Assembly: GCA_032718475.1 (NCBI GenBank)
Contig: JAUCBJ010004780.1
Location: forward strand, 13,177 to 77,176
DNA: 64,000 bases
From: Nemertoderma westbladi
Taxonomy: Eukaryota; Animalia; Xenacoelomorpha
Direction of reading: 5' to 3'
Shown: positions 1 to 64,000 of the stretch, piece by piece
Layout of the letters: every line of letters starts with the position of its first letter
How positions within the stretch are numbered: position 1 is the stretch's first letter
Notes under the pieces: generated by a model
What the model saw: the letters and a program-made list of their open reading frames with translations, nothing else
What the model was told of the DNA's origin: nothing
Database searches by the model: none
Made by a program: the position numbers and the translations under genes

Positions 1-503
1 TAGCTCCACACCAGCAGAGACTTGACCAATAATGGGAAGGATTAAATTTGTACTCAATAATTGTGCGGTTTAATTACGTTTAGATCAATTAAAGACACAT
101 TTATTAAAGCAAATCACTTAAACTAATTAAAAACTATAATAGAATGGCGTATGGGGATTATATCTGTATAATTTTTAAGTATAATTATTTAAATCTTATA
201 CTGTAAAACAATTAATTTCCTTTAAAAGGCAGGTTGAAAATGGCGTTTTCACCGCAATCAACTTAATTAACTAATTAACTGCTATTATCTTAGCTTCTCG
301 AAGGCCACACGGAAATTCTACTTGGAAAATTTCTAAACTTTTGCCAAACAACATGTGTACCAAGTTTGGATAGATTTCATCAAAGATTGGCCGAGTTATT
401 AACGTTTAAAATTGAACACGACAGAACGACAGAACGACAGAACGACAGGTTGATTAATGGTACCACTACGCTAAGGCTCACTCACTTCGTGGCTCGCCCC
501 ACA
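1..503 (+). mobile_element. Probable 3' part of a non-autonomous Helentron/HINE-like element
   Basis: (ACAGAACG)n microsatellite at 421-447 followed by a short GC-rich hairpin-like end (ctaaggctc...cgtggctcgcccca); a similar end occurs at 39965-40000. Family assignment is inferred from layout only. Confidence 0.35.
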
Positions 504-1217
504 AGATAGTAATTTGTTGTTTATTTGGGTGAATAGCCTAATCATTGAAACCCGGGTCCAATCTGCTTCAAATTAATATCCCAGCTGCGACATGAGTTTG
601 ATGAATACACGGTATTAATATACTCTACCCGATAAATGTTTTGTTACCATAGTTGCCATATTGTACCAATAATATGTAATATATGCCTTTCAAATATCGC
701 CCAACCATCTGCTTTCAATCCGTTGTTATTATTATAGAAACAAAGTTCACAGTAGATATATAAGGATAATAACGAGTAGAACCATTTTATCATAGATACA
801 AAGATTCAATAACAACTAGAGTAGGCCTGCATACTTTTCAATTTATTAATAGATATAATTATTGTAATGATGTCGCTGTCAGTCAACCCACTATTGATGC
901 CAAAACGTTCGACAAAAGAGTCAAGTGAATTACAATCTCCCCACATACAGTACTCTATTAATAATAATTATTATTCTGGACATATAGTGACTGGAAGTGA
1001 ATTAATTTGTAAGTTTGCCAGAGACTATCCCCACCCACAATTAATCTTGCACTGGTTACACCTGCCCCGAATTGGATCATTATGATATTGGATATAATAT
1101 ATGTTTGCTGTTAATCGATTTCGGGCCACTTTAGAAATTCAACATTAAAGTAATTTTGAGTACCATTTTAATTATTTAGTTATCTCCAAATGTTGCGTCT
1201 GTATCTATAACTCTACA

Positions 1218-3722
1218 ATGGAAAGTCACGAAATTTTTAAACCTACTTATGGATGGCGAAAATTCCGACCGTCGTTCCTCCAAGCACTCAACTCAAATCG
1301 ATGTCTTTTGTTCTTCAGTATCATTGCTGGCGGGTTTCTCAAGACGTTTCAGTATGCCCTTACCTATGGGAACTTCTCAAACATAGAACGAAGGTTCGCT
1401 TTAACTGGCGTTCAAGTTGGAACATTGGCTGGAGTATACTATATTTCTGCGGCTTTAGTAACTGTACCATTAAATTATGTTACTCCATACCTAAACCGCC
1501 CTAAAGTTTCAGCTATTATAATTGCTATCAGTTCTTTTGGTTGTTTCATTTGTTACATTCCTAATTTCGCTTCATTATTGTATAGTAAGGTGTTTAACAA
1601 TAAACCCGAAATTCCAGCAACAACGACTCCAAAATACGTAGACTTGTCTCAAAATAATGATTACATCCCAACTTCTACACCGCATCCCGAAGTTGTTAGT
1701 AAATCCTACCATGTGGAATTCGGTTTTATGGTTTTCGGGCAAATGATTGTCAGTCTAGGAACAGCGATCGCCTACCCTCTGATCTACTCCTATCTACATG
1801 ATCGTGGTTCAGATAGATCGCTTTCCTTAAATAGGGGAGTTTTTATGGGAGGTAGTCATTTTGTTTTGGTATTTTTGTTTGTTATCGTGGCTGCGTTTCT
1901 CTCTGTTGATGGAGATTTGAATTCGACTGTGTCGGATCCCTTGGACCCCAGGTGGATCGGGGCCTGGTGGGGTAGCTACATACTGTTTAGTTTGTTAATC
2001 GTTCCGATTGCGTTTCTTATTTCGGGGTATCCAAAACAGGATCAACCAGCTGACCAACCATCAACACCTGCTGGCGGGACAAATTCTACTACAGAGGATG
2101 TTACACTCAATTTTTTAAAAGTTCTCAAAACTCCTGTTGGAGATAGGCCTACACCTGAAATCGCAAGAGAGGGTAAGCTATCAAATGGCGATAAATTTCA
2201 CATAACCGCAGACATGAGTAGGCCAACACCTTTTCATGTTATCCCTCCCGAATGCAATTCAAATGCTGGCGAACAGAATAAAAGACGACATTTTATCGTT
2301 CCACCCAATACCATTGACATGTCAGCTGTAGCAGATGGGTATATTGTACCTCAAATCTGGACAAATGTAACCCTCGAAAGGGAAAGTAGTATTATTGAAA
2401 GTGAATTTAGCAACGATTATATTGAAATGAAACCCATACAAATTGATGATGAGTATATGTTAATGACCAGTCCCGAACTTCCAGTTGAAATGTCTGATGA
2501 AAAGAAGTCTAGTTTCAAAACAATGATCAGGAAATCCCGACAATCAATTATTCAAAAACAGCGATCATTTAAACTTAAAACAATTCCCAAACAAAAACTT
2601 CGCTTGAAAAACATTGCTGTTGAAATCTCTCAGGACTTAAAAGTTTTGCTTAAATCAAATAAACGATTTTGGTTGTTAATTATCTGTCACACTGCCGAAT
2701 GTTGGATATTGTCGAGTATTTTCCCGTTTGCAGTGAAATATTACGAACAAATGTTCGGTGTGACAAGTACAAGTGGAGCACTAATACTGGGATTAATCGT
2801 TCTGCTATTCGGAAGTTTTGGAACGATTGGCAGCGGTTATTTTATCAAAAAACGGGAATTAGAAACAACCTTGGGTGTTTTGAAAGTTTTGGGTGTTGTG
2901 ATAGGCCTACAGATTCCTTTGGCCACAATGTTCCTTGTGTGGTGTCACGGAACACCTTACCCTGGAGTCAACACCCCCTACCCATTTGGGGATACCAACA
3001 ATGAATTAAATGTCAGCCTAAATGCATTCTGTAATTATGAATTAAATTGTGAAACCAAGTATTACTCTCCCATTTGCATAAAAGGCTATAATATATACTC
3101 ACAATGCTTCGCCGGGTGTAAAGCAGACGCCTTTCCATGTTTTTGTTTTACACGTCATGATGATATGAATGCGACAATGATTAGATCGGGGGTTTGTACA
3201 AAGCATTGTTATCTACTTGGCTTCCATTTGACTCTGCTGGCGGTATTTTCCTTTCTTTATCTGTCGGCTGAAGGTCTTACAATGGACTTATGTCACAAAT
3301 CACCAGTCCGATCTAATAAAGTGTTAGCCGGGTCTCTGTTGATGGCTGTGTCGTCGCTTTTCGCTCGCGTCCCTGCCCCTATCATAGCTGGAGCTGTTGT
3401 AGACTCACACTGTTTGTTGTGGTCGCCTTATGGCACCAACCAATCATCCAATTGTTTGGTGTATGATAATTGGGGGTTAGCTATGTCCCTATTTGGATTT
3501 GTTATCACCCCTGCGTGTGTGGCTACTTTCTGCGTCATCGCGTTATTCCTGATATTTAAGAAACTGGAGAACCATCCTTGGATCGACATTTCGCCGGAAA
3601 GAGCAAAGAAACTGCGACTTAAATTACATGTGGAGAGTAACTTAACTGAGACAGGAAGTGTTATATTATCAAAAAACACAATGAATTGCTCTCAACAATC
3701 GATAAACGAATATAGTGTCTAG
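1218..3722 (+). CDS. Organic anion transporting polypeptide (SLCO/OATP family), single coding exon, 834 aa
   Basis: SNIERRF near TM1, OATP signature DPRWIGAWW, Cys-rich Kazal-like loop (FCNYELNC...YSPIC...YSQCFAGC), PAPIIAGAVVDSHCLLW and C..YDN motifs, about 12 hydrophobic segments; AATAAA at about 3736. Confidence 0.93.
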   Translation: MESHEIFKPTYGWRKFRPSFLQALNSNRCLLFFSIIAGGFLKTFQYALTYGNFSNIERRFALTGVQVGTLAGVYYISAALVTVPLNYVTPYLNRPKVSAIIIAISSFGCFICYIPNFASLLYSKVFNNKPEIPATTTPKYVDLSQNNDYIPTSTPHPEVVSKSYHVEFGFMVFGQMIVSLGTAIAYPLIYSYLHDRGSDRSLSLNRGVFMGGSHFVLVFLFVIVAAFLSVDGDLNSTVSDPLDPRWIGAWWGSYILFSLLIVPIAFLISGYPKQDQPADQPSTPAGGTNSTTEDVTLNFLKVLKTPVGDRPTPEIAREGKLSNGDKFHITADMSRPTPFHVIPPECNSNAGEQNKRRHFIVPPNTIDMSAVADGYIVPQIWTNVTLERESSIIESEFSNDYIEMKPIQIDDEYMLMTSPELPVEMSDEKKSSFKTMIRKSRQSIIQKQRSFKLKTIPKQKLRLKNIAVEISQDLKVLLKSNKRFWLLIICHTAECWILSSIFPFAVKYYEQMFGVTSTSGALILGLIVLLFGSFGTIGSGYFIKKRELETTLGVLKVLGVVIGLQIPLATMFLVWCHGTPYPGVNTPYPFGDTNNELNVSLNAFCNYELNCETKYYSPICIKGYNIYSQCFAGCKADAFPCFCFTRHDDMNATMIRSGVCTKHCYLLGFHLTLLAVFSFLYLSAEGLTMDLCHKSPVRSNKVLAGSLLMAVSSLFARVPAPIIAGAVVDSHCLLWSPYGTNQSSNCLVYDNWGLAMSLFGFVITPACVATFCVIALFLIFKKLENHPWIDISPERAKKLRLKLHVESNLTETGSVILSKNTMNCSQQSINEYSV

Positions 3723-4474
3723 TAATTAGGTTATTAATAAATTAAATTTTGGTCTATTTTGTAAATAATGGTTTTCTAATGTAGTTGATACAGCTGTTAT
3801 ATAATTATTATAAAAATCACGTTGCCTAGCATTGACTTTCAATTTCAATAGTCGCTTTGTAAACTTCAGTCATTCAGTTTCAAACATTTTGATAGTTATT
3901 GAGATTTGAATGTGTAATATATATTTTTTTACTGGTCGAAGTTTCCATCTCCCTGATGTTCTATTTGCGGACCTACAGTAATGGGGGGCGACCAAGGTTT
4001 CTTCGGTTTTACACTGACGTATTATTTATTAATTAATAAGTAACTAGAACTGCTGACGTCACTGTAGTCCACATAACAGAAACATCAACAAAACATATTA
4101 CAACAATGTCCATGTTAACTTTTAGTTAGTTTATAAACAATACTATCTCTATAGGCTGCTTCAGGTGTACCAGTTTGGGTTTGAGGTTAATTTTGTTAGT
4201 GATAAAAAGCATTGGATATCCTTAACCATAAGTAATCCTGCCATGTAACCCTAATCCAGCGGAATTTCAGACATAATTGACATAGACACGAAAAAGGTCG
4301 TGAATAACCAACCTGCCAACTAACCCGAACCAAAATAAGAAACCAATTACCCAACTTACATGGCAACAGATATAACCAATAACGGTTATCCCACAAACAC
4401 TTACCACCAATTATAACAGGTACGCCCCAAACAGAAAAAGAGACACTTATATGCGAGTGGGTTATATAAAGTAT

Positions 4475-5128
4475 TTATAGCTTCATCAAACCCATCACCG
4501 ATTCAAAGGTTATCTTCTCTACGATGTTTTTTGTTTTTATACTGTCGTCATGGTTACAGACTAGCACGTGCCGGTCTGAGTCTGTCCAGCGGTACCGGTC
4601 TATCCAGTATCCCAGATTGGCGACCCCCTGGGCGGTGTCCACCGGTGTGTTTAGTAACTCACTGAGGGTCACCTTGTCTATGGTCTGGTAAGTTATACTG
4701 ATTACTCGACAAATAAACCGCCGTATAGAATCCTCGAACCCGACGATATCAGCAACTAACTCGGCGCAATCCCGGAGACTCAACCAGAAACCGATGAAGT
4801 TACAAGTCTCTAAATCGTCGTGGAGTTTAAGTATCCTAGCAACCACGGGGTGGTGCTGCGTAGCCTCGTCTATGAGACACTTACATAGCGTAAAGTCTGA
4901 CGCAGGGAGGGCGGTGAGCGCTTTCAGTAGTATCTTCCGTAGCGTATCGGGTTTACTTATTCCGTTGAACTGTAAGAGTTTGAGTAGCGCGAGGTTCGCT
5001 TCCACATCGTAGGCCGCCGGTTCCCGGGCCTGGAAGTCTACGTAGCTAACTAGCGGTTCGATGTTATCCGGGTTGTATCGTTCGATACCCACTAGCTGTT
5101 TCGCTATCTGTTTCTTTTTGGATTCCAT
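4475..5128 (-). CDS. EIF3K: Eukaryotic translation initiation factor 3 subunit K, single coding exon, 217 aa
   Basis: GIERYNP.N...L..YV..Q, YDVEANLALLKLLQFN, ILLKALTALPASDFTLCKCLI, GFEDSIRRFI and IKTKNIVEKITFESV match eIF3k motifs; full expected length. Confidence 0.96.
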   Translation of the reverse strand: MESKKKQIAKQLVGIERYNPDNIEPLVSYVDFQAREPAAYDVEANLALLKLLQFNGISKPDTLRKILLKALTALPASDFTLCKCLIDEATQHHPVVARILKLHDDLETCNFIGFWLSLRDCAELVADIVGFEDSIRRFICRVISITYQTIDKVTLSELLNTPVDTAQGVANLGYWIDRYRWTDSDRHVLVCNHDDSIKTKNIVEKITFESVMGLMKL

Positions 5129-5559
5129 TATACAGTTATAATATACTGATATAGCCTAATCTGATATTTCAGTAAACAGGTACGGTCTGATGGTAGCCTA
5201 CCGTACACCTTATTTCTGTATTTGGGTTAGCCTATACTGATAGGAGTCAGCTGTCAGGGTGTAGGCAAGGACTACTGAAGCGGCTTTGGTGTAGGGTATA
5301 TACAGATAATGGTAGATGTGAAAAGGAACTGGTACCAGTAGGCAGTAGCAGTAACTACATAATGTTTTTATGACAACTATAATCTGCCTGCTACATTGTA
5401 ACTGCACATTGATTGAGATACTATGCTGGCTGAGCTTAATTAACAAAAATATTTTGCCACCACCATGAAATTCACAAATTGGCAAGCCCAATGCAGCCGC
5501 ATTAAGAATGCTATACCGGATTATCAACCTCCACCATCGCACCTCCACCACTGACCACT

Positions 5560-6775
5560 CCCTATCCCCATATGACATTCGCGAGATTATCAGCATCTTC
5601 AAAGCCAGTGAGTGTCCTTTAAGAGGCGTCTCAAGAAAGTCATGGGCTGTCCACCGTCCTTATTTTCTCCATTGGTCTGCCAAAGTTCTAGATTGTGTAC
5701 AGGCTGGTCCTCATGGCAAAAACAATGTCGCTGCAAAGCGGAAACGGCTTTGTTCAAGTTTCAAGCTTGGGGGAACAAATAAGACATGTGGCTTCCAAAT
5801 CCTGGAAAGCCTATTCAATGCTGCCTATGCCTTTCCCTTACGTATTCAAAGGTCGAAGGTCACTTCCGGACAGTGGCGGTTCTAGGGGGGGGGGGCAAGG
5901 GGGCATTTGCCTTTCCCCAGGTATCTTGGGGGGGGGCTTGCCCCCCCCCCCCCCTAGCGAAAGGTAATGTGGCAAATCCGTACCTGTGGGTACAGACTTT
6001 TGCTCGAAAACAGACCTCTCTGGGAAAAGACTTCTATTTTTTTCAAAATTTAGTTACTACCCGCGGCGGTCACCATTATAAAACACTCTGATATTTTTGT
6101 AAAATTCTGGAACTTTGGGAATTCGGGAAAAAATCGGGAAATTTTTTCAAAGTATAATAATTTTTTTAAATGTTTTTTTTTGTTTATTTTTTTTCATTGG
6201 GGGCTGCGACGAACTGTAGCTTGTTTCCGAAACGTCTTCTCCACCGTGCAGTGGCGTGCAGAAGGGGGGCACCTTCTAAGGGGCGCCAAAATTTGAGCAG
6301 CAGTGGCATCATAGCCAGCTGATAGTATGATGGTAGTTCCAAGTTTAGCTTATTGATGCTAGAAATTTTGTCAAGTCCGAAAAATTGATTTCAGCAAATT
6401 AAATATTTTGCCCCCCCCCCCCCCCCCCCCCCCAAGCAAAATCCTAGAACCGCCCCTGCTTCCGGATCCAGGATCCCAGGTACCGTAACAGAAGTCGTCC
6501 ACATGCTCAAGCATACCATCCTTCCTTTGAGCACAATGCTCATACGATCAGACATTTCGTGAGGACTTACAAAGTTTACTGTCACAGACCAACACGAGAA
6601 GGAGCCTGTTCTAATGAGCTGAGGAGCCGTTGGGCTTCCTCAAATGATTCTGAGAGTACTCCTAAAGATCTAAGTATACGCTAGATCATTGATGAGGTAT
6701 ACTTGGCTGGATTTCTTCGACAGGTGGAGTTACCATCGCCCCATCATCATTATGATGGTCTTTAAGGACATGAAT
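5560..6775 (-). mobile_element. Degenerate RTE-type LINE fragment, split by a MITE
   Basis: Visibly similar to the RT-bearing copy at 47825-49315 (e.g. tccccttacgtat, tacgatcagacatttc, gaggagccgttgggct, ccccatcatcattatgatggtct); interrupted at 5871-6458. Confidence 0.7.
5871..6458. mobile_element. hAT-like MITE (588 bp)
   Basis: TIRs CAGTGGCGGTTCTAGG / CCTAGAACCGCCCCTG, poly-G and poly-C subterminal runs, exact 8-bp TSD CTTCCGGA (5863-5870 and 6459-6466). Confidence 0.9.
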
Positions 6776-8269
6776 TCAACAAAGGCAAACATCCAGATGC
6801 AGGGCCGTATTTAGGGGGGGGGGGGGGGGGGCGAAGGGGCCGAGGCCCCAGGCCTCCCACCACAGGGGGGCCCCCACCACGATCCCACAACTATAGGGAA
6901 CGACCGAACTACAGAGGAGCCGAACATTTCCAGAAAAGTATACTTCATCCGTAGTTACAACCACAAGAGACAAGCCAACGAACCACCCAAACACATCTAA
7001 GCAGGAATCCATTGTTTCTAGTGTTTTACTATATGTTTTCAGAATGTGCTAAATAAAGTAATTAATAAAATAGGAAATTTCCGGAAAATGTATAGGAAAT
7101 TTACGGAAAAATGTAAAGGAAATTTCCAAACATTTTCTGACTCACATCCCTACTAATATATATTTACAACTACATTCAGGTTTCTTTGAAAGGTATTTGC
7201 AATAAATAGCTTGAAAAGTTAGGGTAATGAAAACGAGAGAAAAATGTGTCTTTCAGTAAAGTATAGTCTTTGAGATTCCTCGGCGCCCCGTATGTGCAAA
7301 CCCCATACAGTACAGCCCAGAGCCCCCCCCCCCCCCCCCCCAAAGTTTTCACCAAAGATACAAGTTACAGAAGGGCTGAATCTAACCAAAAAAGTAAACG
7401 AATTAGTAGGCCTATATGTACAGGTTATAAGACAGAAATATGCGCTATAAAACACTTAATAAAGATAAATTAAAAAAAAATAAAAAAATCTTCATATATA
7501 AAATTCCAATAAAAAGTCGACCGAAAACTGAAATCCTGGTATTCTGCACATGGGCGGTATGATGGGGTAAATGAGCTCCAAACACCACATTGTGGCGATC
7601 GGCTGGTGATTCTTCCTTAACCTTGGTAGTTGGTTGTCTTTTTCGCCCAATCAGAAAGTTGATTGATTTCCATGCCTGGGATGATCTCCAATCGCCTGTT
7701 GTCGTCTTTGAAGACATCAACCTCCTGGTTGATAAGCTCCTGTAGATTATCAGAGTACTGCGTTCAAGGACCCACAGTAGATATAACCTTAACTGCATTC
7801 TTGACAGCTGTAGTCCGTTTGAGTAGGGACCTTTTCTGTGCCTTAGTGAGAACTCACTAAGACTACGTCTGGTATGTAGTGCTGTACAGTAGTGTAAAAA
7901 GAAACTTCTTCTAAGACACCCATAACTTAACAACTTAAGCAACTTTTAAGAAAGGCAATAAGACATGATTGGATAGATAGATTAACCAACCTAATGTACT
8001 GTAATTAGACTTACCACAGAGGATTCCCCCTAAAAAGCTTTATGTAACAAGGACCCCCTTAGAATTACGTAAATAAGCTACAAAGCTTTACTGTAGTGCA
8101 ATTGTGCATCTAATCCTATAATTAATTAATTAAAATTAATTAATTTCTTGTAGACTATTTTTAATATTCTGCCCAAATCATGAATTAATTATTATTATTC
8201 CTTAAAATATAAATACAGCATGTTGATTGCCCTACATCAAATAAATATCGTCATATTTTATGTTTACAG

Positions 8270-8496
8270 GATCACACCATAAAAATAACGGACCATGGTT
8301 TCGAACCCCGAATAGTAACGGTGAGACAGGGAGACAACGTATACTGGCAATGGGAAACATCGAGTTTCCAATCGGTTCTGGAGGTGTCCCATCTAGCTAA
8401 ACCAGTGCACAACGGCTTCACCAGCGGTGCACCATTCCCTGGCCCAGCCGCTTACAAGTGGCAGTTTTCTAGAACAGGAGTGTTTTACTTCGTAAG
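8270..8496 (+). CDS. Host gene exon A (cupredoxin-like repeat); gene begins upstream of this exon
   Basis: tttacag| ... AG|gtaaat; translates DHTIKITDHGFEPRIVTVRQGDNVYWQW...GFTSG...YKWQFSRTGVFYFV, a plastocyanin-like pattern (F.P..VTV..GD.V.W; F...G.FYF); phase 0 to 2. Confidence 0.88.
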
Positions 8497-8879
8497 GTAA
8501 ATTATCTGATCGCGTGTATGTAATATGTATTATCTATTATATTCTTTAAACATTTATATGAAAACGTTTGCAATATATTTATACAATTCATACAATAGTC
8601 ATTTATAATGACTTGAGCAACGCGGTCAACATCCAACACTGGCTTATAAGGTTATAAGATATCAAAAAGAGAATAACCAAACATAAAACAATTAAATTAT
8701 GTAGATCGACCAGTATACATACAGTATTGCAAGAAACAAAGATAAGAAATATTACATGCACTATGATATACGCACGAAAGCATAACTTACTACTCTACAT
8801 TTGATAATTTTAATAATAAATAATTAATTGTTTATATAATAATTACAAAGTTTTCTATTTAATGCTTTATTCCTTTCAG

Positions 8880-9045
8880 TTCTGGGTTGGCTAAGCAGTT
8901 TGGTGCGGTTGTTGTAGTGGCGACACCCAATGTCCACCAAGTTCACGCATCAAAAGACGCAGTAACTCCAGACCCTGTAACCATAGCTACCAACGACATA
9001 GTCTGCTGGATGTGGGAAGGATTGAAACACTTCGATGTAACTGAG
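8880..9045 (+). CDS. Host gene exon B (cupredoxin-like repeat), probable GC donor
   Basis: ctttcag| acceptor in phase with exon A; SSGLAKQFGAVVVVATPNVHQV...TPDPVTIATNDIVCWMWEG...FDVTE; donor GAG|gcaagt (alternative in-frame GAT|gtaact at 9036). Confidence 0.82.
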
Positions 9046-9060
9046 GCAAGTATCAAGTCA

Positions 9061-11340
9061 AGAGTAGTAACCAGTAGTAACCACTGTAGGGGGGAGTAGT
9101 AACCACTGTAGGGGAGAGTAGTAACCACAGTAGGGGAGAGTAGTAACCACAGTAGGGGGGAGTAGTAACCACTGTAGGGGAGAGTAGTAACCACTGTAGG
9201 GGAGAGTAGTAACCACTGTAGGGGAGAGTAGTAACCACTGTAGGGGAGAGTAGTAACCACTGTAGGGGAGAGTAGTAACCACTGTAGGGGAGAGTAGTAA
9301 CCACTGTAGGGGAGAGTAGTAACCACTGTAGGGGAGAGTAGTAACCACTGTAGGGGAGAGTAGTAACCACTGTAGGGGAGAGTAGTAACCACTGTAGGGG
9401 AGAGTAGTAACCACTGTAGGGGAGAGTAGTAACCACTGTAGGGGAGAGTAGTAACCACTGTAGGGGAGAGTAGTAACCACTGTAGGGGAGGGTAGTAACC
9501 ACTGTAGGGGAGAGTAGTAACCACTGTAGGGGAGAGTAGTAACCACTGTAGGGGAGAGTAGTAACCACTGTAGGGGAGAGTAGTAACCACTGTAGGGGAG
9601 AGTAGTAACCACTGTAGGGGAGAGTAGTAACCACTGTAGGGGGCAGTAGTAACCACTGTAGGGGAGAGTAGTAACCATTGTAGGGGAGAGTAGTAACCAC
9701 TGTAGGGGAGAGTAGTAACCACTGCAGGGGAGAGTAGTAACCACTGTAGGGGAGAGTAGTAACCACTGTAGGGGAGAGTAGTAACCACTGTAGGGGAGAG
9801 TAGTAACCACTGTAGGGGAGAGTAGTAACCACTGTAGGGGAGAGTAGTAACCACTGTAGGGGAGAGTAGTAACCACTGTAGGGGATAGTAGTAACTACTG
9901 TAGGGGAGAGTAGTAACCACTGTAGGGGAGAGAAGTAACCACTGTAGGGGCGAGTAGTAACCACTCTAGGGGAGAGTAGTAACCACTGTAGGGGGCAGTA
10001 GTAACCACTGTAGGGGAGAGTAGTAACCATTGTAGGGGAGAGTAGTAACCACTGTAGTGGAGAGTAGTAACCACTGTAGAGGAGAGTAGTAACCACTGTA
10101 GGGGAGAGTAGTAACCACTGTAGAGGAGAGTAGTAACCACTGTAGGGGAGGGTAGTAACCACTGTAGGGGAGAGTAGTAACCACAGTAGGGGAGAGTAGT
10201 AATCACTGTAGGGGAGAGTAGTAACCACTGTAGGGGAGAGTAGTAACCATTGTAGGGGAGAGTAGTAACCACTGTAGGGGAGAGTAGTAACCACTGCAGG
10301 GGAGAGTAGTAACCACTGTAGGGGAGAGTAGTAACCACTGTAGGGGAGAGTAGTAACCACTGTAGGGGAGAGTAGTAACCACTGTAGGGGAGAGTAGTAA
10401 CCACTGTAGGGGAGAGTAGTAACCACTGTAGGGGAGAGTAGTAACCACTGTAGGGGATAGTAGTAACTACTGTAGGGGAGAGTAGTAACCACTGTAGGGG
10501 AGAGTAGTAACCACTGTAGGGGCGAGTAGTAACCACTGTAGGGGAGAGTAGTAACCACTGTAGGGGGCAGTAGTAACCACTGTAGGGGAGAGTAGTAACC
10601 ATTGTAGGGGAGAGTAGTAACCACTGTAGTGGAGAGTAGTAACCACTGTAGAGGAGAGTAGTAACCACTGTAGGGGAGAGTAGTAACCACTGTAGAGGAG
10701 AGTAGTAACCACTGTAGGGGAGGGTAGTAACCACTGTAGGGGAGAGTAGTAACCACAGTAGGGGAGAGTAGTAATCACTGTAGGGGAGAGTAGTAACCAC
10801 TGTAGGGGAGAGTAGTAACCACTATAGGGGAGAGTAGTAACCACTGTAGGGGAGAGTAGTAACCACTGTAGAGGAGAGTAGTAACCACTGTAGGGGAGAG
10901 TAGTAACCACTGTAGGGGAGAGTAGTAACCACAGTAGGGGAGAGTAGTAATCACTGTAGGGGAGAGTAGTAACCACAGTAGGGGAGAGTAGTAACAACTG
11001 TAGGGGAGAGTAGTAACCACTGTAGGGGAAAGTAGTAACCACAGTAGGGGAGAGTAGTAACCACAGTAGGGGAGAGTAGTAACCACTGTAGGGGAGAGTA
11101 GTAACCACTGTAGGGGAGAGTAGTAACCACTGTAGGGGAGAGTAGTAACCACTGTAGGTGAGAGTAGTAACCACTGTAGGGGAGAGTAATAACCACTGTA
11201 GGGGAGAGTAGTAACCACTGTAGGGGAGAGTAGTAACCACTGTAGGGGAGAGTAGTAACCACTGTAGGGGAGAGTAGTAACCACTGTAGGGGAGAGTAGT
11301 AACCACTGTAGGGGAGAGTAGTAACCACTGTAGGGGAGAA
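9061..11340. repeat. 22-bp minisatellite (AGTAGTAACCACTGTAGGGGAG)n, about 104 copies
   Basis: Directly visible, nearly homogeneous tandem array filling most of host intron B-C. Confidence 0.98.
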
Positions 11341-11436
11341 TAGGCTTGCCAAGTCAGTTTAATGCAAATGAGGTGAATCATTACTGATTTCTACAAAGGT
11401 CCATCAATATCTTATAATACAAGTCGTACGTTACAG

Positions 11437-11574
11437 GTAACCAAGGTCTATAATCTGCACAACCTGCACCAAGGGCGAACCGACAACCGACTAACTGGTC
11501 GTCGTTGCCTCGCCCGTCAATTTCCCGACAACGGAGTTCTCCACTACGCTTCCAGATCCTTCCTAACTGACGAG
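11437..11574 (+). CDS. Host gene exon C
   Basis: ttacag| ... GAG|gtacgt, 46 codons with no stop; VTKVYNLHNLH...RRCLARQFPDNGVLHYASRSF completes a cupredoxin-like repeat. Confidence 0.82.
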
Positions 11575-11976
11575 GTACGTCCGATAATCATCTACATAAG
11601 AATTGATAATGGACCTTGCAGTTTATAATAATTTATCTACTACTGTACTAGTAGTGGACAACTACGACTGTTGTCTACTACTACTATACTGTACTTCCTT
11701 ATGACAAGTCGATCGCTTACGCAAATTATCCATCTTGGAGTCAGCTGGGAAAAACTTATTTGTTTCTCATGTAGGCCTACTGTAATAAATGTTAATAAAT
11801 GAAGTTGTTTCCTACACTACATACTTTATTTACTGTTTCACACTTTAATCACTAAATTGTTGAATATCTGATTACTTTATAACCTTCAACTTGATCACTT
11901 TATGTTACACTATTAGACACATTATTTACTTTTAATAAATTATTGACAATATTTTGCGGTAATTTTCTTTCATTAG

Positions 11977-12180
11977 GAGTCGACGCGATCCCAACCGGTA
12001 CTGAGTACAGTAATTGTTGGAACGTCGAATGGTGCCGTCTGTGTGGAACTCAGTTCCGATGCGGGATTCCAACCCCACGTCGTCACTATGAACGTGGGAG
12101 GGAGCATCTTATGGAATTGGAAGTCGCGGGCGTCTTCGGAAGAACATAACGTCATCCGAGTTGACACACCCCAGCCAGAT
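11977..12180 (+). CDS. Host gene exon D (cupredoxin-like repeat)
   Basis: ttcattag| ... GAT|gttagt, 68 codons; VLSTVIVG...VELSSDAGFQPHVVTMNVGGSILWNW...EEHNVIRV. Confidence 0.86.
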
Positions 12181-13954
12181 GTTAGTCCCTTATAAATACT
12201 TAATATCTTAAAGATTTGAATGTAGTTAGAAACAGTTAACTGGTTGAATAAACTCGGTTGCGTGTGCTAAAGAAGGAGGTACCGGTACTTTAATTTTCTA
12301 AAACGTAATAAGGCCGTGATTTTCTTTTGAAATTTTAGGCCTGTCCATGTTCAAATAGACAAATCCAGGAAATTTTATAAAATGTACAGTATGTAATTTA
12401 GCTGAAACGCTATTTAGCTATCAATGCTTTCAGAATGTTTAATAATGAGCAGAAACAGTATACAACAAATACAGTGCCGGATTAAGCCTCTGGTGGCCCT
12501 AAGGCACATTTTTGTAATTTCCAAAAATGGCCCGAAAATTGATATTTTTCCGCAAACCCTTGCAAAAGAAAAACCTGCTAAAAACAACTGAAATTGTGAA
12601 AATGTTGCGAAGGAAATATAAAGTATTTTCGATGGATGGCTGACTGCGTGCAAATACTGTAACTACTAATTACTTTAATAATAAGTACTTTGCAAAAATA
12701 GTTTTCATCAAGAATTGTAACATTACTAAACGGCATATTTTTCCTATAAAACCTTTGCTATAAAAAGTGTAATGATTTTGGTAGAATTTCTCAAGCTTTA
12801 ATATTTTAATATATTAATGGGACCATTACTGCATTACCCAAAATCTATTTGTTTTATTTATAAAGCTACTATTCTGATACTTTAACACAATGATCTGTGA
12901 TCTTTTATATACTTTGAAAACTGAGCATAGATAGCTTCATAAACCGTTTGTTCGAAAAATATGGCACTTTTTGAGCAGGTCGGTTTTTTCAAAATTAGGT
13001 GCAAAAAAATTGTTACAAAATCGGCTCTAGAAGATCCAAATGGCCATGTTTTACAAAACCAACGAGAAGACGATAGTAGTCCTAAAAGCTGCTGAACATT
13101 TTGGTATATGTTTGATGGAAATTGAGTAAAAAATAAAATAGTAGAAGGGAATTTAGTGATGAAAAAAGTCAAAATCGACAAACTGATAAAAAGGTTGTTT
13201 TATACAGAGAGTCATAAATATCAGCAATATATTATGTTGTTGAAAAGAGCAGTTTTGAGGTCAAAAAATAATTCAATATTGAAAACCGATATCACCTTAT
13301 GAAAGCCCTTCTATCAAAATACAAAAAAATTGTGCAAATTTTTGAAAATTTCATTTCTGTGGTGGTTAGAGTTGGCCCCCTTAAGGCTGACTAGGCTCCT
13401 GTAGGAATTTAGTAATTTTGATCGGATCGTGGGAATGTGTTATTTATGTTCTGTAGGGTAGGTTTTGCAGGGTACTTAAAATATCTTAACAGGACTTGCT
13501 GAGTAAAACACACCAAAAGTGTGGGCTTTGTGCAAAGATGTAATATTTCTGATCTAGATTTGGACTTGCTGAGAAAGAAATGTTGTCCGATAGAAAACAT
13601 TCTCGGAAATAAGTACTTTTAGTCACTAATTTTAATTTACCAAATTCAATTATGCTGCCCAATTATGCTTTTAGGTTTTGCAGGAATTGCACCTAAAAGG
13701 CCATCGAATGCAAAATTCAATACACGAGGGCAGAACATCTGAATTTCGGTTAAATTAAATTACAGTAATGATAAGAAGTTATTTCTTTTTTTTATCAACA
13801 ACTATTTTATCTACAATTAATTTATCCTTTTTTTATCTATTAGGACCTATATGTATTTATAAAACTCGTTTCCGCTAAAAAAAATTAATTTCGCACTACC
13901 ATATCTCCACGCCATACATTTACTATGTACAATAAAAGGTATTAAAAAAAACCA

Positions 13955-14890
13955 AATATTACACATCCATGTTAGACAACCGCACCAGTTTCTTTGATGA
14001 CCCGTTAAGCTATGCCATTCACGTATCTCGAATCAACAATACCCCGGCTTGGAAACATATAAATACAATTATCGATAACAAAAGGAAGTCATATATCGTC
14101 GTGGACATAAAGAATCATAAACGGAAGTTAAGACAATCGACGAAAACAAAGTCTGCAACGTATGTTAACAAACACAACCCAGACCTATATGTGCATAACA
14201 TCTATAAACTGAAACTAAGTTACGTCCCGGAACACCATCGGAAAGCAATGACACGATTTAGATTGTCATCACATAATCTACGTATTGAGACTGGGCGGTG
14301 GAGTAGAATACCTCATGTGCCCATGTAATGGCGTAGACATCCAGGACGAACAACACATGTGCCCATGTAATGGCGTAGACATCCAGGACGAACAACACAT
14401 GTGCCCATGTAATGGCGTAGACATCCAGGACGAACAACACATGTGCCCATGTAATGGCGTAGACATCCAGGACGAACAACACATGTGCCCATGTAATGGC
14501 GTAGACATCCAGGACGAACAACACATGTGCCCATGTAATGGCGTAGACATCCAGGACGAACAATGCATGTTGACTAATTGCGAAAAGACAAAACATATAC
14601 GGGACAGCTGCAGCAATATAGACCTATCACTTCCGGGTATTTACAACAAAGATTGTATTGTAGTAGCATTTAAAATTTTTCAGATTGCCATGGTTAAGAA
14701 CTGATGTCATGCTTAAGGTTAATCTTAACTTGTCCTATTTATATTTATATTAATATTTACATACTTAATTTGAAATTGTTTGATAGGCTGATATTTGTAT
14801 ATGTTTTGGAGTTTGATATGGTGTATTACGTTGTCAGTAATTTCGGTTAATATGGACAATTGTCAATAAACATTAGCCTACTACTACTAA
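13955..14890 (+). mobile_element. 5'-truncated non-LTR retrotransposon (ORF2 C-terminus and 3' UTR)
   Basis: TRFRLSSHNLRIETGRWSRIP followed by C.C...IQDEQH...C zinc-knuckle-like motif typical of LINE ORF2 C-termini; AATAAA then a (CTA)n tail at about 14865-14890. Confidence 0.8.
14314..14563. repeat. 42-bp tandem repeat, 6 near-perfect copies
   Basis: Unit CATGTGCCCATGTAATGGCGTAGACATCCAGGACGAACAACA, encoding HMCPCNGVDIQDEQ. Confidence 0.97.
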
Positions 14891-15578
14891 CAAGGACTTA
14901 GAATACATAGATTGGAATACATAGAATATATACTATGTTCTAGAAGTCCTTGCTACTAACTACAGTATTTCCAGTATATCACCACGTCATTATTTGGTTG
15001 TTCCAGAAAATGTAAGTACATAACTACAAATAATTCCCCACAAATAAATAAAATTAAATTCATCATTGTCCATAATTAGCACTTTAATGTTTTACTGCCC
15101 ATGTTTTATTATTTCCCTGCCATTAGGTCTCGAACTAATAACACAGCACCTATCGGTCGACTGAGCTAGAATTTTGCACTTTCTATCATAAATTTAGGGA
15201 TAGAAAATAGTCGAAAGATGCACTTTCTTGCTCTGTTTCCGGACTTTTCAGATAAAAATATTTTTTTACAAGAATGACTCGCTGAGAAAAAATGGCCCGT
15301 ATTTTCGGCTGGCCCTAAGGCACGTGCCTTACAGTACAGTATATGCCTTAAGGTTAATCCGGCACTGAACAAATACAGTATCAATACAGTATACAGAGAA
15401 TAAAGTATAGTATACACAGAGAATAATATTTTAAAATGGTGACCTATTGTTTATGTGGCTATAAAGACAAAACTTTCTTGAACCGAAAATTATCCGCCGT
15501 GGCTTTGCATGCATGTCGGTGTATTCCTACTTTTTTGTGTTTTCAATTTCACGCAAATATTGTACGCTAACGTTCCAG

Positions 15579-15738
15579 ATGAAGGAGCTAAACATCACCC
15601 AGGGACCGGGAGCATTTAATTCTGGACCCCCAGTAGCCAATAACAGCTTTATGTACACGTTCGCCGAACAGGGCCAATACTATATCGCCTCGCAAGGGGC
15701 GCCTGGTTTCATGAGCGTCGTATACGTTATTGAAAGCG
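15579..15738 (+). CDS. Host gene exon E (end of cupredoxin-like repeats)
   Basis: ttccag| ... G|gtgagt; MKELNITQGPGAFNSGPP...FMYTFAEQGQYYIASQGAPGFMSVVYVIE; phase 0 to 1. Confidence 0.88.
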
Positions 15739-16769
15739 GTGAGTAACCGAGTAGGTACCGGTAGAAAGATATTAATATAATCTGTATTCTTTACTTAAAG
15801 TTGGTCTTACATTATTATTAAAACGTTGGTATAATAAGTTTACAAGTTATCATTACGTTTTTTTATTTTGGTTAACTTAGCACAGTAATTGACTCTCACA
15901 TGGGAACGAGCCTGTGACTTCCACGTTGGAAGTCTGAAGTTCTAACCATTCCGATGGCAGAAGATTAAAAATGTTGATGTTCTATAAATTCCCCATATTG
16001 ATGGGTTGTATAGTATTTCCGTATTTTACGTCCTGCCAGCTAGTGGGGGCGCGGATGGGGGCGGGGGCGGTTGGGACCCTCTATCCAGTCAATATTGAAA
16101 CGTACCGTCGTGGAGAAAATGCACCTAAATATGTCATATAAGCAAAGTGTATTCAAAATTTACTGTTAAGTTTATTATTATCCAAACATATGGAACATTA
16201 ACGGTGGGACACCATGACATTACAACACCTTAAAACATTATTAATATTATTACTATTATTTATAGGGCGCGGTATACATAATGCTCCTAGGCGCGTTATT
16301 ACATAAATGGTATATAAACCCTGTTGAAGGTACATTAAAACGTACTTAAAAATCTATAAATTAAAACCATGTAGGATAGGTCATATATATATACAATGAA
16401 AAAAGTAATCATCACTCATTTATTATTTAGGTAGAAATATGTAACATGCCACTACAACCTTCTCCTCTTCCCTTAATTGATAATTAACAATGTTAATTCT
16501 TTAATGGCCCCTTGACTCCTAACATTAATTACTAATTTTATGCAGCCACTATGCTCAATCATATTGTACTTTGGGTCGGAGTTACTATGCGAATTTGCTA
16601 AAGCCTTACCTTTACTCAATGGGAATTTTGATATACTGTGCAAAATGAAACCACACCTTAATACTGATAATAATGATTTTATTTTTATAATATTTAAAAC
16701 TTTCTGAATATCGCTTATTTTATAGTTTTCATAATAAATTATTCATTGTAAATAATTATTTATTCCCAG

Positions 16770-16921
16770 ACGATAGAGTAGATACGCCAAGAATTAGCTC
16801 AGATAAAGCAGGTGGGATAGTAGAACTGAATCATTGCGTCCGATTAGAATGCGACACAAAAGACGCAATCATATTGTATACAACGGACGGCACAATACCT
16901 GATTACAAGCCGGGGGTTAAG
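16770..16921 (+). CDS. Host gene exon F (CHB_HEX_C/Fn3-associated domain, first half)
   Basis: ttcccag| ... AAG|gttagt; VDTPRIS...GG...VRLECDTKDAIILYTTDGTIP matches the I.YTTDG..P hallmark; phase 1 to 0. Confidence 0.88.
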
Positions 16922-18133
16922 GTTAGTTACTTATTATTCCAAGGGAATTGGAAATATTATTATTTTCTCTTGCACTAACATTAGGTTAATTGTAATTTCA
17001 CAACGTAGATAAAAATTAGCCCATTAGTAAAATGAAGGCAAATGGACCATATGAAGTGAATATATATGAAGTGGTTTGGCTCCATATTATTTCTTCTTGG
17101 AAGATATGAAAAAAATTGGCAGGAGAGTAGTCTGAATTCTGTTACAATCAGAGAGTATCTGATTGCCTTGCTTATTGAACTCTATGAAGCTAGCCATGGA
17201 GCATTCTCAACCTGACTACTGGCGCAAAGCATCCACTGAGAGTGTCGCCTGCTGATACGCCATAGTGGGGACATTTCTGGTACTCCACTCTCCCTTACAG
17301 GAGACGCCCTCTAGATGGCGTTATCTGGCTGCTGTCTCAGACCTTCCTCAGGGCAATGTGAGGGCACTGAGCCCTGTAAGTAGCCCCATAGCAAGCATTC
17401 CTGCCAACCCAATTATGTAATAGGGAAACATGCATATATATGTGAAACTTTTACATCAATCATGTTATGAGTAGCGCAAATAATTTATTGATTTTAATAA
17501 ACTTTACAAATTTGTTTAATAATTTAACTTGAATTAGTTAATGAGAAAAGGATATTAGTAATTTCATTTGCAATAGTATTATTTCAGAAGTTATAATTTT
17601 TATTATAATACTAAAATATTTAATTATCAATTCGTGTAAATTTATATAATTCCAATATAGGCCTACTGTATAAATAGGCCTACGCATAGGGCCTACATCA
17701 AGTAAATTCAATTTGAACTGGTTCATATAGGGCCTAATATACTATTAATAAATGTATATTATAATATACCGGTATTTTATGCTTACAAAAAGACCTAATG
17801 AAACTTCAAAACCGAAAATTATGTTATTAAAAATGCGGCATTTATTCAGAATTTCAGATAATTTGCCAAAATTCTACCTTCTTCATAAAACGAACAACTG
17901 CAGCTGTAAATTCAAAACATCATCCACTACCTTGGTCTCCCCCACTCTGCCGCTAACGGTGCATCACAGATTGTTTTTGTCCAATATACCGTGTAACCAA
18001 TCTTATTAAACTCGTCATTCGACTGCTCTCGGCCTCGACTTTCCCGACCTCTGTCACAACTCAACTCTTATGCCACTTTCTAGTTGGGTCTCCGGCAATC
18101 TGTATAATTATGATCACTGATTGTTAATTTTAG

Positions 18134-18240
18134 ATTTATAAAGCTGATAAAGGATTCAGTCTTCGTCGATCGGGGTTCTGTATAGTTCGAGCGATGGCGT
18201 TCAAAGAAGGAGTTCTAAATTCTAATGAGTTGATATCGAA
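18134..18240 (+). CDS. Host gene exon G (CHB_HEX_C domain, second half)
   Basis: ttttag| ... AA|gtaagt; IYKADKGFSLRRSGFCIVRAMAFKEGVLNSNELIS (VRA.A.K.G...S pattern); phase 0 to 2. Confidence 0.85.
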
Positions 18241-19091
18241 GTAAGTCACAAAACGTCAATGTAAACTGAACATTAATGTAAGAGCCTTCGCGCAGCACCA
18301 AGTCCATATTAGCCTCATCGTAGCAAAAAATTAGTGGACCTAGCCACACCCCTTGGTGGCCGAAAGGGGAACTATATAAGTCTAAATTAGACTAAATTAT
18401 AATCTTGTGATAGACTACATGTCTACGACATAGTCATTTGGTTCCATTTCATCCGAGATTGACGTACTTATTAGAGTCCAAACATTTCCAACAATGACTA
18501 CAGGCGAGGCGGTCCACTATTCTTCTTTCCTTCCCTTGGCCTTTATTTCCCCTTTCGACTCCTAGACCTACTCCCCCAGTTCCCTTTCACTCTTGCTTCC
18601 CTTTCACCTTTTCCAAATAAAATTATACCGCTATGCACTGGCGTGGTTTCGTGGCTCCCACAATTTAAATGTAATATTCGGTAAAACCGACTGAAACATT
18701 GTTGTACTTAAGGATACCGACGGAGATGGTCTATTGATTGATTAATCACACACACAACATAAATTCTCTAGATTTAACCTTCCGCTTCAATCCTTCCTGC
18801 ACTAACAGTATATTATGCTATGTAAAATCATAATCATAAATAAACATCTTATTTATTCAATTTGTAATGAGTTTGAACGGATACTGCGGTGTGTCGGGCT
18901 GATTTATTTATTTATGAACCACCATATTATAAATACTATAAATCATTATGTATGTTCTTTTACCTTCATTGTAAGTATAATTTTAAAAATTTATTTTATA
19001 CATTTACATTTCTTTAGGACAATACCCACGAAGCTAAAAGCTGAAATCATTTTGTGTGAAGGTCGATATTGTTAACTTATTTTATGATTAG

Positions 19092-19446
19092 GAGATTTTT
19101 TATTATGGAAAATAAAGATCCATTGACGAGTAGCGGTGGCGAAGGAATACAATCTAATGACGAATCTACGGGAACAACCGTGGTTGGAGAGAACGGTGAC
19201 GAAACGCGAGACGAAACGAGGGACGAAACTAGCGACAAAACTAAGCCCCAAGACGAAACGAAACTGGTACGGAAACATTCGTCGCCGGCGAGACGGGAAT
19301 CCCAGCCTATCGACGTTGGGTTACTATGGAGACAAAACTGCAAACCAACAAATATACGAGCTTGGATAGCAGGGGATGGCTGTGTTAATGTTGCCTGGCA
19401 ACAGTCCTCAGATAGAGAAGCATGCAAGTTGATTGGAAACTACCAG
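19092..19446 (+). CDS. Host gene exon H (low-complexity linker and start of FN3 domain)
   Basis: gattag| ... CAG|gtatgt; KRFFIME...KPTNIRAWIAGDGCVNVAWQQS...IGNYQ; phase 2 to 0. Confidence 0.84.
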
Positions 19447-20076
19447 GTATGTTACCATATGGTGGGATACGGTGTAATCATAGATCTTGTCTACTAAGTC
19501 TACTTTAGGAATATAATAGTAGCGGGTGAGATGGGTAGCTGGCAGGTGGGTTACCATATGGTAGCTACAAGCTAGTGATCCGTTCCATTCACAACACTAC
19601 CCCTTAATGCATATTAATGCAACTGCCCTTATCGGTTTCCACAAAACTAATGTATATTGTATCTCATTACTCTATGGGATAATTCATTGCGTACTGCAGA
19701 AATCCAAGGAGGATCCCTCCTTACCAACACAGCATGCGATAGAACAATTATTTTATTGAGAAGGAAAGAAACTTCAATATCATTGAACTATCATAGCTGA
19801 TGTTAACCTTCGACTCACGGTAATCTATAATAATTACACTTCCTGTGTCAGGATACTTGTTCTCAGGAAAATAAGAGACAAGCTACGATAATAAGTAAAG
19901 TGGATGATGATTGATAATAATATATGACGGATATTATGATCTAACGTCATATTATGACGTTAGCACTTTAGCAGTATGTTAGCATACAGTCGTTAGTTAG
20001 GCCTGAACTTATAGTCTAGTACCATTCATACACAAAGTAATATGGTGGTACGTACTGTACATATTTTCATTCCAAG

Positions 20077-20229
20077 GTCTACATTGAAGGGATAACTTAC
20101 ACAGACCCACTTCCACCATCCATTACATCGGTTCAACTGTCTGGCTTCGAAGGGGGCAAGTCTTACAACGTGCAGGTGGCGGCGTTACATCACGAAAACT
20201 TTCTACCTCCAGTATTCTCAGATAATGTG
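20077..20229 (+). CDS. Host gene exon I (FN3 domain)
   Basis: ttccaag| ... GTG|gtaagt; VYIEG...ITSVQLSGFEGGKSYNVQVAAL...PPVFSDNV shows the FN3 tyrosine-corner pattern; 51 codons. Confidence 0.88.
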
Positions 20230-21173
20230 GTAAGTTGAGCTCTTTAAATATGATTATTTGAAGATATTTTATTATCTAATGGGAATGATATACAGTTATA
20301 ATAATTACCAAAATCTAACAGACTAACAATAAATGACCACTTAATTAACCTATAAATTACAATAAACATTTCGTTTATATTATAAATAAATTACGTGTAA
20401 CAATATTAATGTAGTACCATACCCTACATTACCCAAGCACATTTACTATTTAATGTTATAATATTAACCAAACAACATCTACAACAAACAAATTAGCACT
20501 CAATATGTGCATTCAATATGCACTATGTGATTTACATACGTACATAGGGTATACGAAATCTAACAGGCAAGAGTGCAGATAAGCATTGCACCTCAAAAAT
20601 ATATGTCGTATTTAAATAAATGTTTACCATATTAGTGAAGAAGGAATGTACCAAAAATTAAATGAGTTTAACAAACAATAATCTATTCATGCATAGCTAA
20701 TTGAACTAATTGTTTATTAATGCCTGCCTACCTATAAACTAAGTTAATAGCAAACACTTGCAGCAAATAATAAACATATCGTATAGGATATACTAAACGT
20801 TCATCGCATACAATACTTAACTCACACATGCGCGCATGCATACCCACCCATAATACTTAACTCAATTACTATATAATACTGCCAATGTTACTGAGTAAAT
20901 TACAATAATGTAAACAACCACAACCTAAAAATGAATGTAACAAAAAAAACAAGTAACTACACAAAACTAATCTGACAAAATTTACAATAACATCGAATCT
21001 TTTATAAAGTTTTCTGGATTGACGATTTGTATATTCGGACAAACATAATCAATAATCAAATAACTATAAATCGGTTAAACAGACCAATAAAAGGTCGATA
21101 ATATAAATTAATGAAATAATGGATATCATTGAAAGACATACAATGATTGTGTCATAATTAATAAGAAATACTC

Positions 21174-22149
21174 TTAGTGTCTCGGATAGAATTCATCTAG
21201 TGTGCTCGCCGGAATTCTCTTCAACATCTCCTTCGGGAAGATTCGCAAGAGTTGCCAACCGATATCGAGTGAGTCGAAAACCGTGCGATTCTCGTAGGCG
21301 CCCTGGGAGATAAAAGTCTTCTCGAATTTATCGAGAAACTCGAGGTAGAGAAGGTCGTCCGAGGACAGCGCCTCTTCTCCGACAACCGCCTTCATTGCCT
21401 GCACGTCCTTCCCGATCGCGTAGTTAGCGTACAACTGATTGGAGACATCCCCGTGGTCCCGACGGGTCATCCCCTCCCCGATCGCGCTCTTCATCAACCT
21501 AGACAACGAGGGGAGCACGTTGATAGGCGGGAAGATCTGCCGGTTGTGCAGCTGTCTGTCCACGTAGATCTGGCCCTCGGTGATGTACCCGGTGAGATCG
21601 GGGATCGGGTGGGTGATGTCGTCGTTGGGCATCGTGAGGATGGGTATCTGCGTGATGGATCCGCTGCGACCCTCGACCCGACCCGCGCGCTCGTAGATGG
21701 TCGCCAGATCGGTGTACATGTACCCCGGGAACCCACGTCGACCGGGGACCTCCTCTCGCGCCGCCGAGACCTCCCGCAAGGCCTCCGCGTAGGAACTCAT
21801 GTCGGTTAGGATAACCAGGACGTGTTTCTCGCATTGGTACGCGAGGAATTCAGCGGTAGTCAACGCCAAACGCGGCGTGATGATTCTCTCTATGGTGGGA
21901 TCGTTGGCGAGGTTGAGGAAGAGACAGACGTTCTCCATGGAGCCGTGCTCCTCGAAGTCCTGCTTGAAGTACCTCGCGGTCTCCATGTTGGCGCCCATGG
22001 CGGCGAACACGATGGCGAAGTTGTCGTCCTCGTCGCGTTCCATCCCCTGCCGTCGGACCAACCCCGCCTGTCGGCAGATCTGGGCCGCGATCTCGCTGTG
22101 CGGGAGACCCGCCGAGGAGAATATCGGTATCTTCTGCCCGCGAGCGATG
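21174..22149 (-). CDS. ATP6V1B: V-type proton ATPase subunit B, exon 2
   Basis: [76 protein letters not shown]; acceptor ttgcag|C in phase 2. Confidence 0.97.
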
Positions 22150-22652
22150 CTGCAACGGAACGGGTGGGTTAGTTGGCTTACTGGATATATCGTACAACGC
22201 GGATTGTATATATATTTTTTATCATATTTACAATTGTGACATAACTGTAGTCCTGTAAACCGCATAAAACTTGAACTTGTGAGAGAAAAAACCTCATTCA
22301 GCGCAACATTATAGATACGGAATAAATAGTTAGTATTTCAGTTTCTGTCCCATTCAGGAGCAAAATATTGAAACAGATCTGTATGGGTTGTAGTTATTGG
22401 TAGGCCTACCTATGCACGGATTTTGCGAATATATCGTCAATATTGTAATCCCCTACAACACTAGACTTGTTGCAAACAGGAATATGATGCAAAAAACCGA
22501 TCCAGTTAAAATCGACGAATGATGTTTTGTAATATAGGTAAGGGGAAGACTGGGTCCCGGTCTGGGTCCCGGTGGTAGACTAAATAAGCAAGCAAGCAAT
22601 ATCATAGCGGTACGGTATTGACGAGTTATACGACGAGCTAAAAATATCTCAC

Positions 22653-23170
22653 CTGTTCATTGTGTCTATGGCGGATATTCCCGTCTGTATCATTTCCTCC
22701 GGGTAGGTCCGACAATAGGGATTGATTGGCTGTCCCTGTATGTCGAGGTAATCCTCGGCTAAGATCGCGGGCCCCTTATCGATGGGTTTACCGGAGCCGT
22801 TAAACACCCGTCCCAACATATCCTCGGAGACCGGTGCGTGCAGAATGTCCCCAGTAAACTCGCACAACGTATTCTTCGCGTCGATCCCCGATGTTCCCTC
22901 GAACACCTGGACTACTGCTTTGCTTCCCGACACTTCGAGGACCTGTCCGCTGCGACGGGAGCCATCAGCCAACGTTAGCGTTACAATCTCCGCAAACTTT
23001 GGGAATTTAACGTCGTCTAGGATTACCAGAGGTCCGTTAACTCCAGTTACCGTCCGGTACGTCAGTCGTGGTTGCGATTCGTAGTTTCGGTTCGCCGCTC
23101 GTGCATTCTCCCGCTGCATCTGTCGCTCGTTGAAATTCATTAAATCTTTATTCGGACCCATTTTAGCCAT
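22653..23170 (-). CDS. ATP6V1B: V-type proton ATPase subunit B, exon 1
   Basis: [47 protein letters not shown]; donor AG|gtgaga; a 503-bp intron (22150-22652) joins the two exons into 497 aa. Confidence 0.97.
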
Positions 23171-23536
23171 AAAAGTATTGAAGATGAGTTACAGAATATA
23201 AATTTTTGTTGAGTTGTTGGTGGCAGAATGGAATACTGTACAGGAATAAGAAAAACAATCTACAGACATATGAGCAAATTACTATCACACTACTGCACTA
23301 CTGTATGACAGGACAGTACAAAACGGAGAACTACAGTAGGCCTACTTACTGAACTCTAGAACTAGGCTATTTTGTATGCCGGTACGACCTATTCTGCTAT
23401 TGTTATATTCTGCTGTTCTCACGGTGGGGCTGAAGCGGCTGAACCAACTTTTTATAAAAGAAAAATGCCCGGCCAAACTGATTTCTTTTCTAGGGGCACT
23501 TCAACGCCCTGATTCCAAAAATGATATTTTCAAAAT

Positions 23537-24584
23537 CTTTTGCCAGAGTCTCTTTCTTAAAATTACTAAATAAATTAGTAATACTATTTATAATAATGCT
23601 ATATATATTATAAAAAATTCCCAGACCAAATGATAGCATTTTTCGAGACTTTTAATCAACCTGGTTCCGAATCTGTTAATTTTATAATATTTCGTCGGTG
23701 TCTTTTAGAGTAATAATATTCTAAAATAATATTAAATATACCGGTATTAATATTATATAGTAGAACTGCCTAATGCTCAATTCTGCAATTGTAGTGAATA
23801 TCAACTTCTCTTACTCCTATTGCACTGATATTAGTATCATTCGAACCGCAATGGTCGATTTAGTGGGTGTTGAGTGTTGACATCATCAAAACAACGGCAG
23901 AGTTATTACTTCTCGAGATATCGGTCAAAATGTGAGCGCTGAATTACACCTAAATTTAACCTAAATTAACAAATTAACCTAAATTACACTAAGGTAAGCT
24001 AGTTAATGCAATATATCACCATCACCATATCACTAAAAATCAGACTTCGACATAAATAACAGACTTAGGGAATATGCTTATTTGAACCGCAATGGTCGAA
24101 TTAGTAGTTGTAGACTCCATCAAAACAATAGTAGTATAAAAAAAATGATATTTTTAGTGATATGGTGATATATTGCTATTAAATTGCTGAAGTTATGTGC
24201 TCATTTATGTGAGCCAGCGCTCACATTTTGACCGATATCTCGAGAAACAATAACTCGATCATTGTTTTGATGGTGACAACCCACACTAAATCGATCATTG
24301 CCGTTCGAATGATACTAATATCAATGCAATAGCAGTACGGTAAGTTGATAATCATTACAATTGAATATATTAGCCAGTTTGCTAATATAATATTATTTAA
24401 TATTTAATTACTCTAAAAAAACCGACGAAATATTATAAAATTAACAGATTCGAAATCAGGTTGATCGAAATTCTCAATAAATGCTATAATTTGGTCTGGG
24501 CATTTTTTATAATATATATAGCATTATTATAAATAGTATTACTAATATAATTTAGTAATTTTAAGAAAAAGACACCAGCAAAAG
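23537..24584. mobile_element. Foldback-type imperfect inverted repeat (arms about 23537-23941 and 24215-24584)
   Basis: Arms are reverse complements, e.g. gaatctgttaatttttataatatttcgtcggt vs accgacgaaatattataaaattaacagattc; no TSD identified. Confidence 0.8.
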
Positions 24585-26152
24585 CCAGTCCAGTAGGTAT
24601 CATAGGTTAGCTACTGAACTATGTGCCGTATACTGCCAGACTGAATACTGGAGCCTCGTATCCATCCACTGCCATAGAGGTCCTAAATATAATAGCATAC
24701 TATAATAGCGTAGTAAGTATAATAATGTATTTTGCCCACATTGAATATTACTACGTGGCAAGTTCTTCAATGAGATATTGTATAAGTACAGTACAGTATG
24801 TTTAATACTAAACCAGACTTAACAATAAATATTTCATTTACGGTTTGTATCATTGTAATTAAACTAATCCACTTAAACTACATACGGTAATTTTTATTTT
24901 TCTTGCATATATTAGGTGTATTATGCCTGGTATTGTACCACATAATAATAAATATTATATGGCTTACTCGATTACTAGTAAGCATCATCACACTTTTATC
25001 ACACTATCATACATACATAACATACTTACATTATTTTGTTTTTATCTATCATACATTCTTAACATACTTACAATATTTTGTTTTTATTTATCATACATAC
25101 TTACAATATTTGTTTTTATCTATCATACATACTTATAATATTTTATTTATTTTTACTTCATCTTTGAACTATTCCAAACATTTTACTGTATGCCTACGGT
25201 GTTTCTTTTGCAATAATTATTATTTTAACTCGCCGTCCTTAACTTTTTAGGTCCGCGTAGCGAGACCTCTAGTACTCTCTCCGTTGTTGTTGGTTTGTTG
25301 TTGTTAATTTCCACTTTGGTTTTGGCGCCATACGGCGCGGTACTGAGTTCAACCCCTTATTCCGACGGTGAAAGTTTTTTTGTTGTAAGATTGATAGTAA
25401 GTCATTCAAGGTGACCTTTGCGCGATTTCGCGCTTGTTATTCATGTAATTAATATTATATTTTGCCTGAATAATTTGATATACCCGCAATAATAAATTAT
25501 ACCAACTTCTATTTACGTGTAATTTTAACCTGAGTTTTCTTTTATCTATTCCAGCCAAACATCTTATTATATTTATATTGTATTTTATTTGTGCGTTACC
25601 TGCTACGTACCTTTTAATTACAACACTAAGGTGCTTTTAACTTAGATTGACTTTGATTTGATTTTATTTCTAATGAACGTACTACAATTTCATACATTCG
25701 AATTTACATAATGTTATTTAATATTTACCAATAATGTTAGTGTTCTTTTTATTTATAGTGTGTACGGGCTCGATATGCCATAGCTTATTTATGCCCTATT
25801 ACCATTAAACCATTAAACTAACTGACTAACACTAGCAGCTTAATTACTGTAATATCTGAATACTTTGGAATAACGGTAACCTGAACTTTCTGAAGTTAGC
25901 AATATTCCATTCTCATTGACTCTGTGTTATACAGGATTACCCGATTACAGATTTACGATTACACGTAACGTGATTGGTTGCTGCTTAGTAGCAGCCCCTA
26001 ACAGGTTTCTCAAACCACATCACTTGTTTTATACAAAATGGAATAATGTTAACTAATTATAAAATAATTGTTGAAATTTGACGTTGTACTTTACTATGAG
26101 TGACGTAAAAAGGCCAAAAAATGATACCCCATTCCATAGCGAATAAATCGTA

Positions 26153-26252
26153 TACCGCCCTGGTAGCTCAGTGGTCTTAGGACACACACTCGGCTGATGA
26201 TAACCGGAAGTTTGAAACCTAGGTACCGGGTTCGAGCCCCAATAGGGGCGGT
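26153..26252 (+). pseudogene. Degenerate tRNA-derived sequence (tRNA pseudogene or SINE head)
   Basis: A-box-like TAGCTCAGTGG, B-box-like GGTTCGAGCCC, complementary ends ACCGCCCT/AGGGGCGGT and a downstream T5; the central arm is irregular, so no anticodon can be assigned. Confidence 0.6.
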
Positions 26253-28251
26253 TGATATTTTTCGCTATGGAGAGCATTATCATAATGTACTATAATATTT
26301 ATAAATAATGTTAACTGGAAAAGCCACGATCTAAGCACCCGTCACAATCAAGGGCATAGACTGATCAGCTGATAGAGGAATTGCTTTTGGAAGATCAATA
26401 CCTTTAAATGGGAATGGTGTGTATTAAAAGTGGTTTGGGGGCGGTAGCGCTCTAACTCTAACTAAATAGTTTTGGGCAGTTGGGTGGGAGCAGCTTATTT
26501 TGAATCAAAATTATAAGTTAACGTTCTTAAGTATTTCGTTATATAGATAGGAATCCGGTAAATTGACTGATTGACAAAATTTGTAAGTGGTTTCCTCTAG
26601 GAAGCGGTAAATTGACCAAAAATACAAAAATTTTATAAGCAGATACAGAGATAAGTGGTTTGCCATTGGAACTGGTAAAATGACAATAAAAAAGTTAAAA
26701 ATGGATGCCCCCAAACAGGAACGTCCCCGTTTTTTAAGTAAATTACGAAAATTATTATTGAGCAATTATTACACAGTGTGTATTTTTAGGAATTGTGGCA
26801 TTTTATGTAGGCCTACTAATTAATATTTTAATTTAATCAATACATCAATAATTAAATAAATTTGTTCATTATTTGGCATTTCTTAATACCGGTACTGTAA
26901 TACCGGTAGTTAATTAGCAGTTTTAGTTAATTAGGTACCGGTAATTGATATATAGAATATAACAGTATAACCTTGGGATCTATATGCGAATCAGGTGTCA
27001 GGTCTCATCTTGGATCTTGTATTGTTTTTCTATCGTTATTACTGTTGTTGAATTGAATAATTCGTTTAATTTCCTGTACATAATGGGTGGAAGTAAATAG
27101 GAAAATTAGGCCTACCGTTAATCACAAACACAGATTACATAAAACTTTAAAATTACAGAAATAATACGTTAAAATTACTAATAAAAATAAATATAACTTT
27201 AAAACGTACCTACGTACTGATGTATATGTAACTTGTTAGCTGAGATTCTTAAAAAAAGCTCAAAATTATTAAAAGATACGAGAGACTTGCAACTTAATAC
27301 AGTAATAAAAGCAACTGTATTACTACAGTACTACTATTCAGCTATTATCTGATTATGTTAATAAACAAACTTTAACTGTTCAAAATAATAAGATTTATTA
27401 ATCACCCAATCAAGGGCATACTGGCAATCTGGCATAGACTGATAGACTGATAGAGGAATTGCTTTTGGAAAAACAATACTTTTTATGGGAATGTAGGAAT
27501 GGTGTGTATTAAAAGTGGCTTGGGCTTGGCAGCTTGGGGGCGGTAGCGTAAAAAATATTACATGTATATACAATACAGCAATAGGCCTACTGCAATAGGC
27601 CTACCGGCAACCGGTACCAGCCCAGCCTACCCTGCTACAGATATCACAGTATCAGGCTGTCAGGACAGCAGGATATAGTCAATCAGTCAATAGTTGAGTT
27701 TCTTGTATTCCAGTACCGGTATTCCTATAACTGTATGTATTGAATATAAGGCTAGTACGGTAGTAAAATAAAGTAAAAGTTTAGGCCTATAGGCAAATAG
27801 GCCTACCACAGCAGCACAGTACCAGTAGGCCTACACCTGTACACAGTAGGCCTACAGAAGTAAAAACTGAAAAATATTATGGTACCGGTAGGTGTAACTG
27901 CAACTGTCTAAGGTAAATTATAGGCCTGTGCCTGTAGGCCTAGTTGTAGGGCTGTCAGGTTGTGTTTCTTGTAAGACAAGATTCATACAGGTAACATACA
28001 GACATGACATAATGCTGTAATGATTTAGGCCTACAATGGCTGACTCCTGGCCAGCTGACTGGCTGGGCTGTGGGCTGGCTGCCCGGCACTGCCTCTGGTT
28101 CCGCTTTAAGCTGTCTGACTTCTGACTACCGACAATACAATGACGACCGGTACCGTACTGCTGTACTGACCTTGGACAGGACTGTACAGTACATACTGAC
28201 TAAGTGTAAACATGGTCCCACCTGGCGTAGTGTAGTGGCATGCAGTGTTGT

Positions 28252-29758
28252 ATGGCGTCTCTTTAGGGTCAATATTCAGTGTTTTAATATTTTTTATTCA
28301 GTATAAATTTACATTCAGTAATAATTAATATCTTTCAGTGTTCTACAATATCTTTTAGTAATTAATAAATTATCGTTCAGTAATAACTGAATTATCTTTC
28401 AGTATTTACTGAATTCATCTTTCAGTATTTACTGAATTATCTTTCAGTATTTACTGAATTATCTTTCAGTATTTACTGAATTATCTTTCAGTATTTACTG
28501 AATTATCTTTCAGTATTTACTGAATTATCTTTCAGTATTTACTGAATTATCTTTCAGTAATACTTAATTATCTTTCAGTAACGTATTTATCTTTCAGTGA
28601 TTATCTTTCAGTATTTACTGAATTATCTTTCAGTATTTACTGAATTATCTTTCAGTATTTACTGAATTATCTCTCAGTATTTACTGAATTATCTTTCAGT
28701 ATTTACTGAATTATCTTTCAGTATTTACTGAATTATCTTTCAGTATTTACTGAATTATCTTTCAGTATTTACTGGATTATCTTTCAGTATTTACTGAATT
28801 ATCTTTCAGTAATACTTAATTATCTTTCAGTAACGTATTTATCTTTCAGTGATTATCTTTCAGTATTTGCAATAGCACATCAGTATAAAATCACTCGTTA
28901 TAATAAATTCCGTATAAATTCCTTTATCTCTATTGAATTCAATAGGCCAATCACAAAAAAGGCATATTCTAGAATATATAATGTTAATTTACGAAAACTG
29001 TCGACGGTGCAGTATGGCCTATGCAGTATGAAGTTACACTAGGCTACACAGTTTGTTGTTAGTTATGTATTAGCGTGATATATTTAATTAAGTGTAAGAA
29101 ACTGAGGAAGAATAAACTGCAATGCCGCGTTTTTGTGGAGCATGTGGTTCAGCAAATGAACTGAATTTCTGTACTAGTTGCGGTCGTTCTCTTTTAGTGG
29201 ATGATACTCCCACCATTCACAATCGCAATCTAAACGAGAATACAAATCCATCGACCTCGCCACCACCTATGCCAAATGCGTTTACAGTAGATTTGGTAAG
29301 GGAAGCTGTCCGAGCTGTCAGTCCATACTGCTAGCACCGTCGACAGTTTTCGTAAATTAACATTATATATTCTAGAATATGCCTTTTTTGTGATTGGCCT
29401 ATTGAATTCAATAGAGATAAAGGAATTTATACGGAATTTATTATAACGAGTGATTTTATACTGATGTGCTACAGTATTGCAAATACTGAAAGATAATCAC
29501 TGAAAGATAATTCAGTAAATACTGAAAGATAATTCAGTAAATACTGAAAGATAATTCAGTAAATACTGAAAGATAATTCAGTAAATACTGAAAAGATAAT
29601 TCAGTAAATACTGAAAGATAATTCAGTATTACTGAACGATAATTTATTAATTACTAAGATATTGTAGAACACTGAAAGATATTAATTATTACTGAATGTA
29701 AATTTATACTGAATAAAAAATATTACCACACTGAACATTGACCCTAAAGAGACGCCAT
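28252..29758. mobile_element. Foldback non-autonomous DNA transposon with long TIRs containing a 22-bp tandem repeat
   Basis: Ends ATGGCGTCTCTTTAGGGTCAA / TTGACCCTAAAGAGACGCCAT; 8-bp TSD AGTGTTGT; arms about 28252-29017 and 29323-29758 with (GTATTTACTGAATTATCTTTCA)n in unequal copy number. Confidence 0.92.
29122..29334 (+). pseudogene. Truncated zinc-ribbon ORF (CxxC...CxxC) in the foldback loop
   Basis: MPRFCGACGSANELNFCTSCGRSL with an ATG start; the ORF ends where the right TIR begins. Confidence 0.5.
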
Positions 29759-29934
29759 AGTGTTGTGGCTAAATCCGTTGCCTTTAATTCACATCTCTCT
29801 GTATTTCACCTCTAAAAGCCGCACGGTTTTATTATTTACGGGGTGTAATAATTTGCAAATTGATTAATTTCTCCTCCTATTTTAGGGGATGATATACTGT
29901 AAATGGGCACATTTATGTGATTTTATCTTCCCCT

Positions 29935-30715
29935 TAACGATTGGCTGATTTGGGAGGGAATTTAAATACAAAATTATGTTGTAATAAATCCGCCCGGTAA
30001 TGATTGGCTGATTTAGTGGAGTGTTTAAATACACAATTATGTTGTAATAAATCCGTCCGCTAATGATTGGCTGATTTAGGGGAGTCGTTAAATACACAAT
30101 TATGTTGTAATAAATCCGCCCACTAATGATTGGCTGATTTAGGGGAGAGTTTAAATACACAATTATGTTGTAATAAATCCGTCCGCTAATGATTGGCTGA
30201 TTTAGGGGAGTCGTTAAATACACAATTATGTTGTAATAAATCCGCCCACTAATGATTGGCTGATTTAGGGGAGAGTTTAAATACACAATTATGGTGTAAT
30301 AAATCCGTCCTCTAATGATTGGTTGATTTAGGAGGGATTTAAATACAAAATTATGTTGTAATAAATCCGCCCGGTAATGATTGGCTGATTTAGTGGAGTG
30401 TTTAAATACACAATTATGTTGTAATAAATCCGCCCACTAATGATTGGCTGATTTAGTGGAGTGTTTAAATACACAATTATGTTGTAATAAATCCGTCCGC
30501 TAATGATTGGCTGATTTAGGGGAGTCGTTAAATACACAATTATGTTGTAATAAATCCGCCCACTAATGATTGGCTGATTTAGGGGAGAGTTTAAATACAC
30601 AATTATGGTGTAATAAATCTGCCCGCAAATGATTGGCTGATGTAGGGGAGAGTTTAAATACACAATTATGGTGTAATAAATCTGCCCGCAAATGATTGGC
30701 TAATATAGGGGGAAA
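29935..30715. repeat. 63-bp minisatellite, about 12 copies
   Basis: TGATTGG recurs at 30001, 30064, 30127 etc.; unit TAATGATTGGCTGATTTAGGGGAGAGTTTAAATACACAATTATGTTGTAATAAATCCGCCCAC. Confidence 0.96.
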
Positions 30716-32609
30716 TCCTTTGAAAATCCTATTCCCTAAATTGTAGGCTACCAATAGCGGTACTGCTGTACAGTATGTCATTTTCAAATAGGCTCCATTA
30801 TATTTCGATAAATTATCCAATCGCTTGGGGTAGATATTATTTCAGCAAATCACTAGCGCGAGGATTTACTAACACATAATTTGTGTATTTAAGGGGGGGG
30901 GGGGGGGGGGGTACACCATTTTGGTCAAAAATATGTCGAAATTTTTTTTATGATCTATTACAGTACAGGCCACCAGAAAAAGCAGATTTCATCCAATGTG
31001 ATCACATGTGAACACATTTGTTCAAGTCATCTGATTGGCAGGTTATGGCGAGTTATCTTCTAGATCACACAGCAGGAGAGGCTAACTTGCTGGGACCGAC
31101 AAAGGCTTTGTGTGCCCTGCGCCTGTATGTCTGATACCAGGTAGATGAGAGAGCCCCCAGGGCGTAACATTGTGGACATGGGCTGTATTGGTAGAGAGAG
31201 AACTACATACAAGACCACATGGAGGTTCATGGAGTGTATGGGAGTGGATGGATGGAGGAGCCTAGACCATTGAATAATTACTTTAGTGCAGGGAGATGTC
31301 GCGCCATTAGTCTGACACCGAGAGGGCACTGAGAAACACCAGAAGATGCCTTAACATCACTAACTATAGGCCTGCCTACTAGACACTATTAACCGCACAC
31401 TATAAAGGTAAACAAAATCCTTATCGCCTTTCCAGCTGCAGTGAGTGACAGTTCGCGGCAAACTACAGAGAGTTTCCAGATTACTAAGCGTTTCAAAAGT
31501 ATTCAATTGTATCCTTTGGCGAAAATTTTTTGGTTGTTGCCAATTCAATTATGTTCAATTATGTTCAATTGTCCCGTTCAACAACATTACATTACACTGG
31601 TACACATTTGATAAAATGTGTTCACAATTGTACAAATCTGCGTTTTCTGGTGGCCTGTACTGTATAATGCACCATTGAATGGTGTTTCCAAATCTGAAAA
31701 CCGCTATTTAATAGCTCTTTTAGTTTTTAAGTTATAACAATTTCCATTTAGCGATTCCTATTGAAATTACTATTACTATGTATAATGAAAGGTCGATTAT
31801 CTCCAAATATTTTTTTTATGAAATTGTCAACTTCAAAACCCTACTACTTCTACAATTTTTGAGCAATTAGTAATAGTGCCTATAGGGGCCAACAAATTGT
31901 ACATAGGCGTATTAAGGATTGGCACTAAATTAACAACCTACTGTATATACTGTACTTGCAAATAAATACAATTGTCGTGTGGGCCTCAAGCCGCACCCTA
32001 GTTAACCAACAACTTTATATGTCATTTTAAATTTTTAAATATGAAAAATAGCATTAGCGACCTTAAAAATAATATGCGTCCCTGAAATTCAAGATCGTCT
32101 GACCAGATCCTGTATTTAAAACATCTCTGTAAATTTTACTGGTAATTTCCAAATTTATGGACTCACAACCCACAATATTGTCCTGTTCCATTTCGTTAGC
32201 AATAAATTCTATACTTTCTAATAGCTAAACTTTCCAGAATGCCTCTATAGCAGCTGTTGATTTCCCCAATGGTATACTGACATCCCGAACTTGCGAGAAT
32301 CTGGGATGAATAGTCTCGTCCCAAGTTAGGCCCCGTGACGGATCATCGATAGATCCTTCCTCACCCTATATAACTGTTGATTTCCCCAACCCATAGAGCT
32401 GTGATACAACCCCCCCCCCCCCCCCCCCTCCTATTACTATCCCCGTCTTCGAAATACATTACAAAGGCTAATATTCGTTAAAATCTTATTCGTGACAAAC
32501 AAAGCAGCGACTTATTACCGACATAATTGCGATTTATACTGCCTATAGTTCTTAATCACTGAAAATAAAATCGTTGAACGTTTGAGTCACAGATATAAAA
32601 TACAAACAA

Positions 32610-33185
32610 TTACCCGGTAACCATTTCAGTTTCTTTATTTAAACTATTTTTATATTGTTCGTATAGGATTTTGTCAGACCGAAATCGGTTGACCAGTCGG
32701 GAGATTTGCTTGGGCGTCCATTGGTGCACATTTCTAGAGTCCTTCGCCATCTTCTTATAATTGCAATCTCCATAATTCTTAAGCATGTGGGAAACCAGAT
32801 CTGCATCATCCTGGGTAAGTTTCTTAGCGGGCTTATTAACCGGTATCGTTCGTGAAGACATCACCTCGAGATCTTCGATTACTGATGGTTTGTTCAACGT
32901 CTTCCTGCCAGGTCGACCCTTCTTCCCAACGGTTTCATCTACGTCCATGGTCTCCAGACTGTCCATCGCCGAGGGGATCTTAAAGGCGGCAGTCTGGCTG
33001 ACGTCCATCACTAATCCCATGTCGTCGAAGTTATCCTGTACCGATTTCTTGTTGTCCCAAGATTTCTTTAGGATGGGACATTGGATGGCCGGAACGCGTT
33101 TCGTTTTGTGGGCTTTGCCCCGACGTTTCTTTTGCGAGCCGGACAACGCATTGCGTTTCACTTTTCGTTTCTTCGGCTTACCCAT
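32610..33185 (-). CDS. NOP16: Nucleolar protein 16, single coding exon
   Basis: Basic MGKPKKRK N-terminus, IQCPILKKSWDNKKSVQDNFDDMGL, and NYGDCNYKKMAKDSRNVHQWTPKQI match Nop16 motifs; ATG at 33185. Confidence 0.9.
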   Translation of the reverse strand: MGKPKKRKVKRNALSGSQKKRRGKAHKTKRVPAIQCPILKKSWDNKKSVQDNFDDMGLVMDVSQTAAFKIPSAMDSLETMDVDETVGKKGRPGRKTLNKPSVIEDLEVMSSRTIPVNKPAKKLTQDDADLVSHMLKNYGDCNYKKMAKDSRNVHQWTPKQISRLVNRFRSDKILYEQYKNSLNKETEMVTG

Positions 33186-34513
33186 CAATAATAAGAACCG
33201 TTGCAATTAGATTGTTAAAATTATAGGTAAATAATTAATATTTACGATTTAGTAAATCGAATTAGTTATTAATATTTAATTAGTTATCTAATTAACATAA
33301 ACCAATATGTAGATACTACGAGTGTAATAAATACTACTAAATGCATTATACACACACTCTACTTAGCCTAGGGTAGCATCACTTATATTATAAAGAATAA
33401 GTAAGTTATAAAGGAATAGGGGTTGATCTGAAAATACAACTGTGAGACAGTGTGGGGGGGGGGGGGGGGGGGGTGACGCAAATCCCGTATCGGTGAATTA
33501 ATATATCGTATCATTGTAAAATTATAAATCAATGGGAAAGGAGCAGGTTACAGTGGCACATTGTTCTAACCAAAAAAATAAACTAAAGTCAAACAAGTTG
33601 CACTTTTAGTTTTGGTAACCATCACCTGTTATTTTGTTCCTTTTTCCCTTGGAGAGAGATGAATTTGATTGCGTCATTTTGAAAAAATGTGGAAGGACGT
33701 CACCTGGAGGGGTGGAACCAGTGAGTCCCTTTCCCGTTATTTCCACGTCTAAATAAAAGGCCAAAGCATTAGCCAGTAAAACTTCCAATATGCACAAACA
33801 GAAACTTAGCAATATACAGACAAAGAAATTAACTAGAGTAGCTAGCAAGCTGAAGCTAGCATTCGCGTTGTTCAATCTATATCCAATTTGAACCATTACT
33901 GTATAAACTAATAACCGACATCGTATTGTCAGGCGGGATTGGTTATGCCTACGGACATGTAAAATGTATTACGGAGCTATTCGTATTTCGCGTTGATCGC
34001 GTATGTTTGAGTTATATAATTCCGTCAAAAGGTAAAAGTAAAGAAACATTAATGTGCGCATGGAGTAGTTATTATTCAAAAACAATTAGATTTTGGGATA
34101 CATTGATATATTAATAGGAATAAAGTTACAGAAAGTAGTTACTTACCCGTCTATAAAAATCTCTATAAATCTTAAATCTCTTCTATAAAAATAACTATAA
34201 CACAGGCTTAAAGGTATTATCGCTGCACGTGAAATAAATATATAAACAACTGGCCGAAATCAGCAACGAGCGAAAATATTTATAACCAAATATTCATCGC
34301 AAAATTATTTCGTTAATATTAAATTATAATTTTTGCAATTAATTATGTAATACGTACTTAATTAATTAATTAATTAATATAAATCATTAGTGATTATATT
34401 TACTGCCTCATCTATTAAATACTGTAATAAATAACTGTAACTTACTAGGCCTACCTACTAAACATTATAGTGGAATCAAATGTGAGTTAATGGTTAAAGG
34501 TATTATAAATAAA

Positions 34514-35332
34514 TTATTTGTGCGATTTTGGGACTTCGATTGCGATTATAATAGCGATAATCGCGAGAACAATTAGGAGTATTGCGACGAGTATAAGAAG
34601 TTTCTTCCGGTGTTTAGCTTGGTATCTCGCGGCACCGCGAAGCTGTTGGTTACCCTGCTCCACCCTGGTGTACGCCGCATCCACATTGGCCTCTATTGAG
34701 TCAACAGTCTCTCCTTGCTCGCGAACCATATCCGACAGATCCTTCATAATCGTGTTTATATCGAGAATATCGCTCTCCAGTTCTTTAAGTTGTCGTTCCC
34801 GGTCTTCGAACGACTGTTGGTCGAGTTCTAGAATGAGTTCCTGTTGTTGGAGGCGCTCCATAGCCGCCTCTCTGGCCGCCTCATCCAGCAACCTAGCCTC
34901 CTCGTTGTCTCCATCGTAATCTTGCTCTCCCGCAGACCCATGTTGCCTAGCAGCCACTATCATGGTTGTCCGTAGTGACTGGACTACCCGCCGTTGCGTT
35001 TTGCCGTACTTCGAAGTCGCTTCTTCGAAATCCATTCGCAGCCGGTCGAGAAACAACGTCTCGTGTCGCTGCTTGGTCCCGACGTTGAGTTGCTTAAAGT
35101 TCTGGGCTGTGGTGTGTATTAGCAGGTTGGTCTCCTGCATGCTCGAGTGTATTTTGTCCCGCAGTGTTTGGCAGTCTGTTTTCGTACCGATTTGGCGTTG
35201 GTATCGCTCGATTGAGTTCGTGTTGTTGGTTATTCGCATCATGGAGCTCGTTACTCCGTCAAAAAGCGCGCTAGTTTCCTCGCCTCTCAAGGCCTCTCTG
35301 TCCGAGCTCTGCGTGGATCCGTAGTTCGTCAT
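34514..35332 (-). CDS. Endosomal Qa-SNARE syntaxin-7/12-like, single coding exon, 272 aa
   Basis: QIGTKTD...LR Habc motif, SNARE motif RERQLKELESDILDINTIMKDLSDMVREQGETVDSIEANV...QQL..AARYQ, C-terminal TM helix. Confidence 0.93.
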   Translation of the reverse strand: MTNYGSTQSSDREALRGEETSALFDGVTSSMMRITNNTNSIERYQRQIGTKTDCQTLRDKIHSSMQETNLLIHTTAQNFKQLNVGTKQRHETLFLDRLRMDFEEATSKYGKTQRRVVQSLRTTMIVAARQHGSAGEQDYDGDNEEARLLDEAAREAAMERLQQQELILELDQQSFEDRERQLKELESDILDINTIMKDLSDMVREQGETVDSIEANVDAAYTRVEQGNQQLRGAARYQAKHRKKLLILVAILLIVLAIIAIIIAIEVPKSHK

Positions 35333-35652
35333 TTTCGTTACCGGTAATTTGTGATTAGGGTACTGTTCACCGTTCTCTAGTAGGGCAGTATGCAGTAGGG
35401 TGTACGTACGTGTCGTACAGACTACTACACTACAGCACTACACTACACTACACACACACTACATCATACATGTACTGTTGTACTCTCTCTCAGCAACTCA
35501 GCTGCCCGATGCAGATCAGGGATGGCGTTTGGGCGTAGGTTATTAAGAACAGTAGAATAAATTATCAATTCACTGTACAGCTGTATGTACAATGTACATT
35601 GTACCAGTGCTGCAGTGCACAGTGCAGCAGTGTCAGAGTGTACACGCACAAC

Positions 35653-37767
35653 CATGGCCTACTATATATCTGTATATACGGCCTAACAGGTTGTCGATTT
35701 GGCCTAGAAAAAAGAGGCCATTGCGTTCTTCGGGTCCGACGAATTTGTACAAAAAAGTACAAAAAAATACAAAATAGTACAAAGGTATACAAAAGAGTAC
35801 AATAAAGTGCAAAAATAGTACAAAAGAGTGCAAAAATAGTACAAAAGTGTACAAACGGGTGAGAAACGCTTGCAAAACGTGTATCCAAGTGTAGTTCAAA
35901 TCGTTTAGAGGAGCGCACACGATGTGCAAAATAAAACAAAGCATTGTCTGATTGTGGGGCGAGCCATGCATTGAGTGGGGGCTGATCTAGCTATCTAGCA
36001 GTCAGAGAGTAGGCCCCTATTACAGTATCACAATACAATCTTATGAGTTTTAATGCAGCCTTTTGTGTTCAAAAAACACAAAAAACGGTCCCAAGCTCGC
36101 AAAATTGCAGAGGGAGAACTCAATAAAGTTGCAGATAGAGGCGTACATACAGACATACATAGCCTACATAATGTAGCATACACAGTCTATCCTTCAGTAT
36201 ATGGGCTACTTTAAGACTATGACCTAAATTTTGAGTCTCAGTTATAGGAGTTTTATCTACCCACCAGCCCACTGCATAGTATTGCATTATATTGTATTAC
36301 ATATTATACGAACTGTAGCCTATTTCTACTTGTAAGCCAGTCAAAATCTACATGAATCAAAGTTCTGTCAATCATTTTGTAGTGACAGACTGACCACAGA
36401 ACCAAGGCCGCTAGTGATTTGACACTGACACTGTTTTTTTTTTGTACTCTTTTGTACTATTTTTGCATTCTTTTGTACTATTTTTGCACTTCATTGTACT
36501 CTTTTGTACTATATTGTATTATTTTGTACTTTTTTGTACAGATTCGTCGGACCGCGTTTCTTCCGTATAGCATCGTTTGAATGGAATTATTGTAAGCCTA
36601 CTGCCTTGGGGTAAAAAACGTTGCAGAATTAGTTTTTTACAACGAAAACACAATTAACCTCAGGGCTAGACTGTATTTTTACTATGTTACTCTTTATTTA
36701 CAGTAGGCAATCTATGGATGTCTAAAATGGCTGAGTCACATAGTGTGCGAAAATAATCAACATAAGTGAACTTCTATTTTCAGATATTACCCACCCAGAG
36801 AAGTTATTTGCCCGCTTTTTAATAGTGGAATAGTTACGCGACAAAATCTGAAAATAACTGCTGGTTGGGTAATAAGAACTGACACAGACAGACAGATTAG
36901 GATACAGCTATCTGTATTAGAATACAGATAGCTGGATAGGGGGGGGGGGGGGGGGGGGACTGGACGCAATAAATTAATTTGCCAAGGCGGGTTTTGCGTC
37001 GAGTTCCCCCCCCCCCCCCCCCCCTGTCTCTATATTTTCCAGTTTTATAGCAAATTATATAAACAATAAGCACCCAGTCTGCCAGTTACTAGTTTGACTC
37101 TTTGACAGTTTGAGACAATAAAAAACAAAATAAAAATAAAACCGTGACATCATGCATGAACCACCCCTAACTAATATCTATTATCTAGTATTCAATACGC
37201 AATTATTTAACTCTATTACAGCAACTTTGACCGCTGTCATTGTTTAAATCCTGTTATCCCTGTATCCTGTCAGCCTGTTTTGCACCCACACCCAACTATG
37301 CAACACTTATTCACCATACTGCCATAGTTCAATACAGCAATAAGGGCCTATTTATGGGTTATAATCTCTGTATCTACAGATCTATATGCCAGTTTTAAAT
37401 ATGGTTGAGCGTTGAAGCTGCCGGTCACTACAGCACTACTGGCCTAGGCGCTGCGCTAGGCCTACTTTAAAGTGTAGACTACGACTACGCTACCAGCTGA
37501 CAAGGCCTGAAGGCTGCAAGGCTACAGTTTGACGCATCGCCCACGGGTACTCCTGTACTCTGCCGCAGCTCTGTTGAGTCTGTTCTGCGGTACTGCAATG
37601 CTCTATTCTATGCTCTACAACAAACTGCAAAATCAATACCACCAGACCACTGGACCAGTACTGCTATCAGTACTGCTGTACTGTGCAACTGTAGAAAACT
37701 GGCCTCTTTTTTCTAGGCCATATCGACAACCTGTTAGGCCGTATATATAGTAGCTTAGTAGGCCATG
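35653..37767. mobile_element. P-element-like non-autonomous transposon (2115 bp)
   Basis: About 68-bp TIRs CATGGCCTACTA...ACGGCCTAACAGGTTGTCGAT.TGGCCTAGAAAAAAGAGGCCA; 7-bp TSD GCACAAC/GTACAAC (one mismatch). CA termini with a 7-8 bp TSD suggest the P superfamily. Confidence 0.82.
35733..36553. mobile_element. Nested MITE with GGTCCGACGAAT TIRs and GTACAAAA-type subterminal repeats
   Basis: GGTCCGACGAATTTGTACAAAAAAGTAC / GTACTTTTTTGTACAGATTCGTCGGACC; approximate TSD GCGTT(T)CTTC on both sides. Confidence 0.8.
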
Positions 37768-38199
37768 GTACAACACGTACAGTACAGTACACTTCCCGAC
37801 TACGGCAGTACGGTAGCCTTCTGGTAGGCCTACCGGTAGGTCGTATGTCTGTATGTCAGTATGTACTTCGTATGTAAATGTTAAACTGGAATATGGCTCT
37901 TGGCTGCAATAACAGAATAATGGCTGAATGGGTCTACCCGATCAGTTGCCATCTTCCTTCACGGGTTTCGCCGTATCCGTATCCGTTCGCGGTACATGGT
38001 TGTTGGATGCGGACGACCAATCTAAACATTCTTTATAATTTAAAAAAAATTGGATAAGCCGTTCTGTTCTTGAGTGATCATCAAAGATATGTCAGACATC
38101 GGATATCTACAGTACCTATCTTCTTGACGCCGCCTAGAAAACTAACTCAGCAGCCAACCGTGATTTATTTTTGAACTGTTTTTTTTTTTCCACCAACCT

Positions 38200-38585
38200 A
38201 CAGTATAATGATAATTATTATTATGAAATAATCATAATAATTATTATGAAATGATGATAATAATTATTATTAAAAAATGATAATAATTATTATGAAAAAA
38301 TAATGATAATAATTATTATGAAATATAATGGTAATAATTATTATAAAATAATGATAATAATTATTATGAAATGATGATAATAATTATTATAAAATAATGA
38401 TAATAATTATTATGAAATGATGATAATAATTATTATGAAATATAATGATAATTATTATGAAATAATGATAAAATTATTATGAAATACTGATAATAATTAT
38501 TATGAAATTATGATAATAATTATTATGAAATATAATGATAAAAATTATTATAAAATAATGATAATAATTATTATACTGTTCGGTG
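38200..38585. repeat. AT-rich 21-23-bp tandem repeat with short inverted flanks
   Basis: (ATAATGATAATAATTATTATGAA)n; flanks ACAGTATAAT...ATTATACTGT are reverse complements. Confidence 0.85.
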
Positions 38586-39119
38586 ATGGCTGAAAGTTGA
38601 ATTGCCCAGTCTAGTACTGTATAACACGTAGTGGGGCCTTCGCGCATCACGTGACTTGAACTTATGTTAAGTGTTAACTCGAAAGAAAGATTTGCAAAAT
38701 GTAAACATGTCTCCTAGTCTCAATAACACATAGAGGCCGACTGGGTAATTGCAATCGATTTAAGACTTCACAAAAACTCAATCTGAGGTCTAGATTATAT
38801 ATAAATGTAATAAGAGGTCTAGAATATATGTAAATGTAAAAGTAAAAAAGCAGGCCTACATTTTCATCGACTATTAGGCCAGGGATTACGCACAAAGTCT
38901 GGCGACTTATTTCCAGTGCGGTCCCCCAGAACTATACTCCTCAGAGTAAACTTCAGTGCTCATTTAAGGATGCAAGGCAGATATGCGCCCTGGCTGGTCC
39001 CTTTAAAGCATTCGTACCGAAACGAAAACTGCCCTGGCCCATGCGTGGATTGTACCCACGACCTACTAGAGATGTGAATTCCATGCAACCACTACACCAA
39101 GGCGTGACCTATGTGCCAG

Positions 39120-40018
39120 GTATCAGGAAAAGCATTATAAACAATAATACGAAAGGGCTGACGTTTTAATTTCACACATATCTAAAATGTTTAATTTCAG
39201 CCCACTAGCGGTAGACTGGAGAACTGCCGAGAGAATACCATCCCAACAAAGATGCTACCTATGTATGGTCTACGGTCTAGCATGTCTGCCAAGTATCAGC
39301 TTGAATGGATAAAATAGAACCAAATGAGAGAAAGTTTTTACTTTCAGACATTTCAACCTCTAGCGGCAAACTGGAGAACTGAGAACCGATCAAATTCTTC
39401 ACACAGACGAACCATGTGGTCTGGTACATATTTTAACGGTTAACTGGACGGTTAATACTTTCATACATTTCGCCCTCTAGCGACATACTGGAAAACTGCA
39501 GACTGACCGATTACAGAGACCACAAAGATACAGGATGTGTTCTAGCACATATGACAACTTTCAGCTTGTATGGATCATAAATAACGGAATGGGTCAATAA
39601 TTTCACTTTCAGGCATTTCGCTCTCTAGCGGAAGACAAGAGAACCATAGACTGGTTAGCCCCCTTTGAATGCCACAGCTAATGGTCTAGTACGTATCTGC
39701 CAAGTTTCAGCTTGTACGGATTAAAAGCAAAGAAATTGGAGGACATTTAATGTTTAGACATGTTGGAGACTGATGAACTGGGTTTCTTAAAGTTTTTAAA
39801 AAATCTCACCTTTTGGTCCTGTAATAATGCCAACAAATTTTCAACACGACACGGCTTTAAATCCGACAAAGTTATTAGCATGTCAAATCGTAACGAAAAC
39901 TACGTCGCGGAGTCAACAACTATTTGCCATTATTGTCCCACCCCTAACCCTAAAATTGTCAGTTCACTAAGGCTCCGGCAACGTCGTGGCTCACCCCACA
40001 AAGCGCGAGCTGTATAAT
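39120..40018 (+). mobile_element. Probable Helentron/HINE-like element with degenerate internal repeats
   Basis: Four recurrences of CTAGCG...ACTGGAGAAC-like blocks; 3' end ctaaggctc...cgtggctcacccca resembles 471-501. Confidence 0.35.
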
Positions 40019-40585
40019 CTTAGCACAGTACAGCCGGTTCACTGTATTATTTACCTGTACTGTACGTACAGGTCTATAAACATGGATAAATAGGCCAGGT
40101 ACAGTACCGTGAGATTTAGCCATAGTGCAGTAGTGCTGCAGTGCACTGACTACTGCTTCCTGAATACGGGCAAATACGTCCCACATACGGTAGCCTACGG
40201 TAGGCTACGGGAACTATTTCAAATACGTACACATACGGCAAAAAGACAGACCTACAGATAAAGCTGTAAAGAGCTGTACCGTACAAGAGCTGTATTTGCT
40301 GATTGATGGCCCAGTGCTGCAGTGCAGCAGTGTGCAGTGGGTTATAACCAGGACTGAACTGACCAGCGTCAGTAGGCCTAATCTAATACGTAGCAAGCAA
40401 CGTACAGACGTCAGACGTAGGCCAGTCTGCCAGTACTGCAGTATGCTATACCTGTAATACTGTTACTGTACCGTACCAGCCTGCCAGCGTACTATATCTG
40501 TATATCTGATATCCTGATATCAGAAGCGTTTGGCCTACCGGTACCGTTATAGGCTGATAGTGCTATATGTTCGATATTCTAAAAA

Positions 40586-40830
40586 ATGGCAACTTTATCA
40601 TCGAAGGAGCGAAATATGAGATATTTCGATAAGCTGAAAAGGGAGGGACGTATGGATGACTATCGTAGAAAATCTAACACTAATAAAAGGTTGCAGAGGA
40701 GCAGAAGAAAGGAGACAATGTCAGAAGCAGAGTTGAAAAGGGAAAGAGTTAATAATAGGTTGCGTCGACGTATGTACAGGGACCGAAAACGTGATAAAGA
40801 GATCCAACGGCCATCAGCGCAAAACGCCAG
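40586..40830 (+). CDS. C2H2 zinc-finger protein, exon 1 (basic, helical N-terminus)
   Basis: AAAAATGG start context; R/K-rich MATLSSKERNMRYFDKLKREG...RDRKRDKE; donor AG|gtgaga in phase 2 matches the acceptor at 42748. Confidence 0.75.
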
Positions 40831-42747
40831 GTGAGACATTAATATATATTATATTTTTAATCTGGAATGATATATCTGTATATGTTACGTTATATTTTTT
40901 AAACCAATGTATAACACAATCCTAGGTAATAACCGGACTGGGGGCCCTCCAGTCCAAAACAATAAACAGTCACTTTACAAAATGAAGGGAAGGAGCAGGT
41001 TACAGAGGCGGGCCTTTCTAACCAAAACAATAAACGGTCACTTTACCATATCAGGGAAAGGAGCAGGTTACAGAGGCGGGATTTCTAACCAAAACAGCCG
41101 GCATGACCGGTCAGTTAGGTCAGAGTAAACAACACACAGCACAGCAGAATAGGTGGAGGGCCCTGAATCCGGATTGTACCCAATCCTATATTGGGCCTAC
41201 AAAGATATCTCTCTACAGCTTTATAACTTTTACAGTTCTGCAGTTCATTTGCAAAACTTAATGCTACCAGTATATGCAATAATTATTTTAGCAAGAGCAT
41301 TACTTATTACTATCCTAATTGTTATATATAAACATCAGGCTTAGAGGTATGTATGATTCATGTAGGATGTGTATACATAAACATAACATTTATGTATTAC
41401 CGGTACGCAATACATCCATTACAATCTAACTTACTTATCCCAGATTAGTACAGCAAACAAATTAATAAACACACGGACTAAAAATATAAAAATACCTAAA
41501 ACAATAAACAAATATGGCCACAATTATTTTCTAATCTCAACAGCTAAACTGTGGAATAAACTACTGAACTACCGAGACAAATACGAGAAAATCTTTCAGA
41601 AAAAAAAATTTCTTTCTAAACTCAAAGAACATTACACCACTCAATTCGAAAGATCTGCAATAACATAAAAAAGGAAATAAATACAAGATTAAAAACAAAT
41701 GAGATTCCGTTTACAAAACCACACAACAAAATAAAGTATAATAGTAACAATAATGGAAATAATGGATGCTTTGTATTCAACATAAATATATGTGTGTTTG
41801 TATGTCCATGATTCTTCATATGGGTGTGTGTTCATTTTTTTGGAGGGGAGGGGGGGGGGGGGTATTTTTATTTTATTTTATTTTTTGCGTGGAGAATATC
41901 TATATCGATTGTGTGTCTAATCCTGGTCCCTGTGCAAATATATAAATTATAATTATTGATATATTTTAATATGTAGGCTAAGTTACATATAGTACAGGTA
42001 CCTGTACGTACAGTACATAGTGGTACACCTAGTGCACACGGGTACTGACTATTGGTTTTATTAATTATCAGTTGGTGCTACCGTAGCATTTTAACTGCCT
42101 TCAGCCAGTTCTCTGGCTGAAGTTCTAAACCAATTATACAAAAAAATGAAAAATGAATGAATGAAAACCTTGACTGCAATTGATTGTGTAGCTTTGGTGT
42201 CCATCTATTGTACTGGTACTGTTTCTACAGCTACTACAACTTCTACTCTACTGAACGCCGCCATTCAGGATCTGTAAACCGGGACAGTACAGCACATAAT
42301 GACATCAGCAGTGGCGGCTGGCGCCCTCAACCATATTTACACTAATGTAACCCTGGTGCCTGGTTGGCTAGCCTAAATCATAAATCTAATAAATTTAGCG
42401 GAAATCTTCACATTACCACAACGTACCTATCCGATATCCCGTGCAATGTCAATAACTAATTATTACGACAACCTGCTGACCTGTTTTTATTGTAACCGTA
42501 GAGCAGAGCCGACTTATAAAATTATAAATAAAACAACATGACGATACGATGATCGATGATTCTCAACAACTTCATAATTTCATTATTTTCCCGAAGCTAC
42601 AGTTCTCGCAATTGGTTCACCATCAAGCTTTTCATAATATAATAAGGTAATAATAATACCTTTGATTAACTTGAATGAGTCGGGAGTGCCCATAATAAAT
42701 TATAAATCATTATATACCGGTACATCTTTAATTTTGTTATTTTTCAG

Positions 42748-43432
42748 GTTCAATATTGAAAATTCCATTCCACTGGAATTTGATTCAACGCGGAGTGAAG
42801 AAGATGAAACAGTCTGTAATATTTGCAATAAATCATTTAAAAGCAGAATCACCGTAAAGATTCACAGGAGACTAGAACACGTGTATAAATGTGACAACTG
42901 TATCTTACGGTTTGTTACCCATTCCAGTTTCCAGAGACATAAATGCGATAATGCGAATTGTAACAAATCATCAGCAACTTCCTCCAAGAACCGACAACCA
43001 AATCCTAATCGATCCCCCCAAACCCCCGTGGAAAGAACTATACATGTAAATACCGGTAAAGTAAATCAAATAACTTCTCGGAAGTTAGTTACTGTTATGG
43101 TACATCTCAACCACAAATGCGATATGTGTTCTTCGACTTACAAATCGCCGGCTTTGCTCAAGGATCACATTGTATCTGTCCATGGTAACGACTCTAGCAA
43201 TGGTAATTATTCGCAATCACCCAAATGCGAACCTTCGTCTAAAAATAATTCTAATATTACCTGCAATACTTGCAATAAATCGTTTGCAGATCTGCTTGTC
43301 TTAGAACGACACATGATTGAACACGAGAGTTACCTGTGCAGTGAATGCGGTATGCTATTTGCTACTAAAGGCAGCCATTCTCGGCATTATCGTAAGTGTT
43401 GCCGTTTAGGGGAAAACGATACAACTCAGTAA
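42748..43432 (+). CDS. C2H2 zinc-finger protein, exon 2 (about 5 fingers); 309 aa spliced
   Basis: tttttcag| acceptor; CNICNKSF...HRRLEH, CDNC...H.C, CDMCSSTY...HIVSVH, CNTCNKSF...HMIEH, CSECGMLF...HYRKC. Confidence 0.85.
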
Positions 43433-43911
43433 GTTGGTAACATCGCAGTTCGATATCATCATTTTTCTGACAAAATAATAAACAATTTGCTATAGAGTAT
43501 GTCAACTCAATAGGATTATTATGACCATAGTTAGTAGGCCTATACGGTATAAACTATATAGGGAAGTTTTATTGCGATATTATTTTAGTTGTTTATGAAG
43601 CTTTTATTGAATTTATTGTATCACTACTTTAATTAATTAATTTGGAAAACAATTTATATTGATGTAATTATGTTTAAAACCAAAAATAGCGATTTGGAGC
43701 TGAATAAATAATAAATGTTGTGCAATCAAACTGGAATTTACCAGTTACCAAACATTCAATAGACTTTTACCTCGACGTCTGTAAACCCTTTTATTGAATC
43801 AATTTAATTAATGGTCTAAATGTATAGTAAATACTCGTTCTATAATTTACTTTCTTTTAATTTATTCAATTTTCGTGAAGATGGATAATAAATACAATTA
43901 ATTATTAAGAC

Positions 43912-44012
43912 GGGGTACCGGTATCTCAGTGGGTTGAGCGCCGGATCTGCAATCTATTGGTTGAAGGTTCGAGCCCCGCCACGGTCCACTCAGCCGTTCA
44001 TCACCTGGGCTT
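43912..44012 (+). mobile_element. tRNA-derived SINE fragment
   Basis: A-box-like GTATCTCAGTGG and B-box-like GGTTCGAGCCC, followed by a CCACTCAGCCGTTCATC body instead of a tRNA 3' end. Confidence 0.55.
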
Positions 44013-44573
44013 ACACACATAGCGATTATAATATCAATATGATATGGTTTTCAAATCGAATTCGGGATTATTTTCGTTAATAATTTTGATATTAATTTAA
44101 TATTATTTTATTACGCACAATCTGTTACCAACTAATTTTTTTTATTAAAGTTGGAATTCTCGATCCACTACATATTCGATTATGTAATTTTAACATATAT
44201 TTTTATTGAGTTTTTTCCGAAAGTCGAAAGGTTTTTTTCACTCCTATAAAGAGGAGGACAGAACTAATATATTTACTTTGACTCTTGATTGGTTAGCGAT
44301 GCCTTATGGCTGGCAGATAGGCGACTTTGGACGTAATAAAAATCCATCCCTCTCCAGAGGAAAATCGACAAGGATAACAGCTGATTTCTGCCAAAAATCA
44401 AGGTGTAACCTGTTCTATTAATTTTCTTTTAGTGTTTTGGTTAGAAGAACGTGCCACTGTAACCTGCTAATTTCCCCTAATTGATAATTAAACATTGAGG
44501 CGATATCGGTTTTGCGTCCACCACCCTCACTCTGTTCTCCCCAATACACCATAACAATGAAAAGTTTTAGAAA

Positions 44574-45182
44574 TTAGTTGTCTTTATGAATATCGTCTAA
44601 TGTTAAAGAGTCGAACTTCTTATAAAACTGAATGGCGTCTGTCAGTCCGAGTCCTTTTAAATCCCCGGCCTCGGGTATGCGACAAAGTTCAGTGAACCCG
44701 AACTTCCTCCACATGTGAATGGACGCCGAATTATTAACGAAAACGAGATTAAAGAACGCCGCTTGGTACCCCAAACCCGGGGCGATGCGTAGAAACTCCT
44801 TCCCCATGAACGAACCCAATCCTTCTCCTCTCGCCTCCTGTCCAACAACGAAACCCGCGTTACAAATGTGGGAACATCGACCTGGGAAGTTCGGTTTTAC
44901 GTAGAATGCGCCGACAATGGAACCATCCGTGGAATCCTTTAGAACAAAAACGTCGTGGGAAAGATAGTAGGCCTTAAAGTCATTAACGTCCGATAGATCG
45001 ATCTGTGGGTACGATGTACCTTCCTGGATCACGTTTGCTACTAAGATATGGAGTTGGTTCGTGTCAGTATCAGCTTCGTAGTGATCTAACGTTACTCTCC
45101 TGCCGGTCTTTGATACCCAACTAATTGGGAGGAATGATAATCGAGTTGTATTGCTGTTACGTGGTGGTATGTAGTACGCCAT
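44574..45182 (-). CDS. GNAT N-acetyltransferase, Mpr1/Spt10-like, single coding exon, about 202 aa
   Basis: EGTSYPQ, GAFYVKPNFPGRCSHICNAGFVV, acetyl-CoA motif RGEGLG, GYQAAFFNLVFVNN..SI..W.K.GF...IP.AG; ATG at 45182 in TAAAATG context. Confidence 0.9.
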   Translation of the reverse strand: MAYYIPPRNSNTTRLSFLPISWVSKTGRRVTLDHYEADTDTNQLHILVANVIQEGTSYPQIDLSDVNDFKAYYLSHDVFVLKDSTDGSIVGAFYVKPNFPGRCSHICNAGFVVGQEARGEGLGSFMGKEFLRIAPGLGYQAAFFNLVFVNNSASIHMWRKFGFTELCRIPEAGDLKGLGLTDAIQFYKKFDSLTLDDIHKDN

Positions 45183-45448
45183 TTTACTTAGAAGTATCAA
45201 ATAAAAATGTAAATTTATCTACTGTTATATTGAAACAATAATAATTATATTATAATCTAATGTTTTAATAAAATCAAACGAAAAATATATGAGCGAATTG
45301 TAAAATCTAATTGTTATTTTAATGTATTTACATTAATCCTCCGAACCGAACTATCAATCAGTGTTTTAATTTTTGCTTCAAACCTCAGATTAATCCAGTC
45401 CTGGGCCTACTGATCTGTAAAAAAAACTAAAATAACTCTACTCACGAC

Positions 45449-45705
45449 GGTTCGTTGGGTGAATTCTTAGCCCTCGAGTATTCATAGCCCGCGAGTATTC
45501 ATAGCCCTCGAGTATTCATAGCCCGCGGGTATACATAGCCCGCGAATATTACCGGTATTAGCCCGCGAGTTAGTAAAGGAGCAGGTTAGTAAAGGAGCAG
45601 GTTTCGGAGGCGTATCGGGGGAACCAAAACAATAAACGTTATTGTTTTGCGGGCTAAGAATACCCACGGGCTAAGAATACTCGCGGGCTAAGAATTCCTG
45701 AGACC
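45449..45705. mobile_element. Merlin-like MITE (257 bp)
   Basis: GG...CC termini, inverted 18-bp subterminal repeats (AGTATTCATAGCCCGCG / CGCGGGCTAAGAATAC), exact 8-bp TSD CTCACGAC (45441-45448 and 45706-45713). Confidence 0.78.
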
Positions 45706-46004
45706 CTCACGACCTTAGCTGGTATAAACCTACAAACGAAATCCTGATATCTATAAATGGATCACAAAACACTGAAGTACAACAGACGATGTTAATTTGA
45801 ATTTCCCTCCAATTTCACACCTTTAAGTTTTTTTTATAAGTTTACAAAGCAATTAACTCTGTAGCTACCTGGGCCGATTCATGGCAGCTTTCAATTACAA
45901 TGGAAAAAATGCGAAGTACTTCACATAGGAAATTGTAATAACAATACTGATTTTCCGATGCTTCAAAACGAAAACGCTGAGTGATTTATTTACAGCGTAT
46001 AAAT

Positions 46005-46103
46005 CATACTTGCAGCATATGGGAATCCTGAGGAAATTATTGCAGCTTTCAGATCATTGTACGATGGTTGCGGCACAATTGTGTCTAATGCTGATGGGGA
46101 CAC
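46005..46103 (+). mobile_element. Short RTE-type LINE RT fragment
   Basis: Translates ILAAYGNPEEIIAAFRSLYDG, matching the RT ORF at 48650-49024. Confidence 0.7.
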
Positions 46104-47040
46104 ATTGTTGCTGCAGGTATAAATCCTGCCTTTAAAATTACTTATTTTACCAATTTACCCAAAATACTGTATATTTAGTGATAAAGGACCAGTTACGGTA
46201 TCATATTGATTTGTTTCTTACAAATTATTCTTTAGTAAAGGTTCTTACGCCATCTAGTGCTATTACACCTATATTCGATCTAATTTCTACTGTAAAGGCC
46301 TACTAAACCTCAAATGGAATACGTGATGCTTATTATATCATATTATATATATATATATAATATATATTATATATATTATATTATAGCTATATATATTATA
46401 GCGTATTATATATACGTGATACGCTCGGGAAATAAAATAACTCGAGTATAGTGGAAAAGTTGTAACTTTTATTTTCCTAAGTACTAAATACTTAATTATA
46501 CTAATAAAATGTATTTAATGTGAACAATACCGTCTGTGGGTAATGGATACATGACTTGTCCACCAAAAATACTATTCAATTAATTCAGCCAATTTAGTTA
46601 TATATCCAATTTGAAGTTTATGCAATGTGTTACCCCTAGCGGCCAATATAGGAAAATATAGAAATTTTAGAAAGTAAACCATTTAAATAAGTTTGACATC
46701 AATTTTTACTAACAAATTCGGGTGATTTTTGATGATCGAATCTTACGGCGATTGGATGAATTAAGCCTAGAGCTATACAACACACATGACACAGTTAATG
46801 TTTTACCTTGGAGCTTGGGTGTTATTATTCCCTTGGGCAAAATAACACCTATGCAATTAATGAATTAAAGTGAAACACACCGAACATTTTCCAATTCCCT
46901 TGGGAAAAATAAATATAAACACCCCCAAAACTTTCCAAGCCCCATTTTGTAAACTCTTCCCCCAAACAATGCCCTTTTAGAATCTGTAAATAGTTGTTAA
47001 GGGACAAAAATAATCGAAATGCATACCATAATATGTGTAA

Positions 47041-47188
47041 CAACTTACTTATTCCCCAGAAGTTAGTTATTTTCCCAGTTATTTAACCCTTGGGCAGGAA
47101 CACCCCCGGGCTTCGCCCTCGGGTTGTTTCCTGCCCCCGGGTTAACTAACTGGGAAAATAACTAACTTCTGGGGAATAAGCATAGTTG
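47041..47188. mobile_element. Palindromic MITE-like hairpin (about 148 bp)
   Basis: CTTATTCCCCAGAAGTTAGTTATTTTCCCAGTTA pairs with TAACTGGGAAAATAACTAACTTCTGGGGAATAAG around a GGGCTTCGCCC apex. Confidence 0.8.
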
Positions 47189-47443
47189 TGCTATGATTGA
47201 TTTTACTCTCTTTTTGTTATTGTTTTACAGAAGAAGTCGCACTGCCCATGCAGAGGCTTTGGTCCCCGGTCAAGTTTAGTTGACTGGTGGTTATTACAGG
47301 CCTACGGTCTAAACTTAAGGAGTTAATAATTGAATTATAATATATTATTGTTGTTGCAATAAATGGTCGATACCAAAGGGAAGGCATAACAATCACAAAG
47401 AGGGTTAATAAAAATAAATTTTCGTTGAAATAATATTTAAAAA

Positions 47444-47809
47444 ATGTCTTATCGTTCGAGTGCCAACAGGAGCGCTTCTGACAGTGACCAAACCCCTAAT
47501 CTTGATGTGACTGCAATATCGATACATTCCGACCATCCGTCCATAATCAGTGTCTGTGACGTTGAAGGGTACAACCAAACTGAACCCGAAAATCAAACAG
47601 CACAAGAAGACGCTATTCGCCAACACTTGGGAGAATATATAAAAGCAGTGGGGGAACAAGAGTTGATAAGGAGATTACGTGGACATCGCCCAACTAGTCC
47701 CACCACCAAGAAAATCCTAAAAGATATCGGCCAAGACATGGATTTAGAAAGTACCCGGTCCCCGGACCCCAAGTACCTTACTGATCTAGACTTTGCTGAT
47801 GACTTATAA
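47444..47809 (+). pseudogene. Unknown ORF whose last 13 codons derive from a LINE RT
   Basis: AAAAATG start and about 108 aa of non-repetitive sequence, then PKYLTDLDFADDL, matching the RT motif in ORF 48650-49024. Confidence 0.45.
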
Positions 47810-47824
47810 GTACTCTCAGAATCA

Positions 47825-49315
47825 CTACTACTACGATCGGCATGCTGCATTGCAGCTGCATTATATATATATTTATATTACATATATGTATATAACTCAA
47901 GAAAGCCATGGGCTATCCACTATGCTTATTCACTCCATGAGGCCGCCAAAGCACAAGATTATGCACTGACTGGTCCTCATGGCGATAGCAATGTCCTGCA
48001 AAGCAGAGGGGGCTTTGTTCAAGTGTCAAGCTAGGGAAGAATGATGGAACACCTCCAATGGCAATGTTGTATAGAGTCTGATTGGAGATGTGTTCATTGT
48101 ACTTGACACAATGAACCCGGCGTAGCATTCTTGTGAAAGTGCCATTCAGAGATTTGGTATCCTCTGCAGTTAGAGACCAGCATGGATTCCCATATAAGAG
48201 TCTGGTACTACTACTGCCATAAATACTTGAACCTTAAGGTTCCTTTTTATTCTATGGGACTTCCAACGCTACCCATGCCTTCCCCTTACGTATCCGAGGT
48301 CGGACCTGACTTTCTGATCCTTGATCCCAAGTAGCAGAAGTCATCTACGTGCTCAAGCAAGCCGTTCTTAGAGCTTATGCCCGTACGATCAGACATTTCT
48401 TGAGGACTGTCTGTCTAGGTTAACTGTCATGATTGTGGTCTTTTTGGAATTTTCAAAAAGACCATCACTAGAAGCAATCTGGTCCAATGATCAGAGGAGC
48501 CGTTGGGCTCCCTCTAGTGATTCTGAGAGTACAGTACTCCTAAGTCATCAGCAAAGTCTAGATCAGTTAGGTACTTGGCAGGATTTCCTTGACTTCTGGA
48601 GCCAGTAGGGGGTGTTACCATCACCCCGGAATTTACAAAAAGACCATCACTAGAAGCAACCTGCTCCAATGATCAGAGGAGCCGTTGGGCTCCCTCTAGT
48701 GATTCTGAGTACTCCTAAGTCATCAGCAAAGTCTAGATCAGTTAGATACTTGGCAGGATTTCCTCGACTTCTGGAGCCAGTAGGGGGTGTTACCATCACC
48801 CCATCTTCATTAAGATGGTCTAAGGACATGCGTAGAACATAATCAACCACAATTACGAATAAGAATGGTGCAAGTATGTCACCCTGAAGGACTCCCCATA
48901 AGACTTCGAATGGATCTGTGTCACCATCAGCAGTAGCCACAAATGTGGTGGGACCATCGTACAGTGATCTGATAGCTGCAATAACTTCTTCAGGAATCCC
49001 ATATGCTGCCAGTATGCTGAACATACGTGGTCGGGAGACTGATTCGAAGGCTTTAAAGAAGTCAACAAAGATAATAGTATTGATAACTCTTATAATATTG
49101 ATAACTTTTCGATTATCCTTCCAAGTGCCAGAATAAGCTCCATGGTCCCACGACCTTTACGGAACCCATTTTGGTTCCCACGTAACAGTCTCTCAACAGG
49201 ATCCCTGATCCGATTTAATAGAATGTTGTATAGCTTTGCAGCAATCGCGATTAAAGAGATTCCACGAAAAGATCCGCCTTTTTTTAGGTTGCCCTTGTTT
49301 GGGGCTGGGACCAAC
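47825..49315 (-). mobile_element. Degenerate RTE-type LINE: RT domain and 3' end
   Basis: FRGISLIAIAAKLYN, NQNGFRKGRGT, FVDF.KAF.SV, GVLQGDILAPFLF, LDFADDL; frameshifted; internal duplication near 48455-48810; (TAG)n tail at about 47825. Confidence 0.9.
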
Positions 49316-49324
49316 GTATTTGTT

Positions 49325-50097
49325 TTCAGTTCTCAGTACTCTCAGAATCACTGGAGCCCTATGGCTCCTTTGCTCATTGGAGCAGCCTGCTTCTGGTGTA
49401 GGTCTTTTTATAAATTCCAATATGAAACTGTTGACAGTGAAACTTGATAGCACTCAAAGAGATGTCTGATCGTAAAGGCATAAGCTCCAGGGATGTCTTG
49501 CTTGTGTATGTGGATGACTTCTGCTACTTGGGATCATGGATCAGAATGTCAGATACGTAAGAACAGAATAGTCTGTCCAGGATTTGGAAGTCCCATAGAA
49601 TAAAACGGAACCTTAAGGTTCGATTATTTATGGCAGTAGTAGTACCAGTACTCTTATATGGGAGTCCATGCTGGGCTCTAACTGCAGAGGATGCACTTTC
49701 ACAAGAATGCTGCGCCGGGTTCATTGTATCAAGTACAATGAACAGATCTCCAATCAGACGCTATAAAACATTGGAGGTGTTCCATTAATCTCCCCTAGCT
49801 TGACACTTGAACGGAACCGGCTCTGCTTTGCAGCACATTGCTTTCGCCGCGAGGACCAGCCATTGCATAATCTTGTGGCCTCGTGTAGTGAATAAGCATG
49901 GTGGACAGCCCATGACTTTCTTGAGACTTAAAGGACACTGGACATGAATATGTGGATGATCTAGCAAATGTCATGGGTGATAGGGAGTTGTGGCGGCGAC
50001 ATTTTGTCGACAAACCGGCACAGCATTCTTAATATAATGTAATATACATAATGCAATGCAGCTGAAATGCAGCATGCCGATAGTAGTAGTAGTAGTA
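49325..50097 (+). mobile_element. Second RTE-type LINE 3' fragment, inverted relative to 47825-48650
   Basis: Reverse-complement similarity to 47825-48540 (e.g. cccctagcttgacacttgaac, gcagcatgccgat), ending in a (TAG)n tail. Confidence 0.8.
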
Positions 50098-50412
50098 CTA
50101 TAAAGCAGAGCGGAATATACCCGTTGTAGTTTTCGTTGGGCATTGCATGGAAAGTCGGCATTAACGTCCAATTGAAACAATTTGTTGAAAAAACCACACC
50201 TTCACCTATCATAATACCAATAATAATTAATTATTATATATATATTTATGCAAAACGACTGGCATGGAACTCTACTATTTGACTAAAGGTCAAGTCACAT
50301 ATCAGTTTGTATTAGTCCATTTCTACAGGACTGTGTAATTACTGTAATACATCTTATATTGATTAGATAAACCTAGCGATAGGGTGTTTATCTATTATTA
50401 ACTAATATTTAG

Positions 50413-53052
50413 GGTTATATTGAAAAATATCGAGACATGAAAAATATCGAGAGTAAAATAACGCGAGTAAAAACATCGAGTGTTGAAAAATAACGATAAT
50501 ATCGAGAGTTCAAAAAATATCGAGAGTAAAAATATCGAGGGTAAAAATATCGAGAGTAAAAATACCGAGTGTTGAAAAATATCGAGAGTAAAAATATCGA
50601 GAGTAAAAATATCGAGTGTAGAAAAATATCGTGAGTAAAAATATCGAGTGTTGAAAAATATCGAGAGTAAAAATATCGAGTGTTGAAAAATATCGAGTGT
50701 TGAAAAATATCGAGTGTTGAAAAATATCGAGTGTTGAAAAATATCGAGTGTTGAAAAATATCGAGTGTTGAAAAATATCGAGAGTAAAAATATCGAGTGT
50801 TGAAAAATATCGAGAGTAAAAATATCGAGTGTTGAAAAATATCGAGTGTTGAAAAATATCGAGAGTAAAAATATCGAGTGTTGAAAAATATCGAGTGTTG
50901 AAAAATATCGAGTGTTGAAAAATATCGAGAGTAAAAATATCGAGTGTTGAAAAATATCGAGTGTTGAAAAATATCGAGTGTTGAAAAATATCGAGAGTAA
51001 AAATATCGAGTGTTAAAAAATATCAGGTGTTGAAAAATATCGAGTGTTGAAAAATATCGAGAGTAAAAATATCGATAGTAACAATTTTTTTAAATAAGGG
51101 TTTTATGATAATTTTTTTTACTAAAAATGTTCTAGAACAACAATATTTATCAACATTTGGTAGCTTATACAGTACGTGTTCTAATATAATATTTAACAAT
51201 ATTTATAATATTTATCAAAATTTATAGCTAGCAGCCTAGCACGTCTTTTATAATATTTATTAAAAAAATAGCAAAAACTAGCTAGTATAATAAATCTGGT
51301 AAATGGGTACCCAAGGTGTATTACATAATGCCATTCACTTGCACTGTTGTAACCCATGCACTGCAATATTGTTCCATAATTCTAAATAAAATGCTCAAGC
51401 AAAATGCAATATTTTTACTCTGAATATTTTTCAACACTCGATATTTTTACTCTCGATATTTTTACTCTGGATATTTTTCAACACTGGATATTTTTACTCT
51501 CGATATTTTTCAACACTCAACTTTTCAACTTTCAAGTTACTCAAAACTCACCTCTATAATCGTGCATTCAACTAAAAACTGTTTTATTCGAACTCATTTA
51601 TCGTATAACATTATTTTATTTAATCATTTTACAGTACAGTACTCCTGGCCCAAAAATAACTACGGGTCTTTTAAACGACATGTATTTTACTTTTTACTTA
51701 AGGAGAGTGCTCAGCGCTTAGAATAATTACTTGTTTTTTAAATAAGCGCTTTATAAATATTGAATTATTATTATTATTATTATTAACACTCGATATTTTT
51801 CAACACTCGATATATTTACTCTCGATATTTTTACTCTCGATATTTTTCAACACTCGATATTTTTACTCTCGATATTTTTACTCTCGATATTTTTACTCTC
51901 GATATTTTTCAACACTCGATATTTTTCAACACTCGATATTTTTACTCTCGATATTTTTACTCTCGATATTTTTCAACACTCGATATTTTTACTCTCGATA
52001 TTTTTACTCTCGATATTTTTACTCTCGATATTTTTACTCTCGATATTTTTACTCTCGATATTTTTACTCTCGATATTTTTACTCTGAATATTTTTCAACA
52101 CTCGATATTTTTACTCTCGATATTTTTCTCTGGATATTTTTCAACACTGGATATTTTTACTCGCGATATTTTTCAACACTCAACTTTTCAACTTTCAAGT
52201 TACTCAAAACTCACCTCTATAATCGTGCATTCAACTAAAAACTGTTTTATTCGAACTCATGTATCGTATAACATTATTTTATTTAATCATTTTACAGTAC
52301 AGTACTCCTGGCCCAAAAATAACTACGGGTCTTTTAAACGACATGTATTTTACTTTTTACTTAAGGAGAGTGCTCAGCGCTTAGAATAATTACTTGTTTT
52401 TTAAATAAGCGCTTTATAAATATTGAATTATATTATTATTATTATTAACACTCAATATTTTTCAACACTCGATATTTTTACTCTCGATATTTTTACTCTC
52501 GATATTTTTCAACACTCGATATTTTTACTCTCGATATTTTTACTCTCGATATTTTTACTCTCGATATTTTTACTCTCGATATTTTTAATCTCGATATTTT
52601 TCAACACTCGATATTTTTACTCTCGATATTTTTACTCTCGATATTTTTCAACACTCGATATTTTTACTCTCGATATTTTTCAACACTCGAAATTTTTACT
52701 CTCGATATTTTTACTCTCGATATTTTTCAACACTCGATATTTTTCAACACTCGATATTTTTACTCTCGATATTTTTCAACACTCGATATTTTTACTCTCG
52801 ATATTTTTCAACACTCGATATTTTTACTCTCGATATTTTTCAACACTCGATATTTTTACTCTCGATATTTTTCAACACTCGATATTTTTCAACACTCGTT
52901 ATTTTCGATATTTTTCATCTCGCGTTATTTTTACTCTCGATATTTTTTAATCACGTTAATTTTCAACACTCGTTATTTTTACTCTCGATATTTTTACTCT
53001 CGTTATTTTTACTCTCGATATTTTTCAAGTCTCGATATTTTTCACCATTACC
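50413..53052. mobile_element. Merlin-like foldback element (2640 bp) with TIRs expanded by 15/17-bp repeats
   Basis: GGTTATATTGAAAAATATCGAGACATG vs reverse complement GGTAATGGTGAAAAATATCGAGACTTG; exact 8-bp TSD ATATTTAG; arrays of AAAAATATCGAGAGT and AAAAATATCGAGTGTTG on the left, inverted on the right; internal 671-bp offset duplication. Confidence 0.85.
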
Positions 53053-53857
53053 ATATTTAGATAACGAGGTTATTATTATATTTACACCAAATCGATTCGG
53101 TTGGTTAATTATTATTTACATTCCTCGTATGTATTTCTGTTTAAAAATTGCATTTTAATTGCAGCAATGATAAATTGTGTTCATTAGTCTTATCTATTTA
53201 ATTTCTAAGTGGTTGCTATATAAGGAACAATATAAGAAAGCTAAAGCTTTACATAAACCAATGAACATCATACTGCACTATTGGCAGAGGGTAGGGGGCC
53301 TACTCACTCACACAACACCTGTTACATTCCACTAGACTAATGAAGGTGCATAGCATAATCGTATACGGTTGCTATGCAACAAAGTAATCAACACGTAACG
53401 TTACGTAACATACACAGCTTTGCACTGTATGGCACGAGAGCCAAACACGCATTCCACACGTCCCGTATAATACATGACAAATAAACATATTTTATAATTA
53501 TGTATAGTGTTGCTGTACTTAGTACAATGATTTAGGTATAACACTATTTTTTAAATATAACAATATTTTGGCAAACCATCATAACAGATGAGTGGGGCCT
53601 ATAATGATTTGTTACTTGGTTAGCATGTAAATCACTAATAATTTGGTATAAAGCAATGTTAGTTACGCCTACAATTATTCCGACCCCGCCAAGTTTTGAA
53701 GGGTACCGCTAGTTATTTAATGATAGTTGCAAAGTGAAAGTAATTACTACAGTACAGTAATTGCGTCAAATATCGTTTTAACCGAGCCGTTGTTTGACAA
53801 TTTTATTATAATAGTTTATAATATATTATTTAAGATATTAAAATATATTATGCGACA

Positions 53858-55207
53858 ATGTCTCTACTACTGCATGTTGCTTATATTATTTTATTAACGT
53901 TGTCACTGTACCTGACGCCAATTCAGTGCAGGTTTGAAGGCTCTAACGATGGTGAACTCGTCATGGTGAACGTTGTGTTCAGACACGGAGACAGATCTCC
54001 AGTTAGCACCTTCCCTAACGACCCCTACTACACGTTTTGGCCTCAGGGTCTGGGACAGCTCACTCAACTCGGGATGCAGCAACAATACGATCTTGGGCAG
54101 TTCCTGCGAGAGCGATACAACGGGTTCCTTGAAGAGTCCTACTCGCGACACGATACTCGGGTTATCAGCACCGACGTCGATCGCACGAGAATGTCCGCAG
54201 AGGCCAACCTCGCCGGCTTGTACCGCCCGCGGGGCCACCAGGTGTGGAACCCATCCATACCATGGCAACCCATACCGGTACACAAAGCCCCCACACCTGA
54301 TTACATTCTAGAATCATACGAGATTTGCCCAAGAAGAATAACCTTAGAAGCAGAGTTTAGAGAAACGGATGAGTATGAAAGGCAATTTGAAGAGAATGTG
54401 GATGTCCTGGAGGTAATTCGCGATAACATAGGGGAGTTTAACTGCACCGATGAGGAGACTGGTAGACCACAGAGTATATTCGAGTGTTACTGGTTCATAG
54501 CGGATTGCGTGGTCTGCTGGAGGGCGCACAACCTAACTCTACCCGAGTGGCTGAGCCCAGAAGCTGCGTCGCGGATTGTCCGACTGTACGACTGGTTGTG
54601 GGCCGCCCAGTTGCACTCCGACCAGTCTCGCCGACTGCTAGGCGGTCCGCTACTCGGCCGGTTGGTCACCGACACACAGTCCCGAGTTCGCGAACCCACC
54701 TCCGGCCCCAAACTCCGTCTGTATTCGGGACACGACACCACCGTGTCGCCGTTGTTGGCGGCACTTCGGGTGTTCAACGATCTCCAACCTCCGTACGCAA
54801 CCGCCCTCATTATGGAGTTATGGCGGAGGAACGGAACTGCCATGAACAAAAACACCAACGACTACTCGATTAAGTTGTTCTTACGGAATGAGTCTTATTC
54901 CAACGAAGTTCACCCACTAACTGTCCTGGGTTGCTCAGCAACCTGCTCTCTCCCCCGTTTTATCAACTTAACGCGGCCTTATATTCCTACAGATATAGCG
55001 ACCGAATGCGCAATTCCGCCGCCAGGTGTTTCTTACGTCTTCTACTTACTATCCGTTGCCTTGGTGGCCTGTGTAGCTGTGGTTTTAGGCGCCCTAATTA
55101 TTTGGGTGTTTTTGAAGCCGCGTGTGAAGAATCGCAGAGAATACGAAAGATTACTCGGTGATACCCAGTCTAGTGGGGGGTCTGGAGACACTACTAAACT
55201 GGTGTGA
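53858..55207 (+). CDS. Lysosomal-type histidine acid phosphatase (ACP2-like), single coding exon, 449 aa
   Basis: Signal peptide, catalytic RHGDRSP, WPQGLGQLT..G..Q...LG.FLR.RY, STDVDRTRMSA, WQPIPVH, YSGHDTT, C-terminal TM helix and YERL (YxxPhi) tail. Confidence 0.94.
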   Translation: MSLLLHVAYIILLTLSLYLTPIQCRFEGSNDGELVMVNVVFRHGDRSPVSTFPNDPYYTFWPQGLGQLTQLGMQQQYDLGQFLRERYNGFLEESYSRHDTRVISTDVDRTRMSAEANLAGLYRPRGHQVWNPSIPWQPIPVHKAPTPDYILESYEICPRRITLEAEFRETDEYERQFEENVDVLEVIRDNIGEFNCTDEETGRPQSIFECYWFIADCVVCWRAHNLTLPEWLSPEAASRIVRLYDWLWAAQLHSDQSRRLLGGPLLGRLVTDTQSRVREPTSGPKLRLYSGHDTTVSPLLAALRVFNDLQPPYATALIMELWRRNGTAMNKNTNDYSIKLFLRNESYSNEVHPLTVLGCSATCSLPRFINLTRPYIPTDIATECAIPPPGVSYVFYLLSVALVACVAVVLGALIIWVFLKPRVKNRREYERLLGDTQSSGGSGDTTKLV

Positions 55208-57312
55208 TTGGGGATACCCAGTCTAGTGGGGGGTCTGGAGACACTACTAAACTGGTGTGACTGGGGATACCCAGACTAGTGGGGGGTCTGGAGACACTAC
55301 TAAACTGGTGTGATTGGGATACCAAGTCTAGCGGGGGGTCTGGAAACACTACTAAACTGGTGTGATTGGGGATACCCAGTCTAGTGGGGGGTCTGGAAAC
55401 ACTACTAAACTGGTGTGATTGGGGATACCGGGGGGTCTGGAGACACTACTAAACTGGTGTGACTGGGGATACCCAGACTAGTGGGGGGTCTGGAGACACT
55501 ACTAAACTGGTGTGATTGGGGATACCCAGTCTAGTGGGGGTCTGGAGACACTACTAAACTGGTGTGATTGGGGATACCGGGGGGTCTGGAGACACTACTA
55601 AACGGGTGTGATTGGGGATACCCAGACTAGTGGGGGGTCTGGAGACACTACTAAACTGGTGTGATTGGGGATACCCAGACTAGTGGGGGGTCTGGAGACA
55701 CTACTAAACGGGTGTGATTGGGGATACCCACTCTAGTGGGGGGTCTGGAGACACTACTAAACGGGTGTGATTGGGGATACCCAGTCTAGTGGGGGGTTTG
55801 GAGACACTACTAAACTGGTGTGATTGGGGATACCCAGACTAGTGGGGGGTCTGGAGACACTACTAAACGGGTGTGATTGGGGATACCCACTCTAGTGGGG
55901 GGTCTGGAGACACTACTAAACGGGTGTGATTGGGGATACCCAGTCTAGTGGGGGGTTTGGAGACACTACTAAACTGGTGTGATTGGGGATACCCAGACTA
56001 GTGGGGGGTCTGGAGACACTACTAAACTGGTGTGATTGGGGATACCCAGTCTAGTGGGGGGTCTGGAGACACTACTAAACTGGTGTGATTGGGGATACCC
56101 ACTCTAGTGGGGGGTCTGGAGACACTACTAAACGGGTGTGATTGGGGATACCCAGTCTAGTGGGGGGTTTGGAGACACTACTAAACTGGTGTGATTGGGG
56201 ATACCCAGACTAGTGGGGGGTCTGGAGACACTACTAAACTGGTGTGATTGGGGATACCCAGACTAGTGGGGGGTCTGGAGACACTACTAAACTGGTGTGA
56301 TTGGGGATACCCAGTCTAGTGGGGGGTCTGGAGACACTACTAAACGGGTGTGATTGGGGATACCCAGTCTAGTGGGGGGTTTGGAGACACTACTAAACTG
56401 GTGTGATTGGGGATACCCAGACTAGTGGGGGGTCTGGAGACACTACTAAACGGGTGTGATTGGGGATACCCAGTCTAGTGGGGGGTTTGGAGACACTACT
56501 AAACTGGTGTGATTGGGGATACCCAGACTAGTGGGGGGTCTGGAGACACTACTAAACGGGTGTGATTGGGGATACCCAGACTAGTGGGGGGTCTGGAGAC
56601 ACTACTAAACGGGTGTGATTGGGGATACCCAGACTAGTGGGGGGTCTGGAGACACTACTAAACGGGTGTGATTGGGGATACCCAGACTAGTGGGGGGTCT
56701 GGAGACACTACTAAACTGGTGTGATTGGGGATACCCAGTCTAGTGGGGGTCTGGAGACACTACTAAACGGGTGTGATTGGGGATACCCAGTCTAGTGGGG
56801 GGTCTGGAAACACTACTAAACTGGTGTGATTGGGGATACCCAGTCTAGTGGGGTGTCTGGAGACACTACTAAACTGGTGTGATTGGGGATACCCAGTCTA
56901 GTGGGGGGTCTGGAAACACTACTAAACTGGTGTGATTGGGGATACCCAGTCTAGTGGGGGGTCTGGAGACACTACTAAACTGGTGTGATTGGGGATACCC
57001 AGACTAGTGGGGGGTCTGGAGACACTACTAAACGGGTGTGATTGGGGATACCCAGACTAGTGGGGGGTCTGGAGACACTACTAAACTGGTGTGATTGGGG
57101 ATACCCAGACTAGTGGGGGGTCTGGAGACACTACTAAACTGGTGTGATTGGGGATACCCAGACTAGTGGGGGGTCTGGAGACACTACTAAACTGGTGTGA
57201 TTGGGGATACCCACTCTAGTGGGGGGTCTGGAGACACTACTAAACTGGTGTGATTGGGGATACCCAGACTAGTGGGGGGTCTGGAGACACTACTAAACTG
57301 GTGTGATTGGGG
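55157..57312 (+). repeat. 53-bp minisatellite, about 41 copies; first unit is the end of the acid phosphatase CDS
   Basis: Unit GGGGATACCCAGTCTAGTGGGGGGTCTGGAGACACTACTAAACTGGTGTGATT; ATACCCAG at 55161 and 55214. Confidence 0.98.
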
Positions 57313-59624
57313 TGGGTGCGATTTAATGCTACGGTAGTAGTATGTCGTAATGTATTCAATATCATTCTATTTATATTATATACTCTATAGGTCTACTTAT
57401 ATTATGTATTTATAGTTTCTCAATGTATTATTGAGTGTTACTAGTTTTCATGATTTTTTCTCCAATAAATTTATTTATCAATTTTTTTTCTTACTTTCTT
57501 ATTGTAATAAAAGCAATATTAATAATTAGTTACATTATTAGATGTTTACCTGTTTTGTGTTCAAGGGACTATATAGTTTTTTTAACATCTAGGCCTACAG
57601 TAGATACTTCCCAACGACGAATACTGATAAAGTAATAAATAGACTATCATATGTTTGTCATTTATTTTGCAATAAATTAGTTGATTTAGGTATATTTAGT
57701 AACCAAATTCGTTATTCCAATATATTACATTACCAAATTTACTCATGTTATGACAATATGGTCATTTTAAAACTGTGATACCGGTTATTGTAATTAGCAT
57801 ATCGTATGTTTTTTTATCTCTAACCCACAACCCACCAAATTTGAACTTGTGACTGCCTTTCGTAAAGTTGTTAACATGTGATCATTTTAAATTTGTATCT
57901 GTTTGCTAGTATCATACACAATTCATTAACTTTGTGGTTTATTAATTGTGAGGTGATAAATGCGTCTAATTGGTGGAAAAATAAGTTTTTTTTTGTTTAT
58001 TTCAAGTCCTTATTTATTATTATCTGGTATGTTTTAAATTGAATTGTAGAGGCATACTTGACTTACAATAAATTTATTTGTTTAAGTAATTTGTGTTTTA
58101 AATTTCAATTTTAGTTATTAATATATTGTTTTTTGTTACATTGTTTACGATTTTATATAATAATGATGTTTGTATTCTAGTAAATTATGTGTAAATTTAA
58201 TTATTTATTTATTTGTGTGGAATTAATTTCGCAATACCAAATCGCCAGGGCGATATATTTTCAAACTTTGTATCGCCGCTTTGCGACATTATTTCTCAGT
58301 ATGTCATTACGTCACACATTTATTTTGTATGTCCAAGTCATCGCGTCATTCTAAATATAATTACATGACGTCATTCGAATTCACGAATTCAGATTCGAAC
58401 CAATATCTCTTGCAATCATAACCCAACGTCTTATCCATTAAGTTACTTTGGTACGATATACTGTAAAAGTGTTTAAATGCAACTAGACAACAACATCAAT
58501 CGTGCCGTAACGCTATAAAGTACTATCTTTTGAACAATGAAGTAATTATTTATTTGAGTTATAGTTCATATGCGTACCGATGGTATTTTCGTATTGCAAA
58601 AATAAGACTATAAGTATGAAATACCCTATGTTATTGAGATAATGTTTATTGTTTTGGTTAGAAAATCCCACCACTGTAACCTGCTCCTTTCCGTTAATTA
58701 AGTAATGGAGATTAGTTTATTGTTTTGGTTAGAAAACACCACCACTGTAACACCATCGGTACGCATATGAACGATAACCTTTATTTGGGTGGAATTAATG
58801 TCGCCGTACCAATTCACACAGAGCGAAAAGTAGATTAAATTAATGTTAAAATGATCTGAGTGTTTTAATATACCGAGCGAGAGTAACGGGGGATGTTTAC
58901 CAAAATTATACAACAAAAGTTATAAACGCTGAATAGAGAGCACTTTATTGTTTCATTATGTCACTTCTCATAGTTCGGGTGATATCCTCGTAACGCAGCT
59001 CATCGTTATCTTAGTACAGTAACAATAAACTTCTAGAACACGTCTTGAGTATTATCCATTCATAATAGCCATTGTATGATTGGAAGTGTATGATTATTTA
59101 CCATACAGTTGCTAGAGTAACTGCAATTAATTGCTTAACAAAGAAATTAATTTCAGGACGCTGATGTAATGGTTGCGGGTTGACAACGCACCGTTTGAAC
59201 CACTAACTCTGCGCTGCTACCTTTAGTTAAAAACATAAAGTTCCAAGCTTTTAATGTTGACTTTTTATAGAAAACTTCGCGTGAGTGAAGGGCAACAATT
59301 AAATGAAAAATATTTGTAATGACTCATTTGTTCTTCACTTATATAATTTGGACCTGTGCCGAACCAGCAGAAGTGATGCGGCAACCCAGCGAACTGGCTT
59401 CTTTTTGGTGGTAAAGAAAATGGGTTGGGTAATTATGGAAAGTTCACCCTTGGGAGTTAGTGTGGCGCACCATCCCTGATTTAAGGACAATATTACAAGA
59501 GTAACAGTCAAGATGAGCCTTCAGGATGCCTCTGCTGTTTCGCGTGCACTTTTACCAATAGCTTTTACTTTTTACCTGCTTACCAATAATGCCGTTAAAA
59601 GTACATCCCTTGTTTATGCCACAG

Positions 59625-59883
59625 GTAGTAACTGTACCCCGAACCGCGCAGTCCACCCAGGGTCCTTTGGTTTGCGTTGAAGTCGGAGAGAATCCCAACA
59701 CCTTGGTGGTTGTGTTTCCCGCGTTAACTCACCCGCCAGTCCTGTGCTACAAACTCCAGATCAACGACACGCTATTGGGACACAACATAGTTCCGGAGGG
59801 GGACAGCAGTAGATGTAAGGTGGTCATAGAGGAGTGCGAGTTGGATCGAATCTATAAGGTGCTGGTAAAGGCTGTCCTCAAAG
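59625..59883 (+). CDS. Host gene exon J (end of first FN3 and a second FN3-like domain)
   Basis: ccacag| ... G|gtaagt; VVTVPR...PNTLVVVFP...VLCYKLQIND...KVVIEECELDRIYKVLVKAV; phase 0 to 1. Confidence 0.86.
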
Positions 59884-60253
59884 GTAAGTAAAAGTGGTTT
59901 CATATTACTGTATTATAAGAAGAATATGACCCCTTATCTATATATCTTACGATGATCATCGTACTCAAGTTACGATCGGATAAACCTACGGCCGTCTTAA
60001 AGTTACGATCGTTTTATGCAAACGGGCCATATAGACCTAATTACGTAATATTCAATAATACTGTATAATGAGTTCAATTCTTGAAAAAACCAGTGCAATG
60101 AATGGATTGGATAGGTCATAATTTATAATTACTTTATTTTATTTTAGAATCTTAAAATAATATATTGGTGTTGTTTATTCATGTTTAAGATCCTTTATTT
60201 GTACCATTTTATGAAGTTGTTGTTGGCACTGAATCACAATTTTATTCATGCAG

Positions 60254-60458
60254 ATTCAACACATACGCTGCTTTCGAATACTCTGGAGGTTAAACTTCCT
60301 CTAAATCGGGGGAGCATTATCTACCCCGGGGACAGACAACCAATAGCTGGGCAGGAAGAGACACAGCATAGAGAGTATATGGTAGTTACACCGCTGGCGA
60401 AGACGCCAAAGGAGCCACAGAGCGGTGTCTTTACACCGGTGGTGCAAACACAACAGAG
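60254..60458 (+). CDS. Host gene exon K
   Basis: atgcag| ... AG|gtaggc; DSTHTLLSNTLEVKLP completes the FN3 G strand; phase 1 to 2. Confidence 0.82.
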
Positions 60459-61003
60459 GTAGGCACAACAGCTCCCAAACCGGCAACGAACGTATTAATT
60501 ATATCAGTATGTTCACCTGTTTTAACGTGTAATTGTCACTCACTGACCCACAATAGTATCTAGTCCAGTATAGTGAGTGGCCTTCCATGATAAAGATCCG
60601 AGGTTCCAAACCGTGTCAAACCAGTTACGATTACGTTACAGTTCGGTCATAAAACGATATTCGTTTTTGGCTTCTGGTTGAGTGGGAGATAGAGGAAAGC
60701 TTACTACAGTACTATTGACTCCAATGTTGCGTGTTTAATCTTTAACTACAGTAGGCCTATCACTTTTCTTCTCATGTACGTTCTAGTTAAACGCTCACAG
60801 CCAATTAAAACATGTTATTGTGAATCACTCCTTATTCATTGAATCACAACTGTTAATTATCTTTCGTTTGTAATCAGTAGGTATAATTATTCTTTATATG
60901 GTACAATATTAAATGACAAAAAATTAAATATAATTTTATTCCATATGCAGTATACCATTAACAACTGAATTTTATTTACGTAACATTTGTTATATAATAT
61001 TAG

Positions 61004-61457
61004 CAGCACAAAGGATGTCGGATTATTGGGAACGCCTGGATCTGCATCGCCACCCGGAAACAACCAGAACGATACGGTTTCCCACCAAACTCTGTCACCC
61101 AATCGGTCAGACGTCGGGGAGAAGTCCGGCAACCTCCATCCCCAGCGCTCGGAGAAGGACAATAGACAAACCTTCTCCCCTCAACCCTCTGATTCCGAGA
61201 AATTCTACAGACAGACTCTCTCCCCGACTCGTACAGATTCTGAACATTTCCACAGACAGACTTTGACACCGCGGCCATCCAGTCGTGGTGAACCGGCAGT
61301 TACCGCACGTCGAACTGTCCATTACGGTGATGGAGAGGCCCAGCCGACGGATGATGGTGGTGACGTCATCGGAAGTCAACCTGTTACCACGCAACCATCA
61401 GTTGCGGAACTAGCTCCAATGCCAATTATTGTAACTACTTCCGAGGATGACGTTAAG
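61004..61457 (+). CDS. Host gene exon L (Ser/Pro/Thr-rich linker); tandem TAGCAG acceptor
   Basis: tag|cag| both in phase 2; donor AAG|gtaaca; repeated RQT(L/F)(S/T)P motifs. Confidence 0.8.
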
Positions 61458-61832
61458 GTAACATAAAACTGAAACAAGTTTAGGTGTATCTTCGGTCCTG
61501 TACAACAGACAACATAGCAGACATAATGTTACATCCGAGATCCAGTATTTTAATGTACCTATAATTATAATATATAATTTTGTACCAGTATCACTTCGAT
61601 TTAGGCCTACGATAAAAAATCAAATTTTAAGAAATTTAAGGCCTATTTACTTCAAGATTTATAACCTGCCACTTTATAAAATTACGGTGATTTTAATATC
61701 GGATTTTAATAGAGATGAGAAAAACAACTTTCACCCACCGTAAATAGTTCTACATTATAGACATCCCATTCTAACTCCAAAGTTACATAATATTTCCACT
61801 TTCTAATAAAATAATGTTTCTAATAATTTCAG

Positions 61833-62005
61833 TTAACTAATCTTGGAATAGAACCACCTGAATTCACGATAGAGCAGACGGTTGTTGATGAAGTTGTTAT
61901 AACATGGAATCAATCGCAGCCAGCCAATCGTAAAGCTCAGTTATTGTATCACGTGATCAATGTTGTGGGTCACCGGTTTACTGATGCAGTCGATAGCAAC
62001 TCTAA
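61833..62005 (+). CDS. Host gene exon M (start of a further FN3-like domain); gene continues beyond the window
   Basis: atttcag| ... AA|gtaagt; LTNLGIEPPEFTIEQTVVDEVVITWNQSQP...LLYHVINVVG, open throughout. Confidence 0.8.
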
Positions 62006-62059
62006 GTAAGTAATCTATGTCTAAGAGGAGGCTCATTCGCCTCTGTCAGATTTATGAGT

Positions 62060-64000
62060 GAGGATCCATATAGTCACTACGATAGATACCGAGAGAGGAT
62101 CCATATAGTCACTACGATAGATACCGAGAGAGGATCCATATAGTCACTACGATAGATACCGTGCGAGGATCCATATAGTCGCCTCCAATAGATATCGAGA
62201 TAGGATACATATAGTCGCCCCCGGTAGATACCGAGGGAGGATCCATATAGTCGTCTGCAGTAGATACCGAGAGAGGATCCATATTGCCGCCTCCGGTGTA
62301 TATCGAAGGAGGATCCATATAGTCGCCTCCGGTTGATACCGAGAGAGGATCATATAGTCGCCTCTGATAGATACCGAGGGACGATCCATTTAGTCGCCTC
62401 CGAAATATATCGTGCGAGGATCCATATTGTCGCCTCCGGTGTATATCGAAGGAGGATCCATATAGTCGCCTCCGGTTGATACCGAGAGAGGATCCCTATA
62501 GTCGCCTCCGTTAGATACCGAGAGAGGATCGATATAGTCGCCTCCGATATATACCGAGGGAGGATCCATATAGTCGCCTCCGATATATACCGAGGGAGGA
62601 TCCATATAATCGCCTCCAGTAGATATCGAGATAGGATCCATATAGTCACCCCCGGTAGATACCGAGGGAGGATCCATATAGTCACCCCCGGTAGATACCG
62701 AGGGGGGATCCAAATAGTCGTCTCCGGTTGATACCGAGTGAGGATCCATATAGTCGTCTGCAGTATATACCGAGAGAGGATCCATAAGTCGCCTCCGGTG
62801 TATATCGATGGAGGATCCATATAGTCGCCTCCGATATATACCGAGGGAGGATCCATATAATCGCCTCCAGTAGATATCGAGATAGGATCCATATAGTCAC
62901 CCCCGGTAGATACCGAGAGAGGATCCATATAGTCGCCTCCGTTAGATACCGAGAGAGGATCCATATAGTCGCCTCCGATATATACCGAGGGAGGATCCAT
63001 ATAGTCGCCTCCGATATATACCGAGGGAGGATCCATATAATCGCCTCCAGTAGATATCGAGATAGGATCCATATAGTCACCCCCGGTAGATACCGAGGGA
63101 GGATCCATATAGTCACCCCCGGTAGATACCGAGGGGGGATCCAAACAGTCGTCTCCGGTTGATACCGAGTGAGGATCCATATAGTCGTCTGCAGTATATA
63201 CCGAGAGAGGATCCATATAGTCGCCTCCGGTGTATATCGATGGAGGATCCATATAGTCGCCTCCGTTAGATACCGAGAGAGGATCATATAGTCGCCTCCG
63301 ATAGATACCGAGGGACGATCCATATAGTTGCCTCCGATAGATACCGAGGGAAGATCCATATAGTCGCCTCCAGTAGATATCGAGATAGGATCCATATAGT
63401 CACCCACGGTAGATACCGAGGGAGGATCCATATAGTCACCCCCGGTAGATACCGAGGGGGGATCCAAATAGTCGTCTCCGGTTGATACCGAGTGAGGGTC
63501 CATATAGTCGTCTGCAGTATATACCGAGAGAGGATCCATAAGTCGCCTCCGGTGTATATCGATGGAGGATCCATATAGTCGCCTCCGATATATACCGAGG
63601 GAGGATCCATATAATCGCCTCCAGTAGATATCGAGATAGGATCCATATAGTCACCCCCGGTAGATACCGAGGGAGGATCCATATAGTCACCCCCGGTAGA
63701 TACCGAGGGGGGATCCAAACAGTCGTCTCCGGTTGATACCGAGTGAGGATCCATATAGTCGTCTGCAGTATATACCGAGAGAGGATCCATATAGTCGCCT
63801 CCGGTGTATATCGATGGAGGATCCATATAGTCGCCTCCGTTAGATACCGAGAGAGGATCATATAGTCGCCTCCGATAGATACCGAGGGACGATCCATATA
63901 GTTGCCTCCGATAGATACCGAGGGAAGATCCATATAGTCGCCTCCAGTAGATATCGAGATAGGATCCATATAGTCACCCCCGGTAGATACCGAGGGAGGA
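62060..64000. repeat. 36-bp minisatellite with higher-order structure, runs off the window
   Basis: Unit close to GAGGATCCATATAGTCGCCTCCGGTAGATACCGAGG with a BamHI site in most copies; variant order recurs at a 574-bp offset. Confidence 0.97.

Follow-up and report, generated by a model that had tools for sequence, protein, structure and literature searches.

Intron-poor conserved genes within and beside an intron-rich giant gene of Nemertoderma westbladi

The window, a 64-kb stretch of DNA from the fast-evolving animal Nemertoderma westbladi, contains 13 short exons of a host gene on the plus strand (107 to 454 nt each, spanning 8270 to 62005) and eight genes with no or one coding intron each (Table 1). 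Intron density was 4.4/kb in the host (12 introns per 2753 nt) versus 0.23/kb in the eight genes (2 per 8807 nt), counted as coding introns, with UTR introns examined for the V-ATPase subunit B gene alone. In this single window, none of whose genes is clearly un-nested, the binomial probability of at least 12 of the 14 introns falling in the host was 1.8e-6. The two-class structure seen in the original prediction is thus borne out, and the roughly 20-fold contrast between the intron-rich host and the intron-poor genes is confirmed as real. Such a contrast is an already known kind of phenomenon. The mechanism most likely behind it is intron loss mediated by cDNA.

Table 1. Features of the 64-kb window, with positions counted from its first letter; identifiers beginning with P are those of homologous proteins.
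Feature	Position	Strand	Evidence
OATP/SLCO transporter, one coding exon	1218..3722	+	834 aa; PF03137 E 2.7e-68
eIF3K, one coding exon	4475..5128	-	217 aa; PF10075
Host exon 1, cupredoxin-like domain	8270..8496	+	tblastn P0136 aa 458-535, 49% identity, E 7e-19; AG/GT sites; open chain
Host exon 2, GC donor	8880..9045	+	P0136 aa 535-591, E 7e-10; in-frame chain
Host exon 3	11437..11574	+	P0136 aa 591-632; chain
Host exon 4, second cupredoxin-like domain	11977..12180	+	P0136 aa 645-709; paralogous to exon 1 (phmmer E 8e-5)
Host exon 5	15579..15738	+	P0136 aa 717-760, 59% identity, E 5e-12
Host exon 6, CHB_HEX_C_1 / Fn3_assoc-like	16770..16921	+	PF13290 E 2e-5 on ORF 16691-16975; P0136 aa 767-813
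Nuclear RNase P RNA gene, within host intron 6	17116..17407	-	Rfam RF00009, 138.4 bits, E 8.7e-40, full model
Host exon 7	18134..18240	+	P0136 aa 813-848
Host exon 8, acidic, poorly conserved	19092..19446	+	Coding score, splice sites, open chain; tblastn P0139, P0138 weak
Host exon 9, Fn3-like, precedes large intron	20077..20229	+	P0139 aa 905-950, E 2e-5; donor AATGTG/gtaagt
Host intron, 39,395 nt	20230..59624	+	Contains six protein genes, RT remnant, satellite arrays
V-ATPase subunit B transcription unit	20243..23200	-	Exon 1 23200-22653, intron 22652-22150, exon 2 22149-20243
Nop16, one coding exon	32610..33185	-	PF09420 E 1.9e-22; ORF 32610-33206, ATG at 33185, start MGKPKKRK
Syntaxin, one coding exon	34514..35332	-	Pfam Syntaxin_2 + SNARE
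C2H2 zinc-finger gene, two predicted exons	42549-42646 + 42748-43432	+	Pfam zf-C2H2; open 260-aa model
GNAT acetyltransferase, one coding exon	44574..45182	-	PF00583 E 3.1e-9; ORF 44574-45200, first ATG taken
LINE-type reverse transcriptase (RT) remnant, degenerate, two frames	48653..49332	-	RVT_1 E 8.4e-9 and 1.2e-4 in two ORFs
Histidine acid phosphatase, one coding exon	53858..55207	+	449 aa; PF00328 E 5.5e-37
Host exon 10	59625..59883	+	P0136 aa 963-1069, E 9e-14
Host exon 11	60254..60458	+	P0140 aa 963-1004 weak; splice sites, frame
Host exon 12, Ser/Pro-rich linker	61004..61457	+	Coding score 35.8; frame, splice sites
Host exon 13, Fn3-like	61833..62005	+	Weak tblastn: P0139 aa 1490-1524, P0219; chain

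The joined host exons form a stop-free frame of 917 codons, with AG acceptors throughout and 12 GT donors and one GC donor. In tblastn searches they were colinear with giant cupredoxin-repeat/fibronectin-III (Fn3) proteins of hemichordates, echinoderms, and molluscs, of whose 3000 to 3700 residues they match about 458 to 1500. Exon 1 was matched by 78 library proteins at E values of 1e-3 or lower, and the homology search gave no match to exon 12. Homologue residues 1 to 457 are without a counterpart among the host exons of the window, and the gene continues past the window end, beyond exon 13. Frame, splice sites, and colinearity together indicate that the chain is a real gene of the giant cupredoxin-repeat/fibronectin-III type. 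Its two paralogous cupredoxin domains have introns in unlike places, as exon 1 holds a whole core and exons 4 and 5 split one. Satellites and high-copy repeats fill the host introns.

The homologue residues that bracket the largest of these introns are consecutive (950 then 968 in P0139; 848 then 963 in P0136, with exons 8 and 9 between), and the junction of 20229 with 59625 is phase 0/0 and keeps the frame. The host is probably spliced across this 39-kb intron. By homologue residues and frame, six whole genes lie here between consecutive host exons. None of them overlaps a host exon; the V-ATPase B transcript ends (20243) 14 nt from the exon 9 donor at 20229. Four of the six are on the strand opposite to the host, three of them intronless and one with a single intron. 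The original prediction had treated all eight intron-poor genes as nested, which holds for these six, but OATP and eIF3K lie 5′ of host exon 1, the first that the window contains, and no host exon was found upstream of 8270. Nesting may well be a by-product of the long, repeat-filled host introns, or of block rearrangement.

All eight open reading frames are intact, as had been proposed from the DNA; their Pfam families were confirmed, and full length was supported by alignment with homologues for eIF3K, OATP, the phosphatase, and V-ATPase B. The expected exon counts were likewise recovered: ORF and Pfam evidence gave one coding exon each for OATP, eIF3K, Nop16, syntaxin, GNAT, and acid phosphatase, and there was one intron each in the V-ATPase B gene (spliced in run X4) and the zinc-finger gene (a predicted GT-AG intron at 42647-42747, after 98 of 783 coding nucleotides). 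OATP residues 12-273 and 414-751 align with a 730-aa starfish OATP (P0001), and an AATAAA lies 13 nt past the stop. The OATP coding sequence (2.5 kb, intronless) is about equal in length to the host stretch that keeps 12 introns. eIF3K shows 99% coverage of orthologues of 216-220 aa at about 50% identity, and residues 33-385 of the phosphatase align with whole prostatic acid phosphatase chains in the PDB (E 5e-76). In the long ORF of the zinc-finger gene, the first in-frame ATG is codon 145, which lies beyond the first finger. Third-position GC content (GC3) ranged from 0.37 in OATP and 0.39 in the zinc-finger gene up to 0.74 in V-ATPase B, all with 0-1 introns. As the low-GC3 OATP and zinc-finger genes are equally intron-poor, intron poverty is unlinked to codon bias or function. 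The suggestion that broadly expressed genes had lost their introns was therefore not upheld, since these two are presumably not broadly expressed.

The V-ATPase B coding sequence (23170-22653 plus 22149-21174) encodes 497 aa, matches its Pfam family, and aligns end to end with six homologues. Its lone intron (22150-22652; 503 nt, GT..AG on the minus strand) follows 518 of 1494 coding nucleotides. One contig of run X4 joins 22062-22149 to 22653-23200 and skips these 503 nt (CT..AC on the plus strand), and further X4 contigs cover 20243-21469 and 21501-22026. Run X4 behaves like RNA; the gene is transcribed, and its 503-nt intron is spliced. DNA contigs of runs X1 to X3 read through the intron. 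As these contigs cover 17384-23466 at uniform depth, the region represents one locus in the genome, and V-ATPase B has the DNA depth expected of unique sequence. The 3′ UTR (931 nt) has its own AATAAA at 20273-20268 on the minus strand. Exon 2 (325 codons) is gap-free against the six homologues except for one variable loop, and eIF3K is also continuous with its homologues. These alignments suggest that any intron loss was precise, with no indels left in the coding sequences. A metagenome scan for intron-bearing V-ATPase B loci gave split matches in 5 of 80, none near the intron site and none usable.

In our judgment, there is a somewhat better than even chance that the contrast arose from lineage-wide, 3′-biased intron loss via cDNA, which left the 5′ portion of one very long gene untouched; nesting would be incidental. 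cDNAs of spliced mRNAs would recombine with genes in place and erase their introns; genes of ordinary length would be cleared, while the 5′ third of the host gene, with an mRNA of roughly 10 kb, would escape. Given the homologue residues they match, the host exons of the window would lie several kilobases from the mRNA 3′ end, where 3′-primed cDNAs would seldom reach. Both introns retained among the eight genes are 5′ proximal, within the first 35% of the coding sequence (n = 2, the zinc-finger one predicted). Such 5′ retention is a signature ascribed to RT-mediated loss in the excerpts of PMC3488318 and PMC7738191 used here. Intron poverty would then extend across the genome instead of being peculiar to nested genes, although with one window and no clearly un-nested gene, “genome-wide” is an extrapolation. 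As OATP is intronless, loss by distance from the 3′ end alone would have to reach at least 2.5 kb.

The original prediction had left the choice between such loss and replacement by retrocopies. Old retrocopies could have landed in host introns, taken over function, and outlived their intron-bearing parents; decay would then have removed their poly(A) tails and target-site duplications, and the introns of V-ATPase B and the zinc-finger gene would have been gained later. We regard this as unlikely, even though six of the eight genes lack a coding intron, the coding sequences are complete and precise, retrocopies often land in the introns of long genes, and the RT remnant lies in the same host intron. 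An A-run of at least 8 adjoined the gene end in none of the eight genes (the sole A8 run follows the GNAT stop at a distance of 430 nt), and none had flanking direct repeats of at least 11 nt in a comparison of 800 nt to the left with 1200 nt to the right, where old duplications could have decayed. Furthermore, the V-ATPase B gene combines a canonical spliced intron with a 3′ UTR and polyadenylation motif of its own, at unique-sequence depth. Replacement would also require that, across 55 kb, eight genes that are single-copy and for the most part essential were each replaced independently, which implies a genome-wide process harder to accept than loss in place. With these marks missing and introns kept, in-place cDNA-mediated loss is the better fit of the two. 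The RT remnant, whose PDB matches are the R2 and LINE-1 ORF2p reverse transcriptases (E 3e-10 to 2e-7), had been put forward as RTE-type and as a possible RT source. It is LINE-type, but it is broken by frameshifts and shows just the past presence of such elements here.

Two further explanations place the cause in the host or in the nesting. All genes might be intron-poor at baseline, with the giant repeat-domain gene having gained introns, through transposon-like introners or domain-exon duplication, or having kept them by selection for alternative splicing. The unmatched intron places in its paralogous cupredoxin domains make intron gain possible, and the packing of its introns with satellites and high-copy repeats points the same way. 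However, the splice sites are canonical, an informal look noticed no repeated intron-end sequence, and exons of this size at 4.4 introns/kb are of ordinary ancestral animal density, as generally held and in keeping with the excerpt of PMC3174169 used here; we therefore rate this account as rather improbable, below retrocopy replacement. Lowest of all we place selection on the nested genes themselves, in which the removal of introns would have guarded against mis-splicing with the host. In Drosophila, the single-exon share is 72.5% for same-strand and 37.4% for opposite-strand nested genes, according to the part of PMC3814207 consulted. Here, however, most nested genes are opposite-strand and as intron-poor, and one of the two kept introns is in a same-strand gene (the predicted zinc-finger intron). 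The guests are moreover ancient housekeeping genes, whereas nested genes in Drosophila are typically young and narrow in expression.

Extended beyond the window, cDNA-mediated loss could have produced a genome-wide two-mode intron architecture without compaction, an idea that we hold only tentatively. Recombination with cDNA would have removed the introns of almost every ordinary-length gene, whether housekeeping or tissue-specific, and the ancestral intron density would persist just toward the 5′ ends of giant genes, out of reach of 3′-primed cDNAs. Massive intron loss in animals has mostly been described alongside genome shrinkage. Here, the surroundings of intron-free ancient housekeeping genes include satellites, remains of transposons, and an intron of 39 kb. 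Should this pattern be genome-wide, it would separate intron loss from compaction and allow a direct test of the 3′-biased cDNA model, under which intron density should rise away from the mRNA 3′ end. If the two-mode architecture is true, this genome would offer a natural measure of how far RT-mediated intron loss extends, and would speak for mutation, as opposed to selection for small genomes, as the driver of such loss. For annotation, the host belongs to a family of giant proteins that is conserved yet has no name, and its exons could easily be missed or fused to nested genes.

Several known systems resemble this locus in part. Among mammalian orphan retrogenes, an intron-free copy, often in another gene's intron, is the only functional gene. 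These are isolated cases with a traceable retrocopy history, whereas here eight neighbors are alike, two have introns, and none bears retrocopy marks. The nested genes of Drosophila melanogaster, in the part of Lee and Chang (2013; PMC3814207) drawn on here, are likewise whole genes within the introns of a longer gene, often single-exon and mostly on the opposite strand. Compared with that account, six guests here share one intron and are ancient and conserved housekeeping genes (V-ATPase B, Nop16, syntaxin), intron poverty is equal in opposite- and same-strand guests, and host splicing is judged from sequence alone. In the mite Aculops lycopersici, massive intron loss was ascribed to reverse transcriptase (Greenhalgh et al. 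2020; PMC7738191). As in the excerpt of that study used here, conserved genes are intronless by apparently precise loss, residual introns are 5′ biased, and some genes keep conserved introns and others have none left. The Aculops genome is streamlined (32.5 Mb), whereas this window is rich in repeats and satellites, with long introns and spacers; therefore, loss here appears uncoupled from compaction. RT-mediated intron loss is itself a model and not a family, and its cDNA, recombination, and germline expression steps were not observed here. Its predictions, however, match the features of the window: short genes should lack introns, retained introns should be near the 5′ end, and long mRNAs should keep theirs where the 3′ end is distant.

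The host, a giant cupredoxin-repeat/Fn3 gene, carries 12 introns in the 2753 nt of its joined, stop-free coding sequence (4.4/kb), whereas the eight other genes together carry 2 introns in 8807 nt (0.23/kb). With a binomial probability of 1.8e-6 for at least 12 of the 14 introns falling in the host, the contrast is genuine and has firm statistical support inside the window, which is eukaryotic DNA of about 38% G+C with many satellites. These results bear out the original prediction, which had set an intron-rich host against nearly intronless genes. Its gene identities agreed with the ORF listing and Pfam, and its count of 13 short host exons was recovered by splice-site reading, with exons of 107-454 nt, 13 AG acceptors, 12 GT donors and one GC donor.

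Positions of genes, homologue alignments and other elements in the window
Feature	Position	Strand	Basis or description
OATP	1218-3722	+	834 aa; ORF listing and Pfam
eIF3K	4475-5128	-	ORF listing and Pfam
V-ATPase B, two ORFs	22649-23170 and 21174-22265	-	ORF listing and Pfam
Nop16	32610-33206	-	ORF listing and Pfam
Syntaxin (Syntaxin_2 and SNARE)	34514-35332	-	ORF listing and Pfam
C2H2 zinc-finger ORF	42662-43432	+	ORF listing and Pfam
GNAT	44574-45200	-	ORF listing and Pfam
Histidine acid phosphatase	53858-55207	+	ORF listing and Pfam
Host homologue P0136, residues 458-848	8264-18241		tblastn
Host homologue P0139, residues 905-950	20074-20208		tblastn
Host homologue P0136, residues 963-1069	59586-59894		tblastn
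Nuclear RNase P RNA gene	17116-17407	-	Rfam RF00009, 138 bits
Tandem array	9073-11343		22 bp x 103
Tandem array	29935-30713		63 bp x 12
Tandem array	50420-53042		15-17/32 bp x 40-80
Tandem array	55160-57312		53 bp x 41
Tandem array	62056-64000		36 bp x 54
High-copy segments	12242-13925, 14768-15609, 23188-24000		contig word depth
tRNA-like stretch	~43940-44030	+	box A/B-like motifs
ORF	47461-47772	+	coding-like codon score
ORF	7448-7945	-	coding-like codon score

A Pfam scan of 393 stop-to-stop ORFs of at least 45 aa outside the known genes did not reveal the host and matched only a frameshifted, LINE-type reverse transcriptase (RT) remnant and, weakly, CHB_HEX_C_1. The host was detected by codon-usage score and self-comparison, as plus-strand ORFs with a cupredoxin-like motif; the exon at 8270 and that at 11977 are paralogues of each other (E 8e-5). 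When the first host exon was used in an exhaustive profile-free search, 78 proteins were matched, and the best matches were proteins of 3000-4000 aa with the domain in 6-7 copies. Pfam identified cupredoxin repeats, a CHB_HEX_C_1/Fn3_assoc domain and many Fn3 domains in the homologues, all named uncharacterized proteins, from Ptychodera, Anneissia, Diadema, Patella, Elysia, Bulinus, Argonauta, Macrostomum and Intoshia. This conserved, unnamed family (including P0136, P0139, P0140, P0219 and P0344) has 6-7 N-terminal cupredoxin-like domains and members in hemichordates, echinoderms, molluscs, a flatworm and an orthonectid. Homologues aligned to the window by tblastn as a colinear series, and the host stretch present corresponds to approximately residues 458-1500 of a protein of 3000-3700 aa. 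Contigs of sequencing run X4 did not cover the host exons at 16873-20240 and were thin near 11400-11820 and 15610-16030.

Host introns measure 370-3398 nt, with the exception of one of 39,395 nt (20230-59624) that contains the V-ATPase B, Nop16, syntaxin, zinc-finger, GNAT and phosphatase genes, the RT remnant and several satellite arrays. Six genes in a single intron is not significant if insertion is proportional to intron length (approximately 0.12, a rough by-hand estimate). As tblastn found nothing in 1-8263 that resembles homologue residues 1 to ~457, OATP and eIF3K are nested only if 5' exons of the host lie beyond the left edge of the window.

Where alignments were made, the intron-poor genes are complete. 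eIF3K covered 99% of orthologues of 216-220 aa, OATP aligned with its starfish counterpart from aa 12 to 751 save one inserted loop, aa 33-385 of the acid phosphatase aligned with whole prostatic acid phosphatase chains, and the joined V-ATPase B (497 aa) aligned along its entire length with six homologues. The final 16 codons of the phosphatase, together with the stop (55160-55207), lie within the first unit of the 53-bp array, so satellite sequence seems to have replaced or lengthened its C-terminal tail. The best identity of OATP among all proteins found was 27%, and V-ATPase B was 85-87% identical to proteins of many phyla. In the eIF3K tree, the window branch was 1.79 long, versus a median of 0.21, and fell outside the protostome group with a support of only 84; V-ATPase B grouped weakly (85) with other long-branch taxa. 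Judged from these trees and identities, the window proteins form long branches with weak, conflicting affinities.

Contigs of the DNA-like runs X1-X3 covered 17384-23466 without a break. Within this interval, X4 covered only 20243-21469, 21501-22026 and 22062-22149, the last joined directly to 22653-23200. The 503 nt left out at this joint have GT..AG ends when read on the minus strand; the intron is in phase 2 and falls between ...SAIDTMN and SIARGQK... in the protein. As the V-ATPase B transcript alone was covered there and a spliced joint was present, X4, although labelled "DNA?", was read as RNA-like. V-ATPase B is thus transcribed and spliced at this locus. Its transcript, as far as covered, has a single intron, and the 3' untranslated region is 931 nt long; a poly(A) signal (AATAAA) lies at 20273-20268 on the minus strand. 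The end of the contig at 20243 is 14 nt from the donor of host exon 9 on the opposite strand, a very tight packing at the edge of the intron (20229-20273). The second of the eight genes with an intron is the zinc-finger gene, for which it is predicted: the long ORF has no in-frame ATG until after the first finger and therefore requires a start exon further upstream, and a model joining 42549-42646 to 42748-43432 is open. Each retained intron lies towards the 5' end, at 35% of the coding sequence in V-ATPase B and, for the predicted intron of the zinc-finger gene, at 12.5%. In a metagenome scan for V-ATPase B intron positions, the match was continuous at 75 of the 80 loci kept, which were mostly transcript-like; it was split at the other 5, in no case near the intron site of the window gene.

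Several other elements were observed. The RNase P RNA gene is complete and lies in host intron 6, on the strand opposite to the host. Two copies of the palindromic 8-mer TAGGCCTA occur 250-275 nt upstream of it. In the whole window, this 8-mer was found 26 times (1.15 expected; 0 of 100 shuffles reached this number), including sites at 2144, 2902, 17658, 17675, 22401, 23337, 34446 and 43535 and a cluster of 11 at 26.8-28.0 kb (26808-28033); the settings comprise the OATP coding sequence, introns, the vicinity of the V-ATPase B 5' end and 3' flanks. All five large tandem arrays lie within host introns and are a source of long spurious ORFs in several frames. Three segments, with DNA contig word depths 50-1000x those of unique flanks in X1-X3, are high-copy dispersed repeats in host introns. 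The tRNA-like stretch between the zinc-finger and GNAT genes, for which ARAGORN made no tRNA call, is possibly a tRNA-derived SINE, and the two coding-like ORFs lacking a Pfam match could represent unknown genes or the remains of transposons.

The original prediction had offered two interpretations of the contrast, retrocopies that landed in introns or cDNA-mediated loss of introns from broadly expressed genes. For all eight genes, the sequence after the gene lacks a poly(A) tract and the flanks lack direct repeats of at least 11 nt, and the eIF3K and V-ATPase B alignments ran without indels where former introns would have lain. Together with the two 5'-proximal introns, these features are as predicted by cDNA-recombination loss, a model described with its 3' bias in portions of PMC3488318. 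Old orphan retrogenes whose retrocopy marks have been lost are a possible alternative. Of the two interpretations, the second is partly supported. Its "broadly expressed" clause is weakened, as OATP and the zinc-finger gene (GC3 of 0.37 and 0.39) show the same paucity of introns as V-ATPase B (0.74). Intron poverty reaches beyond codon-biased, presumably highly expressed genes, which points to a general property of the ordinary genes of this lineage. The one animal known to have 83.7% intronless genes is the mite Aculops.

Under cDNA-recombination loss, the ordinary animal intron density of the host would be explained by its position, as the stretch in the window lies several kilobases from the mRNA 3' end, where cDNAs would rarely reach. 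Intron gain in the host is also possible: the introns of the two paralogous cupredoxin domains do not occupy corresponding sites. A selective pressure on nested genes to avoid mis-splicing, proposed for Drosophila in PMC3814207, fits poorly, since four of the six nested genes lie antisense to the host and their introns are equally few.

cDNA recombination has been invoked for Aculops and its intronless genes (PMC7738191). Nested genes and RT-type intron loss have both been described already, and the phenomenon observed here combines them. Less usual is that housekeeping genes without introns occur next to a giant gene dense in introns, in surroundings that are rich in repeats and not compacted.

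Follow-up and report, generated by a model that had tools for sequence, protein, structure and literature searches.

Six protein-coding genes inside what is probably a single old 39.4-kb intron of a giant gene in Nemertoderma westbladi

Can an interval of almost 40 kb that contains six complete genes be spliced out of another gene as one intron? The question arises from a stretch of 64,000 nucleotides of Nemertoderma westbladi DNA (GCA_032718475.1 JAUCBJ010004780.1:13177-77176), here called the window, in which two exons of a large host gene, I and J, are separated by the following feature (positions are counted from the first letter of the window):

20230..59624, plus strand: putative intron I-J, 39,395 nt, GT-AG, phase 0

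An earlier note, made from the sequence alone, had described six genes inside this interval. Open reading frames were found for all of them, with the same division into four minus-strand and two plus-strand genes:

21174..23170, minus strand: ATP6V1B (V-ATPase B subunit), exons 23170-22653 and 22149-21174, 497 aa, one intron of 503 nt
32610..33185, minus strand: NOP16, one coding exon, 191 aa, matching a solved NOP16 over residues 6-183 (E 1.7e-19)
34514..35332, minus strand: syntaxin-7/12-type SNARE, one coding exon, 272 aa
40586..43432, plus strand: C2H2 zinc-finger gene, exons 40586-40830 and 42748-43432, 309 aa, one intron of 1,917 nt
44574..45182, minus strand: Mpr1-like GNAT acetyltransferase, one coding exon, 202 aa (E 5e-26)
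53858..55207, plus strand: histidine acid phosphatase (ACP2/ACP3 type), one coding exon, 449 aa (E 5e-76)

Over almost all of its length, ATP6V1B shares 85-89% identity with the 12 homologues listed of 120; a separate comparison gave 89-92% whether the partner came from a vertebrate, a cnidarian, a mite or a hemichordate, and so did not place the animal. On a bacterial origin of the GNAT protein, the one weak match (34% over 59 residues) says nothing useful. The phosphatase has RHG and HD motifs, a hydrophobic N-terminus and a C-terminal membrane helix. ATP6V1B, NOP16, the syntaxin, the GNAT and the phosphatase are full-length or nearly so, and their coding sequences lie wholly within the interval. 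The zinc-finger gene, the first exon of which was placed by an ATG, a donor and the frame only, is less well anchored than the other five. Coding introns are absent from four of the six genes and number one in each of the other two; both plus-strand genes are trailed by AATAAA signals. There was no sign of a seventh protein gene among 24 additional open reading frames in the interval (0 Pfam matches), no tRNA genes were found, and an exact look-up of six window proteins in a sequence collection returned none.

The host gene runs on the plus strand and comprises 13 exons in the window:

8270..8496, plus strand: exon A, with a cupredoxin-like repeat; the window's first host exon, starting at a phase-0 acceptor
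8880..9045, plus strand: exon B, homologue match; a GC donor at 9045 preserves the frame
11437..11574, plus strand: exon C, placed by frame and homologue match
11977..12180, plus strand: exon D, placed by frame and homologue match
15579..15738, plus strand: exon E, placed by frame, homologue match and shared donor
16770..16921, plus strand: exon F, CHB_HEX_C_1 / Fn3-associated domain; placed by frame and shared acceptor
18134..18240, plus strand: exon G, placed by frame, with acceptor and donor common to related loci
19092..19446, plus strand: exon H, acidic linker and beginning of the first FN3-type domain
20077..20229, plus strand: exon I, 153 nt, phase 0-0, bulk of the first FN3-type domain
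59625..59883, plus strand: exon J, closes the first FN3-type domain and holds most of the second
60254..60458, plus strand: exon K, placed by frame and homologue match
61004..61457, plus strand: exon L, linker of low complexity with no homologue match, positioned from frame and splice sites alone
61833..62005, plus strand: exon M, later FN3-type domain (homologue E 3.7e-6); the gene extends past the window

Together these exons (8270-62005) give 917 codons with no stop, reproducing the 917-aa spliced translation that had been proposed. The order of domains, from cupredoxin-like repeats through CHB_HEX_C_1 to FN3, and homologue matches with E-values down to 1e-132 identify the host, at the level of sequence, as a member of an uncharacterised group of giant invertebrate cupredoxin-repeat/CHB_HEX_C_1/FN3 proteins. 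The homologues have 3,000-4,000 residues and an N-terminus of the myristoylation type (MG-x-x-x-S); both ends of the window host lie outside the window. The family was recovered by an unindexed search with exon A, and a word-based search with exon J found no member among 40 candidates. Members of the family are often annotated piecemeal. In a protein tree of 15 rows, with no chordate, xenacoelomorph, cnidarian or ctenophore among them, the host falls beside hemichordates and echinoderms (support 93/97, not starred). A Foldseek search with the model of the Patella homologue returned only generic beta-sandwich chains, with query TM-scores of at most 0.12 among the 50 matches listed.

Both borders of the interval were re-read in the sequence and are as first described: a phase-0 donor after exon I (GTG|gtaagt at 20229/20230) and a phase-0 acceptor before exon J (cag|GTA at 59624/59625). 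The exon I donor is strong, beyond what chance would give in the interval, as only 5 of the 2,311 plus-strand GT sites there equal its score, one of these being the donor of the zinc-finger gene; among 15 donors it ranks fifth. The exon J acceptor is ordinary, with 163 of 1,960 AG sites in the interval scoring equally, and its placement therefore relies on homology. The strongest of 15 acceptors is that of the zinc-finger gene, which is out of frame with exon I.

Homology speaks for the join. The earlier note had proposed a BLASTP search for colinearity across SDNV|VVTVP; when this was done with 11 homologues from hemichordates, echinoderms, molluscs and a flatworm, one alignment crossed the junction in 10 of the 11 with no residues missing (11 of 12 in a repeat comparison), and a multiple alignment was free of gaps there in all 10 homologues aligned. 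The homologues account for all residues across the join and leave none for a missing exon. A scan with about 90 profiles, slid along a homologue of 3,697 aa, likewise revealed no further host exon between the nested genes, the one weak match in the interval being Asn-rich and of low complexity (41683-41781, E 0.012). Identity to homologues is 29-44% for exons A to I, 33% for J and 36% for K; to judge by these values, conservation of the host is equal on either side of the interval. In the Patella model the join would fall at strand 988-991, which by strand count is number seven in the first FN3-type domain.

A second line of evidence comes from related loci. One of them, L025, alone among 47 reaches the intron in question, and there it is found at the same residues, with phase-0 donor and phase-0 acceptor, but with a length of 808 nt and no genes in it. 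The L025 exon I also has 153 nt and phase 0-0, and its exon H ends in phase 0 like that of the window host. The intron is therefore likely to be old and to have grown about 50-fold since; its ancestral state is read from one contig, L025, with faint backing from an Elysia protein that is mis-predicted. With the intron short and empty in L025, the change can be polarised as a gain of nested genes. Eight nested or flanking proteins had no match in the 47 loci, most of which are short, with L025 alone spanning the intron. Elsewhere in the gene, the acceptor of exon A is shared by 46 of 46 projectable loci (many of them near-duplicates), the donor of E by 7 of 7, the acceptors of F and G by 5 of 5 each and the donor of G by 6 of 6. 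Automated intron projection was discordant at other sites, agreeing for the donors of B (5 of 10), C (3 of 10) and D (5 of 13) in part and for the acceptor of E (0 of 5) and the donor of F (0 of 2) not at all; some of the discordant sites are apparently shifted by one codon.

Intron I-J is not the only host intron of note, as the following genes illustrate:

17116..17407, minus strand: nuclear RNase P RNA gene, antisense in host intron F-G (Rfam RF00009, 138 bits, full model)
1218..3722, plus strand: SLCO/OATP transporter, one coding exon, 834 aa
4475..5128, minus strand: eIF3K, one coding exon, 217 aa

The RNase P RNA gene, nested in another intron of the same host, is a new observation. SLCO and eIF3K may be nested too, in the intron that precedes host exon A, with the 5' part of the host beyond the window; that intron is longer than 8.2 kb, compared with 146-441 nt in 11 related loci. 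The RNase P RNA gene and the long intron before exon A point to repeated, long-term nesting in this host.

On this evidence we consider it likely that the 39.4 kb are one old intron, spliced out whole, and that the genes inside it are probably transcribed from their own promoters. Three other explanations have to be weighed. The first is gene fission, in which a rearrangement brought the 39 kb into an intron already present and cut the host in two, leaving the six genes as ordinary neighbours of two shorter genes. Intronic polyadenylation would end the 5' gene shortly past exon I, and its 3' counterpart would begin at an ATG shortly before J or with a new first exon. Several features fit: read-through past exon I yields two residues and then a stop, with the domain nearly complete; the intron lies near a domain boundary, which would make two separate genes structurally tolerable; AATAAA-type hexamers follow exon I at 20328, 20361 and 20385; an ATG in frame precedes exon J by three codons; and the interval is about 12 times as long as the next-longest host intron (370-3,398 nt for the remaining 11). 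However, such hexamers are common in the surrounding sequence of 31% GC, and an in-frame upstream ATG is also present at 3 of the other 12 host acceptors (E, H and K). Both splice sites have stayed exactly at their ancestral positions, with a strong donor, and none of the listed homologues that span the junction region ends there. We regard fission as improbable.

The second is misassembly, with 39 kb from elsewhere placed here by two false joins. It draws its appeal from the long tandem arrays in the interval, one of them entered by the reading frame of the phosphatase. The repeats recorded in the interval include:

47896..49991, no strand assigned: decayed LINE-type reverse-transcriptase fragments, of a family shared with copies at 5554-6772 outside the intron
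55160..57312, no strand assigned: 53-nt tandem array, 41 copies, 2.15 kb

The first unit of the array encodes the final 15 residues and the stop of the phosphatase, and a poly(A) signal 152 nt past the array is where the 3' end of that gene would be expected. Two errors would be needed, and the second would have to return to the correct exon in the correct orientation. The left flank of 944 nt has no tandem repeat and none in common with the right flank, and no repeat common to both intron ends was found (best E 0.042). The sequence contains no Ns, and the resolution of 2-kb arrays with internal variation suggests a long-read assembly. We regard misassembly as very improbable.

Equally improbable, in our view, is a recent insertion of the whole block that has turned the host into a young pseudogene or left its halves to be joined by trans-splicing: although a recent break would spare splice sites and frame, and polymerase would face a genuine difficulty in passing two genes on the host strand that have poly(A) signals, the 917 codons lack stops and frameshifts, conservation is equal on both sides, the repeated nesting described above indicates a long history, and no sequence feature points to trans-splicing.

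Two further ideas can be set aside. Contamination is unlikely, since one LINE family is present both inside and outside the interval. Fusion of the host with the plus-strand nested genes through shared exons is ruled out by the absence of in-frame splice routes: no in-frame, stop-free AG lies within 300 nt upstream of either ATG, and both cross-splices between host and zinc-finger gene run into stops immediately.

How would the genes have come to lie in the single old intron that we favour? The earlier note had spoken of a whole gene neighbourhood in one intron. The single intron is upheld by the join and by L025; joint arrival of the genes is not, as piecemeal entry fits at least equally well. 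Most likely the genes would have entered the pre-existing intron a few at a time, either as intron-poor, RNA-derived copies or with reverse-transcriptase-driven intron loss afterwards, and transposons may have filled the spaces between them. Nesting by RNA-mediated copies is the typical route in the excerpted account of PMC5174743. Residues 1-172 of ATP6V1B are encoded by a single exon, and deletions recur within this region among its homologues (residues 56-88 in 5 of 120, 119-145 in 6 of 120), which suggests that they mark exon borders in those homologues. No A-run of nine or more follows any of eight stops. Old retrocopies lose their poly(A) remnants and target-site duplications. In-place intron loss would explain the intron poverty equally well, and the poverty may even be genome-wide, because SLCO and eIF3K, outside intron I-J, are also intron-free. 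The nest may be tolerated if the host is expressed in few cells, perhaps (and this is a guess) ciliated cells or sperm, and the antisense orientation of four of the six genes would help. A cell that expresses the host would need polymerase to traverse both same-strand genes and exon I to skip the acceptor of the zinc-finger gene.

The arrangement is of a known kind. The closest likeness is the Drosophila TipE locus, where, in the parts of PMC3240667 consulted, Teh4, Teh2, Teh3, TipE and VhaM9.7-c lie in one intron of CG18675, a conserved host (the C21orf59 orthologue) with highest expression in testis; one member came by retrotransposition, one was inserted later, and the intron is gene-free in the outgroup Daphnia. 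Both loci have several protein-coding genes, a V-ATPase subunit gene among them, in one intron that is empty in another animal. However, four of the five TipE locus genes are paralogues in the last intron of their host, whereas the window has six families, three of the six genes being core housekeeping types, in a mid-gene intron interrupting a domain. The same source mentions an insect GMC oxidoreductase cluster within a flotillin-2 intron (PMC3240667), likewise a whole cluster in one intron, but of a single family rather than six unrelated ones.

Larger surveys, again as excerpted, place the locus more generally. In Drosophila, complex nests reach 13 genes per host, counted per host and not per intron, about 71% of nested genes are antisense, same-strand ones are mostly single-exon, and many are RNA-derived (PMC5174743, PMC3814207); here four of six are antisense and one of two same-strand genes is single-exon. 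Drosophila nested genes are also typically young, fast-evolving and tissue-specific in broadly expressed hosts (PMC5174743, PMC3814207), whereas the window has a nested ATP6V1B highly similar to those of other animals, and restricted expression is more likely on the side of the host. Mammalian nested genes are tissue-specific in broad hosts too, prefer the longest intron, as is the case for the nest in the window among the host introns found, and reach a 95th percentile of three to four per host over all biotypes (PMC11694760). In the ctenophore Hormiphora californensis, another non-model animal, 1,654 hosts carry 2,357 nested genes; many cases are same-strand, and one double-nested example has four genes, compared with six here (PMC8527503).

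The locus is therefore an unusually crowded instance, with six unrelated, intron-poor, mostly housekeeping-type genes in one intron, and belongs to the upper tail of nesting. Its roles are likely reversed: the nested genes are conserved and of housekeeping type, and their giant host is probably restricted in expression. How polymerase and spliceosome get across 39 kb with two same-strand genes and their poly(A) sites could be tested here directly, and gene predictors are expected to split hosts of this kind. A bolder and rather doubtful proposal is that this polarity, reversed with respect to flies and mammals, holds genome-wide, with intron-stripped housekeeping genes moved and now residing as sole copies in old introns of giant, rarely expressed genes rich in introns. 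If it were true, at least nine genes would reside in three introns of this host (the six, RNase P RNA, SLCO and eIF3K), and the host's introns would be the normal gene-bearing space of the chromosome.

The host, a plus-strand gene with cupredoxin-like repeats, probably carries six protein-coding genes within a single spliced intron, the interval 20230-59624 between its exons I (20077-20229) and J (59625-59883). The host gene is real and intact. Its 13 exons (8270-62005) join into 917 codons without a stop, the length given in the earlier note, with AG at every acceptor and GT at every donor except one:

9045/9046, plus strand, GC-type donor of host intron B-C (GAG/gcaagt)

The same intron contains a 2.3-kb array with a unit of 22 nt. 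A search with exon A as query returned 70 relatives. Among those with names, the long ones (about 3,000-4,000 residues, all uncharacterised) belong to Ptychodera, Glandiceps, two crinoids, Diadema, Elysia, Bulinus and Intoshia, and shorter fragments come from Patella, Macrostomum and others; the family spans animals, a sponge and a choanoflagellate. Its architecture combines cupredoxin-like repeats with a CHB_HEX_C_1 domain and numerous FN3 domains, and many members start with MG-x-GAS, which we take to be a myristoylation-type N-terminus. The window covers the stretch equivalent to residues ~460-1,100 in Ptychodera and, in addition, one FN3 exon from further along the protein.

The proposed join FSDNV/VVTVP is colinear in homologues. 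A single BLASTP alignment spans it in 10 of 11 homologues, the exception being Intoshia, where the alignment ends at host residue 399. With Diadema included the count is 11 of 12; ten of these show 0-3 gap positions within 7 residues of the junction, and an Elysia protein, apparently mis-predicted around exon I, shows nine. The multiple alignment is gap-free at the junction. In the structure that AlphaFold predicts for the Patella homologue (mean pLDDT 77, 72-77 around the join), the boundary falls in strand 988-991, by strand count probably the one that closes the first FN3-type domain. Homologues share 29-44% identity with exons A-I, 33% with J and 36% with K, so neither half of the host looks decayed. 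Gene fission, in which the host would be split rather than spliced across the interval, is the foremost rival and improbable; a recent break of the host, or trans-splicing of its halves, is very unlikely.

Scanning the host-family alignment against metagenome contigs gave 47 loci, one of which (L025) reaches the I-J intron. Its exon I, 153 nt long and phase 0 at both ends, equals that of the window, and the donor after it and the following acceptor lie at the same residues; the intron between them measures 808 nt, with stop-free stretches of at most 83 codons. Judged by this single locus, the I-J intron appears to be old and formerly small. Other host splice sites are shared with related loci to varying extents, in counts that are not independent since many loci are near-duplicates: A acceptor 46/46, E donor 7/7, F acceptor 5/5 and exon G 5/5 and 6/6, with poor projection for B donor (5/10), C donor (3/10), D donor (5/13), E acceptor (0/5) and F donor (0/2). 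L025 has an additional intron within exon J (region 14901-15562), and in many related loci exon A is divided as well, which makes the host in the window poorer in introns than these relatives. About 90 overlapping profiles from a 3,697-residue homologue, run against six frames of the window, retrieved all modelled host exons except the low-complexity exon L; inside the interval their sole match was an Asn-rich stretch (E 0.012), so no additional host exon was found between the nested genes. Nor does the interval hold a residual copy of exon I or J, as duplication and loss might leave.

The six genes reported within this 39.4-kb interval are confirmed, the zinc-finger gene being the least certain since its homology is limited to the fingers:

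21174-23170, minus strand, ATP6V1B, 497 aa, one intron, 85-89% identity to homologues across nearly the full length
minus strand, NOP16, 191 aa
minus strand, syntaxin, 272 aa, most similar to syntaxin-13/12 and -7
44574-45182, minus strand, GNAT, 202 aa, closest among solved structures to yeast Mpr1 (E 5e-26)
plus strand, zinc-finger gene, 309 aa, two exons
plus strand, acid phosphatase, 449 aa, catalytic motifs present, N-terminus hydrophobic, one membrane helix

ATP6V1B, NOP16 and syntaxin-7/12 are housekeeping-type genes. Four of the six are antisense to the host and two share its strand. Their coding spans total 8,198 of 39,395 nt, the remainder consisting of inverted repeats, tandem arrays and LINE fragments; none of 24 other ORFs in the interval has a Pfam match. 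ATP6V1B has a GC3 of 0.74 (0.37-0.59 in the other coding sequences), and its intron, at residue 173, coincides with no indel border in 120 homologues.

The window contains no N bases. Copies of one LINE family, 66-80% identical, lie within the interval (47.9-50.0 kb) as well as beyond it (5.6-6.8 kb), which argues that the block belongs to this genome, and the left (944 nt) and right (4,417 nt) flanks of the interval have nothing in common better than E 0.042. Misassembly is very unlikely; the one suspicious spot is an array entered by the phosphatase reading frame:

55160-57312, tandem array of 41 copies of a 53-nt unit, the first unit coding for the C-terminal 15 residues of the acid phosphatase and its stop

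Further repeats include a foldback-like element at 28251-29759, whose inverted arms are 85-94% alike and surround an ORF of 72 codons (29116-29331) that weakly matches a double zinc ribbon. At 50420-53042 a single 15-17-nt satellite forms two mutually inverted arrays, accompanied by a direct duplication of 823 nt (93% identity). An inverted pair, 33503-33675 and 44330-44506 (74%), flanks the syntaxin and zinc-finger genes and has short relatives at ~41.0 kb and ~58.7 kb; either an old inversion or small dispersed elements could account for it.

For nesting in a spliced intron, the host would be transcribed through 39 kb and then spliced from the exon I donor to the exon J acceptor. This donor is strong, ranking 5th of 15, with 5 of 2,311 GT sites in the interval equally good; the acceptor is ordinary (163 of 1,960 AG sites equally good). 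The four antisense genes contribute neither splice sites nor poly(A) signals to the host strand. The two same-strand genes do contribute them: of 15 acceptors the one in the zinc-finger gene is the strongest, and AATAAA lies downstream of both. Cross-splices between host and zinc-finger gene are both out of frame, and neither plus-strand nested ATG (zinc-finger gene, phosphatase) has an in-frame acceptor within 300 nt upstream, so a shared-exon arrangement of host and nested gene is rejected. A plausible by-product is a short host isoform that ends past exon I. Tolerance would be explained most simply by host expression limited to few cells. We favour ciliated cells or sperm, given the family's taxonomic spread and its N-terminus; a fold search with the Patella model brought no confirmation of this.

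As to origin, we lean slightly towards stepwise arrival of the six as intron-poor copies over a single block move, because of their mixed orientation, repeat-filled gaps of 1-9 kb and few introns. On the other side, no poly(A) remnants of the nested genes were found, and intron-free genes nearby suggest wider intron loss, of a kind discussed in PMC7738191:

1218-3722, plus strand, SLCO, intron-free
4475-5128, minus strand, eIF3K, intron-free

Both may lie inside a second long intron of the host. Homologues carry ~457 residues upstream of exon A, and 14 profiles of this part gave nothing above 7 bits in window 1-8200, while on control loci 11 of them reached 15-67 bits; the intron ahead of exon A would thus exceed 8.2 kb, unless the host has lost its 5' part or has it as a separate unit. 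In 11 related loci this intron measures 146-441 nt. Host intron F-G holds another gene:

17116-17407, minus strand, full-length nuclear RNase P RNA gene (138 bits)

Being antisense, it is not excisable from the host's own intron. RNase P RNA embedded in introns is reported from insects and crustaceans.

Dunce and NF1 are hosts of multiple nested genes. In PMC3240667 the last intron of CG18675, a gene with its highest expression in testis, is described as holding five genes, among them one for a V-ATPase subunit, whereas the corresponding intron is empty in Daphnia; the paper also cites a GMC cluster inside a flotillin-2 intron. PMC5174743 gives one Drosophila host with up to 13 genes, and 71.3% antisense; PMC11694760 puts the 95th percentile at three to four nested genes per host, with extremes of 77 and 186 over all biotypes, and PMC8527503 counts 2,357 nested genes in Hormiphora. 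No instance of six unrelated genes sharing an intron came up in word searches of open papers, whose supplements may hold per-intron counts. According to PMC3814207, nested genes are narrowly expressed and fast-evolving and hosts broadly expressed, and 72.5% of same-strand nested genes are single-exon. The arrangement in N. westbladi stands at the crowded end of known nesting, with the roles of host and nested genes likely reversed.
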